DNA from: a virus
Taxonomy: Duplodnaviria; Caudoviricetes
DNA: 64,000 nt
Reading direction: 5' to 3' (one strand)
IMG/VR virus record: IMGVR_UViG_3300029305_003110
Location: 32,001-96,000 of that record
This document shows positions 1 through 64,000 of the stretch, piece by piece. The position numbers and the translations under genes were made by a program. The notes beneath the pieces were generated by a model. That model made no database searches. It was not told where the DNA came from and worked only from the letters and a program-made list of their open reading frames with translations. Positions within the stretch are counted from its first letter, which is position 1, and every line of letters starts with the position of its first letter.

Positions 1-325
1 TACTATCATCAGTACAATCTCCTTTTTTTATTAAATTATATTCATTAAGTATAGATATCCAATCGATAGAAAAATCTTTAATAGTACTACATTCTGCTGG
101 TTCTTTTTGGAGTTTACAGCCGAAATATCCTCCACCAAGAACTATTATATTAGCACAATGCATACAACAATCATTAACTTTTAAAATATACTTTAATGTC
201 AATACCGATATATAATATTCACATTTTTGACAATATTCATCTTCATGCGAAAATTTATGTCCACGAATATAACAATTAGTACATGGCGAAGTTACCTTCG
301 CCAATTCTTCTAAAGTGTATAACAT
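1..325 (-). CDS. Cys-rich hypothetical protein (runs off window start)
   Basis: ATG at 325 after GAGGGG RBS; open frame MLYTLEELAKVTSPCTNC...CQKC...CMHC to the window edge; absent from the ORF track because no stop lies in the window. Confidence 0.55.
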   Translation of the reverse strand, partial: MLYTLEELAKVTSPCTNCYIRGHKFSHEDEYCQKCEYYISVLTLKYILKVNDCCMHCANIIVLGGGYFGCKLQKEPAECSTIKDFSIDWISILNEYNLIKKGDCTDDS

Positions 326-346
326 AAACATCCCCCTCAATAAATT

Positions 347-520
347 TTATATAATATTATTAGTTATATTTTTATCTACCCACATCATAAATAACTCGAT
401 GCCGATATTTATAGTGCGAAATAATAATTGTAATATGCTTAAAACAGCATATACTGATACTGCTATAAGCATAAACGGTGTTAATATAATTCCTAATATG
501 ACGCATAAAACTCGTTTCAT
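347..520 (-). CDS. small membrane protein (57 aa)
   Basis: GGAGG RBS; MKRVLCVILGIILTPFMLIAVSVYAVLSILQLLF hydrophobic segment; translated by hand. Confidence 0.55.
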   Translation of the reverse strand: MKRVLCVILGIILTPFMLIAVSVYAVLSILQLLFRTINIGIELFMMWVDKNITNNII

Positions 521-558
521 AAAATAACCTCCAAAAAATTATAAATATACATATATTC

Positions 559-598
559 ATTAGAGTCACTATATCAATGAAGATATAGTGACTCTAAT
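559..598. terminator. 17-bp perfect hairpin, probable terminator
   Basis: ATTAGAGTCACTATATC-N6-GATATAGTGACTCTAAT downstream of ORF 616..942. Confidence 0.6.
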
Positions 599-615
599 AT
601 GTTATAATTTAAATG

Positions 616-942
616 TTATTCTTTTTGTGGTTCGTCACATATCTGTGTATTTGTATTAATTGGTATATTTGATAAAAACTTTTTAAATTCTTCCATGTCT
701 TCTTTAGCGATATATAGTGAAAAATAACCATATTCTTCGTTTCTAAGTATTTTTAATATTCGTTTCCATTTTCCTTTAAAGTTTTCTAACCCAGTATATG
801 ATGACATGTTAAAAGTGTCACTGACTAATGACAGTTCATAACCGACCATATCATCATATTCTCCTTTAAATATAACGCCATCGCTACAACCGCATTTGCA
901 ATATACGGCACAGCTTTTATTATCATTACTTTTCATAAACAT
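616..942 (-). CDS. hypothetical phage protein with CxCxC motif
   Basis: 108 aa ORF, AGGAGG RBS, CKCGC motif. Confidence 0.65.
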   Translation of the reverse strand: MFMKSNDNKSCAVYCKCGCSDGVIFKGEYDDMVGYELSLVSDTFNMSSYTGLENFKGKWKRILKILRNEEYGYFSLYIAKEDMEEFKKFLSNIPINTNTQICDEPQKE

Positions 943-953
943 AATATCTCCTC

Positions 954-1157
954 CTATTTTAATCGTATAACGGTTCCTTCAAAAGCACTAACTTCTTCAA
1001 TATGTACATTATTGATATCTTTATTTTCATCTATATTATATTCTTTTTTAAGAATATTAAAACAGTTGATGATGTTATCTGCAAATATTATACATTCTTT
1101 GTCTTTAGCAACAATATCATCATCTATAACAACTCCACATTTAAAAATTTTAAACAT
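954..1157 (-). CDS. hypothetical protein
   Basis: 67 aa ORF with GGGAG RBS, tightly packed with neighbours. Confidence 0.6.
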   Translation of the reverse strand: MFKIFKCGVVIDDDIVAKDKECIIFADNIINCFNILKKEYNIDENKDINNVHIEEVSAFEGTVIRLK

Positions 1158-1187
1158 AATTTATTTCTCCCCATATTTATTGTATAA

Positions 1188-1583
1188 TCATTCAGATCTA
1201 GGACCGAACTTCCTCTCAATATCCTGTTTAGTTTTAGAACGATATTCATCGACAAGAGTTTCTGAAATAGGCATCTTTTTATTACAAAGACCGCCGAAGA
1301 AACAATAATTGTTAGTTTTACAGAACACACATCGGTTTATAGGATTCCCTAGTAATTGACCGAGTTTATCTTTTTGTACACATTCTCTAAGTTCCTCAGA
1401 CACAGGATTTTCGCAAATTCCTGTAGGTATTGGAAAATCCCAAACAGTTAATGCCTCGCATCTGTTTCCAACTGCCATAGGTTCGTCATCGGCGTTTAGT
1501 CTGGACGATATATATTCATTCTTTATTTTAGCTAGTTTACCCTTCTGTCTTGATGATTTAAAAAACTTTATCATTATTCTCAA
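1188..1583 (-). CDS. hypothetical protein, Cys-rich C-terminus
   Basis: 131 aa ORF co-oriented with neighbours. Confidence 0.6.
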   Translation of the reverse strand: MRIMIKFFKSSRQKGKLAKIKNEYISSRLNADDEPMAVGNRCEALTVWDFPIPTGICENPVSEELRECVQKDKLGQLLGNPINRCVFCKTNNYCFFGGLCNKKMPISETLVDEYRSKTKQDIERKFGPRSE

Positions 1584-2121
1584 TACCTTTCTTTATATCT
1601 GCACACAGTTTTGATGTAAGATAATCAGACCTTAATATTTCATAATATTTTATGTCGTATAACTCATTATCTACTAATTTGACATCGTCTTTAAATACTC
1701 CGACAACACGTCCGCCATATTTTTCAACGAGTCTATCATAGTGTTTTATTGCAGGATTTTTTGTCACTGCACTAAATACTATTTTATTAAATTTAAAAAA
1801 TTCAAAGATATCTTTAATGGCTTTACAAATATCTTTACCAAATATAAATTTTCCTGATTTATTATCTTCATCACAGAAACTTATAATTGCTAAACTTGAG
1901 CAATAGTTTGCTGTCCTATGTATATTATACATTATTACTCCAAGAACGTTATTATCTGCATCAACAGATGCAAACTGATGTGAGTCCCAACTGTTATCCT
2001 GTATCATAAAATTAGAATCATATGATACACTTGTTATAAAATATTTATATTTGTCAACAAACCATGCATGTAACCACAAATTTTCTATATCAGCTTTATA
2101 TAATATAGCCGGTTTAAGCAT
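1558..2121 (-). CDS. GNAT-family (RimJ/RimL-like) acetyltransferase
   Basis: NPAIKHYDRLVEKYGGRVVGVFKDDVKLVDNELYD resembles the RimL/SpeG-type C-terminus; AGGAG RBS. Confidence 0.65.
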   Translation of the reverse strand: MLKPAILYKADIENLWLHAWFVDKYKYFITSVSYDSNFMIQDNSWDSHQFASVDADNNVLGVIMYNIHRTANYCSSLAIISFCDEDNKSGKFIFGKDICKAIKDIFEFFKFNKIVFSAVTKNPAIKHYDRLVEKYGGRVVGVFKDDVKLVDNELYDIKYYEILRSDYLTSKLCADIKKGIENNDKVF

Positions 2122-2136
2122 ATTGATTCTCCTTAT

Positions 2137-2937
2137 TTATTTTTTAAAATGTCTTTTTATTAATTTTATAATATATAAATATTCTTTAGCATATTTATTA
2201 TGCCCATGAGTTTTCCTTACCTGCTTTTTGAAATCGGCAATTGAACCGTGAAAACAACCACAGCAAACATTTATATCTCCATCCTCGCATTTAAAGAATG
2301 TGGTCGAACGGAAACCAGAACCAAATCCTGTAATTACTGCATAATCTCCAGTATTATTTATAAGGGCATTTGAATCAATACGAGCATCTCCATAAATATT
2401 AGCATTGCACACTTTAGCCCACCCATATATTTGCGAACACCCATATATGCATGAATGACCATATATCTTAGCACCATCAGTAATACATGAAATACCACGC
2501 ACTTCTGCTTCGTCACAAATCTGCGCATTTCCGCAAATAGTTGCACCCCCATGCACTCTAGCTTTATCAAAAATTAACGCATTATTGTATACCTTAGCAT
2601 GCTCATATGCCCAAGCACATCCGTACACTCTAGCTTCTCCAAATATTTTAGCTGAGTTTGCTACTCTGGCATTGTCACCAACAAATGCATCATCACACAC
2701 ACAAGCATCATTATATATCCAGCAGGTCCCATCATGGCTGAGATTTTTTTCAGATTCAATCCATCCGCCCAATTCTCCTTTTTTAACATCTCCAAAATCT
2801 TTAAGAGCTTTTATTCTATGGAGTATTACTCCACGAAAGCTTCTAATTTCATCTGTTAATTCGTATTTTTTACCAGAACCGATTGTGCCTTTCCAATCAT
2901 AAGGTTTATCTTTTAATTTAACGGCATCATCTAACAT
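2137..2937 (-). CDS. hexapeptide-repeat left-handed beta-helix protein, paralog 1
   Basis: KYELT...RIKALKDFGDVKKGELGGWIESEKNLS head, [IV]xxxAx hexapeptide repeats, CGCFHGS C-terminus. Confidence 0.8.
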   Translation of the reverse strand: MLDDAVKLKDKPYDWKGTIGSGKKYELTDEIRSFRGVILHRIKALKDFGDVKKGELGGWIESEKNLSHDGTCWIYNDACVCDDAFVGDNARVANSAKIFGEARVYGCAWAYEHAKVYNNALIFDKARVHGGATICGNAQICDEAEVRGISCITDGAKIYGHSCIYGCSQIYGWAKVCNANIYGDARIDSNALINNTGDYAVITGFGSGFRSTTFFKCEDGDINVCCGCFHGSIADFKKQVRKTHGHNKYAKEYLYIIKLIKRHFKK

Positions 2938-3011
2938 AACTATCTCATCCTCTCCATTTAAAAATAAAATATTTCCCTGAATAATATAACTATTCAGGGA
3001 AATTAATTTGT

Positions 3012-3491
3012 TTATTTATTTGTTTTTTCAGCAATAGAATCGAATATCATATGTTGTGCATACTTGCCAATAGGATTTCCTGTATACAAAAATGGAATTT
3101 TTGTCTCGTATATATTCAGAATATTGATATCAACAAATCCCATTTTCTCATAAAATGGTCTAATTGATTCTACGATTTCACACATACGGTCATCGCTAGG
3201 CTCTTCAGGGTATTCAATCTTCAATGCTGCCGCACTAGCGAGTATTATGGCATCTTTATTCATATTTATAATTTCTTCAACTAATTTTCTACCAATACCT
3301 TTACCTCTGTTTTCAGGATTGACATATACTGAATTTATCTCAACCTGTGGTGCGTAAGGAAATATTGATGACATATCACATGCTAAAAAGGAATTACCTT
3401 CTCCACTATTAGGACAATTTTTTCTGCTAGCATTAATGAAACTTCCATCACCATCATCAATCTTTATAATAATATTAAATTTATCCATCAT
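3012..3491 (-). CDS. GNAT-family acetyltransferase
   Basis: Motif A VYVNPENRGKGIGRKLV and motif B FYEKMGF. Confidence 0.8.
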   Translation of the reverse strand: MMDKFNIIIKIDDGDGSFINASRKNCPNSGEGNSFLACDMSSIFPYAPQVEINSVYVNPENRGKGIGRKLVEEIINMNKDAIILASAAALKIEYPEEPSDDRMCEIVESIRPFYEKMGFVDINILNIYETKIPFLYTGNPIGKYAQHMIFDSIAEKTNK

Positions 3492-3907
3492 AACTCCTCC
3501 TCACAATATTTCATTTCACCTTTTACTAATTCAATTATTTCATCAACATCCACAAGAGAATTTGGATTGTTTAACCATACCTGTATAATTTCATCATAAA
3601 CATGAACACCTAATTCTTTATCACAGCGAAATTTATCTTTACCATTTATAGTTATTATTGATAAATCGGTTTCCGTTTCATTTAATTCCTGTGTAAATTT
3701 ATCACTATTATTTTCTAATCTATCTTCAATCATATGTTGATTTATATGTGGTATTGGACTATATACTGTTGATGAAATTATTTTTGCTCGACGATTATAT
3801 TTTTTATTAATTTTGTCATATAGTTCATTAGAATGTCCGAATTCTAAAGAAATATTATTCAGAGTTGTACATATCTGTTTTTCTTTCATTATATATTGTA
3901 TTAACAT
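3488..3907 (-). CDS. hypothetical protein
   Basis: 139 aa ORF, GAGGAG RBS, 4-nt overlap with the downstream gene. Confidence 0.65.
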   Translation of the reverse strand: MLIQYIMKEKQICTTLNNISLEFGHSNELYDKINKKYNRRAKIISSTVYSPIPHINQHMIEDRLENNSDKFTQELNETETDLSIITINGKDKFRCDKELGVHVYDEIIQVWLNNPNSLVDVDEIIELVKGEMKYCEEEL

Positions 3908-3922
3908 TTTATATTCTCCTCT

Positions 3923-4147
3923 TTAATATTTTTTTTCAAATCCGATAGGAAATAATCCGTTTATACACTTATCACCTTTCGAATCTCTTCTAGTACAGAA
4001 TATTACATTGAAATATTTACAGTTTTTACATCGTTTGTTAAATATAAATTCAAGTAATATTTGTATACGATATTTTATTTTATCCATATATTTACTCCAA
4101 TCATTTATTATATTTCCATATAGGGTGATCTGAATTTTTGCATACAT
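3923..4147 (-). CDS. small Cys-motif protein (start likely about 4088, MDKIK)
   Basis: CKNC...C...C motif; fills the gap in the operon. Confidence 0.45.
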   Translation of the reverse strand: MYAKIQITLYGNIINDWSKYMDKIKYRIQILLEFIFNKRCKNCKYFNVIFCTRRDSKGDKCINGLFPIGFEKKY

Positions 4148-4754
4148 CTGTTAATTTTCTAATAAAGTTAGCAGGAGTTATTCTTACATTATTTTTAGCA
4201 TAAAATTCGCCATCAAATATAATATCTAATACTTCGGTAGGCGCATATGTTGCTGCTTCATCCGCTGCATACGTTATACATCTATATACGTTTTTACCAC
4301 TAGTATTATTAGCTTTTCCGATATCATCATATACTGACATGAAATGTATATTTTTCTGCGGGAACGTACTAAATGCATATAATAAAATAACATCAACCAA
4401 ATATCTGTAACCTAAAATATTAGATCGTATTGATAATAGTGATAGAAGTTTCTTGATTCTGATTTCGATTATATTATTAATTTTATCAATATCTTGTAAC
4501 CCTATGATCAAATTAAGATTATAATTCAATTTAGTTATTTGATGTAGTAATTCTGTTTCAAAATATGACATTTCAATTTCATTTAATTTGTAAATTATAC
4601 CCTTAATCGAATTAATAATATTTTGATCTTTTTGATTAGTTATCAATTCCGGCATAATACGTTCTAAATGCGTTACACAATCATCAAGTTTTTTAAAATT
4701 TTCATCAAGCATCATATTATTTTTCATCTCTTTTCTCATATAATGTATCAGCAC
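4101..4754 (-). CDS. Spo0A C-terminal DNA-binding-domain protein without receiver domain (start probably about 4716)
   Basis: SIRSNILGYRYLVDVI...VYDDIGKANNTSGKNVYRCITYA...TPANFI aligns by eye with Spo0A_C (GVPAHIKGYQYLR...LYP.IAKKYNTT.SRVERAIRHA...PTNSEFI). Confidence 0.7.
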   Translation of the reverse strand: MLIHYMRKEMKNNMMLDENFKKLDDCVTHLERIMPELITNQKDQNIINSIKGIIYKLNEIEMSYFETELLHQITKLNYNLNLIIGLQDIDKINNIIEIRIKKLLSLLSIRSNILGYRYLVDVILLYAFSTFPQKNIHFMSVYDDIGKANNTSGKNVYRCITYAADEAATYAPTEVLDIIFDGEFYAKNNVRITPANFIRKLTDVCKNSDHPIWKYNK

Positions 4755-4965
4755 TTGTATTATATGTACTAGTTACTTTAGATATTTTTCCATTGATAAA
4801 GTTCGTAGATATCAAAATATGTCCTTTGCACATAGCACATTCACAATATTTTATTATAATATCTTCACCATATTTATTTAATGGTGTTACTTCATCCATA
4901 ACAATATGTTTTGATGTGCCGCATACAGGACATACTGGTATTGATTTTAAATATTCATTATTCAT
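4717..4965 (-). CDS. small zinc-ribbon protein
   Basis: CPVC...CAMC pair. Confidence 0.65.
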   Translation of the reverse strand: MNNEYLKSIPVCPVCGTSKHIVMDEVTPLNKYGEDIIIKYCECAMCKGHILISTNFINGKISKVTSTYNTSADTLYEKRDEK

Positions 4966-5503
4966 TTTTTAATACCTCATTACGTTTATCATTAAATTCA
5001 TGAAATTCATTTTTAAAGTCATCTAACCATGAGATAAAACTATATAGGCATGAGTCACAAAAACCTAATTCTTTACCCTGACCGCAAGTGCTCAATACTT
5101 TAACGCCTGATATATATGGTGTCGATTCGTATCCAACAAAAGCGCCAGGCTCATCACATTCTTGATGTAGCTTATACTTGACTAAGCTGAACTGATCATT
5201 TTCTTTATATTTCATCCCACATCTGTGGCATGTTTTAAGTTTTGCTGCCTCTTCCGCGTTATATTTTCTAACAAATTTTGTAATATCATCTAATGAATAG
5301 TCAACGCCATCGATAATAATACCTGTACGTAATTGGTTTTGATCTTTTATAGTATCAGACGTTAAATTTGCTGTTATATATGGTGATATATTTTCACCAC
5401 ACAATCCTTTAGTATCAACATGAGAGTTCTTTGAACCATAACATTTGTTTCGCGAATTATTAAAGGTATGAGTATTAATATTTTTATTTCTTTTATTTTT
5501 CAT
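4958..5503 (-). CDS. hypothetical zinc-binding protein
   Basis: CHRC...CDSC; AGGAG RBS. Confidence 0.6.
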   Translation of the reverse strand: MKNKRNKNINTHTFNNSRNKCYGSKNSHVDTKGLCGENISPYITANLTSDTIKDQNQLRTGIIIDGVDYSLDDITKFVRKYNAEEAAKLKTCHRCGMKYKENDQFSLVKYKLHQECDEPGAFVGYESTPYISGVKVLSTCGQGKELGFCDSCLYSFISWLDDFKNEFHEFNDKRNEVLKNE

Positions 5504-5756
5504 TTATATCAGTCTCCTTATTATATTCTGGTGGTATAATGGCAAAATATATAAAATCGTCTGCACTTATATCATTATTATTTATGAGATATTGTAGTTC
5601 GCGTTTAGTAGAATCTTTTGCGAGACCTATAATATCAACATGTTTTTCATCATAACCATCCGCATCAAATTCAAATTCCCATATAGCTCTTACTGTTATA
5701 ACCTTCTTCATAATACCACCCCTATTTTTTACGATTTTTAAAATATCTTTTTGCAA
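5493..5756 (-). CDS. hypothetical protein (start likely 5711, MKKVITV)
   Basis: ORF with GGGGTGG RBS before the internal ATG. Confidence 0.55.
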   Translation of the reverse strand: MQKDILKIVKNRGGIMKKVITVRAIWEFEFDADGYDEKHVDIIGLAKDSTKRELQYLINNNDISADDFIYFAIIPPEYNKETDINEK

Positions 5757-6465
5757 GTTTTATCATCTGCAAATATTCTTTTCCATGAACATTGCGTTCA
5801 TATTTCTTTATATATCTCGCAACATCATCAATTGTACCTAGCATATTTTCGCCGATACTCATGTCTATTGAGTCTGTCGACTTGAAAAATGTTACAGTAA
5901 TACCTTCGCAGCCTGGACCAGTAATGACTATGTAATCGTGACTGTCGCCAATTCTTGCATCACCAAAAATGTATGCACCGTTTTTAATTATAGCATCACC
6001 ATATATTACACTATTGCCTGATACGGTGACTTTGTTATATAAAGATACATTATCCCGGATATAAGCGTCATCGTGAATATCACAATTATCAATAACACCA
6101 TTAGTTGATATCATAGCATACCCACCTATACGACAATTGTGAATTTTCGCCCCATCCATTATTATAGCATCATATCCAATATAACTATTTCCGTGTACAG
6201 AACATTCATTCATAATTTCCGCACGTGATGATATGCATGAATCATTATATATCACTGCATTATCCGAAACATTAGCATCATCGAATACTACTGCGTCGTC
6301 AAACACCCAACAATTTCCATGAATGCTAAGGTTCTTTTCAGATTCAATCCATCCGCCCAAATCTCCTTTTTTAACCTTTCCGAAATCTTTAAGAGCCCTT
6401 ATTCTATGGAGTGTTGCCCCATGAAACTCTCTAGTTTCATCTGTCAATTCGTATTTAGTATTCAT
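5722..6465 (-). CDS. hexapeptide-repeat beta-helix protein, paralog 2
   Basis: Same N-terminal head as 2137..2937 followed by hexapeptide repeats. Confidence 0.8.
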   Translation of the reverse strand: MNTKYELTDETREFHGATLHRIRALKDFGKVKKGDLGGWIESEKNLSIHGNCWVFDDAVVFDDANVSDNAVIYNDSCISSRAEIMNECSVHGNSYIGYDAIIMDGAKIHNCRIGGYAMISTNGVIDNCDIHDDAYIRDNVSLYNKVTVSGNSVIYGDAIIKNGAYIFGDARIGDSHDYIVITGPGCEGITVTFFKSTDSIDMSIGENMLGTIDDVARYIKKYERNVHGKEYLQMIKLAKRYFKNRKK

Positions 6466-6555
6466 TTGACATCTCTCCCTTCTTAAATAAATAATATATA
6501 ATTAAAAACATAAAAAAATAACAGATAAATTAGTATCTGTTATTTTTTATAATAA

Positions 6556-7575
6556 TCATTCATTGCATATTTGCAAATCATCATGCAATTCTGTGGTTCC
6601 GTCCACCTTAGCATCTCCGCACACCATAACATTATCATACAATTTCGCACATCCACACACATGACCATTATCGTGTATTCGAACATTACCATACAGTTCC
6701 GCATTATCATACACGCGAGCATTATCATAAACATGAACAGCATTATGTAGTTTTACATAATTACTCACTATGGTATCCCCATATACATGCACATCATCGC
6801 ACAGTTTTGCATAATCACACACATGAGCGTAACCATACACTCTAACTCTATCCCGCAGTTCCGCATCATCATATACACGAGAATCACCATATACTTGTAC
6901 AGCACCATACAGTTCCGCATAATCACACACATGAGCGTTACCATATACTTGTACATCATCATACAGTTCCGCATCATCATATACACGAGCATCACCATAT
7001 ACTTGCACAGAATCATACAGTTGCGCATCATCACATACACGAGCGTTACCATATACTTGTACATCATCATACAGTTCCACATCATCACATACACGAGCGT
7101 TATCATATACCCGAACATCATCACATAGTTCTACATCATCACATACCTGAGCGGCACCATACACTTTAACCCTATCTTCCAATTTAACACGACCATATAT
7201 ACGGGCATCGTCATATACTTGTGTCGCATCAAACAGGTGAACATTATCATATATACGAGCGTTACCATATACTTGTACATCGTCATATAACATTACATTA
7301 TTATAGACTCTGGCATTTTCAAATAATTTGACATTATCTCTAGCTTGTGCCTGGTTCAATATTTTTGCATTATTAGATACACTTGCCGACTCGAACACTA
7401 TTGCATCATCATATATCCAGCAGACCCCATTAATATCAAGGTTTTTCTCAGATTCTATCCAACCGCCCAAATCTCCTTTTTTAACATCTCCAAAATCTTT
7501 GAGGGCTCTTATTCTATAAAGAGTTCTCCCACAATGTAATATAGTTTCATTTGTCAATTCATATTTAGTATTCAT
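6556..7575 (-). CDS. hexapeptide-repeat beta-helix protein, paralog 3 (expanded repeat)
   Basis: Same head followed by a long array of DDAELY/DDVQVY/GNARVC units. Confidence 0.8.
   Translation of the reverse strand: MNTKYELTNETILHCGRTLYRIRALKDFGDVKKGDLGGWIESEKNLDINGVCWIYDDAIVFESASVSNNAKILNQAQARDNVKLFENARVYNNVMLYDDVQVYGNARIYDNVHLFDATQVYDDARIYGRVKLEDRVKVYGAAQVCDDVELCDDVRVYDNARVCDDVELYDDVQVYGNARVCDDAQLYDSVQVYGDARVYDDAELYDDVQVYGNAHVCDYAELYGAVQVYGDSRVYDDAELRDRVRVYGYAHVCDYAKLCDDVHVYGDTIVSNYVKLHNAVHVYDNARVYDNAELYGNVRIHDNGHVCGCAKLYDNVMVCGDAKVDGTTELHDDLQICNE
6790..7290 (-). repeat. coding tandem repeat, 18-nt units grouped in 54-nt super-units (ends approximate)
   Basis: Recurrent ACCATATACTTGTACATCATCATACAGTTCC-like units on the + strand. 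Confidence 0.75.
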
Positions 7576-7649
7576 ATCATTCGCTTCCTTTCTTAAATAA
7601 TATAAAACTAACAGATAAATGAATATCTGTTAGTTTTTAATTGATAAGT

Positions 7650-8309
7650 TTATACGTATTTGGATTTCGTATTTTTAAAACTAAAAGTGAGAACCAAATG
7701 CCCAATACATGTCATAACAATAGTATCTACTTTTAAGAAATGTAATAGTCGTTCATTATACTTTCTTTTATTGAGTTCCTCTTTAATTTTTAAAAGAGCG
7801 CAACGTATTAACTTATCTTTATTATTGACTACATCGACTTTAAGTCTTTCTAGCATATTTCTTCTATCATCATCTGTCATATCTATATCGTTTACTGTTG
7901 GGAAATCAACTTCAATAAAATCAAAAACTCCGGTTTTTGTATTACCATTTTCCTTATATAGTCTCACGCTAGGCTCTCGCACAATACTATTGAGCTCGTT
8001 GTCATATATAAATGCAACCACTTCTTTTGGAAATGTGCCGTATACAGCGTTCTGTACAGTTGATAAACAACCACCATCTACTATATTGCGACGTATAATA
8101 TTTTTCATTGTTTCGATTCTGCAAACAGGATATGGATATATGTAATTGATAATAAAATCGTTAAACGATTTACGCCTATCCATTACACATTTATGGTCAC
8201 CAAACTCAGATATGTCGCATTCGCAAACATTAAATACGGATGTGTCATCGTCGAATAACACCAAATGCGGTCTGTTGTCAATAAATTTTCCAAACAATTT
8301 GATCTTCAT
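7650..8309 (-). CDS. hypothetical protein
   Basis: 219 aa ORF, AGGGAG RBS. Confidence 0.7.
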   Translation of the reverse strand: MKIKLFGKFIDNRPHLVLFDDDTSVFNVCECDISEFGDHKCVMDRRKSFNDFIINYIYPYPVCRIETMKNIIRRNIVDGGCLSTVQNAVYGTFPKEVVAFIYDNELNSIVREPSVRLYKENGNTKTGVFDFIEVDFPTVNDIDMTDDDRRNMLERLKVDVVNNKDKLIRCALLKIKEELNKRKYNERLLHFLKVDTIVMTCIGHLVLTFSFKNTKSKYV

Positions 8310-8432
8310 AATAAATCATTCTCCCTATAAATAAAATATATTATTTAGAAGATAACGATATATCGCTATCTCTTTATTTAAATAAATAATATATAAATAT
8401 TTAATATAAAAAAACGATTATTTATATAAATG

Positions 8433-8469
8433 ATATAGAGATATGTCCGTAATGGACATATCTCTATAT
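8433..8469 (-). terminator. hairpin terminator after RNAP beta gene
   Basis: ATATAGAGATATGTCC-N5-GGACATATCTCTATAT perfect 16-bp stem. Confidence 0.6.
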
Positions 8470-8478
8470 TCTTTTTAA

Positions 8479-11479
<3,001 letters not shown>

Positions 11480-11501
11480 GTGTTATCATCCTTCCAATTA
11501 T

Positions 11502-11747
11502 TTAATTATTAATATATGTGTATATTGATTTGGGAATAATCACTATTACACCATTATGCAATAATGCGTAAGGATTATTGTTCACATACAATATGGTTTT
11601 ATTTTCATTTAAACAAATATCTACATTTGTTGTAGACTGTTTAATGCTTTCGGATAATAATTCTAATTTATTTTTCGTTTCTAGCATCGTTTTCATTCTC
11701 CACTTCAGTCGCACAAATATCTTTCGCCGATTTTGACTTTGGTACAT
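11502..11747 (-). CDS. hypothetical protein (start likely about 11687-11696)
   Basis: ORF between the RNAP gene and the upstream gene. Confidence 0.5.
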   Translation of the reverse strand: MYQSQNRRKIFVRLKWRMKTMLETKNKLELLSESIKQSTTNVDICLNENKTILYVNNNPYALLHNGVIVIIPKSIYTYINN

Positions 11748-12564
11748 TTATTTTATAATTCGTTTTAGGAATAACGTATCCAGTATCTTGTTCTAAATCA
11801 GCCTCAATATTCTTTTTTTGAATAATTTCATTAGCTTTAATTATGGCTTCAGCCATCATCATCTGATGTTCTGCTTTACGTCTTTCTTTTCTTCTCTTTT
11901 CTCTTCTCTTCTTGCTTTCGCGTTGTAAATACTTTCTCTTTTCTTCTGCTTCAGCGTCAGCTTCTGCTTTACGATTCTTTTTCATAGTTCTAATAATTGA
12001 TGTTATATATTTATTATATGCTTTTGTGCTCCCGAGAATTTTCTTCATTATACATACATTTATACCCGCTTCTAAGCTAAATGTATCTTCTTCATCACAC
12101 ACAGATTTCTCAAAACTTCCATCTGCAAAAAATACTTTAATTACTTTATTTGGTACTATTATTTTAACATCAGCAATTATAGGAAGTTCGGAATAATTAA
12201 TAATATCACCATCGGATATATTTGATAATGTTAACCCATAACTATTTTCTATATGTGAATGTGGACTTATTAAAACATATTGATTTGGTATAATAGGATA
12301 TGTATACCCGTTTGCATGTATTACATCCATATTATCAGTTTGAGCAATATATCCATTACCTATCTGAACCACTTTATCCGCAACACAATCGTTTCCAACA
12401 TGAGATGAATGCCCCGTTCCTATTGTAGTATTGCCTTGCACATAGTCTTTATTGGCATCGAGATGTGTCCCAATTGCTGTTGTGGAATTATTTTTCTTAT
12501 ACAAGTCTTTAGCTTCATGATAAGCTTCCATTGATCCTTCATTGAGCATTCCTTTATAACCCAT
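11668..12564 (-). CDS. hypothetical phage protein with basic coiled-coil C-terminus
   Basis: 298 aa; IKVFFADGSFEKSVCDEEDTFSLEAG segment; AGGAG RBS. Confidence 0.7.
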   Translation of the reverse strand: MGYKGMLNEGSMEAYHEAKDLYKKNNSTTAIGTHLDANKDYVQGNTTIGTGHSSHVGNDCVADKVVQIGNGYIAQTDNMDVIHANGYTYPIIPNQYVLISPHSHIENSYGLTLSNISDGDIINYSELPIIADVKIIVPNKVIKVFFADGSFEKSVCDEEDTFSLEAGINVCIMKKILGSTKAYNKYITSIIRTMKKNRKAEADAEAEEKRKYLQRESKKRREKRRKERRKAEHQMMMAEAIIKANEIIQKKNIEADLEQDTGYVIPKTNYKINVPKSKSAKDICATEVENENDARNEK

Positions 12565-12585
12565 ATCTAATCTCTCCTTCTATAT

Positions 12586-12798
12586 TTATTTATTGTCATC
12601 ATCGTCGTCGATAATTGCTTCATCAAGAATATCAAGTAATTTTTCCAAACAATTTTCAATCGAAGATAATCTTGCTTCGGTTTCACTTACTCCCGCATGA
12701 GGTGATGTCTGAGGATTATAGAAGTTTCTGCGTAAATCCTGTTTCAATTGTTGAAACTTTGTTGTGGATATCATTAATTTATCTTTGTTAATTTTCAT
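12586..12798 (-). CDS. hypothetical protein
   Basis: 70 aa, AGGAG RBS. Confidence 0.6.
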   Translation of the reverse strand: MKINKDKLMISTTKFQQLKQDLRRNFYNPQTSPHAGVSETEARLSSIENCLEKLLDILDEAIIDDDDDNK

Positions 12799-12799
12799 T

Positions 12800-13129
12800 T
12801 TAATCTCTCCTTCTATATTTATTTAAAAGTTTTAATATAACATCATAAGATGTTATGTTTTCTAATCTAATTGTAAAATACGATGTCCAATTATTTGGTA
12901 CTGGAACATTATTGAACGTTAGCCCATCTATATGGATATTTTTTAATGTTCTTACTACAGTTCCGTCCGCTCCAATAATACAAAATGAGTATGTGTGAGG
13001 GTATTTTCCTTTTCGCACATCATGAATTGGACACGTCATGCAAATCCCGCTATCAACATAGCCTATATAAAAATCAATACCATTAGCATCCAATTCTGTC
13101 AATACTTCATATAATGACTCTACAATCAT
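12800..13129 (-). CDS. hypothetical protein
   Basis: 109 aa, GGGGAG RBS. Confidence 0.6.
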   Translation of the reverse strand: MIVESLYEVLTELDANGIDFYIGYVDSGICMTCPIHDVRKGKYPHTYSFCIIGADGTVVRTLKNIHIDGLTFNNVPVPNNWTSYFTIRLENITSYDVILKLLNKYRRRD

Positions 13130-13239
13130 AATAATCGCAATCTCCCCAGGTTAGTTAGTATTTAAGACATTATAGTCTTAGCAAAGATAATATTTAAACT
13201 CTGCTAAGACTATAATATATACTTATTTATATATGATTA

Positions 13240-14487
13240 TTAATTCTCATTGTCGAACTCATTATTCTGAGAGGTAAAGAATGCTTTCATAGTTTCCATA
13301 TACTGCTCTTTATCGTCTTTTTCTTCCTGATTAACGTACGATAACATTTCATCCAAATAAGGTTCGACAGATTTTAATAATGCTTCACGAACGGGCTCTT
13401 TATCATTAAAATCTTTTCTAAATTTTCTAAAGTCAAATTTAGCATCTTCGAATCCTTTGAAATATCTGTATGGATTTCTTCCTTCAATCAATCCTAAATC
13501 ATCCGCATATTGAGCAAGAGTCAATATCGGATCAAATCCAGTTGCCTGATTATAAATCATATGACATGATTGTCCAGCTTTATTTGTTCTTGATTTTAAG
13601 AATTCGGCTCTTATTAAGAAACCATCAAATCCATTGTCTTCTGTATTGAATTTTCCTGCAGATACAAACTTAACCAGAGTATTTGCATAATACATAGGAG
13701 AAGTTCCGCCGGGAACTGCTTCATTCATTTTCAAATACATTACTTGAGGCTGAGTCTTTACAAATGCATTCATTTCAACTTTTTCATTGATATGATTTAT
13801 TGCAAATACTGTTATGTTATATGTCTTAATAATTGGCATAAGCTTCTTATAGAACTGCTTAACCTTCTGCGCCATACGCATCGCATCTGTCTGACCTTTC
13901 ATTTCTTCTTCATCCATGTCTTTAGACGCCAATGTCGGTAATGAGTCTATAATGACTACAGTGGGAACAAATGCTATTATCGGATTATTGAATTCATCAA
14001 CTAATCCAGTATCATATTGAAATTCTTTTTTATCTGCTTCTTTTTCATTTGCAATCGCAACTATAGAATCAAATATATCTTCGAGATAGTTCTTCTCTTG
14101 TCTCAGGATATATTTGTTTGATAATTCTAATTGGCTTGCGCCTGTTATATTTTTAATACGTGTATAGTTTAATGCTTGCTCCAGGTCATAATGCATTATA
14201 AATGCATTATCACCAAAATCTTTAACTATATTAAATGCTGCTTGTACAGTCCATGTTGTCTTTGCAACACCAGTTTTACCAATAATGGTAACAAATGTTC
14301 CACCCATAAGACCTACAGATGGATACGTCTTAATAACTTCTTCGTTCATTCCAACAACTTGTACCTTATAACCATTTCTATAGTCAAATGGTAAAAATCC
14401 TGTACTATAAGATACTGATGTCTGTGCTGGGAGAAATAATCCTTTTTTATCTTTTTTTCGTAATCTGTCAATTAAGCGTTCTGCCAT
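13240..14487 (-). CDS. recA: RecA/UvsX-like recombinase
   Basis: Walker A GKTGVAKTT, YDLEQA, Walker B VVIIDSL, INHI, PGG, KSR; matches the RecA-fold motif order. Confidence 0.85.
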   Translation of the reverse strand: MAERLIDRLRKKDKKGLFLPAQTSVSYSTGFLPFDYRNGYKVQVVGMNEEVIKTYPSVGLMGGTFVTIIGKTGVAKTTWTVQAAFNIVKDFGDNAFIMHYDLEQALNYTRIKNITGASQLELSNKYILRQEKNYLEDIFDSIVAIANEKEADKKEFQYDTGLVDEFNNPIIAFVPTVVIIDSLPTLASKDMDEEEMKGQTDAMRMAQKVKQFYKKLMPIIKTYNITVFAINHINEKVEMNAFVKTQPQVMYLKMNEAVPGGTSPMYYANTLVKFVSAGKFNTEDNGFDGFLIRAEFLKSRTNKAGQSCHMIYNQATGFDPILTLAQYADDLGLIEGRNPYRYFKGFEDAKFDFRKFRKDFNDKEPVREALLKSVEPYLDEMLSYVNQEEKDDKEQYMETMKAFFTSQNNEFDNEN

Positions 14488-14551
14488 AATAAATTACCCT
14501 CCTTAAAAATATTTAATATATTGTGTATTGAAAAGTAAAAAGGTAAAAAAC

Positions 14552-14591
14552 GATAATGAGCAATAGGAAATAAATCCTATTGCTCATTATC
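14552..14591 (-). terminator. intrinsic terminator
   Basis: 17-bp stem GATAATGAGCAATAGGA/TCCTATTGCTCATTATC followed by a T-run on the minus strand. Confidence 0.7.
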
Positions 14592-14620
14592 TATCTTGTA
14601 ACAGAGGAGAATAAAAATGA

Positions 14621-15475
14621 TTACCTTTTAATGACTTTTCCGGTATTCAATAATATGTTCAAAATTTGGAATTCTTTTTTAATTAATCCATAATGTCTTC
14701 CGATGGCAGATTGAATAATATCAACATTGTGGAATAATGTCACTGCACGGAATCCTTCAGATTTTGCTTCTGCAATAACTTCAGCAATATTATCTTGTGT
14801 AAATTCTTTAATTGTGAATTTTTCAGGATTCTCAAGAATAGTAGATGTTAATGTATTAACATCTTCTTTATTTACAAAAATTAAATTTGTTGGTCTAGCT
14901 GGACGGAACTTATGAATTTTAAATGTAGGAGCTTCAATAATTTCTGTAGCTTCCTTAGTTTCTAATTTAACTTCATATCCATCAGTCGTTTTAATCAATT
15001 TGTAAATTGTATCTGTTCCTTCTTTCGGATTATGTAATTCTAAATCGAATACAATATCATTTGTATCAGAGATAGAAATAACTGAACTAAATTCACTTTT
15101 AGCAACCATATATGTTAAGATGAAAACATTAGTAGTATTAATATTTTTAATAAAACTGCCTTTAAGATTAATATTGAATAACATAATATCTTTTCCGTAT
15201 TTTGTTGATGTAGTAATCATAGGAGCACAGTCTTTCTTCTGGAAAAGAATTCCTGTCATTCCGTCATAAATTTTCATCGGTTTATTCAATGCTATAACGG
15301 TTTCCCCACTATTAGTCACAACGTCATTAGTTGTAACAATTTCAATTCTTTTTGTTCTTTCTTCATCAATTTTTTTCTTTACAATAAACTTGTTGAGATT
15401 GTCATTTATTTTTTCACATCTCCACGGAGTTTTTGTTTCGTTATAAATATACAGCATAATTTGTAATCCTCCCAA
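14621..15475 (-). CDS. hypothetical protein (start likely MLYIYNE)
   Basis: 284 aa ORF with GGGAGG RBS. Confidence 0.7.
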   Translation of the reverse strand: MGGLQIMLYIYNETKTPWRCEKINDNLNKFIVKKKIDEERTKRIEIVTTNDVVTNSGETVIALNKPMKIYDGMTGILFQKKDCAPMITTSTKYGKDIMLFNINLKGSFIKNINTTNVFILTYMVAKSEFSSVISISDTNDIVFDLELHNPKEGTDTIYKLIKTTDGYEVKLETKEATEIIEAPTFKIHKFRPARPTNLIFVNKEDVNTLTSTILENPEKFTIKEFTQDNIAEVIAEAKSEGFRAVTLFHNVDIIQSAIGRHYGLIKKEFQILNILLNTGKVIKR

Positions 15476-15556
15476 TTTAAAGAAATTTTATATATTTATT
15501 ATAAAAAAAATATTGGGAAAACATTAAGTTTTCCCAATACTATTTTTAAAATCGTA

Positions 15557-16438
15557 TTAGAGATATTTTTCAATATCGGATTTTGATTTAGCAAATTTAG
15601 AAACAACTTTTGCTAATTTAGGATATTGTTCAGCATCTACAGATGTTAAACTGATTCTTCTTGCACCATCTCTATTATTGCGAGCATCTTTCATACGTCT
15701 GCTAGCAAAATATTCAATAAGTTCAGCAATATGCTTCTTATCCTGATCTTCAATGGTTTCTAATGCAAATTTTGTCATCAAATTCCAAATACTCTGTTGT
15801 CTTTCATTAAAGTTCTTAAGAAACTCTTTCTTTTCAAGTAAGATGTTGATTGCGATTAAATCAAGCATTTTCTTACCGAGAAGTTTCTTAAATATTTTTC
15901 CGATTATTTCGGTATCGTTAATTCCGATATCCTTATCTTGTGAAAGAATATACATTTTTCTTAACATCTTTTGTGAATAGATTCCGACAACCTTTTCATT
16001 AGGAAGATAACTTTTCTCAGGAACGATAATTAATAAATCGCCAATTAAATCTTCATCAAGATCGAGTTTCTTATTAACTTCTTTAATTCTTGATTTGAGG
16101 AGCTTATTAATTAATTCCTTGTATGAATCAATAAGTCCTTCCGGAAGGTCTTGGTCCTTATGTCTTCTTTCAATGAAGCCCGCAATAATCACAACCATAC
16201 CGATGTTGAGTTGTACTTCTTCGTCTTTTGATTTTCTGATTTTGTTCAATGCTTTTACGAAATTCTCGCAAGTCATCTTATCGAACAATTCGTTTACCGT
16301 ATCAGATGCATTTTTTAAATGTGATTTTCTTGTATAAAAATCTATAATAGCATCCTGATGCTCATAGATTAACTCTGCCAAATCACTTGCACGCATCTTC
16401 TTTGGTTTCTTACATTCTCTTAAAAAATCCTTAATCAT
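15557..16438 (-). CDS. hypothetical alpha-helical protein downstream of tubulin
   Basis: 293 aa ORF, GGAGG RBS. Confidence 0.75.
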   Translation of the reverse strand: MIKDFLRECKKPKKMRASDLAELIYEHQDAIIDFYTRKSHLKNASDTVNELFDKMTCENFVKALNKIRKSKDEEVQLNIGMVVIIAGFIERRHKDQDLPEGLIDSYKELINKLLKSRIKEVNKKLDLDEDLIGDLLIIVPEKSYLPNEKVVGIYSQKMLRKMYILSQDKDIGINDTEIIGKIFKKLLGKKMLDLIAINILLEKKEFLKNFNERQQSIWNLMTKFALETIEDQDKKHIAELIEYFASRRMKDARNNRDGARRISLTSVDAEQYPKLAKVVSKFAKSKSDIEKYL

Positions 16439-16496
16439 TTTTGGTTACCTCCATTTAAAAATAATATTAATTTGTTGTTATTGATATAATATATAT

Positions 16497-17618
16497 TTAT
16501 TTATACTTATTAAATATATCGTCAAGATCTAATTCTGCAGAACCTTGAGATGTTGTATCCCTCAGCTCTTTGATTGTATCTGTTTCAGCATCATCGAGCA
16601 CAGAGCTATCTTTCATTCTAGACAATTCTTCTAATCCTTCTTCTATTCTTTGCATAATCTTTTCAAGTCTGTCATCAGGAACTGATAAACCGCTCAAGAT
16701 TAAGAATACACAATTAGGATCAGACTTCTGCCCAATAGAAACATGCTCAAACCCTTCTACCGGTTCGCCTACCAATGCTTTAATTCCGGTTAAATTTGTA
16801 TTAAATAATTTATTTAATGTATCATTTAATACTGTAATAACACCCATACGTTTAACGATCTTGTCTCTATCTAATTCAACATTAGATGAGATATTTTTAA
16901 TAACATTCACAAGCTTATCCTCAAGAGTTTCTGTATCCAGATCCTTTTCCTTTATATCGTGCAAATCGTATATCGCAAGTCTTCCAGGTGTTTCAAGAAT
17001 CTTCAGCATATCTTTCTCGTCGATGCTATTAAATGGTGTAGGATATAGATAATCGCCTCGAATTACTGCCATATGCTCAACAATCTCTCTATTAACACTA
17101 ACCATCATTTCTGATGTCGGAAGATCTGCTCTTTTATTATTATCATAACACATGTATGATATATTAGGTAAGAACTGTTTAACCTCTTTAAGATAATCTA
17201 TACTGTTCTGTTGTGCCGCAATCGATTCTCTGAGCGGCGGGTATACTTCGATTAACACAAAACGTTTTGTTGGGAACTTTCTTGTTAATATATCTGTCAT
17301 TATTGGTGCCATTCCTGAACCTGTTCCTCCACCGATAGACGATACTATAAAGATAACATCATATGCAGAAACATATTCCACGAATTTTTCTTGTCCCAAT
17401 AAGTTAGCGATTTGTTCACGTATAAAACGTTTTGCTTCATCTCTGTTCTTGCCGGCTCCTTTTTGGTCACCAACAATAAGTTTAGGAATAGATTTCACAT
17501 TTGTTAAATCTTTTTCTGAACTATTTAAAGCTAAGCCTGGTATATCTTTTTCTATTTTGGCAAGTTCAGCAATCTGATTTCCAGCGTTGCCTATTCCAAT
17601 TGTACATACTTTTAGCAT
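16497..17618 (-). CDS. phuZ: phage tubulin/FtsZ-family GTPase (PhuZ/TubZ-like)
   Basis: GIGNAGNQ, GAGK, signature GGGTGSG, DNN, T7-loop-like NSIDEKD, acidic C-terminal tail. Confidence 0.85.
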   Translation of the reverse strand: MLKVCTIGIGNAGNQIAELAKIEKDIPGLALNSSEKDLTNVKSIPKLIVGDQKGAGKNRDEAKRFIREQIANLLGQEKFVEYVSAYDVIFIVSSIGGGTGSGMAPIMTDILTRKFPTKRFVLIEVYPPLRESIAAQQNSIDYLKEVKQFLPNISYMCYDNNKRADLPTSEMMVSVNREIVEHMAVIRGDYLYPTPFNSIDEKDMLKILETPGRLAIYDLHDIKEKDLDTETLEDKLVNVIKNISSNVELDRDKIVKRMGVITVLNDTLNKLFNTNLTGIKALVGEPVEGFEHVSIGQKSDPNCVFLILSGLSVPDDRLEKIMQRIEEGLEELSRMKDSSVLDDAETDTIKELRDTTSQGSAELDLDDIFNKYK

Positions 17619-17755
17619 AGTTAAAACTCCTTTTCAATAAAATTTATATTATTATCACTAACACGAGAATAATATATATTTATTTTATGCGATAAATAAT
17701 ATATATGGGAGAAACTATATTGTGAAATTCTCCCATATATATTCTCTTTTAAAGA

Positions 17756-17935
17756 TTAAATGTTTTCAAGATTTTTAGAATTTTCCCCGATAGCACTTTC
17801 AATAAGCGCATCGATATCGTCCATTTCATCTTTTTTATTTTTTACTTTTTTAGCAGTAGGATTGTCAATGTCTAAATCTCCAAAGACTCCAACTTCTGTA
17901 AGAATGTGGAGACCTTCATCCTTTTCATTAAACAT
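17756..17935 (-). CDS. small acidic protein (59 aa)
   Basis: Hand-translated MFNEKDEGLHILTEVGVFGDLDID...; AAGGATGTG RBS; AACA-N6-TA motif upstream at 17963..17974. Confidence 0.55.
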   Translation of the reverse strand: MFNEKDEGLHILTEVGVFGDLDIDNPTAKKVKNKKDEMDDIDALIESAIGENSKNLENI

Positions 17936-17999
17936 AATATATTCACATCCTTTCTTTATTATTACATATTTGTTATCGTTTATATTACTTTATAAACAG

Positions 18000-18719
18000 T
18001 TAATCTAATGTCTTCTTTAGTACTAATCCATCAGTCACTAAATCAGTTTTTACTCCCATACCAATAAAATAAGTATCTACAGTATTTAATGTGGTCTTAT
18101 TTTCAACTTTACTGGTTAGATCATCTAATGATACATATCCTTTTTTAGCAATCTCATTATACATTTGATTTTTCATAAACATATCGTCTGCTCTAGGACC
18201 TAACAACTCACGAAGAGTATCATTTGAATCTAATGTTACTAATGCAAAGTTTTCTTGGTCAGAATCTCTTGCATTCTTATCTTTTCCTGTAACCTGACCG
18301 GTTAAAACTGAACGTGTTGATATATCTGTTGATGTAGTATTTTTCTTACTTAAAATCTGCTGCATTCGTTTGATGTTTAAATATCCAACAGGACATTCGA
18401 ATTTAGTAACGATAGGAGTGTCTTTATCTTTATTAATATATGGCATCGCGACTTTCTCAAATAATGGAATGCCTAATATTTTAGCAGCTTTTTCAATATA
18501 TTCTAATTTTACAGAGTTCTCATAATCGACAGTATCTAATATCAAATACTGGTCTTCATTCTTAAAAAACTTTTTAAAGAATGTATCGAATTGTGCGTCT
18601 GTCATTTTTGAAAACATCTTTTTGTATTTATCTGTATTTATTCCTGATGGATCTAATGCATTAAATACATCGTATATAGTATTTTCCATCTGTTTTCGTT
18701 TACTTGCTGTTAAAGCCAT
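18000..18719 (-). CDS. short RNAP beta C-terminal subunit, probably virion RNAP (phiKZ gp149-like)
   Basis: PVGYLNIKRMQQ..KKN...RSVLTGQVTG..KNARDSDQE parallels the RpoB C-terminal VGYMYMLKL.H...TQQP.GG...R.GEME. Confidence 0.7.
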   Translation of the reverse strand: MALTASKRKQMENTIYDVFNALDPSGINTDKYKKMFSKMTDAQFDTFFKKFFKNEDQYLILDTVDYENSVKLEYIEKAAKILGIPLFEKVAMPYINKDKDTPIVTKFECPVGYLNIKRMQQILSKKNTTSTDISTRSVLTGQVTGKDKNARDSDQENFALVTLDSNDTLRELLGPRADDMFMKNQMYNEIAKKGYVSLDDLTSKVENKTTLNTVDTYFIGMGVKTDLVTDGLVLKKTLD

Positions 18720-18743
18720 TTTTAATCACCTCATCTATAACAA

Positions 18744-19901
18744 TTAGTGCATATTAGCATACTGAATACTCATTACAAAAAACGTATAAATCGCTCTTCT
18801 AAAATTATTGATAGTCGCCAATCTCTGAGTCTTTTTGTATGTTCCTAGCTCATCTAACCACGAATCCAATATCTTTTTTATTTTTATAATATTCTCATCT
18901 GTTGTATTAGATCTTTTATATATATCTAAGCAATGTAATAGAAATTTATCGCTATTTATATCTTCAAGCTTATTTTTATTATCAAACATATACAAGAATA
19001 AAATAGACTCAATTATTAATTTAATATCATTAATATTTTCATTTGATACCATTTTAGTAATATAATTGCGTAATTCATTTACGCTAACTTGATTAGTTTT
19101 TGCTGCAATATTTATAATCGTTATTGGTACTCCGTCTACTATTAATTTTAATGCAACCTTATCAACCATACGAGATATTGCATGAGTCGATGAGTCGGCT
19201 TCATGATACGTTTCCTCATCATTACTTTCAAATTCAACATTAAGATATTGACCTTTTTTATGTGCATCGTAATATGCATTAGAAATCTTTTTCATAAAGC
19301 TATTTACACGAGTTTTTAATGCTAATATAAACTGCACAGCGTCAGAATCATCACCCTTTATTAATCCTTCTTTATGTAAGTCATATGCTCCATAGTATGT
19401 TTCATCTAATGCTTTATATAAATTTCCGGTTTGTTTAATTTTATATTTATTTGATAAATTATTAATTGTGTGATTCATTGTATTCTCATTAACACCGTAT
19501 TTAAAATATTTATGATATACAGATGGATACAATGCAATTCCTAAATAGAATATACAATTTCGTGTCATATGTTCATTCTTTTTAATAGTAAAAAAACGTA
19601 TAATCATAGTCATTAAGAAATAAAATGGATTTGCGGTAACCTGACCTGTTGCTTTAATATCTTTCGATTTATTTTTTATTGTTCTGGCTATTTGCGGTGT
19701 AACACCAACTAAATCATATACAATATCCATTTCTCTATCAGTAAATAAAATCATATGTGTAGGTCCAATAGCGGAAAGATATTCGCTATTTTTATCTATA
19801 AATCTACCTATAGTTGATTCTAATTTTTTAACATTCATTGTGTTAGAAAAACATTTTTCAACATATGGGTAGAGTTCATTAACTAAAATTTTCTCTGCCA
19901 T
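18744..19901 (-). CDS. hypothetical protein co-transcribed with putative vRNAP subunit
   Basis: 385 aa ORF; AACA-N6-TA motif upstream at 19929..19940. Confidence 0.75.
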   Translation of the reverse strand: MAEKILVNELYPYVEKCFSNTMNVKKLESTIGRFIDKNSEYLSAIGPTHMILFTDREMDIVYDLVGVTPQIARTIKNKSKDIKATGQVTANPFYFLMTMIIRFFTIKKNEHMTRNCIFYLGIALYPSVYHKYFKYGVNENTMNHTINNLSNKYKIKQTGNLYKALDETYYGAYDLHKEGLIKGDDSDAVQFILALKTRVNSFMKKISNAYYDAHKKGQYLNVEFESNDEETYHEADSSTHAISRMVDKVALKLIVDGVPITIINIAAKTNQVSVNELRNYITKMVSNENINDIKLIIESILFLYMFDNKNKLEDINSDKFLLHCLDIYKRSNTTDENIIKIKKILDSWLDELGTYKKTQRLATINNFRRAIYTFFVMSIQYANMH

Positions 19902-20019
19902 ATAATCACCGACCTATTTTCAAATTATTATTAAAATGTTTACACGATTAAAAATGGTCAAAATATATAATCAATATTTTTTTTGAACGATATATTAATG
20001 AATTATATTAATAAAAGGA

Positions 20020-21300
20020 GTGATATTTATGCCTATATTGGTAGATAATTATACAATAAGACATATTGTACAAGAGGCATACTATGGAAAATCAAAAGAA
20101 CTTATTTTGATTGAAAAAGAATTGGATAAGGTCATAAAAGCTATTAAACGTGAAACTAATGCATCCGCATTAAATAAATCTAAAGACACCAATACAATAA
20201 ATAACTCAGATTCTGTAAAAATGGTAAATATGTTATTTAAAAAAGCATTTGGAGTAAAAGATTTCATATTAACATTTTATACCGGCTCGCAGTTTATACC
20301 AAACAACATGAGTATGAATGCATATACACTCCCTCAAACATTAACAGTATTTCACCATGATTGGAAGAAAGGTGGAATGAGGGCAAACGCCGATAATTTA
20401 ATTGTAAATGTCCATGTAGATAAATTGCTTATTGTTAATTGTGATTTTACTGCAGAAGAATTGATGGGTATTATATTGCATGAAATTGGTCATAATTTCG
20501 ATGCATCCATATTTAAATTAATAGCACATAATCTACCTCCAATAGGTGTGATGTTGGATAAAGAAATTAAAGTTAATTACCCGCAGTTATTGTTACAAAA
20601 TATAGTTAGTGGTATTTATAAAGAACTTGGAATAGGTAAATTATATTCAGCAATCCAAGGATTTATTGAGAATTTGCTCGAAAAAGCTCCGGGGTTACAA
20701 AAATTTATAGACTTCGTATCAAATACAACAGCGTCACTTTCTTATATTTATGGTACGATTTTATTTCCTGTCAATGTAATAACTAATGCGGGAGTTTTAT
20801 TTAAAAATAGACTATTAAGATTTGATTTATTCGGTTATGCCGGAGAAAAGTATTCGGATAGTTTTGCTACAGCATATGGCTATGGCAATGGATTATCCAC
20901 AGCTATGACTAAAATGGAAAAACGCACATTTATTAAAGGAGTAGATGAAATTCGTAAAATTCCTGTAGCAAATGTAGTATTTGATTTAGCAGAAACAACT
21001 GCTCGTATTGTGACATTTGGTGTAGATTGTCATCCTGATGAAGCTATACGCATATTATCTCAATTGAAAAAAATGAAAAGAGATATTAAAGATCCATCAA
21101 TCCCATCATCTGTACGAAAGCAATTAGAATCAGATATTGTTGAACAAGAAAAGATTTTAAAAAAATTTACAAGTAAAGAATATTATGTAAAAGAAGGCAG
21201 AATATTCAGTATGATGTGGAACAAAATGCTTATTGAAGTATTTGATGGTAAACTCGACCCAAGAGAACTTGTTGAATTGGTCGCAAGACATGAGGAATAA
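20020..21300 (+). CDS. zinc metallopeptidase (HEXXH, M48-like), possibly virion-associated
   Basis: NAYT...ELMGIILHEIGH...EKYSDSFATAYGYG...HPDEAIR; lone + strand gene in a minus-strand block. Confidence 0.7.
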   Translation: MIFMPILVDNYTIRHIVQEAYYGKSKELILIEKELDKVIKAIKRETNASALNKSKDTNTINNSDSVKMVNMLFKKAFGVKDFILTFYTGSQFIPNNMSMNAYTLPQTLTVFHHDWKKGGMRANADNLIVNVHVDKLLIVNCDFTAEELMGIILHEIGHNFDASIFKLIAHNLPPIGVMLDKEIKVNYPQLLLQNIVSGIYKELGIGKLYSAIQGFIENLLEKAPGLQKFIDFVSNTTASLSYIYGTILFPVNVITNAGVLFKNRLLRFDLFGYAGEKYSDSFATAYGYGNGLSTAMTKMEKRTFIKGVDEIRKIPVANVVFDLAETTARIVTFGVDCHPDEAIRILSQLKKMKRDIKDPSIPSSVRKQLESDIVEQEKILKKFTSKEYYVKEGRIFSMMWNKMLIEVFDGKLDPRELVELVARHEE

Positions 21301-21312
21301 ATAAAAAAAATA

Positions 21313-21344
21313 ATGGAATACACGAAATTAATCGTGTATTCCAT
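21313..21344. terminator. bidirectional terminator between convergent genes
   Basis: ATGGAATACACGA-N6-TCGTGTATTCCAT flanked by A- and T-rich runs. Confidence 0.7.
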
Positions 21345-21349
21345 ATTTC

Positions 21350-21517
21350 TTATTTATTTATCTTCGGATGAAGAATTGGATCGATAATAGATTTGATGAT
21401 GGTTTTTAACGAACTATCATTAGTTTTCTTTTCGCCAGTAAGAATAGGAAATTGGTTACCAACATCACCATCATCGAAAAACTTAGGATCTAGATCTGAT
21501 TTAAGTCTTTTTTTCAT
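21350..21517 (-). CDS. small hypothetical protein (55 aa)
   Basis: Hand-translated MKKRLKSDLDPKFFDDGDVG...; GAGG RBS right after the gyrA stop. Confidence 0.5.
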   Translation of the reverse strand: MKKRLKSDLDPKFFDDGDVGNQFPILTGEKKTNDSSLKTIIKSIIDPILHPKINK

Positions 21518-21527
21518 AATTCTAACC

Positions 21528-24500
21528 TCAATTCTCTTTTATATCTATAATAACTTCACCTTTTCTAACAGGTAATAATTTCTTACCTTTAGATAATCTT
21601 GGTAGTTCTGGAACTTCTTCCATTTTAATTTCCTCAATACTTGATGTTAAATATGCTTTAAAGATTTCATTACCTTTTACAGTTTTTATTAACTGCACAC
21701 CATCATCCGATTCTACTGAAATAATCTTTAATGGTTTAGCATTTCGTTCCATTGTATTGAAATTATTTAATGTGCATAATTTGCCAAAACCTTTTTTAGA
21801 CAATGCGAATAAATATTGGTCTTTATCACCAATAACATCCATCCCTAATACACTTTCTCCTTCACCAAGAGGAAGTGCTCGAATTCCAACAGTCATACGA
21901 CTCGTCTCTTTAATTTCAGATGAATTAAATCGTACGCCATAACCCGTATTAGTATATATAACGATATCTTTATCACCAGCTATTAATTTAACAGATACAA
22001 GTTTATCATCATCCTTGACTATCAATCCGAGTAGTTCGTTTTTGATATTGGTGTATGCACTTGCTAAAGTTTTCTTAATAATACCATTAGAGGTTATCAT
22101 CAAATAATATACTGGAACTTTTACTTTATCAAGCTCTTCAATAGTCGGTTTAGATTTTATGGTTGTAATCTTACCATTTATTGTGCAATAATCTGATAAT
22201 TTATTGCCCTCGCTATTTAACACACAACCGTGTATCGAATGTACCGGTAGTTTAGAAATCTTTCCGCTCTCATCAAATATTAATAAATCGGATGTATTCT
22301 TACATTCGATGATTTCTCTCGGATAATCACCTTTATTAATAAACCCAACATTTTTAATATTATCTGGTAACTTCTTAACAAAACCATTCGATGTGAATAC
22401 CATGACATGATCGGTATCACGAACCTTAACTTCATTATCAACATTTATGATTTGACTTCTGCGTTCTTCACCAAATAATTCAATTCCTTCTTTTAACTCA
22501 TCTTTAATAATTTTATCAATTTTCTTTGCTGAGCGGACTATTTTGTCAATTTTTATAACTTCAGCATCAATCTCTTCTTTTTCTTTAACATATCGTCTAT
22601 ATGCTTCTTTTGAGAACGCTGTTAATGTCATATTGGCAATTGTGGTCGCTTGTAATGAAGATATACCGTACATCTTCATTAACCCTTCAATAATTTCTTT
22701 CTTAGATTCAGACTTCTTAATTAAACCTATAGTCTTCTCAGCATTATCTTTATTGAGGATAAATAACATAATTTCCAATATATGCTGACGTTCTCTAGCT
22801 TTTGTCAATTTATGGTTATATAAACGACGTTTTGTTTCCCTACGAAAATCAATCCAAGTTAATAATATACTTTTTATAGTATAATCGTTGTCTTCATAGT
22901 CTTCTATCAATTTAAATACTACAGGGAATGTCTTCTCCATCTGAGTCTTTGAATAAATCATATGCATTATTGAATATGGATCCACTTCTTTTTTAAGAAT
23001 AATTTCATAATGCATAAATCCAATATCAGAATGGTCGATAAAGTCTTTCATCATATTATTTTTTCCATCATTTAATAATGAAAATACTTGCGCCTTTATC
23101 TTATTCCAAAATGCCTGTAATGGTGTAGATTTAATGTGAAGAGAATTTCTATCTTCATCAATCTCAATAACACCCCTCATCTTAAAACGACCTGTGCCAA
23201 CTTTTGATATTTCCGGAAATTGACCTTGGTCGACTATATAAGCACCGGTCGGTGAGTCCGGGAATAATACAATATCATCAATGTTTGGATTGTCTATTAA
23301 TTCTATTGTCGTTTCCAAAACTTCTTTTAAGTTATACGTACAAATCGATGTTGAGATACCATCATTTATCTTCCATATGAGTCGTTAATTCATATACGTT
23401 CTCTTATGAACTGCTATATATTTCTATATAGATGAGACTATATCTTCATCTTATAAATAAGATGCCCTCCATTTCCACTCACTTGAGTGTACGTCTTTCG
23501 ACTAGTCGTTGAACCTTTTTATATATTTATTTATAATGTCTTTATGTCTATCTTGTTTTCTTATATGTGATAATAATGAATTTAATTTAATAATGTTATA
23601 ATCCGCATATTGATATTTGGATATAATATAATCCCGTATTTCAACATTTGTTAATTTTTCAATATACATCTTTTCACATATTTCATGTATTAATTCGGAC
23701 CGATATACGCAGTTTGGGTGTTCGTCGCCCTTGCGTGGATTTAAAAAACCACCATCCCGAGCTTCTATTTGATTATATTGATTATCACACCACTCTAAAT
23801 TCTCATAATAATTATTCAAAGAATCATTATCGAGGTGATGAACAAAATCAAATTTTTCAGGATTTGTATTTGGTACAAATTCCCACGCCACTAATCGATG
23901 AATACTAACATCGACATATTGTCTCTGTTTATCAATCACACTATCTTTTGCTAATACAACTTGAAGGTATGCCCGTTCGCGCATAGTATTAAACGAAATT
24001 CGCGATTTGCTTGCCGGTGATAATAATTTATTAGTAATTAAACTATATACACGCCCATGGTTGCTAATCATATAACTATTCTTTTTAACCGATGGGTAAG
24101 TTATAGTTTTCCATATTTCAGGTTTTTTAATAAAAATATACATCATCGTCAACACCTCCTCTTAAAATATTATAGACTTTAATAAATATATAAACTTGGC
24201 TGCTGATTGTCTTCAACTTTACTTGTTAAGAGTTTCCAGCAATTAAAAGGGTTTGCTACATATATCACTATATGCAGGGACTTATATTTCAAATCCAATT
24301 CCAAAAGTATTATTTATTAATACATTTGGATATCGTGAAGGTAAGAATTCTGGTTCTTTTTTATTACCAAGATAATTCAATTTCATATCAACGATATCTT
24401 CACTAAATTCTTCAAAGAAACATTTATAAGCATAATATGATAATCTTGCCTCAATATAACGACCGCTCGCTGCAGGATCTCCAGATGGGCTACCAAAGTT

Positions 24501-24842
24501 ACCCTGACCCTCAACCAGACATTGTATGTTATTCCAAGGCTGTGCTAATTTTACCAATGTTTCTGAAACTGGAATTTCGCCATGTGGATGAAAATCTAAT
24601 GTGTTTCCGACAATAGATGCTACCTTTAAAAATGAGCCTTTATAACTAAGCCCTAATGAATACATTGTATAAAGTATTCGTCTTTCTCCTATCTTTAATC
24701 CATCAAACACACCCGGCAAATGTCTCATAAGATTATTATTTGCAGCAAATATTTTCATATAATCCATACATGCTGAACTCATATTAACGTTGTCTATTCC
24801 CGAGTTGTAATTTGCATCTTTTTTATTTTTCTTTTTTGCCAT
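21528..24842 (-). CDS. gyrA: type IIA topoisomerase subunit A (GyrA/ParC-like); exons 24293..24842 and 21528..23362; 794 aa spliced
   Basis: DGLK..ERR, HPHG, GQGNFGS, catalytic ASGRYIEARL; spliced NNTFGIG-Y-GISTSICTYNLKEV; PDSPTG; C-terminal beta-pinwheel repeats. Confidence 0.92.
23363..24292 (-). mobile_element. group I intron in gyrA carrying HNH homing endonuclease (930 nt)
   Basis: P1 GGAU/GUCC with U.G; core AAUUGCUGGAA, AAUCAGCAGC, GACUA/UAGUC, AAGAUAUAGUC; terminal G at 23363; removal restores the reading frame. Confidence 0.9.
23502..24155 (-). CDS. intron-encoded NUMOD4-HNH homing endonuclease
   Basis: EIWK...YMISNHGRV; HRLVA..F...VHHLDNDSLNNYYENLEW; stop codon overlaps intron P7. 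Confidence 0.88.
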   Translation of the reverse strand: MLTMMYIFIKKPEIWKTITYPSVKKNSYMISNHGRVYSLITNKLLSPASKSRISFNTMRERAYLQVVLAKDSVIDKQRQYVDVSIHRLVAWEFVPNTNPEKFDFVHHLDNDSLNNYYENLEWCDNQYNQIEARDGGFLNPRKGDEHPNCVYRSELIHEICEKMYIEKLTNVEIRDYIISKYQYADYNIIKLNSLLSHIRKQDRHKDIINKYIKRFND

Positions 24843-24952
24843 AATAATCGTTTCTCCTTTTACAGTTTATAACTAATTTTCTTATAAGATAGTTCGATGA
24901 TATATTACTATCTATACTGGTATAATATATCATCGAACTACAGTTTGTTTAA

Positions 24953-25918
24953 TTATTTTGTAAAAAGACAATTTAATATGTGATTATTAAATTTACCTTT
25001 CATCGGATAACCAGCAGCGTGTTTATGACCACCACCACCAAATTTCCTAGCGATTTCAGACACATCAACGTCGTCTTTAGTTGAACGGAGGCTCACCTGT
25101 TCCTCATCAACTAATATAAGTGCAGCAAAATCGATATTATCATTTGTCTCACATATATGATTACCTAATTCAGATACATACTCTTCCGCATATAAAACAG
25201 CCACAGTATAATCCTCATATTTAACTAGTTGAATACGTTTCATTTTGTTTTTAAAGTACTTATCCTTTTTCATATGAACACATTTAATTATACCTCTATC
25301 TTCTTGAGATAGTATAGATGTTTGTATCGGGTCTAATATAGTGGATACCATTTTATTTATAAACTCATCCCTGTCATATACTTTAAATAAATAATTCAAA
25401 TCGAGTGCATCACTCCCCAATACAGAATCATTTTTCCATTCAAATGTATCATATAAGCGAACCAGTTCTACAAATCTATGACATTTTTGCATAACTAAAT
25501 CGTCATGTTCAATTATCCCATCTATTTTATTATTCCAAATCATATCCCAGAAAATACGAGTACCGCATGTTGGTCTAATTCCATCAATTGTCACATTCAC
25601 ATTTGCCCATGAATAGTCATTCAGCCATTCTGCGGTTTTATGATGATCGTATAATTTAGTTTTCTCACGTTCAGAATTTATGTTATGCATATCTAAACAT
25701 TTAGCATTAATTTCACTGACCGATAAATCGGTTATAAATACATTTTCATACTTATGTATGTCTTGATTTTGGAATATTTTAATAATAAATTCATCAATAT
25801 TTGTCGGATTACAAAACTGAATATATTTACTCTTAAAGAATATTTCCATCAAAACAGCACATCCAATTCCATCTAAATCGGAATCCGTTATTAATAAATT
25901 TTTAGCATAAGTAGTCAT
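24953..25918 (-). CDS. DHH/DHHA1 phosphoesterase
   Basis: DSDLDG, ITDL, YDHH, SLRS, GGGGHKHAAG motifs. Confidence 0.85.
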   Translation of the reverse strand: MTTYAKNLLITDSDLDGIGCAVLMEIFFKSKYIQFCNPTNIDEFIIKIFQNQDIHKYENVFITDLSVSEINAKCLDMHNINSEREKTKLYDHHKTAEWLNDYSWANVNVTIDGIRPTCGTRIFWDMIWNNKIDGIIEHDDLVMQKCHRFVELVRLYDTFEWKNDSVLGSDALDLNYLFKVYDRDEFINKMVSTILDPIQTSILSQEDRGIIKCVHMKKDKYFKNKMKRIQLVKYEDYTVAVLYAEEYVSELGNHICETNDNIDFAALILVDEEQVSLRSTKDDVDVSEIARKFGGGGHKHAAGYPMKGKFNNHILNCLFTK

Positions 25919-25943
25919 TGTTTCTCCTCCTCAATTTAAAAAA

Positions 25944-26258
25944 TTAAATCATCTCTGTTAAATATTTTTCTAAAAATTCATTTTTATCTATATCTCTATT
26001 ATTTTCTTTAGAAACATATGCCCATGCAAATGTCAGCATTGCAACAAAATTGTTTCCTGTATCAGCAATATGATCAAGCTGTTCATCTGTAAAATCATTT
26101 TTAGATTTTAATATGTTATAGAAATCTGCATAGTCTTGTTTACTATATGATGTGGATAAATTAGTATTATCCACATCATATGAATCTGCAATTTTATTAA
26201 ATAAATCATAATCGTCGTCAAGAACTGCCATTGCTTTAGAATGTTTTATTTCATTCAT
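25944..26258 (-). CDS. hypothetical protein
   Basis: 104 aa ORF coupled to the gyrB stop. Confidence 0.65.
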   Translation of the reverse strand: MNEIKHSKAMAVLDDDYDLFNKIADSYDVDNTNLSTSYSKQDYADFYNILKSKNDFTDEQLDHIADTGNNFVAMLTFAWAYVSKENNRDIDKNEFLEKYLTEMI

Positions 26259-28651
26259 TAGTTATCGAGATCCTCTCTATTTATTCTAAAATGTTCCATC
26301 ATTAGCTTTCTTTCGTCAGATTCATCACCATGAAGAATGTTAAATGTTGATAAATCCTTCTCAATATCATCAACTGTTAAACGAATAAGAATTCTGTTAT
26401 CTGGATCAAGAGTAGTATCTCTTAATTCTGCCGGTTTTAATTCACCAAGTCCTTTATAACGAGCTTGTATTAATGGCTGGAATTTATTACTTAACCCTAA
26501 GAATTCGCCGAGAGTCATGACTCCTCTGTCTATCAAATCATCACCGTTCTTTTCTTTTACGACGAAATACATATGGTCTTTATTGATATCATGAATATAT
26601 CTATCGAGTTCCTTTGTTCTCTTATCAAATAACTTATCCATTATCAGTATTTGATATTTTCCTTCATATATACCACTCATAACATTGTCTTCATCGATAA
26701 CCAATTCTGGATATTTCTTTTTAAATTTCTTATAGAAATCCTTATCATGTCTATGAATTGATATATATTCCAATACGAATGGATTAATTGCCAAATGATT
26801 CGATGTTCTCTGAAGTTCTTCAAAATAATTTCTATTAACCATCAATAGATCCTGCAACTCTAAGTTTGTGTACGGGGTCTTAGAGTCAATATCATACAGT
26901 AGAATATTGTCACGAATTTGTTTTTCAAATATCTGTACGTATTCTTGCTTATTTAATATAAATTCTTTATACTTACTCTTAATTCTATATAGAGGAGCTA
27001 CTGCTTTATAAATATATCCTCTCTTAACCAATTCAGGCAAGTGTGTTATAAAGAATGCACACAATAGAGATGTAATATTAAATCCATCAGAATCTGAGTC
27101 TGATAATATAATGATTTTATTATATTTTAATTTGTTAATGTCAAAACGTTCCCCTATATTACAACCTAAAATCTTAACCAAAGTTCTGAATTCATCATTC
27201 AGCAATACTTTATCAAGCTTAGCACCAAAAGCATTCAACGGAACACCACGAAGAGCAAATATGGCTTGAGTATCTCTATCAAAACGTCCTTCAGAAGAAG
27301 AACCTTTTGCGGATTTTCCCTCAATCAAGAATAGTTCACGATAATCATTTTTACCTTTATTATTTGCTGGGTTAAAGTTTTCCATTAAAAACTCTTCATA
27401 GTTATTTGCTTCACCACGAATAACAGAATTTCTCAATTTAGTAGATTCTACTCTGGCTTTTGCATTTAATTTAATTCTATCCGAAATCTTTTTAAGTTCT
27501 TTAGGATTCTCTTTAAAATATTCAAATAATGCAGCATATGTTAATTCGCGAATAGGTTTAAATAAGAATGAATTTCCAACTTTTTCTTTTGTCTGACCAG
27601 TGAACTGTGGTTGAAATGTCGTATTTAAATATACTGTCATAACTAACCCTTGGGTTATATCTGAAGGTATAATGTCATACTTTTTACTATCCCTTTCGCT
27701 CAAAGCATCCCTTGTCATTTTTCCTAAATACTGAACGAGTCCTTGACGAACACCATCAACATGAATACCACCATCAATAGTATTTACAAAGTTACAGAAT
27801 GAATCTGTTGTAAATTCTACACTATTGGCATCATATGTAAATGCGACTTCTATACCCAAGAATCTTTCATATTTTTCACCATGGAAAGTTTCTGTCATTT
27901 TTGTTGTTTTAATAAAGTGTATTGGTGATACTAAAGGTTTATTACACATCTTCTTTATATAGTCATATAACCCGTCTTTATTAGAATATTTCTTAGTGAC
28001 TAAAGACTCTTTTCCTTTTTTCTTAATACTTAAATTAATCTTTATATCTGATGGTACTAAATAAATTATTTTATCCAACCAAGTGATTAAATCATCAGCA
28101 ATGATATCACAATCATCGCCCATGAAAAATTTACTCGGCTGCATAACAAATGTTGTACCATGCTTATCTTCATTTTTAATTTTTGTAGTAACAACTCCAT
28201 CCTTTGTTTTACCACGACAAAATTCAACTTTAGATTTTTCTCCATATCTATGAACTATAATTTCAAATTTTTCTGATAAGGAATTGGCAGCAGTTATGCC
28301 GACACCATTTTCCCCGGCACTAGAACTTGAGGATAGTCTATCAAATTTAGAACCAGATTGTAATTTTGTAGATACAACTATCATGCTTTCCGGTGCAATT
28401 CCACGACCATTATCGGATACAGTGATCGTATTTTCAGCTTCATCTAAAAATATATCAATAGTATCGCCTGGTGAATTTTTATTTATACACTCATCAATAC
28501 CATTATTTATCAACTCTTTTGCGAGATGTAATGAGCCTGCTGACCCAAGATATGAGATATACATATTTGGCTTCGTTTGGATTTTCTCTATATCATCCTC
28601 TTTATGCTCAATAACATCATCAATAAATCTTTTGGTTGACATATTTATCAC
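26258..28651 (-). CDS. gyrB: type IIA topoisomerase subunit B (start probably 28642, MSTKR)
   Basis: KPNMYI, ELINNGIDE, DNGRGI, GENGVG (GHKL ATPase); EGKSA, LRG, DSDSDG (Toprim); RYKGLGE. Confidence 0.93.
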   Translation of the reverse strand: MINMSTKRFIDDVIEHKEDDIEKIQTKPNMYISYLGSAGSLHLAKELINNGIDECINKNSPGDTIDIFLDEAENTITVSDNGRGIAPESMIVVSTKLQSGSKFDRLSSSSSAGENGVGITAANSLSEKFEIIVHRYGEKSKVEFCRGKTKDGVVTTKIKNEDKHGTTFVMQPSKFFMGDDCDIIADDLITWLDKIIYLVPSDIKINLSIKKKGKESLVTKKYSNKDGLYDYIKKMCNKPLVSPIHFIKTTKMTETFHGEKYERFLGIEVAFTYDANSVEFTTDSFCNFVNTIDGGIHVDGVRQGLVQYLGKMTRDALSERDSKKYDIIPSDITQGLVMTVYLNTTFQPQFTGQTKEKVGNSFLFKPIRELTYAALFEYFKENPKELKKISDRIKLNAKARVESTKLRNSVIRGEANNYEEFLMENFNPANNKGKNDYRELFLIEGKSAKGSSSEGRFDRDTQAIFALRGVPLNAFGAKLDKVLLNDEFRTLVKILGCNIGERFDINKLKYNKIIILSDSDSDGFNITSLLCAFFITHLPELVKRGYIYKAVAPLYRIKSKYKEFILNKQEYVQIFEKQIRDNILLYDIDSKTPYTNLELQDLLMVNRNYFEELQRTSNHLAINPFVLEYISIHRHDKDFYKKFKKKYPELVIDEDNVMSGIYEGKYQILIMDKLFDKRTKELDRYIHDINKDHMYFVVKEKNGDDLIDRGVMTLGEFLGLSNKFQPLIQARYKGLGELKPAELRDTTLDPDNRILIRLTVDDIEKDLSTFNILHGDESDERKLMMEHFRINREDLDN

Positions 28652-28791
28652 TCCTCAACATCATAAACTTCAATAGTTGTAACAGGAAAAACATCGAAAT
28701 TATTATCCTCTCCAAATGCTTCAATAACTTCTTTTTGTTTTTCTTCGGTTAAATCCTGAATATATATTTCTATTATTTTTGGATCGTTCAT
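28648..28791 (-). CDS. small acidic protein (47 aa)
   Basis: Hand-translated MNDPKIIEIYIQDLTEEKQKEVIEAFG...; AAAGGGG RBS. Confidence 0.5.
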   Translation of the reverse strand: MNDPKIIEIYIQDLTEEKQKEVIEAFGEDNNFDVFPVTTIEVYDVEE

Positions 28792-28967
28792 ATTAATTCC
28801 CCTTTCTATTTAATTCATATAAATGTTTTATCCATAATATACTTTCACATCCCACTATATACAGGGTTTTATTTATGGAACATATAAAATTTTGACAAAA
28901 AAATATACGATGGAATATTAAATCCCATCGTATATTGTATGATTACATGTGCACATGCAACCATGTT

Positions 28968-29456
28968 TTAGAATCTACTGCCTTTTTTCTTTCCGCCGCT
29001 TAAACTAATAGCGCTACCAATACCATAAGCACCGAAATCGTCATCGTGTTTCTTCTTGTTGTTCTTCTTATTCTTACCAAATGCGTTAATTGTTCTCTTA
29101 TAGAGTTCAACGATTTCGAAAGAGTTGTAATCGAAATCACCAAGAGTTACGATAACTGAACGTTCTTTTTCCGGATCATCGGAGAATGCTTTAATCTGGT
29201 TTACTGCGTTATGCATAACCATCTGTGCATGTTCAAGCTCTTCAAACGGAATTGTTTTGAAATCGAATTTTGTTCCGCATTTCTTGCATTTTGCTAAAGT
29301 ACTGTTATTAATAAAGTCAACCTTTATTTTACCATTACTGTTAGAATGTGAGCACGGAATTTTAACTTTTCTCAACTTCTTTTCAATTTTCTTCTGTTCT
29401 TCCTGCAAATCCCTCATTGACTGAAATTCGCTTGTTTTCTTGTCTTTCTTTGACAT
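28968..29456 (-). CDS. putative zinc-finger nucleic-acid-binding protein
   Basis: CSH...CKKC motif, Lys-rich termini, AGGAGG RBS. Confidence 0.65.
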   Translation of the reverse strand: MSKKDKKTSEFQSMRDLQEEQKKIEKKLRKVKIPCSHSNSNGKIKVDFINNSTLAKCKKCGTKFDFKTIPFEELEHAQMVMHNAVNQIKAFSDDPEKERSVIVTLGDFDYNSFEIVELYKRTINAFGKNKKNNKKKHDDDFGAYGIGSAISLSGGKKKGSRF

Positions 29457-29554
29457 AGATTTAAACCTCCTATAAAAAATTAATTATAATCAACAAAATG
29501 ATTTTACTCATTTGTTGCTAGGTGAATAATATATAATTTAAATATTCTTTAATA

Positions 29555-29836
29555 TTATCCTCTGATACTTATTCTATCATACATGTTTATATCCGTAATA
29601 GACTTATCTGCAACCATTATGCATTGAACCGTCTCTATTGGTTTAATTACATGGTATGGTTTTACACGAGAATCAAATGATACTGTTTGAAGACATTCAA
29701 TATCTTCAATATACATCGTAGCTAATGAGAATTCCCCTTTACCAAAAGTTATTCCGGCAGAGTTATCGAATCCAATGCCGATGATGTTCTCCTCACCATA
29801 ATACTCTACTATCTTTTTAAATAATGCTCCATCCAT
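29555..29836 (-). CDS. hypothetical protein
   Basis: 93 aa, AAGGAG RBS. Confidence 0.65.
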   Translation of the reverse strand: MDGALFKKIVEYYGEENIIGIGFDNSAGITFGKGEFSLATMYIEDIECLQTVSFDSRVKPYHVIKPIETVQCIMVADKSITDINMYDRISIRG

Positions 29837-29857
29837 AATATTATCTCCTTTCTATAC

Positions 29858-30052
29858 TTATTTTTTTCGTTTTCTTTTTCCTTTACCATGATTTAAATTA
29901 TATTTTCGTTTTATATATTTTATCTTATCTGGTAAAGTCATAGAATTACAAAATTCTTTTTCTGCAATTATAGGGGCTAAAAATTTACTGTTAACATCAG
30001 TACCCCTGTCATTCATAATGTCTAACATCTTGTCAGATACTCTAACACTCAT
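29858..30052 (-). CDS. small basic protein
   Basis: 64 aa, GGGGTG RBS. Confidence 0.55.
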   Translation of the reverse strand: MSVRVSDKMLDIMNDRGTDVNSKFLAPIIAEKEFCNSMTLPDKIKYIKRKYNLNHGKGKRKRKK

Positions 30053-30079
30053 ATTATCACCCCTAGAATTATTATAATG

Positions 30080-31258
30080 TTATAATGCTAATATTAAGCC
30101 ATTAGATGCTCTTGTTATTGCAGTATATAGCCATTTTCGATAAAAATCTCTATCACCCATAACTTCATCGTATATAAATACATTTTCATATTCGGAACCT
30201 TGAGAAAGGTGAGTTGTTATAGCATACGCATATTCAAATTGGTCATAATAACTTCGACCTTTTTTCTTTTGATTAAATGGGGCTGTTAAATATTCGAAAT
30301 CTATTTCGATATTTTCAAACATTTTATTCTTTAAAAACTCTGGTCTGAAATCTATCTTTATAGAACGTCCATTAAATGATTCCATGTTAACATCCTCAAT
30401 ATATCCTACCATACCATTAATTAGAAATATATTCTCCATTAATCTTCTATTCCAATTATTTCTCCTACATATAACTTTATCACCAATTATCGGATATTGT
30501 TTATTGATTTTTAATATATCTTCACGTATTCTCCTATTTAATTCATCACGAGTTCTATTTCTACCACATATAACAATATCTGAATTTGTTAGCATATTAT
30601 CTGTTATCATATCCTTTTTTATAACGTATGAATTACCATACTTTCCTATTTTAATATAATCACCATGCATTGCTTTCATTGCTAAATGAATTATAGGACT
30701 ATCTAATGCTTGCCTCATTGGTTCAGTCAATTCGACATCTGGATGATTTAGAAAATAGGAATTTCCAAATATAGGTGGTAACTGATTATTATCCCCTAAT
30801 ACGATTACTGGTATATCAAAACTCAATATATCTTTAGCAATATTTTCAGGAACCATAGCACCTTCATCAACAACTATAAGTTTTATATTACTAGGCAGAT
30901 AATCTTTTTTAATAAATTCAAGTTTATCAACTACTCTATTATTTTCTAAAACAACATTACCCAATTCATCAACCATAGGAACTTTTCTTAATTCATATAT
31001 TGAACTATGAATTGTCTGTGCAAAATTCCCCTTCATAGCAAGTGCCAATGTCGCTTTCCCAACATATGCCATAAATAAAACATCATCATGGTCTAAACCC
31101 AACTCATCTATAAGTGTATAAACTATAGTTGTCTTTCCTGTTCCTGCAGCTCCTGATATTTCAAATACTTGCTTATCTTGGGTTTTCCACCATTTAATAG
31201 TCTTCTCTTTTGCAAGTTTTTGTTGTTCAGTTAATTCGAATTTTACTATGTTAATCAC
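30080..31258 (-). CDS. SF1B helicase (RecD/Dda-like)
   Basis: GAAGTGKTT, VVDEGAM, GDNNQLPP, MRQ, YAYAITTHLSQGSEY, YTAITRA. Confidence 0.9.
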   Translation of the reverse strand: MINIVKFELTEQQKLAKEKTIKWWKTQDKQVFEISGAAGTGKTTIVYTLIDELGLDHDDVLFMAYVGKATLALAMKGNFAQTIHSSIYELRKVPMVDELGNVVLENNRVVDKLEFIKKDYLPSNIKLIVVDEGAMVPENIAKDILSFDIPVIVLGDNNQLPPIFGNSYFLNHPDVELTEPMRQALDSPIIHLAMKAMHGDYIKIGKYGNSYVIKKDMITDNMLTNSDIVICGRNRTRDELNRRIREDILKINKQYPIIGDKVICRRNNWNRRLMENIFLINGMVGYIEDVNMESFNGRSIKIDFRPEFLKNKMFENIEIDFEYLTAPFNQKKKGRSYYDQFEYAYAITTHLSQGSEYENVFIYDEVMGDRDFYRKWLYTAITRASNGLILAL

Positions 31259-31294
31259 CCTCTTTCATGTGACATAATACAAGTTTATCGTATT

Positions 31295-31318
31295 TATTTC
31301 TTTGTTAACAATTAAATA
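31295..31318. promoter_or_regulatory. back-to-back AACA-N6-TA promoters centred on TGTTAACA
   Basis: + strand AACA-ATTAAA-TA at 31307..31318; - strand AACA-AAGAAA-TA at 31295..31306; lies between divergent genes. Confidence 0.6.
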
Positions 31319-31368
31319 ATAATATAATTTATAATATATTGGTTAATTAATATATCAGGAGTGATGAT

Positions 31369-31725
31369 ATGAATATAGAAAATGTTACGGAATTAAAATT
31401 AGACCAAAATGAAAATTGTTTTACAACTGTACGTCAGCATTATAATGATACATATTATGGAATACGTGTTCCAAAAATAATGCCAATGTTATTGCCTACA
31501 GCAAATAAAGTGTTTAATAAGAATATTATAATAAATGACTCTGCATGCAAACCCCAAATTAGCAATTCTATACGAACCCAACAACATATAACAATACGCC
31601 GTTCTGCAAATTGTAGTTTAGCACATAAAGCAGATAAATATGGATATGTGTCTGAAAATACCCCAGTAACATGTACATGTTTAAATGGTAATATTAAAAA
31701 TCTCGTATTAACAGATTGCTTCTGA
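31369..31725 (+). CDS. hypothetical protein, possibly structural
   Basis: 118 aa, AGGAGTG RBS, late-type promoter upstream. Confidence 0.65.
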   Translation: MNIENVTELKLDQNENCFTTVRQHYNDTYYGIRVPKIMPMLLPTANKVFNKNIIINDSACKPQISNSIRTQQHITIRRSANCSLAHKADKYGYVSENTPVTCTCLNGNIKNLVLTDCF

Positions 31726-31755
31726 TTATAATAAAGAATGAGGTGAACTTAATAA

Positions 31756-32184
31756 ATGGCAGCTAAATTAAATTCAGTAAATACACTGTCAGAATTTGCA
31801 TCATATGCTAATAAATTAGATTTATCCCACGAGAAGATGCATTTACAATCAAAATTAAATTTTAATGATTACAATATTATACTAAATAGCACATCTTTAC
31901 CAAATAAATATTGGGATTATATATTAGATACAACGTATAAAACTACATTATCCGATGTCGATCTTATACATTATCGATATCAACCAAAATTATATTGTTT
32001 TAATCTGTTTGGAACAACAGAATTATGGTCTTTATTATTAAAAGTTAATAATATGACATCGGTTGCACAATTTAATTCAAAATCATTTTTAACATTTACT
32101 GATAATATTTTTACAGTATTAAATGAAATACTCATTTTAGAAAATGATAATATTGCTAAAAATAAAGTTAGTATTGAAGGATAA
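31756..32184 (+). CDS. baseplate wedge protein (T4 gp53/LysM-like)
   Basis: YRYQPKLYCFNLFGTTELWSLLLKVNNM resembles the gp53 RPD.lsy.lYG...lWW.il..N motif. Confidence 0.6.
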   Translation: MAAKLNSVNTLSEFASYANKLDLSHEKMHLQSKLNFNDYNIILNSTSLPNKYWDYILDTTYKTTLSDVDLIHYRYQPKLYCFNLFGTTELWSLLLKVNNMTSVAQFNSKSFLTFTDNIFTVLNEILILENDNIAKNKVSIEG

Positions 32185-32189
32185 AATTT

Positions 32190-32224
32190 ATGGTAGTAGA
32201 ATAATCAGCTTATTCTACTACCAT
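32190..32224. terminator. bidirectional terminator
   Basis: ATGGTAGTAGAATAA-N5-TTATTCTACTACCAT between convergent genes. Confidence 0.7.
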
Positions 32225-32233
32225 ATTATTTTA

Positions 32234-35003
32234 TTACTTTTTATTTCCGTTTATAGAACTTGAGAAATCAAATATATCATCTTCTACAGTTTCTCTTTCT
32301 GTAGCATTTCGCTTCCCTTTTTTATTCAACAAATCCACTCCATCAAAATCTGAAGTTAAGCTATCTTCAGATAATGATTGTGGTAGATGTATATCGTCTA
32401 TTAACTGCATTCTATTATTAGATTCATACGGATGGTTAAAGTATCCCAAATCAGATAAATCTTTATATCGTATTTTAACACGTTTGAATGTCAAATAATA
32501 TTGACCAGTTTCACGTTTCTTTTCAACGTTTATAATACATACCCAGTCCGCGTTTTCAATTACTTCCCAAGCGCTTCCTACATTAGACCTTCCTAAAAAT
32601 CTAGCTAAATCTTCTTTATTAGATTGCATAGCTGCATCGATTGTCGATGCACCCGACCTATTTAACTGCATTTATCTTCCATTAGAGTCGTTAATTCTAA
32701 TGCGTTCTCTTACGAACTGCTATATATTTCTATATAGATGAGACTATATCTTCAACTATCGTACTGATAGTTGCTCTCCATTTCCACTCACTTGAGTGTA
32801 CTCTACTCGGTCATTCATACAAATCATTAGATTTATATTATCCTTTCGATAGTCGTTGAACCTTACTTATTTATATTAAAAGTTATATTTATCAGATATG
32901 TGTTTCCAATTTTTACGTCGTTTTATTTTAGAAATAAAATCTTTAGAATATCCTGTTTTATTATGTATATCTACGATTCTATTTCCAGATTCCAACATAG
33001 TACACACTATTATAGCATCAGAATTATTATATTTCGCCGATGGATTATTTTCGCCAATCAACACCCCTGAAGTAAAACAATATTTATTTGAAATAGTCTG
33101 CCATCGTCTTCCATTTCGTATATCACTAATTAAATCTCGGTCATAAATATTTACTGTCGACATAATATAATCAGTAGAATACCCTTGAGACAATAGTTTG
33201 CATATATTTTCTATTTCATCATTAGTGTATTTTGAGCGTCCCACATCTTCTCCATATTTTATTTTTTTCAATCCCAATTTTATAGCGTGAAGTTGATTTT
33301 CAGAATTATTACACCATTCTAAATTACCAACATAGTTATATTTTTTATTTCCATTAATATGATTTACTTGAAATTTATCTGAATTTTTGATTGGATTATA
33401 TGTTTGTAGAACTAATCGATGGATATAATATCTATATTCTTTATCATTATAATATAATGACACTTGAAGATATCCTGATGTGTGCGGTCTTGGCTTAAGG
33501 ATTTTTCCAGATTTCATATTTTTTACACGACCGTAACTGCTCACACAATAATGAGTTTCTATACCATCAATTATACATGGTTTCCATTCTTCTCCAGTAT
33601 TAATGTAAATAAACACACATATCACCTCCTATTGTATATAAAATTTCACATATCTTTTAATTAATATAAATAAATCTTGGCTGCTGATTACCCAATCATA
33701 AGAATTATCACACAGAGGTACCTTATGCTCTAAGGGCGTTCCAGCATTTAAAAGAGTTTTCAATATATTTTAATATATTGCCACCTTGTTGATGGGCTGT
33801 TATTACGGGAATATCTAATGTTTTGGCTAAGGTTTTTAATTCATTTGTTACATTTTTCAATTCTTCCTTCTCGTCTTTGGCTCTTTCTGCCGGACGTATA
33901 CGTTTAATATAGTCCAATATAAATGCCATAACTTCTTTACCCTCATCACTTAAATCATCTATGATGGTGTAAATATCATCAGTGCTTATAGTTCTATTTG
34001 CATGATACTGAATTATTATATCTATATTATTATCATCGGTTAATGTAAATTCACCAGATTCTTTTAACAGTTTAAGCACTTGTTTTGGTGTAAAGTTCCT
34101 TATATCTTCACTAGTTGTTGTCATATTAAAAAGACGTTCAACTGTCTCTTCAACAGAGTTTTCCATCGTTATCATCAATACACAGGGTTTCTTACCAGGT
34201 TTCTTCACCTGAATACCGTTGTTATATTTACGAATATCTCTCATTGTTTTTAATAGCATACCGGATTTCCATCCACCAGGCAATCCCATAAAGATATATA
34301 AACGCCCACCCATAAATGCTGGAGCCAATATCTGATTTAACTTCTGAATTCCTGTTTTTAATAACCTTGATGGATTTTTTAATTTTGTTACAATATCTAT
34401 TACATTATTTTCAAAATTATCATCATCCAAACTAAATGTATCGGTGTTGTCTACACTCTTAGCTTTTCTAACTCTATTTAATAAATCCGCACAAATATTA
34501 ACCAATTCAGAATTAATTTCAGAAAAACTTTTGTATTCCCCACTATCAAGTTTTTCTACAGTGTCATAAATGAGATCTTTATAATTATACAAATAATAGT
34601 ATTGGAGTCGGTCCTGTATTGCTTTATTAATATACTTTATTTCTTCAAAATTTATTTTTGAATACATCGGTATATTTTCTATAATTTCTTCATTTTCTCT
34701 ATCATACACATCCGACCTACAATAATTGATTATAGCATCATTATTTTCAAAGCCTTTATCAACACGAGCTTCTAATGCTTTTACAATAAATTTAAATCGA
34801 GCTTCCATTTGCTCATTATTTTCATAAACAGTCTCATCAATAACATCAAATAACTGCTTCATTATACTTAATGATTTTCTATTTATTTGGACAGACCGTT
34901 TAAATAAATAACCAATCAACATATTTAACATGGTTACATCAAATTTTAGAGGAATTTTCCTGTCCTCTGATGGTGTTTGTTTTATATTTGTCTTAAATAA
35001 CAT
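32234..35003 (-). CDS. dnaB: DnaB-like replicative helicase; exons 33792..35003 and 32234..32668; 548 aa spliced
   Basis: Walker A GLPGGWKS, TMEN, ILDYIK; spliced PVITAH|QLNR (motif H3); IENAD. Confidence 0.88.
32669..33791 (-). mobile_element. group I intron in dnaB carrying HNH homing endonuclease (1123 nt)
   Basis: P1 CCAU/GUGG with U.G; core AAAUGCUGGAA, AAUCAGCAGC, GACUA/UAGUC, AAGAUAUAGUC; terminal G at 32669; removal restores the frame. Confidence 0.9.
32876..33625 (-). CDS. intron-encoded NUMOD4-HNH homing endonuclease
   Basis: EEWK...YCVSSYGRV; HRLV...VNHINGNKKYNYVGNLEW; repeated C-terminal HTH-like ISxI...W units. Confidence 0.88.
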   Translation of the reverse strand: MICVFIYINTGEEWKPCIIDGIETHYCVSSYGRVKNMKSGKILKPRPHTSGYLQVSLYYNDKEYRYYIHRLVLQTYNPIKNSDKFQVNHINGNKKYNYVGNLEWCNNSENQLHAIKLGLKKIKYGEDVGRSKYTNDEIENICKLLSQGYSTDYIMSTVNIYDRDLISDIRNGRRWQTISNKYCFTSGVLIGENNPSAKYNNSDAIIVCTMLESGNRIVDIHNKTGYSKDFISKIKRRKNWKHISDKYNF

Positions 35004-35101
35004 TTCTCCCCACTTCCTCCAATTTCTTAAAATGTATTATAAAAATGTATGAATGGATATTTAATTTCACCATTCATACATTTTGTAAATTTACCCGGAA
35101 G

Positions 35102-36283
35102 CTATATATTTATTTTCTGATATAAATAATCCCTCATTTTATCGTATGATATATTTTTATTAAATTTTATTTTAATAAATCTTGACAACTTTTCCTCGGT
35201 AGGAGTTGCTTTATCAAAGATAAAATCATATGTGCTTAACAAAGTTTTTATCTTTTCTTCCATTTCTCTCTTCTTAATCTTTTCTTTACTATTGTTATTA
35301 ACAACTGTTTTTATATTCTTATACTTAATAAATATATCATTAATTAAATTTGTTAACAATATTGGATTTGGATAATCTTCAGGTATATTGAATACTATAC
35401 GAAGTCTATCGACTTTAATATTATTAACCAAATTAACTATATATTCGATTTGCTGAGTCTCATCGGTTCTATAAAATGAAGAATTATAATCAATTGTCAT
35501 AGTATCGAATTTCTTTGCATGTTTATTTTCTATAAACTCTATATCGTAGTTAGATGTATGCGGTGTGTATGCTACAGTAAAGAATCCTTTCGGCTCTTCT
35601 TCACCAAAAATCCATCTACTAAAAGAACCTACATAATAAATCCTCTCTTTAATACATTGGGACTTATGGATATGTCCAAAGAATATTGGTCCTTTACAAA
35701 TGTCTAATAATGTATCCGATTTAAATATTGGAGCTCTAGCCATAGTAACTTCGCTCTCCTGAAGCTTTGCAACAAATGCGACCTCATTAATCAGTCCGTG
35801 ACCAAAGATCATATCATATTTATCCGATTGATTGAAATACTCTTTATAATATTCATCTTTATCCTGAACATACTCTTCTGGTATATATAATACATTAAAA
35901 TCTTCGAACAACTCTTCATCAGCAACCGTTTCAATAACCTTGATATCGCAATTAGAATTTGCTAAAAATTTCAATATATCCAACTGTTTATTATCATGGA
36001 ATTCTGTACCCTTTACTATTCTTAATTTAGCATTATGCTTTATACAAATGTCGATAAGCTTTCGTAAGAATACGAATAAATATTTTGTATGATCCGAGTT
36101 TAGTGATAATTTATTATCAAATAGGTCGCCGGCAATAACAACAAAATCTAATATTTTTAATGATTTGAGATATTTGATAAATGACTCATCTAATTCGTAT
36201 ATTAAATCTTCCGCTTTAAATGCTCCACCATGGATGTCAGCTATAACAACACCAACATACGTTTTGTCTGCCATACGATTCAC
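35102..36283 (-). CDS. sbcD: SbcD/Mre11-like nuclease
   Basis: ADIHG, AGDLFD, GTEFHD, FGHG, GHIH, YVGS metallophosphoesterase motifs. Confidence 0.85.
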   Translation of the reverse strand: MNRMADKTYVGVVIADIHGGAFKAEDLIYELDESFIKYLKSLKILDFVVIAGDLFDNKLSLNSDHTKYLFVFLRKLIDICIKHNAKLRIVKGTEFHDNKQLDILKFLANSNCDIKVIETVADEELFEDFNVLYIPEEYVQDKDEYYKEYFNQSDKYDMIFGHGLINEVAFVAKLQESEVTMARAPIFKSDTLLDICKGPIFFGHIHKSQCIKERIYYVGSFSRWIFGEEEPKGFFTVAYTPHTSNYDIEFIENKHAKKFDTMTIDYNSSFYRTDETQQIEYIVNLVNNIKVDRLRIVFNIPEDYPNPILLTNLINDIFIKYKNIKTVVNNNSKEKIKKREMEEKIKTLLSTYDFIFDKATPTEEKLSRFIKIKFNKNISYDKMRDYLYQKINI

Positions 36284-36287
36284 CTTC

Positions 36288-36944
36288 TTATTTAATATAT
36301 TCAGACCATTCTGTCTGTTCGTTTAAATTATAATATGAGTGATAGAAATCTACAATTTTATATGCAAATTTTATATATGGTTCTAAAGAATTTCTATCTA
36401 TAAATTTTGTTGCATTGTTTTTATCATTTGCCAATACTATACCAACCTGTTCGACTGTATATCCACGTAACTCTAATAATATTGTGTATAGTGCTAATTG
36501 AATAAACATTGTCAATCTTATTTGCTTAGATGTTTTAAAATCGACAATAGTATATTTACCGTTAACCTTTCCATAAAAGTCAACAGTCCCCCCAAACAAT
36601 TCACTTACAAATTCCTTCTCTTGAAATATTGGTTCGATATCATTATTATTGAACCAAGTAAAGAAATTATTTAAATATTTAAAAACTGTGGCTCTATCTA
36701 TATTATCTATAGGTATAAATAATATATACTTTTTAGATATAATTCCTTCTATTAATAAATGTATCAATGAGCCTAGTTTAGATGTTTCTTCCAATACATC
36801 ATCGACATTTTGCCGTTTAAACCCAAGATAATTTGCCCATTTTACAAGGGCAGGTTTATTTAATATTTTTAATATTGTGGTCGCGCTAGGTATCTCAACT
36901 CCTCTATCATTATAATATGCTTTATGAGTTTCTGTATATTTCAA
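36288..36944 (-). CDS. PD-(D/E)XK (RecB/Cas4-like) exonuclease
   Basis: PSATTIL, GSLIH, GGTVD, IVDFKTS, QLALY. Confidence 0.82.
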   Translation of the reverse strand: MKYTETHKAYYNDRGVEIPSATTILKILNKPALVKWANYLGFKRQNVDDVLEETSKLGSLIHLLIEGIISKKYILFIPIDNIDRATVFKYLNNFFTWFNNNDIEPIFQEKEFVSELFGGTVDFYGKVNGKYTIVDFKTSKQIRLTMFIQLALYTILLELRGYTVEQVGIVLANDKNNATKFIDRNSLEPYIKFAYKIVDFYHSYYNLNEQTEWSEYIK

Positions 36945-37033
36945 GTCGCTCCTCTCCTTTAATATCTGTTAACTTCAAAATAATTATATAATATTTTATT
37001 ACTATATTAACAAAATATTAGAACTAATTATAT

Positions 37034-37110
37034 TGGGCTGTAGCCAAGTGGGTAAGGCACCAGATTTTGATTCTGGCATTTCGCAGGTTCGAGTCCTACC
37101 AGCCCAGCCA
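37034..37110 (+). tRNA. trnQ: tRNA-Gln(TTG)
   Basis: Acceptor stem TGGGCTG/CAGCCCA, anticodon arm CCAGA-TTTTGAT-TCTGG, GGTTCGAG T-loop, encoded CCA. Confidence 0.95.
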
Positions 37111-37150
37111 TTTATTTTTTATTATATGAACACAATTATAATTATATTAT

Positions 37151-37237
37151 GCGAGAGTGGCAGAATAGGCATATGCAGCGGACTTAAAATCCGCCGTCCG
37201 TGAGGAATTGAGGGTTCAAGTCCCTCCTCTCGCACCA
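37151..37237 (+). tRNA. trnL: tRNA-Leu(TAA)
   Basis: GCGAGAG/CTCTCGC acceptor, GCGGA-CTTAAAA-TCCGC anticodon arm, long variable arm, GGTTCAAG, encoded CCA. Confidence 0.95.
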
Positions 37238-37284
37238 CCAAAATACATTTCCCCAAGAGTAAATGTGTTCATTTTTTTCTCCTA

Positions 37285-37320
37285 AGTATCCATACGGTTT
37301 TTTAGTACCGTATGGATACT
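37285..37320 (+). terminator. intrinsic terminator after tRNAs
   Basis: AGTATCCATACGGT/ACCGTATGGATACT stem followed by ATTTTTTT. Confidence 0.75.
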
Positions 37321-37379
37321 ATTTTTTTATAATATATATTTAATAAACTAGCAAAATAGTTTCATTTTTAACCTGACAA

Positions 37380-37391
37380 AACAATATATTA
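37380..37391 (+). promoter_or_regulatory. AACA-N6-TA late-type promoter (representative copy)
   Basis: AACA-ATATAT-TA 33 nt before ATG 37424; the same motif precedes most + strand transcription units. Confidence 0.65.
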
Positions 37392-37423
37392 AAAGTTTAA
37401 ATATATAGAAAGGGGCATTTATT

Positions 37424-38371
37424 ATGGGTTTAAAATCACTTGAAAAAACCTTTATATATACTCATTTGAATAGATCCAATGGATTGACAAATAATATTGC
37501 CGGATTATTATCAAATGGTATAATACTAACGGAAAAAAATTTAGAAGAGCCATTCATGATAATAATGAAAAACTTTAAATTCCCATTAAAATATAAAGTT
37601 ATGGAAGACTTTAAAAATGGCAATATAGTTTTGATGTATTCAACAAACACAAAATTACCGACAGCATTACCATTCTTTTTAACAAAGAATAATGAAGGAC
37701 GTGTTGTTGCTGTAGTATCTGTAAATATATATGGATCTATGAATAAAGAAACAGGAGACGTGACTATTGATGCTAAGAAATTATATTGCATGATGGAGTC
37801 TGCGTATTTAGCTAAGGTATGCTTTTTCCATGATAAACAATTGTCTGCAAGAAATGTATTATTATCCAATGGTAGTAATATATACTCATCTATGTTTGCA
37901 AGAGTACTTAATAAAAAATATGCATTAAATTTAGATAAAACTAAATTACATAAAGTATTACTACTATCTAGTAAATTTTATCTTATAAATATTCTTGGAT
38001 TACCTGATAATGAATTAGTATTTAATTATGCAATAAAAAATTGCCCTAATGGAAACTTATATTCATTAGAAGAAACAAATAATATATTAGCTATGAAAGA
38101 TTATGAAAATCTCGAAACCTTTATAAAGGCATTAACAAAACCAGAATTAGGATTAAATTTCAGAGATTTGACTACACATAATTACTTGGAAGCGTTCATA
38201 AATATGTATGATGCAAGTAATTTATTATCATTAGAATCGTTTCCATATTTTGTATATAATATCGTATCAGTTACAAATGGTGCATATATAAATAATCAAT
38301 ATGTATTAGAAGATATAGTTGGTTCTAGTGGTGCTAAAATTTATAATGATATTATGAATCTCGATAAATAA
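37424..38371 (+). CDS. putative virion structural protein
   Basis: 315 aa, first gene of the + strand block, late-type promoter. Confidence 0.6.
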   Translation: MGLKSLEKTFIYTHLNRSNGLTNNIAGLLSNGIILTEKNLEEPFMIIMKNFKFPLKYKVMEDFKNGNIVLMYSTNTKLPTALPFFLTKNNEGRVVAVVSVNIYGSMNKETGDVTIDAKKLYCMMESAYLAKVCFFHDKQLSARNVLLSNGSNIYSSMFARVLNKKYALNLDKTKLHKVLLLSSKFYLINILGLPDNELVFNYAIKNCPNGNLYSLEETNNILAMKDYENLETFIKALTKPELGLNFRDLTTHNYLEAFINMYDASNLLSLESFPYFVYNIVSVTNGAYINNQYVLEDIVGSSGAKIYNDIMNLDK

Positions 38372-38382
38372 TATGAAAGGAG

Positions 38383-41300
38383 ATGATATATATGAGCGGA
38401 CAAGAACAAATTGTCAGCACCATTCAACGTGTTAAAACCAAGGATGGTTATCAGACAATATTTCCAATAAATACAACACGTGATGTATATTATAAATTAT
38501 CTGATAATTTAGATGATAGTATAACATTACAAAAATATTTAGAAACTTCATTTATACCTAAATCAAATTCATCTATTGATGGAGATGGCACTATAACTAC
38601 GTTCAGAGATGTATATTCTGGTGCTGTGAATGGTACAACCGAAGATACTGATATTAGGATAAATTTACCGATTAAAGGTACTACCGCCGGAGTACCTTTT
38701 ACTCTCGATATGAGTATTGGTGCAGATGAGCGGGTCATGTTAAATAATTTAAATAGCCACAAAGTTGAAGAGTTTATGGCGAATGAAACATCAGGTCTTA
38801 ATACTGTAATATGCTCTTCAATATCATCACTTGGAACAAATCTTATCATTAGTGGACGAGGTAATGGGGCAGAAGTTAGAGCATATAAGATTATAGATAA
38901 TGCGTTAAAAGTTATGACGATTTCTCCAGAACCCTCTACTGAAATCGGTAGAGTGGAATTATGTGCACTGTCCGATGATGGGCAATATATGGCATTATAT
39001 GGAGAATTAAATGAACTCGCAATCTATACAAAAACTGATGATTTAACATATACTAGAATTGGTCAGTTAAACCCTATCAATGTTAGCACAGATATAACAA
39101 ATCTTGATAATTTAACGATACTCGACCCAAATAGAACTAGCTCGTCATCTACTAATAGACAACTATTCATTATGCTTGGCGGTCCTAATAGAGCCGCAGC
39201 TTTATTCAGCTTTGATAGTCTCGGTTCATTTTCACAATTAAAGGAAGACTTTATTCCCACTTATCGTCCATATGTAGTGACAACATCTACCGATAGTTCA
39301 ACTATGGTTATTGCTGCAAAAACAGGCGCATCGACACCTATCACTTATGTATACATATATACTTTTAATAGTGAAACTGCACAATACATTCTTAGGTACT
39401 CATCAGCATTATCTAGTCTAGTAAATAATAGTAGTGGTGATATTCAGAGTATATCCTTAAGACCTGATGGTGCCATGGTATCGTTTGTGTTAGCAAGTAA
39501 TAAGAAGGTAATCTATAGAGCAAATATTGTTAATGGAACAATACCTACTAACGACGTGAAGGGTATCACTCTGCAGCACGAGGTAGTCATACACAACCAT
39601 ATGCAAGATGACAATATACTGGCATCGGTAATTAAAGAATATAATACATTCAATCCGGTTATATCGGTATTCAATGTATCTACTGGCGAATCGGTATATA
39701 ACACAGATAATATAGATAACTTATTTAAAAACCCAGCAAGTAATATAGGACTGTCTGCAAATAAAAAATATGGATTTATTATTAAACAAAAAGAAACAAC
39801 AACTGAGGCAGACCCATATAATAATGAACCGCAAATAGTACCATTTGAATTCGGTATAAATGAATTAGTTCCGTCAATTGGAACTAATCCCTCACAAATG
39901 GTAGTTGGTGAACATTGCGTAGTATCAAAAAATGGAATGTATTTAGCGGTGTTACCATCAAGAAGCGGAAGCGAAATGTCAAACTTGACGGTATATAAAA
40001 CAACCGGTGGTTCATATTTAAAAATAAACGATACTATATTAAATACTACAAATATAAACGCCAATGATGCAACAGACATAATCATGTCGCCAGATGGTAT
40101 GGTTATAGCCGTAGTGTTATCAAGAACTATCCACGTATTCTATAATCTTGGCAACGATGTATTCTTAACAGAAACCGCAACAATGTCTCAATCCGACATA
40201 ACATGTGCTGCCATATCAAATAAAACTACCAGAGGATATGCGATGTTTATGGCTGGAATTAGTGGAGCTGCAGGATATTTGATAACCGCAACATCGGTCA
40301 AATTGACGGTGGCTGGTGCGCAATCATCTGCACCATCAATATTCTATGGAATACCAACAGGTATGTGTATACACGATAATAAATTCGTATACGTATCATC
40401 ATACAATGCAACTAATCAAGAAACTAGAATTGAACGATTTGTATTAATAGATTCTGGCACAATGAACACATCAGCAACAAACATGGGAACATTGCCCGAA
40501 GCCCCAAAGAAATTGCTATTAAATACTACAGAAAATGGATATGTGTATGCAATAAAACCACCCGAATCGGTAGAAGACGGATCATCTTTAATAGGAATGT
40601 GGATGGCAACAAATAATGTAACAAACCCATCTGTAGAAATTATTCTTAATGGTTTAGATATTTCTGATACATCATATATAACATTTGATAAGTCGAATAG
40701 ATATCTATATGCGTTATCTTCAAATAGAAAGACTATTCGCTGCTATAGTATAAGTACTCCCGATAATATTGTGAACGAATTAACCCTTACCCTTGTATCT
40801 GAATATTCATCAAAAAATATGATAGGTGTAAAGCGATTATTTGTTTCTACATATGATGACAGACTAGTTGCATATTCATCATTATTCCCATATGTTTTTG
40901 TATTTAATCATACCACAGTATCTGGATTATCGGATTTGAAATTCTCTGGAACTATAATGGCTAATCCTCAACTAGATGAATCCGGAAATCAAATTCAAGC
41001 AGCATTGTGGGCAAATACATCAGCTAACTACGATAATACACAATTCATAAAATCAGTATATGTTGGTACAAATGAAGATCTCTCCGGATATATAATAATA
41101 GAATTAAATAGTTTTGGACTAACAAATGCATCAGTATATATTCGTGAATTATCATTATACAGACAACCCGATGAGTCTATCGATTATTCAAATATATCAG
41201 TAGAAGCATTAGACTTAACTAATACTAACCTCGAAAATTTGGAAATTGTGAACATGACCCCATCAACAACCTTTAGAAATATAGATGTTTCTGAATCTCT

Positions 41301-41613
41301 TACAGTGGATGGTTGTCGTGTGGTAACTTTAAATAGAGTTCGTGGATTTGTATTAAGTCCTGGTTCCTGGAACGAAGAAACCATAATTGAGAATGGTGCG
41401 ACTATTCAACATCACAGATATCGTATATATAATGACACTATAACACCTGATAGTATTGTAAATATTGATATTGTTGATAACACTAGCTTAGCTATATCAG
41501 TTAGTGCTAATGTCAAATCAATTACAGTAGAAGGGGATGGATATGTTGATATATTCGCATATTCAAAACCAACAGGAGATATTATTGTAGACATTAACAT
41601 CATGAATAATTAA
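38383..41613 (+). CDS. large beta-propeller-like virion/receptor-binding protein
   Basis: 1076 aa; WD40-like blades (ALSDDGQYMALY, SLRPDGAMVSF, VSKNGMYLAV, MSPDGMVIAV, FDKSNRYLYA). Confidence 0.6.
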   Translation: MIYMSGQEQIVSTIQRVKTKDGYQTIFPINTTRDVYYKLSDNLDDSITLQKYLETSFIPKSNSSIDGDGTITTFRDVYSGAVNGTTEDTDIRINLPIKGTTAGVPFTLDMSIGADERVMLNNLNSHKVEEFMANETSGLNTVICSSISSLGTNLIISGRGNGAEVRAYKIIDNALKVMTISPEPSTEIGRVELCALSDDGQYMALYGELNELAIYTKTDDLTYTRIGQLNPINVSTDITNLDNLTILDPNRTSSSSTNRQLFIMLGGPNRAAALFSFDSLGSFSQLKEDFIPTYRPYVVTTSTDSSTMVIAAKTGASTPITYVYIYTFNSETAQYILRYSSALSSLVNNSSGDIQSISLRPDGAMVSFVLASNKKVIYRANIVNGTIPTNDVKGITLQHEVVIHNHMQDDNILASVIKEYNTFNPVISVFNVSTGESVYNTDNIDNLFKNPASNIGLSANKKYGFIIKQKETTTEADPYNNEPQIVPFEFGINELVPSIGTNPSQMVVGEHCVVSKNGMYLAVLPSRSGSEMSNLTVYKTTGGSYLKINDTILNTTNINANDATDIIMSPDGMVIAVVLSRTIHVFYNLGNDVFLTETATMSQSDITCAAISNKTTRGYAMFMAGISGAAGYLITATSVKLTVAGAQSSAPSIFYGIPTGMCIHDNKFVYVSSYNATNQETRIERFVLIDSGTMNTSATNMGTLPEAPKKLLLNTTENGYVYAIKPPESVEDGSSLIGMWMATNNVTNPSVEIILNGLDISDTSYITFDKSNRYLYALSSNRKTIRCYSISTPDNIVNELTLTLVSEYSSKNMIGVKRLFVSTYDDRLVAYSSLFPYVFVFNHTTVSGLSDLKFSGTIMANPQLDESGNQIQAALWANTSANYDNTQFIKSVYVGTNEDLSGYIIIELNSFGLTNASVYIRELSLYRQPDESIDYSNISVEALDLTNTNLENLEIVNMTPSTTFRNIDVSESLTVDGCRVVTLNRVRGFVLSPGSWNEETIIENGATIQHHRYRIYNDTITPDSIVNIDIVDNTSLAISVSANVKSITVEGDGYVDIFAYSKPTGDIIVDINIMNN

Positions 41614-41749
41614 TTTTTTTATTAATGGTTAGTAATGGATTTTACCATTACTAACCGTTTTTAATGCTTTTTTATATAGATATTGGGCTCTTCAAACATT
41701 CTAATAATAAAATTTTAATAAGTAAAATTATGAAAGGAAGTGTTTATTT

Positions 41750-42406
41750 ATGGGTGTAATTAATACAGGTGTTGATACCGTATATATTCTTGGACGAATC
41801 TCCAAACTAGAATCTAAATTAGAAGAGTTATTATATGAAGATGTAGCTATTAATAATTTTTCAACTAATAAACCAACTACTGAATATGGCTCAACTATAA
41901 CTAGCGTTATTTTATTGTGGGACATTAATAAAACCCCTACTAGTCTAACATTAGATGGTGAATCCATAGATGTAAATTCTAAAAACAAAGTTATTTCTAA
42001 ATTAGAAATAACATTCGATAATAATAAAACCTGGACTCTAATTGCGACTGGCGAACATGGAGAAACGTCTAAAATGACTACAAGCGTTTCTTTCTCTAAT
42101 GGTGTATATTATGGAACATCTTCAGAACCAGAAACATATAATAGTGAGTTTGTTTTAGGGCTTACAAAAACATTAAGGACTACAAAATTACCAATATTTA
42201 CTGTAAATGCTGCAGAAGATAAATATATTTACTATTGTGTGCCATCTAGGTATGGTAAATGTAAATTTATTATAGGTGGATTTGAAGGTGGTATAGTACT
42301 TAAAGAGACTATATCATTTACAAACTCTTCAGGTTATACCGAGTCATATGATATATACAGATCCGATTATAGCGGTCTTGGAGAAACGATAGTAAACGTA
42401 CAATGA
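41750..42406 (+). CDS. Ig-like virion accessory protein
   Basis: Thr/Ser-rich beta strands; YIYYCVP...FTNSSGYTESYDIYRS; loosely similar to 56114..57031. Confidence 0.55.
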   Translation: MGVINTGVDTVYILGRISKLESKLEELLYEDVAINNFSTNKPTTEYGSTITSVILLWDINKTPTSLTLDGESIDVNSKNKVISKLEITFDNNKTWTLIATGEHGETSKMTTSVSFSNGVYYGTSSEPETYNSEFVLGLTKTLRTTKLPIFTVNAAEDKYIYYCVPSRYGKCKFIIGGFEGGIVLKETISFTNSSGYTESYDIYRSDYSGLGETIVNVQ

Positions 42407-42425
42407 TATGGAGGTGTAATATATT

Positions 42426-44519
42426 ATGGCTAAATTAGATAATTATATCGGTAGTACGGAATTAGCTTCTGGCTTAAAACAAAAAGGAGACAAAGACTTC
42501 CCCCTTGTTGAAGCTGGAGCTGTTCAAGTCGATGAAACCGGAAAACGATTGGATGAAAAATTAGAATCTATACCAGGTCAAAAAAATGCTAACTTGGGAG
42601 AAATATTTAATGATTATAAAAATAATAAAGCTATAAGCGAGTATTCCCACTCAGAAGGATTAGAAACATTCTCTGGAAGCAAAGGATTTTATATCGGTTC
42701 TATTAAAAAAAATGATGATGAAACATGGATATTATACTTATCAGATACCGCAACAGATTTACCATCTGACACTTGTGATATAAGTGGTATAAATAGCGAT
42801 GATGTGTTGTCAATAAATAATAATTATAAATATGATGAATGTTGTTCAGTAATATCTACAGATACAAGTAATTGTAGCATTATAGTCAATACATTACCAT
42901 TTACATCATTAGTAGATGGGGCAGAATGGTCAATTGTTGATGTGACAAACCCGGAAGTAGGGGTTATAGATCTTGGAATAAATGCTCATGCTGAAGGTCA
43001 GGGAACTATAGCATTAAGAAGAGCTTCTCATGCTGAAGGAGCTGACACTAAAGCAATTGGAATGTATTCTCATACAGAAGGTAGAGAAACTAAAGCATAT
43101 TATGCAGCTCACGCAGAAGGAAGAGGTTCAGAGGCTTTAGGTGAGATGTCTCATGCTGAAGGCGGTTGGACAAAAGCTTTAGGAAATAATTCCCATTCGG
43201 AAGGAAATACTACTACTGCAAGAGCAATATATTCTCATGCCGAAGGATATATAACAGAAGCAAATGGTATAGCATCTCATTCTGAAGGTAAAAAAACTAA
43301 ATCTAATGGGCATTTTTCACATACGGAAGGCGAATATACAATAGCCACTGGTAGAGGTGCTCACGCCGAAGGTCTTGTTACAGAAGCTAATTATGAAACA
43401 AAAGGTGCATTAGCTGACGCATCACACTCGGAGGGTAACAACACTCTGGCATCAGGAGTATCTTCTCATGCCGAAGGACATTATACAACCGCATCATCTC
43501 ATAGTTCACATTCAGAAGGCTATGAAACTGATGCATATGGTGGTATAGGTGCTCATGCTGAAGGATATGGATCTCAAGCTAATGGACAAGGTGCTCATGC
43601 CGAAGGACATCAATCGACGGCATCTGGAACAGGAGCTCACGCAGAAGGTTCTTCACAGGCAACTGGCGATGGTGCTCATGCAGAGGGTAATAATACTATA
43701 GCGGAAAAAAGAGGTTCTCATTCAGAAGGGGTGTCTACTCAAGCTTTAGAAGTAGGAGCTCATGCTGAAGGTTTACAAACAAGAGCAATTCAACAATACC
43801 AGCATGTTCAAGGTAAATATAATATTGAAGATACTGAAAACAAGTATGCACATATTGTAGGTAATGGAAAGAATGGTGCACGTTCTAATGCACATACATT
43901 AGAATGGAATGGTGATGCTTGGTATGCTGGTGGAATGATATTAGAAAACGGCGAATTAAATATTAAAAATGGAAAAATAACCGTTAATGGTAAGGGTTTA
44001 GTGGGCGAATGGCAAACTGGTTCTGTTAATGGGGAAATATTTAATAATTATGAAAATAATACCGCCAATGGATACTATTCGCATGCTGAAGGATATGGAA
44101 CTGACGCAGATGGGTATGCGTCACATGCTGAAGGTTATTGGTCTGAAGCATACGGAAACTATTCCCATGCTGAAGGTTACTTGACTAAAGCTAAAGGAAG
44201 TTGTTCACACGCTGCTGGTGATGGTACTATAGCAACAGGACCCGCATCATATGTTGTGGGACGATATAATATAGAAGATACTGTCGATGACATTACTAAA
44301 AAAGGAAAATATATATTCATAGTAGGTAATGGTGTATCCGAAGATAATAGAAGCAATGCACATACATTAGAATGGGATGGTACTGCTTGGTATGCTAAAT
44401 CCGTAGAAGCACCTACAATATATACAAATCAGGTTGTATTATTATCTTCAGGAAATATTAAATTTGCTCTTAAAGTAAGAGATGACGGTACTTTATATAC
44501 AGAGGAGGTTATTGATTAA
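42426..44519 (+). CDS. fibre protein with YadA/trimeric autotransporter head-like repeats
   Basis: More than 20 repeats of about 14 aa (SHAEG/AHAEG); duplicated VGNG..SNAHTLEWxGxAWYA neck. Confidence 0.75.
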   Translation: MAKLDNYIGSTELASGLKQKGDKDFPLVEAGAVQVDETGKRLDEKLESIPGQKNANLGEIFNDYKNNKAISEYSHSEGLETFSGSKGFYIGSIKKNDDETWILYLSDTATDLPSDTCDISGINSDDVLSINNNYKYDECCSVISTDTSNCSIIVNTLPFTSLVDGAEWSIVDVTNPEVGVIDLGINAHAEGQGTIALRRASHAEGADTKAIGMYSHTEGRETKAYYAAHAEGRGSEALGEMSHAEGGWTKALGNNSHSEGNTTTARAIYSHAEGYITEANGIASHSEGKKTKSNGHFSHTEGEYTIATGRGAHAEGLVTEANYETKGALADASHSEGNNTLASGVSSHAEGHYTTASSHSSHSEGYETDAYGGIGAHAEGYGSQANGQGAHAEGHQSTASGTGAHAEGSSQATGDGAHAEGNNTIAEKRGSHSEGVSTQALEVGAHAEGLQTRAIQQYQHVQGKYNIEDTENKYAHIVGNGKNGARSNAHTLEWNGDAWYAGGMILENGELNIKNGKITVNGKGLVGEWQTGSVNGEIFNNYENNTANGYYSHAEGYGTDADGYASHAEGYWSEAYGNYSHAEGYLTKAKGSCSHAAGDGTIATGPASYVVGRYNIEDTVDDITKKGKYIFIVGNGVSEDNRSNAHTLEWDGTAWYAKSVEAPTIYTNQVVLLSSGNIKFALKVRDDGTLYTEEVID

Positions 44520-45757
44520 TGAGTACTAATATACATGCAACTCAAAAATGGGTTGAAGACAAATTATCTAATATCGTGCCCTCTGAAGGTGGAGGAGTGG
44601 GGTTAATTAAAGTCCCTGAACAAGTCGTTGGAAAATTAAATAATATTCTTGTATATGATAAAAATGGAAATTCGACAACCATTGTTGAAGATGTCTATGA
44701 TGGTTTATTTGAAGTATACGTAAAATTTACATCAGATAATCCCGATGATTTGGAATATTATACAATTCCAGAAAGACATTTACTGATGGAACAACGAATT
44801 GTAATAGAGGCTGATGGTGCAAACACATATATAGTCCAGACAATATTAAAAGATAATGTTATATACACAAGATCGATTACTATGTTTGACCTTAGTGGAG
44901 AAAATCCTAACCCGGACTATAACTTTGTCGAATGGAATCCTTTTTATGCTATTAATTTATCCCCAAGTAGTTATTTTGATTCTGATAATAATAAAAATAC
45001 ACCATTATCCGTTTATGCGGGTAAGGTGCTTAATGAACAAAAAGAAGAGATATCAAATAAATCATTAGTAATTGACAATACTGCGGACGATACAAAATAT
45101 CCTACAACAAAAGCAGTTAAAGATTTTGTTGAAGAAGTGTCCGGAGGCATTATTGATGTAGAATATGAAAGCGATAATCATCAAGTTAATTCTGGTGATC
45201 TTAGGACAAAAATCGAATATTATGACTCTAAAGGAAACTCTGTAGATTTAAATAATGAACAAGCCCGTGAAAAACTTAGTACAGGATTATATCGAATCAA
45301 AGTAAAATCAACTTGGGATATACCAGAAATTGATGATGATTTAAACGAAATAGGTCGTAAGGTTAGTAACGCAATTGCTGAAGATATTGTATTCCAACGT
45401 GTAATTAAATATGATACCACAGCTAGTCCAGAAACAATGTATGGTAACTTAATTGTAAATCAATATTTAATTTCATCGTTATCTGAAGAAGATCTTAAAT
45501 GGAGACAAGCGATGATAAAGATTGATGGTTCTGTGGTATCAACAGGTTGGCAGAGTGTCTTGCATAAATTTGAACTATCAGCATATAGAGTATCTGATAT
45601 AGAAAATCCTGAATATGAAGGTTATGAAGAGGAATACTATCCGAATATTAAAGCAGTTAAAGATTATGTCGGTAATATTTCAGGAAATAATATTAGGGCA
45701 TTTATAGATGAGAACAAAGTATTAAGGATAACTAAAAGTGACGTTATGGATTCATAA
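44519..45757 (+). CDS. putative fibre/structural protein
   Basis: PLSVYAGKVLN and YPTTKAVKDFV fibre motifs; shares a repeat with the next gene. Confidence 0.6.
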   Translation: MSTNIHATQKWVEDKLSNIVPSEGGGVGLIKVPEQVVGKLNNILVYDKNGNSTTIVEDVYDGLFEVYVKFTSDNPDDLEYYTIPERHLLMEQRIVIEADGANTYIVQTILKDNVIYTRSITMFDLSGENPNPDYNFVEWNPFYAINLSPSSYFDSDNNKNTPLSVYAGKVLNEQKEEISNKSLVIDNTADDTKYPTTKAVKDFVEEVSGGIIDVEYESDNHQVNSGDLRTKIEYYDSKGNSVDLNNEQAREKLSTGLYRIKVKSTWDIPEIDDDLNEIGRKVSNAIAEDIVFQRVIKYDTTASPETMYGNLIVNQYLISSLSEEDLKWRQAMIKIDGSVVSTGWQSVLHKFELSAYRVSDIENPEYEGYEEEYYPNIKAVKDYVGNISGNNIRAFIDENKVLRITKSDVMDS

Positions 45758-45818
45758 CGTCACTGCAGTAATAAAATATCAATAATATCATAATTTTTTA
45801 TTTTAATATGGAAAAGGA

Positions 45819-48800
45819 GTGTATTTTTTTATGAATTTTATGCCATATTTAAATGTATTTGGTATCGACTCAATGCAGGTTGCATGTATAACCGGAGCAG
45901 GTGAACCGACAGCATCAACAGAAGGCGATGTTGGTTGTTTCTACATGGATACCAATACTGGCGATGTGTACAGATGTACAAAAGTCGAAAACGACATTTA
46001 CACATGGGAAAAAGAGAATGAAGGAATTATTCAGGTTTCTCATTCACCAACAGATTATAATAAAATACCTGTATTCAGTAAAACAGGAACTGTAGCACAA
46101 TCAATTGATGATGCACATATAGGTATTTTCAAATGTTCAGGTGTTCACTATTCATCAAATAGTAAGTTTATTGCATCTGCACTCATATTCCAAACACGAT
46201 ATGAAAAGGAAGATACTGAATCTAATGAAACTGTTGAAGATGTCATTAATCAAACAATGTTTAGTGATGATGGAAAACTAAGAACAAGAACAGTAAATAC
46301 TAGTAATTTCCCTGTAACCGATATGGAATGGGAGACAGTAGATATTTCTAGCATGTCTAATCTATTATCAAAAATAGAAACCCATGCTAATAATTCGGAT
46401 AATCCTCATAATGTTACAAAGGAACAGGTTGGACTTTCTAATGTAGATAATACATCAGATATTGATAAACCTGTAAGTAGTGCGACACAGACTGCACTTG
46501 TTGAAAAAGAAGATATTGTAAACAAATCAACAGTAATAGACAATACTGCGGACGATACAAAATATCCTACAACGAAAGCTGTAGTCGATTATGTTGAAAA
46601 CGAAGTTGATAATGTTGTGTTGAATAGACTAATGCCAATTTTTGAGATTTCAGAAGGACAACATAATATATTAAACCCAGATAATTTCGAAAGCGGATAT
46701 TATGAAACTACATTAGAGAAAAAACCAAGTACTAACCATATGAGAACTATTACACCAATTCCAATTTCCGAAGGGATTACTAAATTATATGAATATATTA
46801 ATATCCCATCTGATATTGATGTGGGTACCGATGCTCTATTAAATATCATGTTTTTAGATAGTGATGGAGCTTTCATTAAAAACCAGATCTCAAAATTTTA
46901 TTTATTCGAAGATAGTTCATCTGCTCTATCTGAAAACGTTCCATCAAACACAACAAGTGTACATGTGTGGATTAGTGGAGTAACTCGGGGTATTGATATA
47001 ACACATGTTTGCATATCCGAAACTGAGATTGATGAATATGAACCTTATACAAATGAACCAATAATTAAATCTATAAAACCAGAAATGGTTGATTACAAAG
47101 AAGAAATCAGTAACAAAGTGTCTGAAATAACAGAAGAAAATACTGATACAGAACACTATCCGAATACTAATGCGGTTATTGATTATGTTAATAAAATGGT
47201 TCCATCAAATAAAAAAGAGGTTTTGTCCGATAACAAATTTGATGGAATATTTGACACAGAAGGGTACTATATTGATGTAGTTGCAGATAGTCCTACATTT
47301 GATCAATTAGTAAAAGGTACTTCATTTAAATGCACTTCAAGATATATAAGCATATTTGATAACCCTGTTACAGAATATACTCTGTGTATATCAAAAGAGT
47401 TTACTACAAAAAGCATGTGTATAGTTTTTTATGATGAAAATAAAAATTATATATCACATCGAGTATTAACTACAAGCACGAGTCCCTCAACATTGTTCAC
47501 CTATTATCTTACGAGTGGCGCGAAATATTTTAGATTACATGTTGAGAAAACTTACGATGGTCAAATATTTATATCCCCTCATAATCCGAGTAATATAGAA
47601 TTTGTTAATTATGAGTATATAGAAAGTGTTGACCAACGTGATAAACTTAAAGGTAAAACCATTGTAAATTTTGGTGATAGTATCTTTGGTAATTATAGAT
47701 ACCCGAATGATATTTCTACTGAAATTTCAAGATTAACAGATGCTACAGTTCATAATTGTGGTTTTGGTGGCTGTCGTATGGCAAAACATACTATTGCTAA
47801 TTTCGATGCATTTAGTATGAAAAGCCTTGTATCAGCAATAGTATCAAATGATTTTTCTATTCAAGATGCAGCAATTGAATCTGGGAAAATAGCGGAAACT
47901 GAAGGAACTGGTAAGTTACCATCATATTTTGAGAATACTCTTGCATTGCTTAAATCGATTGATTTTACAGATGTTGATATTATTACTATCGCTTACGGTA
48001 CAAATGATTTTGCTGGCAATATAGTTATTGATGATGAAACAAATTTATATAATACCGATTGTTTTGCGGGTGCATTAAGATATAGCATTGAAACTTTATT
48101 AAACACATACCCTCACTTAAAAATATTTATTTGCTCTCAGACTTATAGATTTTGGGCAGACAAAGAAAACGATTATGCATTTATTAATGATAGTGATACC
48201 CGTACTCGTAATGATGGTAAAATGTTAACAGACTTTGTTGAAAAAACAAAAGAAGTGGCAGTAGAGTATCGTTTGCCGTATATAGATAATTATTATTCTT
48301 TAGGAATGAATAAATTTAATAGAAGTATATATTTTTCTAAAACAGATGGTACTCATCCGTTATTAACAGGTAGAAGACTGATTGCAGAGCATATTGCTAG
48401 CAATCTTGTTGACTCTAAAACTGATGTGGCATCTATTTATGAATTTAAAAAAAATAAATCAACTATAATAGACGACACTGCGGACGATATAAAATATCCA
48501 ACAACTAAAGCTGTAGCCGATTATGTTGAAAATGCTACAATGCTCCAGATTACTTCATTATCCGGAAAAAGGAATGAGTTCACTATAGTTGAAGGTAGTG
48601 GAGATTATTTAAGTATCAATGGTGATAATAGAGTACTTTATGGTGCAGATTCTACAAATTATACAGATATAGCAAAGCTTATTAAAGATCATATATACTT
48701 CTTATATGTTAATTTTGATAAACTTGCAGAGTTCTCTTTAACTGTTAATAGAATTAAGTTATTAACAGGATCGTCAACTATTGCAGGAACAATAAAAAAT

Positions 48801-50483
48801 GTTTATCAACCAACCAATAATGAAGCATGCATTACTTTTGTAGCCTCTAAAGAAACATTACAAAATATACAATTTAGACCAAGTGTAACCATGTCTAATA
48901 ATGACAGTGTACCTAAGTACTATTGTATTATAGATGTTACTGATATATATGGTCACGAATATTATGCTTCTCAATTATACGAATATTTAAATTCTAATTT
49001 AGAAGAACTTGGTACTGTTGGAATTAGTACTATAGACAAATTATCTAATAAGTTATTATACTCAGATAAAACAGGAATTACTAATATTCAGGATAAACTT
49101 GAAACAAATATGCAACGAGTATGTGATTCTATTAGCGATAACGCTAATTTAATTTTTGGAGAACCTGTATTTTCTAAAAATAATATAGTTTACACATATA
49201 ATGCAAATGAAAGCTATAAAAATGAAATATTATCAGAAATTGATGTTGTTGAATTATCAACATATACTGTAGTATATACTGGTGCTACCGGATTTGATAC
49301 TTCAAATGGTGGTTTAGTTGCATATTATTATGATGAATCAAATGCTAAAACAAGTACAAAACTTTCATTAAACGGTAGTGGAACTTCAGAATTTACAGTA
49401 CCAAAAGGAACTGTAAGATGCGAATTAGCTATTCAAAAAGTTGCTGCAGCATTAGAAACCGGAGGAACCATTAAAATAACTACTTTAGGAGTATATCGTC
49501 ATGAATCAGATGTTCCGCCATATTTCGTTAGTCACCTATCTGAAAAAGAGGATATTATTAGAGATAAGAATACTATTAGTGCTATAAATGGAGATAGTTT
49601 TATATGGATTACAGACTATCACTTACAAACTGATGACCGTACAAATCCAGAAAATTCTCCATCATTAATCAAACATATTATGGATAATACGAATACACGT
49701 TTTGTTGCATTTGGTGGAGATTCATTTACAAATTATTATAGTGGATTGGCACAAAATGATCGTGATAAAATATTAACTGGTGTTAGAAATTTCTATAATA
49801 AATTTAAAAAATCATTTGATTTCTTACAACCTTGGAAGTTCCGTAAAGTAATAGGAAATCATGAATGGAATAATCCTGGTGTAAGTGAGGATTATGCACT
49901 TGCACAATTAACACCAAATGAGGTTTATTCATATTATTATAAAGAAAATGAAGATTTTACTGTATTCAGTCCTAATGGTATGAATTATTATTTTGATAAT
50001 AAAACTCAAAAAATTAGATATTTTTGCTTAGGTTGTAATGAAGCTGCTAAAATAGTTGATGATACATATCCATGGTTACTCGAACAATTTGTTGAATTAC
50101 CAGAGGATTATTCTGTTATAATTCTCACGCATTCTGCATTATCATTGGATGGAACTAAATCAAATCAGTCAACATTAATGGGAGCTTTAGCTACTTTAAA
50201 AACTGGTGGCGATTATGTATATAGTGAAAAGACATATACTTTACTTGCTCATGATGTTATCGGAATAATTTCTGGTGATATTCATCGCGATGCTAATATA
50301 GTTGAGTCGGGTATAAATATCATTGCTACCACAGCGGATTCTTTATATCAAGATAAAGTTATGGAAAGAACTTTAGGCACTGTCACAGAACACGCATTTG
50401 ATGTAATAAACATAGATAAAACAAATCGAAAGATATATTTAACACGTATTGGTGCAGGTGAAGACCGCGAAATAGATTTTTAA
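45819..50483 (+). CDS. large fibre/spike protein with SGNH hydrolase and calcineurin-like metallophosphoesterase domains
   Basis: NPHNVTKEQVGLSNVDNTSD fibre motif; FGDSI...GTND...DGTHP (SGNH); ITDYH...GGDS...GNHE...THS...GDIH (MPP). Confidence 0.75.
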   Translation: MYFFMNFMPYLNVFGIDSMQVACITGAGEPTASTEGDVGCFYMDTNTGDVYRCTKVENDIYTWEKENEGIIQVSHSPTDYNKIPVFSKTGTVAQSIDDAHIGIFKCSGVHYSSNSKFIASALIFQTRYEKEDTESNETVEDVINQTMFSDDGKLRTRTVNTSNFPVTDMEWETVDISSMSNLLSKIETHANNSDNPHNVTKEQVGLSNVDNTSDIDKPVSSATQTALVEKEDIVNKSTVIDNTADDTKYPTTKAVVDYVENEVDNVVLNRLMPIFEISEGQHNILNPDNFESGYYETTLEKKPSTNHMRTITPIPISEGITKLYEYINIPSDIDVGTDALLNIMFLDSDGAFIKNQISKFYLFEDSSSALSENVPSNTTSVHVWISGVTRGIDITHVCISETEIDEYEPYTNEPIIKSIKPEMVDYKEEISNKVSEITEENTDTEHYPNTNAVIDYVNKMVPSNKKEVLSDNKFDGIFDTEGYYIDVVADSPTFDQLVKGTSFKCTSRYISIFDNPVTEYTLCISKEFTTKSMCIVFYDENKNYISHRVLTTSTSPSTLFTYYLTSGAKYFRLHVEKTYDGQIFISPHNPSNIEFVNYEYIESVDQRDKLKGKTIVNFGDSIFGNYRYPNDISTEISRLTDATVHNCGFGGCRMAKHTIANFDAFSMKSLVSAIVSNDFSIQDAAIESGKIAETEGTGKLPSYFENTLALLKSIDFTDVDIITIAYGTNDFAGNIVIDDETNLYNTDCFAGALRYSIETLLNTYPHLKIFICSQTYRFWADKENDYAFINDSDTRTRNDGKMLTDFVEKTKEVAVEYRLPYIDNYYSLGMNKFNRSIYFSKTDGTHPLLTGRRLIAEHIASNLVDSKTDVASIYEFKKNKSTIIDDTADDIKYPTTKAVADYVENATMLQITSLSGKRNEFTIVEGSGDYLSINGDNRVLYGADSTNYTDIAKLIKDHIYFLYVNFDKLAEFSLTVNRIKLLTGSSTIAGTIKNVYQPTNNEACITFVASKETLQNIQFRPSVTMSNNDSVPKYYCIIDVTDIYGHEYYASQLYEYLNSNLEELGTVGISTIDKLSNKLLYSDKTGITNIQDKLETNMQRVCDSISDNANLIFGEPVFSKNNIVYTYNANESYKNEILSEIDVVELSTYTVVYTGATGFDTSNGGLVAYYYDESNAKTSTKLSLNGSGTSEFTVPKGTVRCELAIQKVAAALETGGTIKITTLGVYRHESDVPPYFVSHLSEKEDIIRDKNTISAINGDSFIWITDYHLQTDDRTNPENSPSLIKHIMDNTNTRFVAFGGDSFTNYYSGLAQNDRDKILTGVRNFYNKFKKSFDFLQPWKFRKVIGNHEWNNPGVSEDYALAQLTPNEVYSYYYKENEDFTVFSPNGMNYYFDNKTQKIRYFCLGCNEAAKIVDDTYPWLLEQFVELPEDYSVIILTHSALSLDGTKSNQSTLMGALATLKTGGDYVYSEKTYTLLAHDVIGIISGDIHRDANIVESGINIIATTADSLYQDKVMERTLGTVTEHAFDVINIDKTNRKIYLTRIGAGEDREIDF

Positions 50484-50513
50484 TGTATATTATTTTTAAG
50501 GAGAGGATACTAG

Positions 50514-50831
50514 ATGGGATTAAAAACTACAAATTATGAAGTTAAAGAATTCGGAATTTCTTTACCTAATGCGTATGCACAAATTACAAATCTTAGTGTA
50601 GATTTAAAAGGAAGTGCTCAAGCGATTGTTGAAATTCAACAAACTAGAGCAGATATAGGTGTTAAAAATGCATTAGATAGAAAAATTGTTAGATGTGATA
50701 TCAATAAAGAGCGTCCTGTTCATGAACAAGTTTATATTTATATAAAAGAAAATCTCTTGAACGATTGGGAAGATGATATTGTTGAAGAGAAAGAAGGTTC
50801 TAACGGTGAAGAAACTCCTGTAAAAGAATAA
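50514..50831 (+). CDS. small protein, possible fibre chaperone
   Basis: 105 aa immediately after the large fibre gene; AGGAGAGG RBS. Confidence 0.55.
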   Translation: MGLKTTNYEVKEFGISLPNAYAQITNLSVDLKGSAQAIVEIQQTRADIGVKNALDRKIVRCDINKERPVHEQVYIYIKENLLNDWEDDIVEEKEGSNGEETPVKE

Positions 50832-50927
50832 TTATGTAAAATATCTTCACATGAGGAATGGATATTGATTTATCCATTCCTCACTTTTATTTATCAACAT
50901 TAAAGTAATATATAAAATACTATAAAG

Positions 50928-51527
50928 GTGGTGAACAGATTTATGACTGAAGAATATACGGATATATTGTCAAAAGTCCTACAGGAAACACAAAATGATG
51001 TAATAGTATTTACAATTGTTTTGTTAATTGGATTTGCGGCAGTAATGCTTCCATTATATATATCATTGAGTCGGTCTAAGAAAACAGCACAACAACAACA
51101 ACTTGAAGAGAAACAACAATTGATTAGTGTTGTTCAGCAAAATACGGATGCAATAAGTACATTAAAAACATCTTTAGATTTGAATAATGCCACAACAAAC
51201 ACTTTATTACAAAATATAAATGATAATACTAACGAGGCTGCTATTAAAATTGCTAAAATTTTAGCTTCTCAAATTCAGATTGCTCCAAAGATTGAAAGAA
51301 TAATAGGAGATAATGATAATTTGCATGACTATGTGCATGAACATAGACAGCATATTGAGGAGATTGCGGTATTAAAAGAAGAAAGTATTGAAATAAAAAA
51401 TGAATTAGAATCTTCTAAATTACAATTAAATTCAATCGATGAACGTACAAAGAGTATTATAACTAAACTTATCGATATGAATAATAATATACTTCGTCTC
51501 GGTGAGTCTGAATCGAACCAAAAATGA
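50928..51527 (+). CDS. membrane protein with coiled-coil tail (holin-like)
   Basis: Single TM VIVFTIVLLIGFAAVMLPLYI followed by heptad repeats. Confidence 0.5.
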   Translation: MVNRFMTEEYTDILSKVLQETQNDVIVFTIVLLIGFAAVMLPLYISLSRSKKTAQQQQLEEKQQLISVVQQNTDAISTLKTSLDLNNATTNTLLQNINDNTNEAAIKIAKILASQIQIAPKIERIIGDNDNLHDYVHEHRQHIEEIAVLKEESIEIKNELESSKLQLNSIDERTKSIITKLIDMNNNILRLGESESNQK

Positions 51528-51624
51528 AATAGAATGCAATAGTTTACTTAGTATTACTATTGCATTCTATATTTTTATCGAATTTAACATTAATATAATT
51601 ACAAAATAAAAGGAGGTTTATAAA

Positions 51625-54600
51625 ATGGATGACAAAAAAGAAATATTTGAATTATTGAATAATAATACCTTCAATTTACAAATATTAAATGAAACTTTAT
51701 TAGAAATTAAGGGTAATTCATATAAAACCTTATATGATGCGCAAAAACATCTTACAGATATTCATAGATTTGATATTCCTATGGATGATTATATCGATAA
51801 AAAGTCTGAAATTATATATAATATCAATTATAATTTTATAGATGATTCCAGGAGAAAACAATTTAGAGAATCTAGATTTTATAAAAATTTAATTTCTCCA
51901 GAAGACATAGCAAATAACCCAGCAGATCATGAGTATGATATAGTAACTTCTAATGGAGTAAAAAAAACAGTTACTAAATTAGGTATATTTACCAATATGC
52001 TATTGTTATTTATTAATGGGCAGATGTACACTAATTTTTTTGTAAGAGCTGACGAAGATAATTTACAATTAGTATTCAAAATAGATTCTCCACCAAAAAT
52101 ATATAAAGTAACAAATCGTCTCAGTCGTTCTGTTGGTACCGGATTTAGTAGAGCTGAATTTGAAAAATTAGTGTATGGTTACGATAAAATTGAATTTTAT
52201 AAAACTAATAAAAAATATTCTAAAGATGACGTTGTAAAAATTTCAACAGAAAATGGTATTGAATATTATAAATGCAGTTCAAACGGGATCATTACAGGTA
52301 AATTTAATGAATATGTTTGGGACCGTATTATACCTAGCAGTAAAATGACATTAATTTCGATACCTAATTGTGCATCATTATACTCTAATCCAAATAGCTT
52401 ACTGTTTGAGAAAGATAATATAAAAACCCAATTTACTTTATATGGTCGTGGTAATATAGGATTAAACTCTGAGAGATTTATTAGATTTAATGATGTGATT
52501 AATAACAAGCGTGACGCACATATATTTATGACAGTAGATGATACTGCATTGTATAAATATGAGTTGATTGGTGATGGTCGAATACAACAGCTATCTACTC
52601 AAACAGAAAATGATGTATCACATTGTTTATTTTTTGATAATCAAACAACTCATTATTATTATTATATTAATAATATTACAGATTATAATAACCACACAGC
52701 ATTAACCCGAACATATTTTACATTAAATAGATTAATGAAAATGCGCATTAGTAGTAATTTGAATTTTTTCTCAATACCTATTAAAGACATGCCTATTCCT
52801 ATAGAAAATATAATGATTTTTACTGATGATTATGGTAGATTATTATTTAATCATGATGTGAAGTTAGAAAAATATTATCCGAATATATATAAGATAAAAC
52901 GTTCTGTTAATGAACCGCGTCGCCCATTATGGGTTTATATATATTATTCAGATGATACTGTATCAATAGGTAATAAGCATGAGAATGAATTAAAGTTATA
53001 TCATAGATTTACTGAAAATATTTTATATAAATATACGAATGATTCTATACCTGATACTATAAAAAATTATAAGCCCATCTATGTTAATTATAGTATATCA
53101 AATTATCAAGGATCAGAATATTATGATAATAATGATCATCTTTCATATAAATTAAATTATTTTAAAGAATTAATTTCACAAAATGGTGATTTTTATAGAA
53201 TTTATTTAGATAAATTAGTTGGATACGTATCCGCATTTGATATTTATGCAACAGATATTGAAAATAGTGATTACGGGTTTGATAAAAGAATAAAAACTCA
53301 TAATCGCGATGAAATTAAATCTACTTCATTGCAAAAAGATTTTAATGAGGACAGATATTTATTTACATTTAGAAATGATGGGGACAGAATAAATACCATA
53401 TTATTTTTAGATAATAAGTTATATTATCCTGATGAAATATATAGCGATGATGAATACACGTATATATACATACCAGCAAATCTTATCAATATAGATACAG
53501 ATCCATCAGTATTACATGTTGAAAATTATCAAGATGTATCTTTTAATAAAAAAATTAATTATATAAGACCTGACGAATACATTCATATTAATATTCCTGA
53601 AGAATTAAAACTTTCAATAAATGATTTATTTATAACCCAAAATGTAGATGGTATAGAAAAATATATAACAAATTCAGAAAATAATACCAAATATAAAATA
53701 TATGTAAAGAATACCGATTCTGATGAGTATATATTAGCTGATGAAACATCATTCTTTAGATATACTGATATATATATTAAATTTGAAGAAGATGCAACAT
53801 TACAAAATTCAGATATTTTTATAAAGGCAAATAAAACCACTATTATGGATAGAAATGTAGGAGATAATAGTTTTATTATAAATCAACCAATAGATAATGA
53901 TGAAAAAAATATTCTTGTATTTAAAAATGGTCAATTAGTCCCACCATCGACGGTTGTGGTCGATTTTAATGAAAATATCGATGGTCCACATACCGTTAGA
54001 ACACTTATGAGAACAGATAACGATGATGAATTTGTTTTATTATATACACCAAACAAATATACTAATGTATTAGAACTGGATTCTATCCCATCAACCGGTA
54101 TTGTTAATTTGGAAGGACGGATAACTAAACCTATAGATTTGAAGTGGCATGATATTTACATTAATGGTGAAAAACTTACGGAGAAAAATATTGATATGCT
54201 GACTCCATATTCATTTATATTGAAAGATATGGATACTTTAAAGTATTTGACAATTTATGAAAAAAATCTAGATTCTGATATTTTGGCTCCTGAATATGAT
54301 TATGACAATATAAATAACACAATTCTAGACCCAAATAATGATTATATAGAATTGCCTGATGCCGAAATTATTGATAATAGTAAGGACATACGCGATGATA
54401 TTACTATAGATATTATAGGCTGTCTTGATAAATATTTATTATCGATGAATTTAATAAATCCCGATAAACAACAAATAACTGATGAAATGATTTCTGAATA
54501 CCCATCATTATTCTTATCAGACGATTATAATATATTTATAAACCCAGATTTGTCAGTTCATAACTTCGCTAAAGATATGCTATTGAATCCAGATGCATAA
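51625..54600 (+). CDS. large virion structural protein
   Basis: 991 aa; repeated LLFINGQ/LVFKNGQ/IYINGE beta motifs; late-type promoter at 51586..51597. Confidence 0.6.
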   Translation: MDDKKEIFELLNNNTFNLQILNETLLEIKGNSYKTLYDAQKHLTDIHRFDIPMDDYIDKKSEIIYNINYNFIDDSRRKQFRESRFYKNLISPEDIANNPADHEYDIVTSNGVKKTVTKLGIFTNMLLLFINGQMYTNFFVRADEDNLQLVFKIDSPPKIYKVTNRLSRSVGTGFSRAEFEKLVYGYDKIEFYKTNKKYSKDDVVKISTENGIEYYKCSSNGIITGKFNEYVWDRIIPSSKMTLISIPNCASLYSNPNSLLFEKDNIKTQFTLYGRGNIGLNSERFIRFNDVINNKRDAHIFMTVDDTALYKYELIGDGRIQQLSTQTENDVSHCLFFDNQTTHYYYYINNITDYNNHTALTRTYFTLNRLMKMRISSNLNFFSIPIKDMPIPIENIMIFTDDYGRLLFNHDVKLEKYYPNIYKIKRSVNEPRRPLWVYIYYSDDTVSIGNKHENELKLYHRFTENILYKYTNDSIPDTIKNYKPIYVNYSISNYQGSEYYDNNDHLSYKLNYFKELISQNGDFYRIYLDKLVGYVSAFDIYATDIENSDYGFDKRIKTHNRDEIKSTSLQKDFNEDRYLFTFRNDGDRINTILFLDNKLYYPDEIYSDDEYTYIYIPANLINIDTDPSVLHVENYQDVSFNKKINYIRPDEYIHINIPEELKLSINDLFITQNVDGIEKYITNSENNTKYKIYVKNTDSDEYILADETSFFRYTDIYIKFEEDATLQNSDIFIKANKTTIMDRNVGDNSFIINQPIDNDEKNILVFKNGQLVPPSTVVVDFNENIDGPHTVRTLMRTDNDDEFVLLYTPNKYTNVLELDSIPSTGIVNLEGRITKPIDLKWHDIYINGEKLTEKNIDMLTPYSFILKDMDTLKYLTIYEKNLDSDILAPEYDYDNINNTILDPNNDYIELPDAEIIDNSKDIRDDITIDIIGCLDKYLLSMNLINPDKQQITDEMISEYPSLFLSDDYNIFINPDLSVHNFAKDMLLNPDA

Positions 54601-54680
54601 GTTAAGTGCATAATTAGGGTTAAACATATTAATAACTAATATATTTATACTTAAAATAAATAAAAAGAAGGTGATATTCA

Positions 54681-55370
54681 ATGAGCGATAATACATCCAT
54701 AGAACAAACATATTCTGGTGAAATTGTTGATAATGGTAATAAAAGATATGGTATATCTGCACTATCTAAACAAAACAAAGACATAGCATATAATGAAGAA
54801 ATTATGGTTCATAAATCTACTGGTGAGATTTTAATAAAAACTCCGGATTCCGATATAATATCATATGGTTATAATTCCCGTTTATATACAAATTTAGAAT
54901 TATTAACTATTAATGCATTTAATAATGGTATTTATGGAAAGATTTATTCAATAACTCCAGATATTATTGATGAAAACGGTTCTACTGTTGGGGAATATGA
55001 TCTGCCTGATGTAATTTCTTTCAATAAAAACATTATTGACAATTGTACACTTAATACATCTATAGATGGATCTTTTAAATTTAAAAAATTTATGATTAAC
55101 ATCGATTTAGATTGTATACTTATAAATACCTATGAATACATAAATAAAAGAATATATCCAAAAGTTATTTTAAAATATAAAGTTCAAAATAATGATATAA
55201 TTGAATATGAAACAACTATCGATGAATTAAATTCACATGTATTCGAAACTTCCCCTACAGGTATTAATAATGATGAGTTGACTTTAGTATCATTAACAAT
55301 TATTAATGATGATTTATCTATTGGTGACTGGCGTTTAATACTAAATAATATTCTTATTATAGTTGATTAG
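54681..55370 (+). CDS. putative structural protein
   Basis: 229 aa; AAGGTG RBS; promoter motif at 54623..54634. Confidence 0.6.
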   Translation: MSDNTSIEQTYSGEIVDNGNKRYGISALSKQNKDIAYNEEIMVHKSTGEILIKTPDSDIISYGYNSRLYTNLELLTINAFNNGIYGKIYSITPDIIDENGSTVGEYDLPDVISFNKNIIDNCTLNTSIDGSFKFKKFMINIDLDCILINTYEYINKRIYPKVILKYKVQNNDIIEYETTIDELNSHVFETSPTGINNDELTLVSLTIINDDLSIGDWRLILNNILIIVD

Positions 55371-56025
55371 GGGGTGTTTAGAATTGGCAACAGTAACGCT
55401 ATTAAAAGATTTAAAAAATAGTAATAAAAGTTTATTGGAAATTTTAAATTCATTTATTTTCGGTAATAAAAAAATCGAATTTCATGATAAAAATAAAATA
55501 TATAAAAAGGGTGATTTGATATTATTAGATACCGATGATGGGGTATTAATTAAACAAGCAAAATATGATAGTATGGATGCAGAATATATCGACGAACAAT
55601 GGACTAGTTCTATTATAATGGATTGGTATATAAATACTGGTAATAATTTTGCAATAATATCAAAAAATGAACCAATAGATCGACCCGGAAATGTTTTATG
55701 GTATATTCCAATATCATATCATGATGATATTAATATACCTGAAGTAAATGATGATGATTATACGCACTTGACAACTTTATTTACTCCTAGAGCATTTGCT
55801 ACCGGAGAGTATGAAGAAGGTGAAACTCCAGCGCAATTGGATGAAGGATTATTCTTTGATATTGAATCGTCTGAAATTATTGAAAATTATACATCGGATG
55901 ATATGTATGAAGAACATCCTATAACACCATTAACAGATAACAATCAAGTATCAATTAGTGATGATCCTCCAACTGACAATGAAACAAAACTTTGGGGAGA
56001 TACTGACCTTACTGATAATATATAA
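55363..56025 (+). CDS. putative structural protein, acidic
   Basis: 220 aa; ISKNEP...LWY and ISDDPP...LW fibre-type motifs. Confidence 0.55.
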   Translation: MIRGCLELATVTLLKDLKNSNKSLLEILNSFIFGNKKIEFHDKNKIYKKGDLILLDTDDGVLIKQAKYDSMDAEYIDEQWTSSIIMDWYINTGNNFAIISKNEPIDRPGNVLWYIPISYHDDINIPEVNDDDYTHLTTLFTPRAFATGEYEEGETPAQLDEGLFFDIESSEIIENYTSDDMYEEHPITPLTDNNQVSISDDPPTDNETKLWGDTDLTDNI

Positions 56026-56113
56026 CAATTTATCCTAATACATGTATTATTTCGCATGTATTAGGATATTTTTCAACATTTAGTTAATAAATTAAAAAAG
56101 GAGTGAATTTAAT

Positions 56114-57031
56114 ATGGCAGATATTATAGCTGATCTTTTGATGAAGAATAAAAATTCTGATGGCAGTTATACGATTTTACATCCTATAACAAAAACCAGT
56201 AATGTTAAGACATCATCAGAGATCCAGGTAATGTTACCCGAATCAATGGGTTCATTTAAAGATGGTGATATAATTCAACCAGAAACATCTATCGACGATA
56301 TTATTAAAAAACTTGTACAGGTTCAAATATTACCGACATATACAGAACCAACAGTAACTATTGCTGGAACTGTATCAACTACAGGTAGTTATGAAGCTGG
56401 TACAGAATTAACACCAACATTAACTGCAACATTCACACAGAATGATGCTGGTGCATTAACAAAATTACAGATTTTAAAAAATGGCACAGAAATAGCTAGT
56501 GATACATCTTCTCCATTTGCATATGATGATACATTTACAATTGGTGTTGAGACTGTTAAGTATAAAGCTATTGCAAATTATTCAGATGGTGCTGTTAAAG
56601 ATGATAACTTTGGTACTCCATATCCAGATACCGCAATTAAAGCAGGTAGTAAAACAACATCTGAAATATCTTATACCGGATATAGAACATATTTTTCTAC
56701 ACATGATACTGGTAGCGTTGCTGCTACATCATCAGCAGATGTTCGTGGCTTTGTAACAAAAGGAACTAAAGCTGCTGCTAATGGCGTATCATTTACAATT
56801 TCAGCTAAGGCTGGAGATACTCGAGTATCTTTCGCATACCCATCAACACTTAGAGAAGTTTCTTCTGTTAAGTATGTTGAGGCTGGTAATGATGAATCTA
56901 AATCACTCTTCACAGAGACAAAAGTTAATGTTGAAGGTGCAAATGGCTTTACAGCAACAGAATATAGAGTATATACAATGATAGGTGCTCAGCCTTTCTT
57001 AGCTGATATGACCTTCAGTGTAACAATATAA
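56114..57031 (+). CDS. Ig-like virion accessory protein
   Basis: Thr-rich; YTEPTVTI...YEAGT; RVSFAYP...VEGANG...YRVY; promoter motif at 56075..56086. Confidence 0.6.
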   Translation: MADIIADLLMKNKNSDGSYTILHPITKTSNVKTSSEIQVMLPESMGSFKDGDIIQPETSIDDIIKKLVQVQILPTYTEPTVTIAGTVSTTGSYEAGTELTPTLTATFTQNDAGALTKLQILKNGTEIASDTSSPFAYDDTFTIGVETVKYKAIANYSDGAVKDDNFGTPYPDTAIKAGSKTTSEISYTGYRTYFSTHDTGSVAATSSADVRGFVTKGTKAAANGVSFTISAKAGDTRVSFAYPSTLREVSSVKYVEAGNDESKSLFTETKVNVEGANGFTATEYRVYTMIGAQPFLADMTFSVTI

Positions 57032-57050
57032 GGAAGGGAGGAACTAAACT

Positions 57051-59669
57051 ATGGCTAATTTACCTTATATTACAGAATTTCCAAATAAAATATTTAGTGC
57101 ATTAAAAATGTATTCTAGGGTTGGAGCATTTCCTCTCGATCCTACAAGCGTAGTTAATACAAAAGCTGACCTTGAAAGCTATATTAACGAAACAGGTTCT
57201 TATGCATATCCTGGTCAGGTAGTATCTGTTGCCAATGGTACTACTGCGGCTGAAAATGGCGTTAAAGACTATTCATTATATGTAATCCGTTCTGATAGAA
57301 GCGTGCAGAAAGTTGGCGGAACAATCGCATTCGAAACACTTACTGCTGCTGAAACATGGGTTGCTGAAAATACTGTAGCGGCTCCTGCCGGTGAAATTAT
57401 TTCTGTTCTCGTTGATGGTGTATATGAATTATACATGATTCAGACAGACAGAAGTCTTAAGAGAGCTAGTTTCGATGCGGCTGATATTCCGGACATTTCT
57501 TGGGATTCATTAACAGGAAAACCAACATCAAGCACAACAGACATCGATAGTTCTGTAACATTCTCAAAGAAATTTACAGAAGGCGATAGACTTTCTTACA
57601 ATGACAAAGAATTAGCATATGTAGAAGATATCACTTGGGCTAATCTCCAGGATATTCCTACAGAATTTGCTCCTTCTGCACATACACATGGTAATGATGA
57701 TATTACAGATTTAGATGCATCTAAGATTACATCAGGTACTATCAGTATCGATAGGTTGCCTCATGGTGCTCTTGAAAGATGCGTTGTTGTTGCTGATGAT
57801 GATGCACGTTTTGCATTAACATCCGATAACGTTCAACTTGGCGACACTATTAAAGTTACAGCTACAGGTAAGATGTACTTTATTGTTAATGCTGAGAAAC
57901 TTGATAGTGAAGAGGGTTATGAAGTATATACTGCTGGTTCTGCTACAAGCGTTCCGTGGAGTGGTGTTACAGGTACGCCAACAACATTAGCTGGTTATGG
58001 AATTACAGATGCTGTTGCTGTTACTGACCTCGTTGAAACTGCTAACGTTAATAACGCTGGTAAAGTTCTTAAAGTAAATGCTGAAGGTAAGCTTGATGCA
58101 TCTATCACAGGCGATGCAGCTACTGTTGGTGGTAAAGCCGCTAGTGCGTTTGCAGAAGCTGTTCATGATCATACAACTGCTGAAGTTGAAGGATTAGATA
58201 CAGAACTTGCTAACATCAAAGCTGGTACATCTATCACAGCTCTTGATGCTTCTAAACTTACAGGCACAATCAATAAGAGCGTATTACCTGCCGAGGCATT
58301 AAATAATCTTGTTAAAGTATCTTCTGATGCTGAACGTCTTGTATTAACATCTGCACAGGTGCAGAATGGCGATACAGTTATTGTAGAAGCTACTGGAAAC
58401 ATGTACTTAGTTGTAGATGATTCCCAGCTTACAACAGAAGCTGGATACCAGATCTATACAGGTTCTGCTACAAGTGTTCCGTGGACTGGAATAACAGGTA
58501 CACCAACAACATTAGCTGGTTATGGTATTACCGATGCTGTTAAATCTGATGAAGTTGTAGAAACTGCTACTGCTAATAAGATTCTTAAACTCAATGCAGA
58601 TGCTAAACTTCCTGCATCTATCACAGGTGATGCTGCTACTGTTGGTGGTAAAGCTGCTGATGCATTCGCAGAAGCTACACATAGCCATGGTGATGCAGAT
58701 ATTACTGATGTCGCTTGGACAAAACTGACAGGTACACCTACAACACTAGAAGGTTATGGTATCACTGATGCTGTTAAATCTGATGAAGTTGTAAATACTG
58801 CTACTGCTGATAAGATTCTTAAACTCAACAGCGAAGCTAAATTTGATGCTGACATCACTGGTGATGCTGATACTGTTGATGGTAAACATGCTTCCGACTT
58901 TGCAGAAGCTGTTCACGGTCACACTATCACTGAAGTTGAAGGCTTAGATACAGAACTTGCTAACATTAAAAACGGTACAGCAATCACAGCTCTTGATGCT
59001 TCTGTTATCACATCAGGTACTATCAGTATCGATAGATTACCTCATGGTGCTCTTGAAAGATGCGTTGTTGTTGCTGATGATGATGCACGTTTAGCTTTAA
59101 CTACTGATTCAGTTCAGACTGGTGATACAGTTAAGGTTACATCTACAGGAAAAATGTACTTCGTTACAGATGATTCCAAACTTAACAGTGAAGATGGATA
59201 CATTGTATATACTGCTGGTTCTGCTACAAGCGTTCCATGGAGCGGTGTTACAGATACACCTACAACCTTAGCTGGTTATGGAATCACAGATGCAATGTCT
59301 GCCGATGCTGACGTTGTTTACAACACTGATGTTGTTGACGTTGCTAATGCTGAAAATGCTGGCAAAGTTATTAAAGTAAATGCTGACGGAAAACTCGATG
59401 CATCTATCACAGGTGCCGCTACAAGCGTTCCGTGGACTGGTATAGAAGGTCGTCCTGAAGCAACTGCTGAAGAAATCGATACCGCTGTTGCCGATGCAAA
59501 ACACGAAAACAGAGAAGTTCTCGATAATCTTGCTGAAGTCGATGGTTCTCTCACTCACAATGACAAAGCTGTTGCATATGTTGAAGATATCAGCAAATTT
59601 ATGCAGGTATCAGCAACAGAACCTACAGATTTACCTGTTGGTGGTTTCTGGTTTGAGGTTATTGAATAA
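57051..59669 (+). CDS. repeat-rich fibre protein
   Basis: Multiple SVPWSGVTGTPTTLAGYGITDA, LDASKITSGTISIDRLP and HxH repeats typical of phage fibres. Confidence 0.75.
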   Translation: MANLPYITEFPNKIFSALKMYSRVGAFPLDPTSVVNTKADLESYINETGSYAYPGQVVSVANGTTAAENGVKDYSLYVIRSDRSVQKVGGTIAFETLTAAETWVAENTVAAPAGEIISVLVDGVYELYMIQTDRSLKRASFDAADIPDISWDSLTGKPTSSTTDIDSSVTFSKKFTEGDRLSYNDKELAYVEDITWANLQDIPTEFAPSAHTHGNDDITDLDASKITSGTISIDRLPHGALERCVVVADDDARFALTSDNVQLGDTIKVTATGKMYFIVNAEKLDSEEGYEVYTAGSATSVPWSGVTGTPTTLAGYGITDAVAVTDLVETANVNNAGKVLKVNAEGKLDASITGDAATVGGKAASAFAEAVHDHTTAEVEGLDTELANIKAGTSITALDASKLTGTINKSVLPAEALNNLVKVSSDAERLVLTSAQVQNGDTVIVEATGNMYLVVDDSQLTTEAGYQIYTGSATSVPWTGITGTPTTLAGYGITDAVKSDEVVETATANKILKLNADAKLPASITGDAATVGGKAADAFAEATHSHGDADITDVAWTKLTGTPTTLEGYGITDAVKSDEVVNTATADKILKLNSEAKFDADITGDADTVDGKHASDFAEAVHGHTITEVEGLDTELANIKNGTAITALDASVITSGTISIDRLPHGALERCVVVADDDARLALTTDSVQTGDTVKVTSTGKMYFVTDDSKLNSEDGYIVYTAGSATSVPWSGVTDTPTTLAGYGITDAMSADADVVYNTDVVDVANAENAGKVIKVNADGKLDASITGAATSVPWTGIEGRPEATAEEIDTAVADAKHENREVLDNLAEVDGSLTHNDKAVAYVEDISKFMQVSATEPTDLPVGGFWFEVIE

Positions 59670-59697
59670 TATTTAAAAAATAATCAAAAAAAATAAT

Positions 59698-59726
59698 GGG
59701 TATATGGTGATAATCACCATATACCC
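59698..59726. terminator. bidirectional terminator between structural block and ppk
   Basis: GGGTATATGGTGA-TAA-TCACCATATACCC with flanking A/T runs. Confidence 0.75.
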
Positions 59727-59733
59727 TATTTAT

Positions 59734-61857
59734 TTATTTCTTTGTAGACATCATTTTCGGTATGCTCTTAAGTTTATATTTCTCGATAGCTTCTTTCATA
59801 AATAATTTATGAATATCGACGGATTTATCAGAAATAACTTTAGCATACTTACCTTTCTTTGTCATTTCAAAACTATTAAATGAATCCTTATAATACATTG
59901 ATAAAATCTTCATAAGTTTCGATTTTGCTTCAGTATCCTTAACAGGTATTAATAATTCGAATCTCTTATCGAGGTTTCTTGTCAACAAATCTGCACTAGA
60001 AATATATATTTCCGGATTTTTATTATTATGAAAATAATATATTCTGCTATGCTCTAAAAATCTTCCAACTATACTGCGTATTTTAATATTGCTATTTATT
60101 GGCTTGATGGAACATATACCTCGACAGAATATCATTATCTTAACACCTTTCTCAGATGCCTCATATATCTTATCTATCATTTTCTTATCTGAAATAGAAT
60201 TCATTTTGAGAGTAACTATTGCTGTCTTTCCATTTTTAGCATTCTTAATTTCATTATCAATAGATTCGATAATAGTTTTTCTAAGATTATATGGTGAAAA
60301 GTATAATTTATTTATCTTGGTAGTCGGTTCAGAAAAGCCAGATAACATATTGAACACTGTAATCAGATCAATACCTACTTTGTAGTTCGATGTGAAGTAA
60401 GATATGTCAGTATACAGCTTAGCAGTCTTATCATTATAGTTACCGGTCCCAACATGAGAATAAATCTTCAATCCTTTCTTTGATTTTCTAACAACTATTA
60501 TAAATTTACAATGTGTCTTTAACTCTTCATCACCATATATTAAATTACATCCAGACATTTTAAGCTTTTCTATAAGAGAAATATTTCTTTCCTCATCAAA
60601 TCTGGCTTTTAATTCTAATATAACCGCAACCTGTTTTCCATTACGAGCAGCCTGACACAATGCCTCGACAATTGGAGAATCTATTGAAGAAACTCTATAC
60701 AGAGTTTGTTTTATAGATATAACATCCGGGTCATTTGATGCGTGCTCAAGGAACTTAATTATTGGGTCGTATGATTCATATGGATGATGTAATAGTATAT
60801 CTCCACCATCAATAGCAGTGAACATATCGTGTTCACCTATAAGCTCTGATGGATACTGCGGAGAGAACTTATCATACTTTGTCCCGTCTTTATTAGAAGT
60901 AATCTCTTGAAGAGATTTAAAATCGATAGGCTCATCGCTAACATAAACATGCTTCTTATTTAAATCAAAAATCTTTGTTAATAACTTTACCATAGATTTA
61001 GATAAATTACTTGTAACATCCATATATATTGGTCTACTGTATCGTCTTTCCAATAATGTGCTTTTCATTCTATCTGTAATATAAACGTCTTTATCATGAT
61101 TTACTTCTATATCTGCTTCACGAAGAATTTTAATTGTTCCATAGTCCACAATCTTTTTATTATAATATATTCTATCCAAAAATGAATATATTATTTCTTC
61201 TAATAAAACATATTTTTTACGATTATTAGATGTAGGAACCTCGTAAATCCTTACCAATGAGTTGTCTAATGGTATAAATGACACAACCTGATTGTTTGTA
61301 TTCTGTGTATCTTCTAATGAAACAACAATATTTAATTGTTTTGACATAAGATCGGGAAACTCTTTGGTTGTATCGAAGTTAATTGGTGTTAACAAAGGAA
61401 ATATTTTATTATTAAATATATTAGTAATATAACCTTTTTCGCTTTTACTCAAATCATCAAATGTGCATATTTCTATTCCTTGCTTTTTAAGCTTATCTAA
61501 TAGTTTATTATAACATTTGATTTGCAAATCTCTAAACTTCTGTATTGATTTTAACAAAGTCTGATACTCTACTTCAGGACTCATTCCTGATAGTTCTTTT
61601 TCACGAGTCCCTTTAATTAATCTGTTAATGACTGTTGAAAATCTTACCATAATGAATTCGTCTAAATTGGATGTTGTTATAGCTAAAAAGTTTAACCGTT
61701 CTAACAATGGGATATCTTTTCTCATTGTCTGAAACAGTACTCTTTTGTTAAACTCAATCCAACTTAGTTCACGATTAATATATTTCGGATTATTGAAATA
61801 ATTATCATGAATCGAATCCTCAAACTTTTCTAAGATATTACGTTCGTCCTTATTCAT
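59734..61857 (-). CDS. ppk1: polyphosphate kinase 1
   Basis: NRELSWIEFNKRVL, SNLDEFIMVR, DILLHHPYESY, IKQTLYR, ELKARFDE, KTHCK (catalytic His), GTGNYN, SIVGRFLEHSRIY, SSAD. Confidence 0.95.
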   Translation of the reverse strand: MNKDERNILEKFEDSIHDNYFNNPKYINRELSWIEFNKRVLFQTMRKDIPLLERLNFLAITTSNLDEFIMVRFSTVINRLIKGTREKELSGMSPEVEYQTLLKSIQKFRDLQIKCYNKLLDKLKKQGIEICTFDDLSKSEKGYITNIFNNKIFPLLTPINFDTTKEFPDLMSKQLNIVVSLEDTQNTNNQVVSFIPLDNSLVRIYEVPTSNNRKKYVLLEEIIYSFLDRIYYNKKIVDYGTIKILREADIEVNHDKDVYITDRMKSTLLERRYSRPIYMDVTSNLSKSMVKLLTKIFDLNKKHVYVSDEPIDFKSLQEITSNKDGTKYDKFSPQYPSELIGEHDMFTAIDGGDILLHHPYESYDPIIKFLEHASNDPDVISIKQTLYRVSSIDSPIVEALCQAARNGKQVAVILELKARFDEERNISLIEKLKMSGCNLIYGDEELKTHCKFIIVVRKSKKGLKIYSHVGTGNYNDKTAKLYTDISYFTSNYKVGIDLITVFNMLSGFSEPTTKINKLYFSPYNLRKTIIESIDNEIKNAKNGKTAIVTLKMNSISDKKMIDKIYEASEKGVKIMIFCRGICSIKPINSNIKIRSIVGRFLEHSRIYYFHNNKNPEIYISSADLLTRNLDKRFELLIPVKDTEAKSKLMKILSMYYKDSFNSFEMTKKGKYAKVISDKSVDIHKLFMKEAIEKYKLKSIPKMMSTKK

Positions 61858-61917
61858 TTTTTTTTCTCTCCTTATTAATATTAAAATATCATTAAGATTT
61901 ATTTTTTGTATACACTT

Positions 61918-61927
61918 ATAATATATA
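61918..61927 (-). promoter_or_regulatory. TATATATTAT early-type promoter motif (representative copy)
   Basis: Same 10-mer found 25-85 nt upstream of several minus-strand genes. Confidence 0.5.
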
Positions 61928-61988
61928 TTCGATATTAATACTGAAAAATATGAGAAGAATATATTTTGAATATATTCTTCTCATATCA

Positions 61989-63242
61989 TTATTTTTCTTC
62001 ATCTAAATCAAATAAGTCTTTAATTAATGAATTGATGTAAAAAGTATTAACAAATATTATCAGCCTATACGTTGATGATGGGTTTATTTTTTTAGTTATT
62101 AGTTTAAATTCATCAAAATCTAATTCATAATCAATATGTGGTTTAAGAGTTTGATTATCTTTCATAACAGTATATTGCATAAATGTCGACAATGGTATTC
62201 CATGCTCTTTATGATATTCAATACACCGCATCATACTATTGTTAAATAGTTGTTTTATATCCATAATATCCGGATCAGCATGTGCATCTACCATATATAT
62301 TGGTGAAGTATATATGTTCCAACCATCAGCAATACGTTCTTTATATAAGTTATTTATTGTAAATAACGGTATTAATCTATTTGGGTCTCCATCGTGCATA
62401 CCTATAACAAAGTCGTCAATCCATTCGGGATGCTCTGCAAAATAATAGTATAAGCCAGATGCATTAAATTCTGTAGATACAGTAAAAGATATAGTATGTG
62501 TATCTGCGATCATGCCCTTTTTATTTCCTTCATCTATCGCAAGACCTGATATAGTGGTATCAATATTTACAGGATAAAATCTAAAAAATTCATCATTTCC
62601 AGTCGAGTTTTTCATCTTATAGGAGATTGGATACATAGAAACACTATTAACATAGTCTAAAAATGGTTTAATAGAACCATTTTCGTCATACATTTCCATT
62701 CCTATATCTTTTGCCATTAATTCAAACAATTCCCTTGGAATAAAACTCTCCAAACATGTTTTCAAAAAAAATGGCTTCTCTTGTCTTACTCTATTTTTAA
62801 AGAAATGAGCTTGATTAAGTTGTTCCATTTGGGTTTCTGTAACAATAGTAATATCAAAGAACATCTTCAATCTATTTAATAGAAATTTTATTTGATTTCC
62901 TTTAGATTTATCATTTATAAATGGTTGTAAATTAGTAAAGCTTGTATCTATATAGTTATCCATCATTCGAGTTGTCAACAGTGTATTATATAAAAATGTA
63001 TCAGAATCATTCAATTCAACCCTAGGTCGTATGATTAACATAGGTTTAGATTTTCTTAGGAATTCTTTATTGGTATTCTGAAATATATTAAATTGTCTAT
63101 ATGCTATAGTTGAACTAATATGCACTGTTTTAAAATAATTTTCAGGAAATAATCCTTTTATATATTCAGTTATAAAACAGGTAATATTTCCATATGTATG
63201 TGCTAATGATGTTTGAGCCATACAATAACCCATTACAATCAC
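61989..63242 (-). CDS. putative virion structural protein of AR9-like jumbo phages
   Basis: 417 aa ORF; AACA-N6-TA at 63256..63267 upstream; family assignment is recollection, not verified. Confidence 0.55.
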   Translation of the reverse strand: MIVMGYCMAQTSLAHTYGNITCFITEYIKGLFPENYFKTVHISSTIAYRQFNIFQNTNKEFLRKSKPMLIIRPRVELNDSDTFLYNTLLTTRMMDNYIDTSFTNLQPFINDKSKGNQIKFLLNRLKMFFDITIVTETQMEQLNQAHFFKNRVRQEKPFFLKTCLESFIPRELFELMAKDIGMEMYDENGSIKPFLDYVNSVSMYPISYKMKNSTGNDEFFRFYPVNIDTTISGLAIDEGNKKGMIADTHTISFTVSTEFNASGLYYYFAEHPEWIDDFVIGMHDGDPNRLIPLFTINNLYKERIADGWNIYTSPIYMVDAHADPDIMDIKQLFNNSMMRCIEYHKEHGIPLSTFMQYTVMKDNQTLKPHIDYELDFDEFKLITKKINPSSTYRLIIFVNTFYINSLIKDLFDLDEEK

Positions 63243-63456
63243 TTCCTCTCATATTTATTTAAATGTTTTTAGATATATTATCAACATAAAATTAAAAAAA
63301 AAGATACCTGCTGGTTACAGATATCTTTTTAAAGTTATATTGTTACATCTACGGTAATAATATGTAAAACAATCATTCAAAATCACGGATTTATCATATT
63401 AGATAAATCCGTAAAATATATTTTTAAATATTATATGATGGTATTAACATAATTAT

Positions 63457-63595
63457 AATTATCAACGTTAATTACTCTTTAAGATATATACATTTATAGT
63501 CACCTCCTTATAGAATATAAATATATACCGGTATCTTAAAGAGTAATTTATTTGCGGAATCTAGAAATTAATCTAGATTCCGCATTATATTTTTT
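63457..63595 (+). ncRNA. candidate small RNA: long hairpin with anti-Shine-Dalgarno loop plus terminator
   Basis: AACA-N6-TA at 63446..63457; stem 63470-63498/63516-63548; loop GTCACCTCCTTATAGAA; terminator 63553..63584 plus T-run. Confidence 0.4.
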
Positions 63596-64000
63596 ATTTA
63601 CCTATATAACGTAACATATTTCTTATCATTGTTGCAACTTCTGCACGTGAAATTAATCTTTCTCCGTCAAAAGTACCGTCTTCATATCCATTGATAACTC
63701 CCATATTGTATAAGTCGTTAACATGATAATATGCCCAATGGTCTTTAGCAACATCTAGCATTGTCTTATTATGAGCAATACTCGGTTTACCGATAAGATA
63801 ATTCATTGCATTACGAACTATTACGGCAACTTCAAATCTGGTAATTTTTCTGTCTGGTGAGAATTTGCGAACACCTGTTCCATTAACAATTCCCATATTA
63901 TATGCAGCAGTAACATGTGTGTATGCCCAATTAGATTGAGCGATATCACTAAATACTTTATCTGTATATGTGTAATTGTATTTAGTACCACAATATTTTA
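63594..64000 (-). CDS. S-layer homology (SLH) domain protein, 5' end outside window
   Basis: FSDIAQSNWAYTHV..AYNMGIVNG...FSPDRKITRFE and DVAKDHWAY...GVINGYEDGTFDGERLISRAE; the frame stays open to the window edge. Confidence 0.85.
   Translation of the reverse strand, partial: KYCGTKYNYTYTDKVFSDIAQSNWAYTHVTAAYNMGIVNGTGVRKFSPDRKITRFEVAVIVRNAMNYLIGKPSIAHNKTMLDVAKDHWAYYHVNDLYNMGVINGYEDGTFDGERLISRAEVATMIRNMLRYIGK

Follow-up and report, generated by a model that had tools for sequence, protein, structure and literature searches.

Short intergenic elements matching AACA-N6-TA recur throughout a 64,000-nucleotide stretch of a giant phage genome (henceforth the window), which raises two linked questions: are they promoters of the phage's own non-virion RNA polymerase (nvRNAP), and are they read in thymine DNA or, as in phage AR9, in deoxyuridine (dU) DNA? 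In AR9/PBS1, gp226 together with beta-N gp105 reads the late promoter, 5'-AACA-(6N)-TA/G(+1), in its template strand. We found the phage to be distantly related to AR9 and to have its own AR9-like RNA polymerases: 67 of its 221 predicted proteins match AR9, including homologues of all five nvRNAP subunits (gp270, gp154, gp105, gp089 and gp226) and all four virion RNAP subunits (gp078, gp145, gp189 and gp264). The gp226 homologue is 26% identical to AR9 gp226 over 484 aa, and a profile built from its clade aligns nearly end to end with PDB 7S01 chain A (E = 8e-39). The ends of the contig join to form a circle, so no gene is missing through loss at the ends. Taking both questions together, we consider it reasonably likely that the motif is an nvRNAP promoter and that the DNA contains thymine.

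Positional enrichment of AACA-N6-TA

The initial annotation had listed intergenic copies of the motif, nearly all facing genes. This description held: 11 of 11 plus-strand and 6 of 6 minus-strand copies are exact matches at the listed positions, all of them and a TG variant are intergenic by our own gene call (the window carries no annotation), and each points at the next gene or tRNA, apart from those at 63283(+) and 63446(+). Two further intergenic copies had been missed: one at 16468-16479(-), overlapping the copy at 16465, and one at 17660-17671(+), not directed at any gene. Counted over the entire window, the loose motif was not enriched (81 matches vs. 87.7 ± 8.2 expected, with 83 of 100 shuffles reaching 81); enrichment was confined to the regions upstream of genes, where it was strand- and spacing-specific. 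The signal is one of position.

Genome-wide, 61 of 209 copies fall in intergenic DNA, which makes up 9% of the genome (3.19 per kb vs. 0.78 per kb in coding DNA), and 50 of these 61 face the adjacent gene. Specifically, upstream regions (up to 150 nt before genes) contain 46 forward copies, compared with 10.7 ± 3.2 (maximum 20) in 500 dinucleotide-preserving shuffles and with 5–25 copies for each spacer of 0–5 or 7–12 nt. The window's upstream regions alone hold 14 copies (2.8 ± 1.7 expected; maximum 9 in 200 shuffles), and the remainder of the 209.8-kb genome, which serves as an independent replicate, holds 32 (8.1 ± 2.7 expected). Placement is narrow: the distance from the end of the motif to the start codon is 19–51 nt for 45 of the 46 copies and 22–32 nt for 28 of them. 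Although the search left the base following TA (+2) free, 42 of the 46 copies have A there, giving the consensus AACA-N6-TAA.

The same pattern was found in uncultivated relatives. Among 31 non-redundant loci, some with up to 43% G+C, we counted 119 copies at N6 vs. 24–54 at other spacers; 103 of the 119 lie 15–60 nt from a start codon, and 85 of those 103 have A at +2. In 17 of the 31 relatives the motif precedes the GroEL start by 24–40 nt within flanks that cannot be aligned. AR9 itself, run through the same pipeline, gave 65 copies at N6 (4–33 at other spacers), with the same AACA, 6-nt spacer, TA and start-codon distance and a matching copy number. The two phages differ at +2 (in AR9, A 20, T 31, G 13 and C 1; n = 65) and in the G start, which the AR9 consensus allows and which here shows no enrichment (TG class: 2 vs. 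0.8 expected in the window, 3 vs. 2.2 outside), contrary to its inclusion in the initial annotation.

Two motifs and two RNA polymerases

An AR9-like early promoter, TATATATTAT-N5-TA, is also present, and no 9-mer is more over-represented upstream of genes than ATATATTAT (31 regions vs. 2.3 expected). The window contains 15 gene-facing early-type TATATTAT cores. This motif has its core and transcription start site (TSS) spacing in common with AR9's annotated early promoters: the AR9 virion RNAP promoter is AAATATATATTAT-(6N)-G(+1), the TATATATTAT core is common to both, a conserved T-purine follows 6–7 nt downstream, and in both phages these promoters precede nvRNAP subunit genes, that of gp226 included. 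The differences are a downstream TA here (T 27/39, A 27/39) vs. TG in AR9 (G 31/34), and a weaker upstream AAA.

When motif-bearing units were classed manually by function, all 17 headed by structural or virion RNAP genes carried AACA only, while all five nvRNAP genes or operons carried the early motif only (for example, the gp089-like operon begins at 12800-13129, preceded by the core at 13212-13219, and its gp089-like gene is split by a group I intron with an Rfam match at 9957-10343). Among the 13 units for nvRNAP or replication, nine had the early motif only, two had both and two had AACA only. A few genes have both promoter types in tandem; such tandems, and copies without a gene, are also described for AR9 in the text of PMC5312081 that we drew on. 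Neither exact motif was found at 53 of 125 candidate transcription-unit starts, including that of the gp145-like gene, the fourth virion RNAP gene.

By analogy with AR9, we regard AACA-N6-TA as very probably an nvRNAP promoter, and the earlier AR9-type reading is well supported by the shared spacing and placement and by the full AR9-like nvRNAP with its gp226 homologue. The element (here AACA-N6-TAA) would be read by the phage's five-subunit nvRNAP, with the gp226-like subunit recognising, at -11 to -8, the complement of AACA on the template strand and transcription beginning at the A of TA, 20–50 nt before the start codon. The programme would run as in AR9: injected virion RNAP would read the TATATATTAT-N5-TA promoters, nvRNAP would be made early from those in front of all five of its genes or operons, and it would then read the AACA promoters of virion RNAP, capsid, tail and lysis-type genes and of two tRNAs. 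Motif statistics, gene content, homologies and the split by gene function are direct observations, from which we infer the pairing of polymerase with motif, the start site and the timing. Two details of the initial annotation need narrowing. Some non-structural genes (helicases, GroEL, ThyX) also carry the motif, so that its term "late" should be taken as a label borrowed from AR9. Its statement that each tRNA has a copy holds for both tRNA genes of the window (n = 2) but not in relatives, where the sole tRNA-bearing locus has an exact copy at 0 of 2 tRNAs.

A second point of comparison is phiKZ, whose nvRNAP (with a gp68 subunit) uses a late promoter with TATG at the TSS in thymine DNA. According to the portions of PMC7598289 and PMC9209446 used here, it resembles our phage in its five-subunit RNAP, its gp226/gp68-family specificity subunit and (if our reading is right) its thymine DNA; it differs in having no -10-like AACA element, whereas here the polymerase proteins and both motifs are AR9-type. 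No chimallin-like protein was recognised among the predicted proteins in general scans without a dedicated model, which is not evidence of absence.

Thymine or deoxyuridine in the template

The initial annotation had left two options, namely uracil-substituted DNA or an nvRNAP that reads the same element with thymine. The evidence favours the second, and we think it probable that the phage DNA contains thymine rather than dU, because ThyX and a dTMP-kinase-like protein are encoded, no dCTP-deaminase-family gene and no homologue of the AR9 uracil-DNA glycosylase inhibitor (UGI) or deoxyribonucleotidase was found, and the gp226 valine is replaced. Unlike AR9, this clade, the phage included, has a thymidylate synthase but no dU-pathway deaminase, and the polymerase would therefore probably read 3'-TTGT-5' where AR9 requires 3'-UUGU-5'.

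The proposed check for thymidylate synthase returned ThyX (PF02511, 128 bits; 87.0 bits against TIGR02170, whose cut-off is 87.9), itself encoded behind an AACA promoter. Within the clade, ThyX was found in 6 of 11 genomes and ThyA in 4 of the 5 without it, i.e., one or the other in 10 of 11; some genomes have a canonical single-domain ThyX (122–206 bits), and the dUTPase check was positive in 2 of 7 genomes tested. The dU controls AR9, BpSp and phiR1-37 gave 0/3 for each of ThyX, ThyA and dUTPase, and 3/3 for a dCMP/dCTP-deaminase family gene, of which this complete genome has none. Searches with tblastn for AR9 UGI, deaminase, deoxyribonucleotidase and ribonucleotide reductase gave no match at E <= 1. 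The Pfam deoxyribonucleotidase model missed AR9's own enzyme, and UGI- and dTMPase-type proteins evolve quickly, so their absence is weak evidence.

Inspection of the gp226 uracil pocket, as had been suggested, placed T218 at the position of AR9 V206, a residue reported in the consulted text of PMC9209446 as absolutely conserved in dU phages. Among 27 non-redundant relatives this position is V in 5, P in 6, I in 5, L in 3, A in 3, T in 2 and Q, G and S in one each; judged from these alignments, the U-selecting valine is not conserved and is variable across the clade. Other changes from AR9 are Y210 to Q and beta-N K375 to N, while gp226 I207 and W208 and beta-N R363 are conserved. The same text describes an engineered V206G AR9 holoenzyme that accepts thymine at -10; it was made in the laboratory from the enzyme of a uracil-DNA phage, and U at -11 remains indispensable to it. 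In the natural clade, by contrast, V, I, L, P, A, T, Q, G and S all occur at this site, and neighbouring contact residues vary as well. Glycine occurs naturally at the relative loci L041 and L043 (which count as one once redundancy is removed), with 6–7 AACA-N6-TA copies per 21 kb. Discrimination at -11 in AR9 is attributed in PMC9209446 to DNA backbone conformation and not to a side chain, so that reading thymine would call for a different grip of the enzyme on the DNA.

The alternative is that the DNA contains dU as in AR9/PBS1, with an nvRNAP needing uracil at -11 and -10, unrelated dU-pathway enzymes, and a ThyX-like protein that is inactive or otherwise employed. We consider this unlikely, though several observations point towards it. 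Cultured phages with the same capsid and RNAP set (AR9/PBS1, BpSp, LPJP1, phiR1-37, S6-like) all have known or presumed dU DNA in the account of PMC7598289, and the sections of PMC12697855 used here describe dU pathways of independent origin whose dT-nucleotide hydrolases are unrelated. T218 is valine-shaped and might still exclude a 5-methyl group, I207, W208 and R363 are retained, and the phage ThyX is a tandem fusion whose C-terminal half alone keeps RHR and whose N-terminal half alone keeps the S-x-RY part, which leaves its predicted activity uncertain. Against this, all three characterised dU pathways in the same sections of PMC12697855 use a dCMP-deaminase-family Dcd, the family present in every dU control and absent here; thymidylate synthase is kept across nearly the whole clade, with ThyX and ThyA replacing each other; dUTPase in two relatives would destroy dUTP; in one relative (G003) a deaminase gene lies ~0.8 kb from ThyX, a dTMP-synthesis arrangement; and the V206 position varies freely, G and A included.

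Other readings and sites in the window

We give little credence to the possibility that the motif is real but has another role, as a site for host RNAP with a factor or for virion RNAP, or as an RNA-processing or 5'-UTR signal. Start sites were assigned by analogy with AR9, and the fixed distance to ribosome-binding sites is what a 5'-UTR element would show; however, the motif also precedes tRNA genes, which have no such site, Pfam scans, which covered 214 of the 221 predicted proteins, revealed no sigma-factor domain, virion RNAP has its own distinct motif before nvRNAP genes, and sequence, spacing and placement are those of the AR9 promoter as defined by experiment (94 of 118 non-early AR9 TSSs in the part of PMC5312081 consulted). 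That the matches are a mere by-product of composition, as the window-wide count and the 75% A+T of intergenic DNA might suggest, is refuted by the shuffles of the same upstream regions (whole genome and window/rest split), by the strand-, position- and 6-nt-specific enrichment with its conserved +2 A, and by recurrence in G+C-richer relatives, and has a negligible probability.

Table 1. Predicted promoter elements and associated genes in the window (distances are to the start of the gene faced).
Feature	Position	Strand	Context
Late-type promoter	16465..16476	-	Before 293-aa gene 15557-16438; overlapping copy 16468-16479
Early-type core	16486-16493	-	Tandem early plus late arrangement with 16465 copy
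Late-type promoter	17963..17974	-	27 nt before 59-aa gene 17756-17935
Late-type promoter	19929..19940	-	27 nt before gene 18744-19901 (homologue of AR9 gp052 and phiR1-37 structural protein g205)
Virion RNAP subunit gene (AR9 gp078-like)	18000..18719	-	After 18744-19901, downstream of 19929 promoter
nvRNAP beta C-terminal-half gene (AR9 gp089-like)	8479..11479	-	Exons 10304-11479 and 8479-9465
TG variant AACATTTATATG	28816..28827	-	6 nt downstream of early-type TATATTAT core 28834-28841
Late-type promoter	29505..29516	-	48 nt before 162-aa gene 28968-29456; tandem with early-type core 29526-29533 just upstream
Late-type promoter	31295..31306	-	36 nt before Dda-like helicase gene 30080-31258
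Two early-type cores	31319-31326, 31331-31338	-	Upstream of 31295 copy
Divergent late-type promoter	31307..31318	+	50 nt before gene 31369-31725; then baseplate-wedge-like gene 31756-32184
Late-type promoter	37009..37020	+	Predicted +1 (A at 37020) 14 nt before tRNA-Gln (37034-37110)
Late-type promoter	37129..37140	+	Predicted +1 (A at 37140) 11 nt before tRNA-Leu (37151-37237)
Late-type promoter	37380..37391	+	32 nt before virion structural protein gene 37424-38371 (AR9 gp281-like)
Late-type promoter	41695..41706	+	43 nt before gene 41750-42406, first of tail-fibre block 41750-50483
Late-type promoter	50896..50907	+	35 nt before gene 50943-51527
Late-type promoter	51586..51597	+	27 nt before 991-aa gene 51625-54600
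Late-type promoter	54623..54634	+	46 nt before gene 54681-55370
Late-type promoter	56075..56086	+	27 nt before gene 56114-57031; then 872-aa fibre-like gene 57051-59669
Early-type TATATTAT core	61918..61925	-	Faces polyphosphate kinase 59734-61857
Late-type promoter	63256..63267	-	22 nt before 414-aa gene 61989-63233 (AR9 gp251-like)
AACA-N6-TA copy	63283..63294	+	No gene downstream; overlaps exact early-type TATATTAT-N5-TA at 63274-63288(+)
AACA-N6-TA copy	63446..63457	+	No protein gene downstream; predicted +1 = 63457
Other early-type cores (starts)	2981, 6491, 7597, 8386, 13212, 16486, 17669, 17696, 24922, 28834, 29526, 31319, 31331	-	
Other early-type core (start)	50486	+	

Three sites in Table 1 need comment. 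The TG variant at 28816 is not supported as a promoter: its class is not enriched, and transcription of the 47-aa gene and the gyrB operon is better explained by the early-type core at 28834-28841, which more likely serves as their promoter. The copy at 63283(+) is ambiguous because of its overlap with an exact early-type element. Finally, from the predicted start at 63457 a strongly folded stretch of ~140 nt leads to a plus-strand hairpin and T-run at 63553-63594, which makes the transcript from the 63446(+) copy a candidate small RNA.

Position of the AACA-N6-TA motif

The initial annotation had described a series of AACA-N6-TA elements, resembling AR9 late promoters, in front of late transcription units, and we found the 17 exact copies, as well as the TG variant, at the positions it gave. 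The number of matches in the window as a whole was at the level of chance (81 vs 87.7 ± 8.2 expected), because the pattern specifies only six bases in DNA that is 70% A+T; as there was no window-wide enrichment, the signal is positional and not global. Specifically, of the 209 copies in the genome, 61 fell in intergenic DNA, which totals 19.1 kb; of these 61, 50 faced the adjacent gene. The enrichment over shuffled DNA implied by the promoter proposal was borne out: we found 46 forward copies at most 150 nt upstream of genes vs 10.7 ± 3.2 expected (500 dinucleotide-preserving shuffles, genome-wide), and the excess appeared independently in the window (14 vs 2.8 ± 1.7) and in the rest of the genome (32 vs 8.1 ± 2.7; 200 shuffles for this split). 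In the same upstream regions genome-wide, the six-nucleotide spacer accounted for 46 copies, compared with 5–25 for each spacer of 0–5 or 7–12 nt. The distance from the end of the copy to the start codon was 19–51 nt in 45 of the 46 cases (mode 27–28 nt), with a ribosome-binding site in between, and the base following TA, which was not required by the search, was A in 42 of 46. We therefore adopted AACA-N6-TAA as a working consensus; upstream of genes, this longer form was found 13 times vs 1.0 expected in the window and 29 times vs 3.1 outside it. The AACA-N6-TG class, to which the variant belongs, did not stand up as a promoter class, as it was not enriched either in the window (2 vs 0.8) or outside it (3 vs 2.2).

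Applying the same gene caller and counts to AR9 as a control gave 65 copies with the N6 spacer vs 4–33 at other spacers, most of them at distances of 17–52 nt, meaning that the pipeline recovers a promoter class defined by experiment. For relatives, we used ~21-kb loci from IMG/VR around the gene encoding gp226 (in AR9, the sigma-like specificity subunit of the non-virion RNA polymerase, RNAP). There were 47 such loci (31 without near-duplicates), spanning gp226 identities from 75% down to 27% and G+C contents of 24–43%. Across the 31 loci the N6 spacer was found in 119 copies vs 24–54 at other spacers; 103 of the 119 lay 15–60 nt from a start codon, and position +2 was A in 85 of these 103. 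Upstream of the GroEL orthologue, AACA-N6-TA was found 24–40 nt before the start in 17 of the 31 relatives, within intergenic sequence that was otherwise unalignable; the 14 without it were mostly the most distant ones. The AACA-N6-TA observation is thus confirmed and its interpretation as an AR9-type late promoter is supported. Our analyses likewise support its assignment to a known promoter type, namely the late promoter of the AR9 non-virion RNAP, with transcription predicted to start at the A of TA and the timing likewise predicted. A search for RNA runs with 50000–58000 as the query gave none.

The motif had also been said to precede most late units. This held in the plus-strand structural block (37.4–59.7 kb), where 6 of 7 candidate unit starts carried it; genome-wide it was present at 44 of 125 candidate unit starts (7 of which also had the early motif described below), and 53 of the 125 had neither exact motif. 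The claim that each tRNA has its own copy was correct for this genome, whose only two tRNA genes both carry one, with the predicted +1 being 14 nt upstream of mature tRNA-Gln and 11 nt upstream of mature tRNA-Leu, and it did not extend to relatives. There, tRNAs were found in a single locus (L017), once with AACA and a 7-nt spacer and once with no copy; as these tRNAs lack exact copies, the claim rests on the two genes of this genome. The single tRNA gene of AR9 is also described as late (PMC5312081).

Two plus-strand copies were orphans. The first, at 63283(+), overlaps an exact early-type element at 63274–63288. Directly downstream of the second, at 63446(+), lies a region of ~140 nt with strong predicted folding (−44.3 kcal/mol, z = −8.3), a candidate small RNA (see the feature table) in which CCUCCU occupies the apical loop of a long hairpin, followed by a terminator hairpin and a U-run. 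Some AR9 late promoters are described as driving antisense or non-coding transcripts as well (PMC5312081). Read on the opposite strand, 63457–63600 has a 4-codon ORF behind a strong ribosome-binding site.

Two polymerases and two promoter motifs

The window covers bases 32001–96000 of a single contig of 209,768 bp (29.6% G+C), the last 101 nt of which (genome 209668–209768) repeat positions 39–139. Because the ends join through this overlap and an uninterrupted 343-aa primase ORF then runs across the junction, the assembly is a closed circle, despite a CheckV completeness estimate of 85%. The first 38 nt of the contig fall outside the circle, perhaps as an artefact of assembly. Our own ORF-based gene call gave 221 genes covering 91% of the genome. 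Since 67 of the 221 proteins matched AR9 (local tblastn, E ≤ 1e-5) but its major capsid protein and that of AR9/PBS1 shared only 26% identity (Listeria phage LPJP1 and Yersinia phage phiR1-37 gave the next matches), the phage is, judging by its proteins, a distant uncultured relative of the AR9 group without a close cultured relative. A 1076-aa gene had no megablast match in the phage collection.

Using tblastn, we found homologues of every AR9 RNAP subunit in the genome. These comprise beta'N (gp270), beta'C (gp154), beta-N (gp105), beta-C (gp089) and the sigma-like gp226 of the non-virion RNAP, and gp078 (18000–18719), gp145, gp189 and gp264 of the virion RNAP. The five non-virion-RNAP genes lie at genome 5747–7747, 16848–18230, 101773–103206 and 206986–208464 and, for the intron-split one, at 8479–11479 in the window. 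The gp226 homologue (492 aa) is 26% identical to AR9 gp226 over 484 residues (pairwise E = 2e-21) and lies in the AR9-like order GroEL-gp227-gp226-primase; a profile of 15 clade members matched the AR9 gp226 chain (PDB 7S01_A) with E = 8e-39. No sigma-factor domain was detected among the 214 proteins (of 221) that were scanned with Pfam. Among 8000 candidates scored, the gp226 homologue had 219 metagenomic relatives at E ≤ 0.001, many on contigs of 200–260 kb and one labelled as a Herbinix MAG. The S-layer-homology domains of the endolysin and the Spo0A C-terminal domain of another protein point to a spore-forming Firmicute as the probable host, and the Spo0A-domain protein may interfere with host sporulation control. 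Together with the Herbinix label of one relative, these features make spore-forming Clostridia the candidate hosts.

An unbiased k-mer count upstream of genes identified a second, early motif. The most over-represented 9-mer was ATATATTAT (31 regions vs 2.3 expected from base composition), and alignment of 39 gene-facing early sites gave the consensus TATATATTAT-N5-TA; in the window, TATATTAT-N5-TA occurred in 12 copies vs 3.7 ± 2.1 expected. The 34 early promoters annotated in AR9 yield AAATATATATTAT-N5-TG (the consensus and start site agree with PMC5312081), so that the core and spacing are alike while the start base is A here (predicted) and G in AR9. The motif matches the AR9 virion-RNAP type in having a conserved AT-rich core of ~10 nt, a predicted start 6–7 nt downstream and a position before early genes. 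The TG variant of the late motif at 28816 has an early core directly upstream, and it is this core that heads the gyrB operon; a TATATTAT-N5-TA element is found inside the beta-C intron at 10057–10071(−).

When mapped gene by gene, the early core was found at 37 genes, AACA-N6-TA at 45 and both at 7. We assigned gene function classes by hand from homology searches. The early motif, without the AACA motif, was present at 5 of 5 non-virion-RNAP genes or operons. Units with a structural or virion-RNAP gene at their head carried the AACA motif alone wherever they had a motif (17 of 17); among them are capsid, sheath, portal, tape measure, tail fibres and three virion-RNAP genes, whereas the fourth virion-RNAP gene had neither exact motif. 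The early motif also precedes ligase, gyrA, gyrB and the tubulin gene, AACA copies also precede non-structural genes (SF2 helicase, GroEL and ThyX), and tandem promoters, early upstream of late, were found at a Dda-like helicase and one DNA polymerase gene. In the AR9 programme as described in PMC5312081 and PMC7598289, an injected virion RNAP gives rise to the non-virion RNAP, which in turn gives rise to virion components; genes that have both promoters are active for the whole infection. On our functional assignments, the split of the two motifs by gene function is that of AR9.

Thymine or uracil in the template

To our knowledge, no multisubunit RNAP other than the AR9 non-virion enzyme reads a −10-like element on the template strand; the explanation offered has been that dependence on uracil keeps this enzyme away from host DNA. 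The initial annotation had left two readings for this phage: either its DNA is uracil-substituted or its polymerase reads the same element with thymine. Gene content bears on this choice. The genome encodes a dTMP-kinase-like protein and a ThyX (PF02511, 128 bits; TIGR02170, 87.0 bits vs a cut-off of 87.9) with its own AACA promoter upstream. A caveat is the tandem structure of this ThyX, whose C-terminal half has RHR but not the S-x-RY part (S-x4-S-x-RY) and whose N-terminal half has the latter but not RHR; three relatives (G001, G003 and G007) have similar open frames of ~445–465 aa with two Thy1 matches. Among clade genomes, ThyX was found in 6 of 11 and ThyA in 4 of the 5 without ThyX, so that 10 of 11 have retained a thymidylate synthase and the two types substitute for each other; dUTPase was found in 2 of the 7 genomes tested. 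In three phages with deoxyuridine (dU) DNA used as controls (AR9, BpSp and phiR1-37), ThyX, ThyA and dUTPase were each found in 0 of 3.

In dU phages, a dCTP deaminase (Dcd) of the dCMP-deaminase family supplies dUTP, as described in PMC12697855. A search for this family (PF00383), among the checks proposed by the initial annotation, came back empty for this genome (six frames and Pfam scans), whereas the family was present in AR9, BpSp and phiR1-37. It was also detected in 2 of 7 clade genomes (G003 and G004), each with a thymidylate synthase, which in G003 is a ThyX ~0.8 kb away. In deaminase and thymidylate synthase alike, this phage departs from the dU-DNA jumbo-phage type (PBS1/AR9, phiR1-37). 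The AR9 uracil-DNA glycosylase inhibitor UGI (gp104), deaminase, deoxyribonucleotidase (gp151) and ribonucleotide reductase had no tblastn match at E ≤ 1, although small inhibitors of unrelated folds would escape such a search for gp104. For a dTMP phosphatase or dTTP pyrophosphatase, Pfam scans found none of PF06941, PF12917 and PF01725, but the PF06941 model misses even AR9's own enzyme and is uninformative here, as nucleotidases readily escape detection. Judging by these genes, it is quite likely that the phage has thymine DNA, or at least DNA that is not uracil-substituted.

The structural work on AR9 describes a non-virion RNAP that needs deoxyuridine opposite the two As, with a −10 base pocket formed by gp226 V206 and I207 together with beta-N R363 and K375; the V206G substitution admits thymine, and discrimination at −11 acts via the DNA backbone (PMC9209446). 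Previously, gp226 was known from twelve GenBank homologues, all from phages with proven or presumed uracil DNA, in which V206 is reported to be absolutely conserved (PMC9209446). We inspected the contact residues, namely V206, I207 and Y210 of the gp226 2.1bis helix and R363 and K375 of beta-N, and found that I207 and R363 are kept, as is W208, while V206 is replaced by T (T218), Y210 by Q and K375 by N. In the 27 non-redundant relatives whose helix aligned well, the residue matching V206 was V (5), P (6), I (5), L (3), A (3), T (2), Q (1), G (1) and S (1). The pocket alone cannot settle uracil vs thymine, because threonine has the shape of valine. The residue at this position showed no link with the presence of ThyX or ThyA, V being found both in G008 (a relative with ThyX) and in G009 (one with ThyA).

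That an AR9 transcription system occurs together with thymidylate synthesis and with a “uracil gate” that varies speaks for a thymine-reading variant in nature. We lean towards the view that a clade of ~200–260-kb uncultivated phages, probably infecting spore-forming Firmicutes, runs the AR9 two-polymerase programme and AACA-N6-TA(A) promoters on thymine DNA. What is new is the setting: the AR9 system is combined with thymidylate synthesis both in this complete genome and in a large clade of uncultivated phages. In the limited body of literature searched we found no description of an AR9-type promoter in a thymine-DNA phage. The known homologues are now joined by this complete genome and by dozens of metagenomic relatives with the same promoter words and polymerases, which carry thymidylate synthases and vary at the uracil-gating residue. 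Should the thymine reading be true, the promoter code would predate the switch to uracil DNA, and AR9 gp226 would have acquired its strict need for uracil (V206) later, as a specialisation. Thymine-reading sigma-like subunits would then already exist in nature, with nine different “uracil gate” residues, and a means other than uracil would be needed to keep the polymerase off host DNA, candidates being the extra A at +2 or a tubulin-organised compartment. If, alternatively, the DNA contains uracil after all, this would be a dU phage without any known dU-pathway gene yet with ThyX, which would be equally instructive. The results provide a ready promoter map with which to annotate a whole clade of uncultivated giant phages, and natural variants for asking what sets uracil/thymine discrimination.

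Split genes and auxiliary genes

Several genes were found in pieces (see the feature table). AR9 gyrA is likewise annotated in pieces, three of them joined. Of the two DnaB pieces, 33723–35003 matches AR9 DnaB at 3628–4851 and 32234–32671 matches it at 4807–5118. The AR9 terminase is annotated as five joined pieces, and more introns are therefore likely in this phage.

Features of the phage genome (positions in the window unless marked “genome”)
Feature	Position	Strand	Details
Three paralogous beta-solenoid/hexapeptide-repeat proteins (phrog_7964, phrog_5070)	2137–2937, 5722–6465, 6556–7575	−	Own early-type promoter each
Spo0A C-terminal DNA-binding domain protein	4101–4727	−	E = 4e-10
beta-C gene (gp089-like)	8479–11479	−	Exons 10304–11479 and 8479–9465; group I intron between
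Group I intron	9466–10303	−	Rfam match 9957–10343; no ORF called inside
Tubulin/FtsZ-family (PhuZ-like) gene	16497–17618	−	Two early-type cores upstream
gyrA in two pieces	24282–24842, 21528–23318	−	HNH/NUMOD4 homing-endonuclease ORF 23502–24146 between
DnaB-like helicase, apparently split	33723–35003, 32234–32671	−	HNH/NUMOD4 endonuclease ORF 32876–33616 between
Polyphosphate kinase 1, full length	59734–61857	−	All four PPK domains; early-type promoter
Candidate small RNA	63457–63600	+	AACA promoter at 63446; ends in hairpin and T-run at 63553–63594
ThyX, tandem fusion of two Thy1 domains	genome 119678–121000	−	Signature motif degenerate in complementary fashion
Large terminase as two adjacent ORFs (319 and 731 aa)	genome 183536–186709		Both match the same terminase family

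The PhuZ-like gene had no tblastn match in AR9. A search of 28 unannotated or key proteins against NCBIfam returned only ThyX, dTMP kinase and the FtsZ-like protein, with nothing chimallin-like among the matches; it included no model dedicated to chimallin and is therefore silent on a phage nucleus. Polyphosphate kinase 1 is an unusual auxiliary gene for a phage.

What the first reader, a model, noticed from the sequence alone, without database searches (positions are those of the whole stretch)
63446..63595. Candidate phage sRNA displaying a 16S-rRNA-3'-end (anti-SD) mimic in a hairpin loop
Seen: a late promoter motif (63446..63457) precedes a stem of about 29 bp, made of a perfect 17-bp AATTACTCTTTAAGATA/TATCTTAAAGAGTAATT plus 12 bp with one mismatch and a CCGG bulge. 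Its loop contains TCACCTCCTTA, matching the 16S 3' terminus, and a 13-bp hairpin with a + strand T-run follows. Inference: an RNA that base-pairs with strong SD sequences to silence host or early mRNAs. Alternative: on the minus strand the loop exposes AAGGAGGTG before a 4-codon ORF (MYIS) and the mismatch becomes G.U, suggesting a ribosome or CsrA decoy or a leader. With the anti-RBS tracts at 14604 and 37270, this may be an undescribed RNA-based translation-control layer in this phage group.
Basis: partly seen in the sequence, partly recalled or inferred. Interest (0 to 1): 0.75.

Follow-up and report, generated by a model that had tools for sequence, protein, structure and literature searches.

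The report
Candidate late small RNA beside endolysin
In an uncultured giant phage related to Bacillus phage AR9, the gap after the cell-wall-cutting (endolysin) gene looks like a small non-coding RNA gene whose long hairpin carries a ribosome-binding-site look-alike at its tip, but it is unique to this phage and its expression and function are untested.

Summary
The promoter motif, the 17+12-bp hairpin with CCGG bulge, the TCACCTCCTTA loop and the 13-bp hairpin with a + strand T-run all lie at the stated coordinates. The fold beats all 200 shuffles on both strands.

The window is part of a 209.8-kb AR9-like jumbo phage. The element sits in a 351-nt gap between two minus-strand genes: an Amidase_2+SLH endolysin and a 417-aa AR9 g251 homologue.

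New evidence favours a real + strand unit. AACA(N6)TA is this phage's late promoter motif. The gap holds two + strand copies scoring about 14 bits, against 0.004 expected, with no + strand ORF and a + oriented terminator. That predicts a ~140-nt late RNA, convergent with the endolysin gene.

The minus strand reads as a textbook start site: an 11-nt SD, 9-nt spacing, ATG, then only 4 codons. The fold is stronger there, and two minus-strand terminators follow. Both strands are probably transcribed.

Nothing supports selective silencing. Early and late start sites pair equally well, and the endolysin site ranks 19th of 223. No counterpart was found in 12 related loci or 8 related phage records. 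No RNA data exist.

Verdict: plausible phage antisense or anti-SD sRNA. It is a new member of a known kind, of moderate interest.

The parts
63283..63294 (+). Upstream late-promoter motif P1 (AACATAAAATTA). Predicted start at 63294. It is preceded by an early-like ATATATTAT at 63273-63281.
   Evidence: PWM score 14.1 bits. It was not in the training set. Chance rate for 14 bits or more is 1.15e-5 per nt per strand. The early-like motif is listed. It has G, not the usual T, before it, so it is doubtful.
63298..63330 (-). Terminator T3, followed by nine T on the minus strand. It lies just upstream of the 417-aa gene's own late promoter (motif start 63267, 17.3 bits).
   Evidence: Terminator scan. 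Folds at -14.9 kcal/mol (z -5.7) on the minus strand and -9.1 (z -2.2) on the plus strand.
63383..63414 (-). Terminator-like hairpin T2 (13 pairs, tail TTTTGAATGA) on the minus strand.
63446..63457 (+). Late-promoter motif P2 (AACATAATTATA). Predicted start is the A at 63457.
   Evidence: PWM score 14.3 bits, 25th highest genome-wide. A 16-of-17 match to it, AACACAATTATAATTAT, sits 12 nt before a tRNA gene at 37129. The AR9 consensus is AACA-(6N)-TA/G with the last base as the start (PMC5312081, passages read).
63470..63548 (.). Long hairpin. Lower stem 63470-63486 / 63532-63548 (17 bp, perfect). CCGG bulge 63528-63531. Upper stem 63487-63501 / 63513-63527. Apical loop of about 11 nt.
63500..63510 (+). 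TCACCTCCTTA in the apical loop. On the + strand RNA this is an anti-SD-like tract.
   Evidence: Predicted unpaired.
63479..63510 (-). Minus-strand start-site look-alike: SD TAAGGAGGTGA (63510-63500), ATG at 63493-63491, 4 codons MYIS, stop at 63481-63479.
   Evidence: The 9-nt spacing from GGAGG to ATG falls in the modal 7-10 nt range of real genes (57 of 75). The SD is longer than in any of 72 real start sites. No ORF of 20 aa or more starts there.
63553..63599 (+). Terminator T1: 13-bp stem with 6 G-C pairs, then a T-run on the + strand that overlaps the endolysin stop codon (63594-63596). There is no T-run on the minus strand.
   Evidence: Hairpins of similar sequence with an AATTAA loop occur in related phages.
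63594..64000 (-). 3' part of the endolysin gene (346 aa in full; it runs beyond the window end).
   Evidence: Pfam Amidase_2 plus 3 SLH stretches. PHROG amidase/endolysin families. SLH also found.
61989..63242 (-). 417-aa gene downstream on the minus strand. It is a homologue of AR9 g251 and belongs to phrog_21946.

Best explanation
The gap encodes a discrete non-coding RNA of about 140 nt on the + strand. It is made late in infection by the phage's own AR9-type non-virion RNA polymerase from P2, starting near 63457. A longer form of about 300 nt may start at P1. Both would end at terminator T1, near 63590-63599.

This RNA converges on the endolysin gene. Its body is one long bulged hairpin that presents a C-rich, anti-SD-like loop.

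T1 has no U-tract in the endolysin's direction, and two proper minus-strand terminators (T2, T3) lie further on. The endolysin mRNA therefore most likely runs through the hairpin region. Its tail would then carry the mirror hairpin with the complementary SD loop.

Inferred mechanism: the two late RNAs first meet through their G+C-rich complementary loops. They then zip into a duplex, which host RNase III could trim. This would set the 3' end, stability or yield of the endolysin message, in the manner of lambda OOP acting on cII. A secondary action in trans on SD regions is possible. The endolysin's own start site shares 12 contiguous nt with the hairpin.

Shown: the sequence anatomy, the promoter statistics and the terminator polarity. 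Inferred: that either RNA exists, that they pair, and any effect on lysis.
For: (1) Phage type. The flanking 417-aa protein has homologues only in AR9/PBS1-like jumbo phages of Bacillus, Staphylococcus, Listeria and Yersinia (21 records; AR9 g251).

(2) AACA(N6)T[AG] is this phage's late promoter motif. 48 sites lie 25-65 nt upstream of ORF starts. Of the 30 sites scoring 14 bits or more, 25 lie 15-130 nt before an ORF of 50 aa or more. One more (genome position 49974) precedes a shorter ORF. Two of the remaining four lie in this gap, both on the + strand.

(3) Chance expectation for a site of 14 bits or more on one strand of the 351-nt gap is 0.004. The probability of two is about 8e-6, under a Markov model of the intergenic sequence.

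(4) The minus strand between 63300 and 63900 has no late-promoter hit of 4 bits or more other than the 417-aa gene's own.

(5) T1 is predicted as a terminator on the + strand only. T2 and T3 are predicted on the minus strand only. T3 folds at -14.9 on the minus strand and -9.1 on the plus strand.

(6) No + strand ORF of 20 aa or more lies within the unit, apart from a 20-codon TTG frame across T1.

(7) Under fixed criteria, only two loci in the genome form compact late-promoter-to-terminator units without an ORF. This is one of them.

(8) The predicted 140-nt RNA folds with z -9.8.

(9) The longest SD-containing match to the hairpin tip anywhere in the genome is the adjacent endolysin start site (12 nt, AGGTGACTATAA). 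By hybrid energy alone, that site is the third best trans site in the genome.

(10) In AR9, seven late promoters drive antisense transcripts (PMC5312081, passage read).
Against: - No RNA evidence. All 8 runs that hold this DNA are DNA runs.
- No conservation. None of the 12 closest loci around the 417-aa homologue has a counterpart. BLAST in 11 related records matched only short stretches; the best was 38 nt of the terminator. A covariance model over 8 related records (1.69 Mb) gave 15 matches at E up to 10. The three shown aligned only the terminator, 11 of the other 12 are too short to hold the hairpin, and two 119-127-nt matches (E 3.6 and 4.9) were not inspected. The endolysin itself has no homologue in the three relatives checked by tblastn.
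- Covariation cannot be tested. Contigs from other samples are letter-identical over the gap.
- The hairpin is stronger on the minus strand (-28.6 against -23.2).
- The minus strand has a start site with modal spacing, which a pure + strand function does not need.
- When the cost of opening the hairpin is included, the endolysin start site ranks only 19th of 223.
- My gene-end survey found several hairpins just past gene ends that lack a T-run in the gene's direction. T1 could therefore also serve the endolysin mRNA, and read-through is not certain.
- P1 is followed at once by the T3 hairpin.
Confidence: 0.4

Rival explanations
1. The functional strand is the minus strand. The hairpin lies in the endolysin mRNA's 3' tail and displays an extra-long SD in its loop, with the ATG tucked into the weak upper stem and a 4-codon frame. 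It would dock a 30S subunit or ribosome as a stabiliser, decoy or mini-ORF/leader element. The + strand promoters would then give only incidental or modulating antisense RNA.
For: - SD plus ATG with 9-nt spacing, the modal range for real genes (57 of 75 at 7-10 nt; ATG in 68 of 75).
- The SD matches TAAGGAGGTGA over 11 nt. Among 72 real start sites, 69 match over 5-8 nt, 2 over 9 and 1 over 10. This looks selected for maximal 16S pairing and not for ordinary initiation.
- The fold is stronger on the minus strand because the mismatch becomes G.U.
- Two minus-strand terminators follow.
- All neighbouring genes are on the minus strand.
Against: - No minus-strand promoter of either class lies near it, so it depends on read-through past T1.
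- It sits after the coding region with nothing downstream to protect or couple to. T2, T3 and a separate late promoter precede the next gene.
- Known SD-type stabilisers act at 5' ends (recalled knowledge).
- It does not explain two strong + strand late promoters and a + oriented terminator.
- It is not conserved.
Confidence: 0.22
2. The element is an evolutionary leftover without a present function. It would be the start region of a lost gene, or a partial copy of the endolysin's start region, made palindromic by an inverted duplication or template switch when the lineage-specific endolysin cassette was acquired. Any transcripts would be pervasive late or antisense noise.
For: - The endolysin and this gap are lineage-specific. 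There is no endolysin homologue in three relatives. The amidase part is about 72% identical in DNA to many unrelated small phages.
- There is a 12-nt identity and a 68-column local alignment with the endolysin start region. Its score is 40, against a shuffle mean of 25.4 (sd 3.5), and 1 of 500 shuffles reached it.
- It is single-copy and unconserved.
Against: - The alignment score of 40 is barely above what other genes' upstream regions give (39, 38, 37).
- A perfect 17-bp plus 12-bp hairpin, an 11-nt SD longer than any real one, two promoter motifs of about 14 bits and three correctly placed terminators are many intact signals for a decaying remnant in an AT-rich genome.
- A relic gene start would not be expected just behind a terminator hairpin.
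Confidence: 0.2
3. The + strand RNA acts mainly in trans as a mimic of the 16S rRNA 3' tail. An abundant late RNA would occupy strong SD sequences of host or phage mRNAs, or titrate a factor that recognises the rRNA tail, and so reshape translation globally.
For: - The loop holds a tract identical to the 3' end of Firmicute 16S rRNA over 10 nt (recalled). It is predicted unpaired.
- 20 of the 24 best predicted trans sites in the genome, including the best four, carry an SD with a start codon a few nt downstream.
- There is a late promoter and a terminator.
- In the first four records examined, all compact orphan late units held CCUCC.
Against: - About 28 of the phage's own genes carry AAGGAGG, so it would also hit its own late messages.
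- There is no difference between early and late start sites.
- Net predicted binding energies are modest, -7 to -9 kcal/mol.
- The class prediction failed in the test set, 1 of 6.
- The ATG at correct spacing on the other strand is unexplained. Its chance is about 7% by my estimate from base composition.
Confidence: 0.1
4. It is a DNA-level element: a protein-binding palindrome, a recombination site or an origin.
For: A perfect 17-bp inverted repeat lies in an AT-rich gap with several other palindromes.
Against: - GC skew simply follows gene strand, with no switch here.
- It is single-copy, with no direct repeats or iterons.
- There is no integrase or replication gene beside it.
- The SD content of the loop is unexplained.
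Confidence: 0.04

Closest known systems
Lambda OOP RNA acting on cII mRNA, a phage cis-antisense sRNA with RNase III-dependent decay. P22 sar/ant is of the same kind. Recalled; search listing and abstracts only, (PMC5869508, PMC5415839).
   Same: A short phage RNA with its own promoter and an intrinsic terminator. It is transcribed convergently into the 3' end of a neighbouring gene's message and is fully complementary to it.
   Different: - The promoter here is for an AR9-type phage polymerase and is late.
- The overlap would be with a 3' untranslated tail and only a few nt of coding sequence.
- The partner gene is an endolysin.
- Neither RNA has been observed.
C-rich-loop sRNAs of Firmicutes (RsaE/RoxS). 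Search listing and abstracts only, (PMC6158497, PMC8216469, PMC5419742).
   Same: An unpaired C-rich tract in a hairpin loop that can pair with G-rich SD regions, in a Firmicute-type setting, with a terminator at the 3' end.
   Different: - No sequence or structure homology. No Rfam family was matched, even at E up to 10.
- There is a single loop carrying a full 10-11-nt anti-SD tract in place of short UCCC/CCC motifs.
- It is phage-encoded.
- No specific target was identified.
AR9 late antisense transcripts (PMC5312081; passages read).
   Same: The same promoter type, AACA-(6N)-TA/G. AR9 has seven late promoters that drive antisense RNAs, mostly seen at the end of infection.
   Different: - The AR9 cases are antisense to coding genes, including g251, the homologue of the neighbouring 417-aa gene.
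- The unit here lies in a non-coding gap and ends at its own terminator.
- AR9's promoter tables are supplements that I could not see.
Antisense stem-loops of plasmid copy-control systems (CopA/CopT, RNAI) and SD-type mRNA stabilisers (STAB-SD of cryIIIA, SP82 polypurine element). Recalled; no paper read.
   Same: - A long stem with a bulge and a mismatch in the upper part and a G+C-rich loop, as in kissing-loop antisense RNAs.
- An SD-like tract not tied to a real gene, as in STAB-SD.
   Different: - There is no replication gene or coupled leader peptide downstream.
- STAB-SD elements sit at 5' ends and lack a start codon. This one sits in a 3' tail and has an ATG.

Membership tests
AR9-type late (non-virion RNA polymerase) promoter | Motif AACA-(6N)-TA/G, with the last base as the start (PMC5312081). 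| tested here: met
   AACATAATTATA at 63446 and AACATAAAATTA at 63283.
AR9-type late (non-virion RNA polymerase) promoter | The motif is used by this phage: it is enriched at a fixed distance upstream of genes. | tested here: met
   48 sites lie 25-65 nt upstream of ORF starts. 26 of the 30 sites of 14 bits or more precede ORFs. The chance rate is 1.15e-5 per nt.
AR9-type late (non-virion RNA polymerase) promoter | A mapped 5' end at the predicted base, appearing late in infection. | not testable with these tools
   No RNA run holds the locus.
Intrinsic (factor-independent) terminator | A G+C-containing stem-loop directly followed by a T-run on the transcribed strand. | tested here: met
   T1 on the + strand has 13 pairs (6 G-C) and the tail TTATATTTTT. 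It is not predicted on the minus strand.
Any curated RNA family (Rfam 15) | Covariance-model match at the gathering score. | tested here: not met
   The best match is mir-1277 at 23.7 bits, against a gathering score of 81. Nothing is credible at E up to 10.
Cis-antisense sRNA (OOP-like) | Own promoter and terminator, with no ORF. | tested here: met
   These are predictions only.
Cis-antisense sRNA (OOP-like) | An overlapping sense transcript exists and is cleaved or destabilised on pairing. | not testable with these tools
   Read-through of T1 is inferred from the missing U-tract and from T2/T3 downstream. One search shows this inference is not safe.
C-rich-loop anti-SD sRNA (RsaE/RoxS-like) | An unpaired C-rich motif in a loop. 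| tested here: met
   ACCUCCUUAUA is unpaired in the MFE and centroid structures.
C-rich-loop anti-SD sRNA (RsaE/RoxS-like) | Homology to the family. | tested here: not met
   No RsaE or other sRNA family match.
C-rich-loop anti-SD sRNA (RsaE/RoxS-like) | Defined mRNA targets with extended pairing at the SD. | tested here: inconclusive
   The endolysin start site shares a 12-nt match. It ranks third by hybrid energy but 19th of 223 once opening costs are counted.
Protein-coding gene start | SD and start codon at the working distance. | tested here: met
   9 nt from GGAGG to ATG. The modal range is 7-10 nt.
Protein-coding gene start | An open reading frame behind it. | tested here: not met
   4 codons then TAA. 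No ORF of 20 aa or more.
Conserved structured RNA | Presence and compensatory changes in relatives. | tested here: not met
   No counterpart was found in 12 related loci or 11 records by BLAST. A covariance-model search of 8 records gave none among the 3 alignments shown; 12 weaker matches, two of them near full length (E 3.6 and 4.9), were not inspected. Copies from other samples are identical.

The most novel reading that the evidence does not exclude
The hairpin RNA is a true mimic of the 16S rRNA 3' tail, made in bulk late in infection by the phage's own polymerase. It would act as a decoy that occupies SD sequences, or that soaks up a host or phage factor recognising the ribosomal anti-SD tail, and so re-programme translation globally. 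Related jumbo phages may carry non-homologous RNAs with the same CCUCC device. Units with that motif were seen in G000 (two), G002, G003 and G005.
Probability: 0.08. Interest if true: 0.85.

Novelty: new member of a known kind. Interest (0 to 1): 0.4.

Why it matters
If the RNA exists, it would be the first candidate sRNA gene driven by the unusual template-strand-reading polymerase of AR9-like jumbo phages. It would also be a rare case of RNA-level control placed directly beside a lysis gene, and would give a handle on lysis timing in a phage group that ignores host transcription.

The locus also gives a clean test bed. It offers one promoter, one hairpin and one terminator for checking whether the AR9 promoter rule holds in uncultured gut relatives.

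If it is only a remnant, it still marks the seam of a recently swapped endolysin cassette.

Tried and rejected
- **RNA evidence.** The look-up of sequencing runs listed 8 holders and no RNA holder.
- **Contigs from other samples.** Read laying on 4 DNA runs gave identical short contigs over the gap, so no variation to use. Contigs of about 81% identity aligned only to 62917-63227 and left the alignment at the gene start.
- **Direct DNA searches.**
  - blastn of 2 kb against GenBank phages: no match.
  - An exact 22-mer in IMG/VR: none.
  - A 19-mer in 185,579 bacterial genomes: 5 scattered hits, about what chance gives.
- **Relatives through the 417-aa protein.**
  - The single sequence found 1 locus in IMG/VR and none in metagenomes.
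  - An alignment found 29 viral loci and 6 metagenome loci. The closest is 68% identical.
  - None has the element.
- **Relatives through the endolysin.** 80 loci were found, all unrelated small phages sharing the amidase. None matches the gap.
- **Whole-record searches.** BLAST in 11 records and a covariance model in 8 records produced terminator-only matches.
- **Energy ranking.** The 100-nt window holding the hairpin ranks 280th (+) and 52nd (-) of 10,484. Raw energy is dominated by G+C content, so I relied on z-scores instead.
- **Terminator loop polarity.** AATTAA loops occur in both orientations relative to genes (my reading), so this idea was dropped.
- **Endolysin as a specific target.** Not distinctive once hairpin opening is counted.
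- **Early versus late targets.** No difference.
- **Family of anti-SD sRNAs.** 4 of 4 units in the discovery set but 1 of 6 in the test set. Not confirmed.
- **Second compact unit** (genome 3148, + strand). No start-site-like target was found for it.
- **Origin of replication.** No skew signal.
- **Calls that could not be answered.** Earlier findings were not open.
- **Supplements.** AR9 Tables S2-S3 (promoter lists) are supplements and could not be seen. They may show whether AR9 itself has orphan late promoters of this kind.
Full report
**1. What is there**

The window is bases 32001-96000 of a 209,768-bp IMG/VR virus record with 29.6% G+C.

The finding lies in a 351-nt gap (63243-63593) between two minus-strand genes.
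- Upstream on that strand is a 346-aa endolysin with Amidase_2 and three SLH stretches. Its stop codon is at 63594-63596.
- Downstream is a 417-aa protein of phrog_21946. Its only GenBank phage homologues are in AR9/PBS1-like jumbo phages of Bacillus, Staphylococcus, Listeria and Yersinia (21 records). In AR9 it is g251.

- AACATAATTATA at 63446-63457.
- A perfect 17-bp stem, 63470-63486 / 63532-63548.
- A second stem of about 12-13 bp with one C.A mismatch, which is G.U on the other strand.
- A CCGG bulge at 63528-63531.
- TCACCTCCTTA at 63500-63510 in the loop.
- A perfect 13-bp hairpin at 63553-63584, followed by a T-run on the + strand.

The hairpin alone folds at -23.2 kcal/mol on + (z -5.3) and -28.6 on - (z -7.3). 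None of 200 shuffles reached either value. Rfam has nothing, even at E up to 10.

**2. Is the 'late promoter' real?**

In AR9 the late consensus is AACA-(6N)-TA/G, with the last base as the start. The early consensus is AAATATATATTAT-(6N)-G (PMC5312081, passages read). Both motifs are used by this phage.
- ATATATTAT is the most frequent intergenic 9-mer. It sits 28-90 nt upstream of many genes.
- AACA(N6)T[AG] piles up 25-65 nt upstream of 48 ORF starts.

I built a position matrix from those 48 sites. It adds a conserved A after TA.
- The site at 63446 scores 14.3 bits, 25th highest of all sites on both strands.
- A second + strand site at 63283 (AACATAAAATTA) scores 14.1 bits.
- Neither site was in the training set.

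Of the 30 sites at 14 bits or more:
- 25 lie 15-130 nt before an ORF of 50 aa or more.
- One more precedes a shorter ORF.
- Of the other four, two are these.

Under a first-order Markov model of the phage's intergenic DNA, such sites arise at 1.15e-5 per nt per strand. That gives 0.004 expected on one strand of this gap and about 8e-6 for two.

On the minus strand between 63300 and 63900 there is no late hit of 4 bits or more, other than the 417-aa gene's own promoter (17.3 bits). A 16-of-17 copy of the extended P2 sequence stands 12 nt before a tRNA gene at 37129.

**3. Terminator polarity**

The consensus scan finds three terminator-like sites in the gap, against 0.2 expected.
- T1 (63553-63584) is on the + strand only.
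- T2 (63414-63383) and T3 (63330-63298, followed by nine T) are on the minus strand only.
- T3 folds at -14.9 on the minus strand and -9.1 on the plus strand.

The + strand therefore reads P1, P2, long hairpin, T1, with no ORF. The minus strand reads endolysin stop, T1 without a U-tract, long hairpin, T2, T3, and then the next gene's own promoter.

The simplest reading is that both strands are transcribed across the hairpin late in infection. The + strand would give an RNA of about 140 nt (or about 300 nt from P1). The minus strand would give the endolysin message's tail.

One caution applies. My own survey of gene-end hairpins found several that lack a T-run in the gene's direction. Read-through of T1 is therefore inferred, not shown.

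**4. The minus-strand reading**

The complement of the loop is TAAGGAGGTGA. It is followed 7 nt later by ATG and then 4 codons.
- In real genes of this phage with a GGAGG core, the distance from GGAGG to the start is 7-10 nt in 57 of 75, and the start is ATG in 68 of 75. Here it is 9 nt and ATG.
- The SD is abnormal in length. Among 72 real start sites, the contiguous match to the 11-mer is 5-8 nt in 69, 9 in 2, 10 in 1 and never 11.

This argues against a plain decayed gene start. It argues for selection on maximal pairing with, or mimicry of, the 16S tail.

**5. Link to the endolysin**

The longest SD-containing match to the hairpin tip anywhere in the genome is the start site of the adjacent endolysin (AGGTGACTATAA, 12 nt).
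- A local alignment extends over 68 columns with score 40. Shuffles average 25.4 (sd 3.5), and 1 of 500 reached 40. Other genes' upstream regions score 39, 38 and 37, so homology is not established.
- By hybrid energy alone, the endolysin start site is the third best trans site for the hairpin tip.
- When the cost of opening the hairpin is counted, it ranks 19th of 223 (ddG -7.15; mean -4.4, sd 1.8).

**6. Tests of the 'silencing' idea**

- 20 of the 24 best predicted trans sites, including the best four, carry an SD with a start codon close downstream. Pairing is therefore generic for strong SDs.
- Start sites behind early-only promoters (n=20) and late-only promoters (n=42) do not differ in predicted pairing with the loop (p=0.26).
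- About 28 of the phage's own genes carry AAGGAGG.

**7. Relatives**

An alignment-based search found 29 viral loci with the 417-aa homologue, 12 of them at 48-68% identity, and 6 metagenome loci.

Upstream of the homologue these relatives have a compact terminator plus late promoter, or other small genes. None has the hairpin. One locus, L089, has a 12-bp hairpin pairing ACCTCCTTTACA with TGTAAAGGAGGT before a 3-codon frame. It is probably a terminator.

Further searches:
- BLAST in 11 records matched only short stretches; the best was 38 nt of the terminator.
- A covariance model of the 140-nt RNA over 8 whole records (1.69 Mb) gave 15 matches at E up to 10. The three alignments shown cover only the terminator. 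Most of the rest are too short to hold the hairpin, and two matches of 119-127 nt (E 3.6 and 4.9) were not inspected.
- The endolysin itself is absent from three relatives. Its amidase part resembles those of many small phages. The gene and its gap therefore look like a lineage-specific cassette.
- Contigs of the same phage from three other faecal runs (X4-X6) are letter-identical here.

Covariation cannot be assessed.

**8. Is there a class?**

I applied fixed criteria: a late site of 12 bits or more in non-coding DNA, no SD-led ORF before the next terminator, and a terminator within 320 nt.
- This genome has two compact orphan loci: this one and one at genome position 3148 (+). The second carries ACCUCCUCUC and ends at a + oriented terminator behind another minus-strand gene.
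- G002 and G003 each have one unit, both with CCUCC.
- As a test I fetched five more relatives. They hold six units, and only one has CCUCC.

The class idea is therefore unconfirmed.

**9. Verdict**

- **Best explanation (0.40):** a late, convergent, non-coding + strand RNA. It pairs through its C-rich loop with the complementary SD loop on the endolysin message's tail, and perhaps with start sites in trans. This would be an OOP-like antisense arrangement built on an AR9-type promoter.
- **Rivals:** a minus-strand ribosome-docking or mini-ORF element (0.22); a remnant of cassette exchange (0.20); a global 16S-tail mimic (0.10); a DNA-level site (0.04).

It is a new member of a known kind, phage-encoded antisense or anti-SD sRNAs. 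It is single-copy, unconserved and unobserved as RNA. Interest is moderate.

Noticed in passing
G000:C1:3137-3275 (outside the window; + strand): A second compact orphan unit. A late promoter AACATTATAGTA (13.6 bits) is followed by about 70 nt containing AAACCUCCUCUC, then a 17-bp terminator with a + strand T-run. It lies between two minus-strand genes: a 138-aa unknown and a phrog_3013 virion structural protein. The layout is the same as in the finding.
   Followed up: partly
G000:C1:124190-124475 (outside the window; minus strand): An orphan late promoter (15.1 bits) is followed by more than 260 nt without an ORF. This stretch contains a hairpin, a G+C-rich segment (gtaagtgggtaccgggagtgcggggagctcag) and a long purine-rich tail. 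It is a possible larger non-coding RNA. G003 has an orphan promoter (19.3 bits) at 192593 before a similarly G-rich structured stretch.
   Followed up: no
G000:C1:9750-10060 (outside the window; minus strand): An orphan late promoter (14.7 bits) reads into about 300 nt with repeated aatgagtca and tagtatca words. The stretch is iteron-like and could be a replication or binding region.
   Followed up: no
At 14604 the + strand has GAGGAG, then 7 nt, then ATG and 4 codons (MITF). Its complement UUCUCCUCU lies in the 3' trailer of a minus-strand mRNA, just before that mRNA's terminator. At 37270, UUUUUUCUCCUAAG lies between a tRNA and its terminator. Both tracts are in sense-strand trailers, and neither is in an orphan promoter unit.
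   Followed up: partly
window 37129-37240: A tRNA gene is preceded at 12 nt by a late-promoter motif (11.9 bits). Its extended sequence matches P2 of the finding at 16 of 17 positions. AR9's single tRNA gene is also in the late class (PMC5312081).
   Followed up: partly
window 59734-61857 (-): The phage encodes a full-length polyphosphate kinase 1, with all four PPK domains (Pfam E 1e-30 to 2e-67). An early-type promoter motif sits upstream. This is an unusual auxiliary gene for a jumbo phage.
   Followed up: no
L089:2900-2960 (G003): Upstream of the 417-aa homologue lies a 12-bp hairpin pairing ACCTCCTTTACA with TGTAAAGGAGGT, followed by ATG and 2 codons. The hairpin masks an SD and is probably a terminator.
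   Followed up: partly
L141:4475-4571, L148:17915-18000, L126:5119-5182: Terminators of related phages share the apical sequence AGAAATTAATCT / GGAATTAACC and the tail ATTATATT with T1 of the finding. This looks like a terminator 'family' within the phage group.
   Followed up: partly
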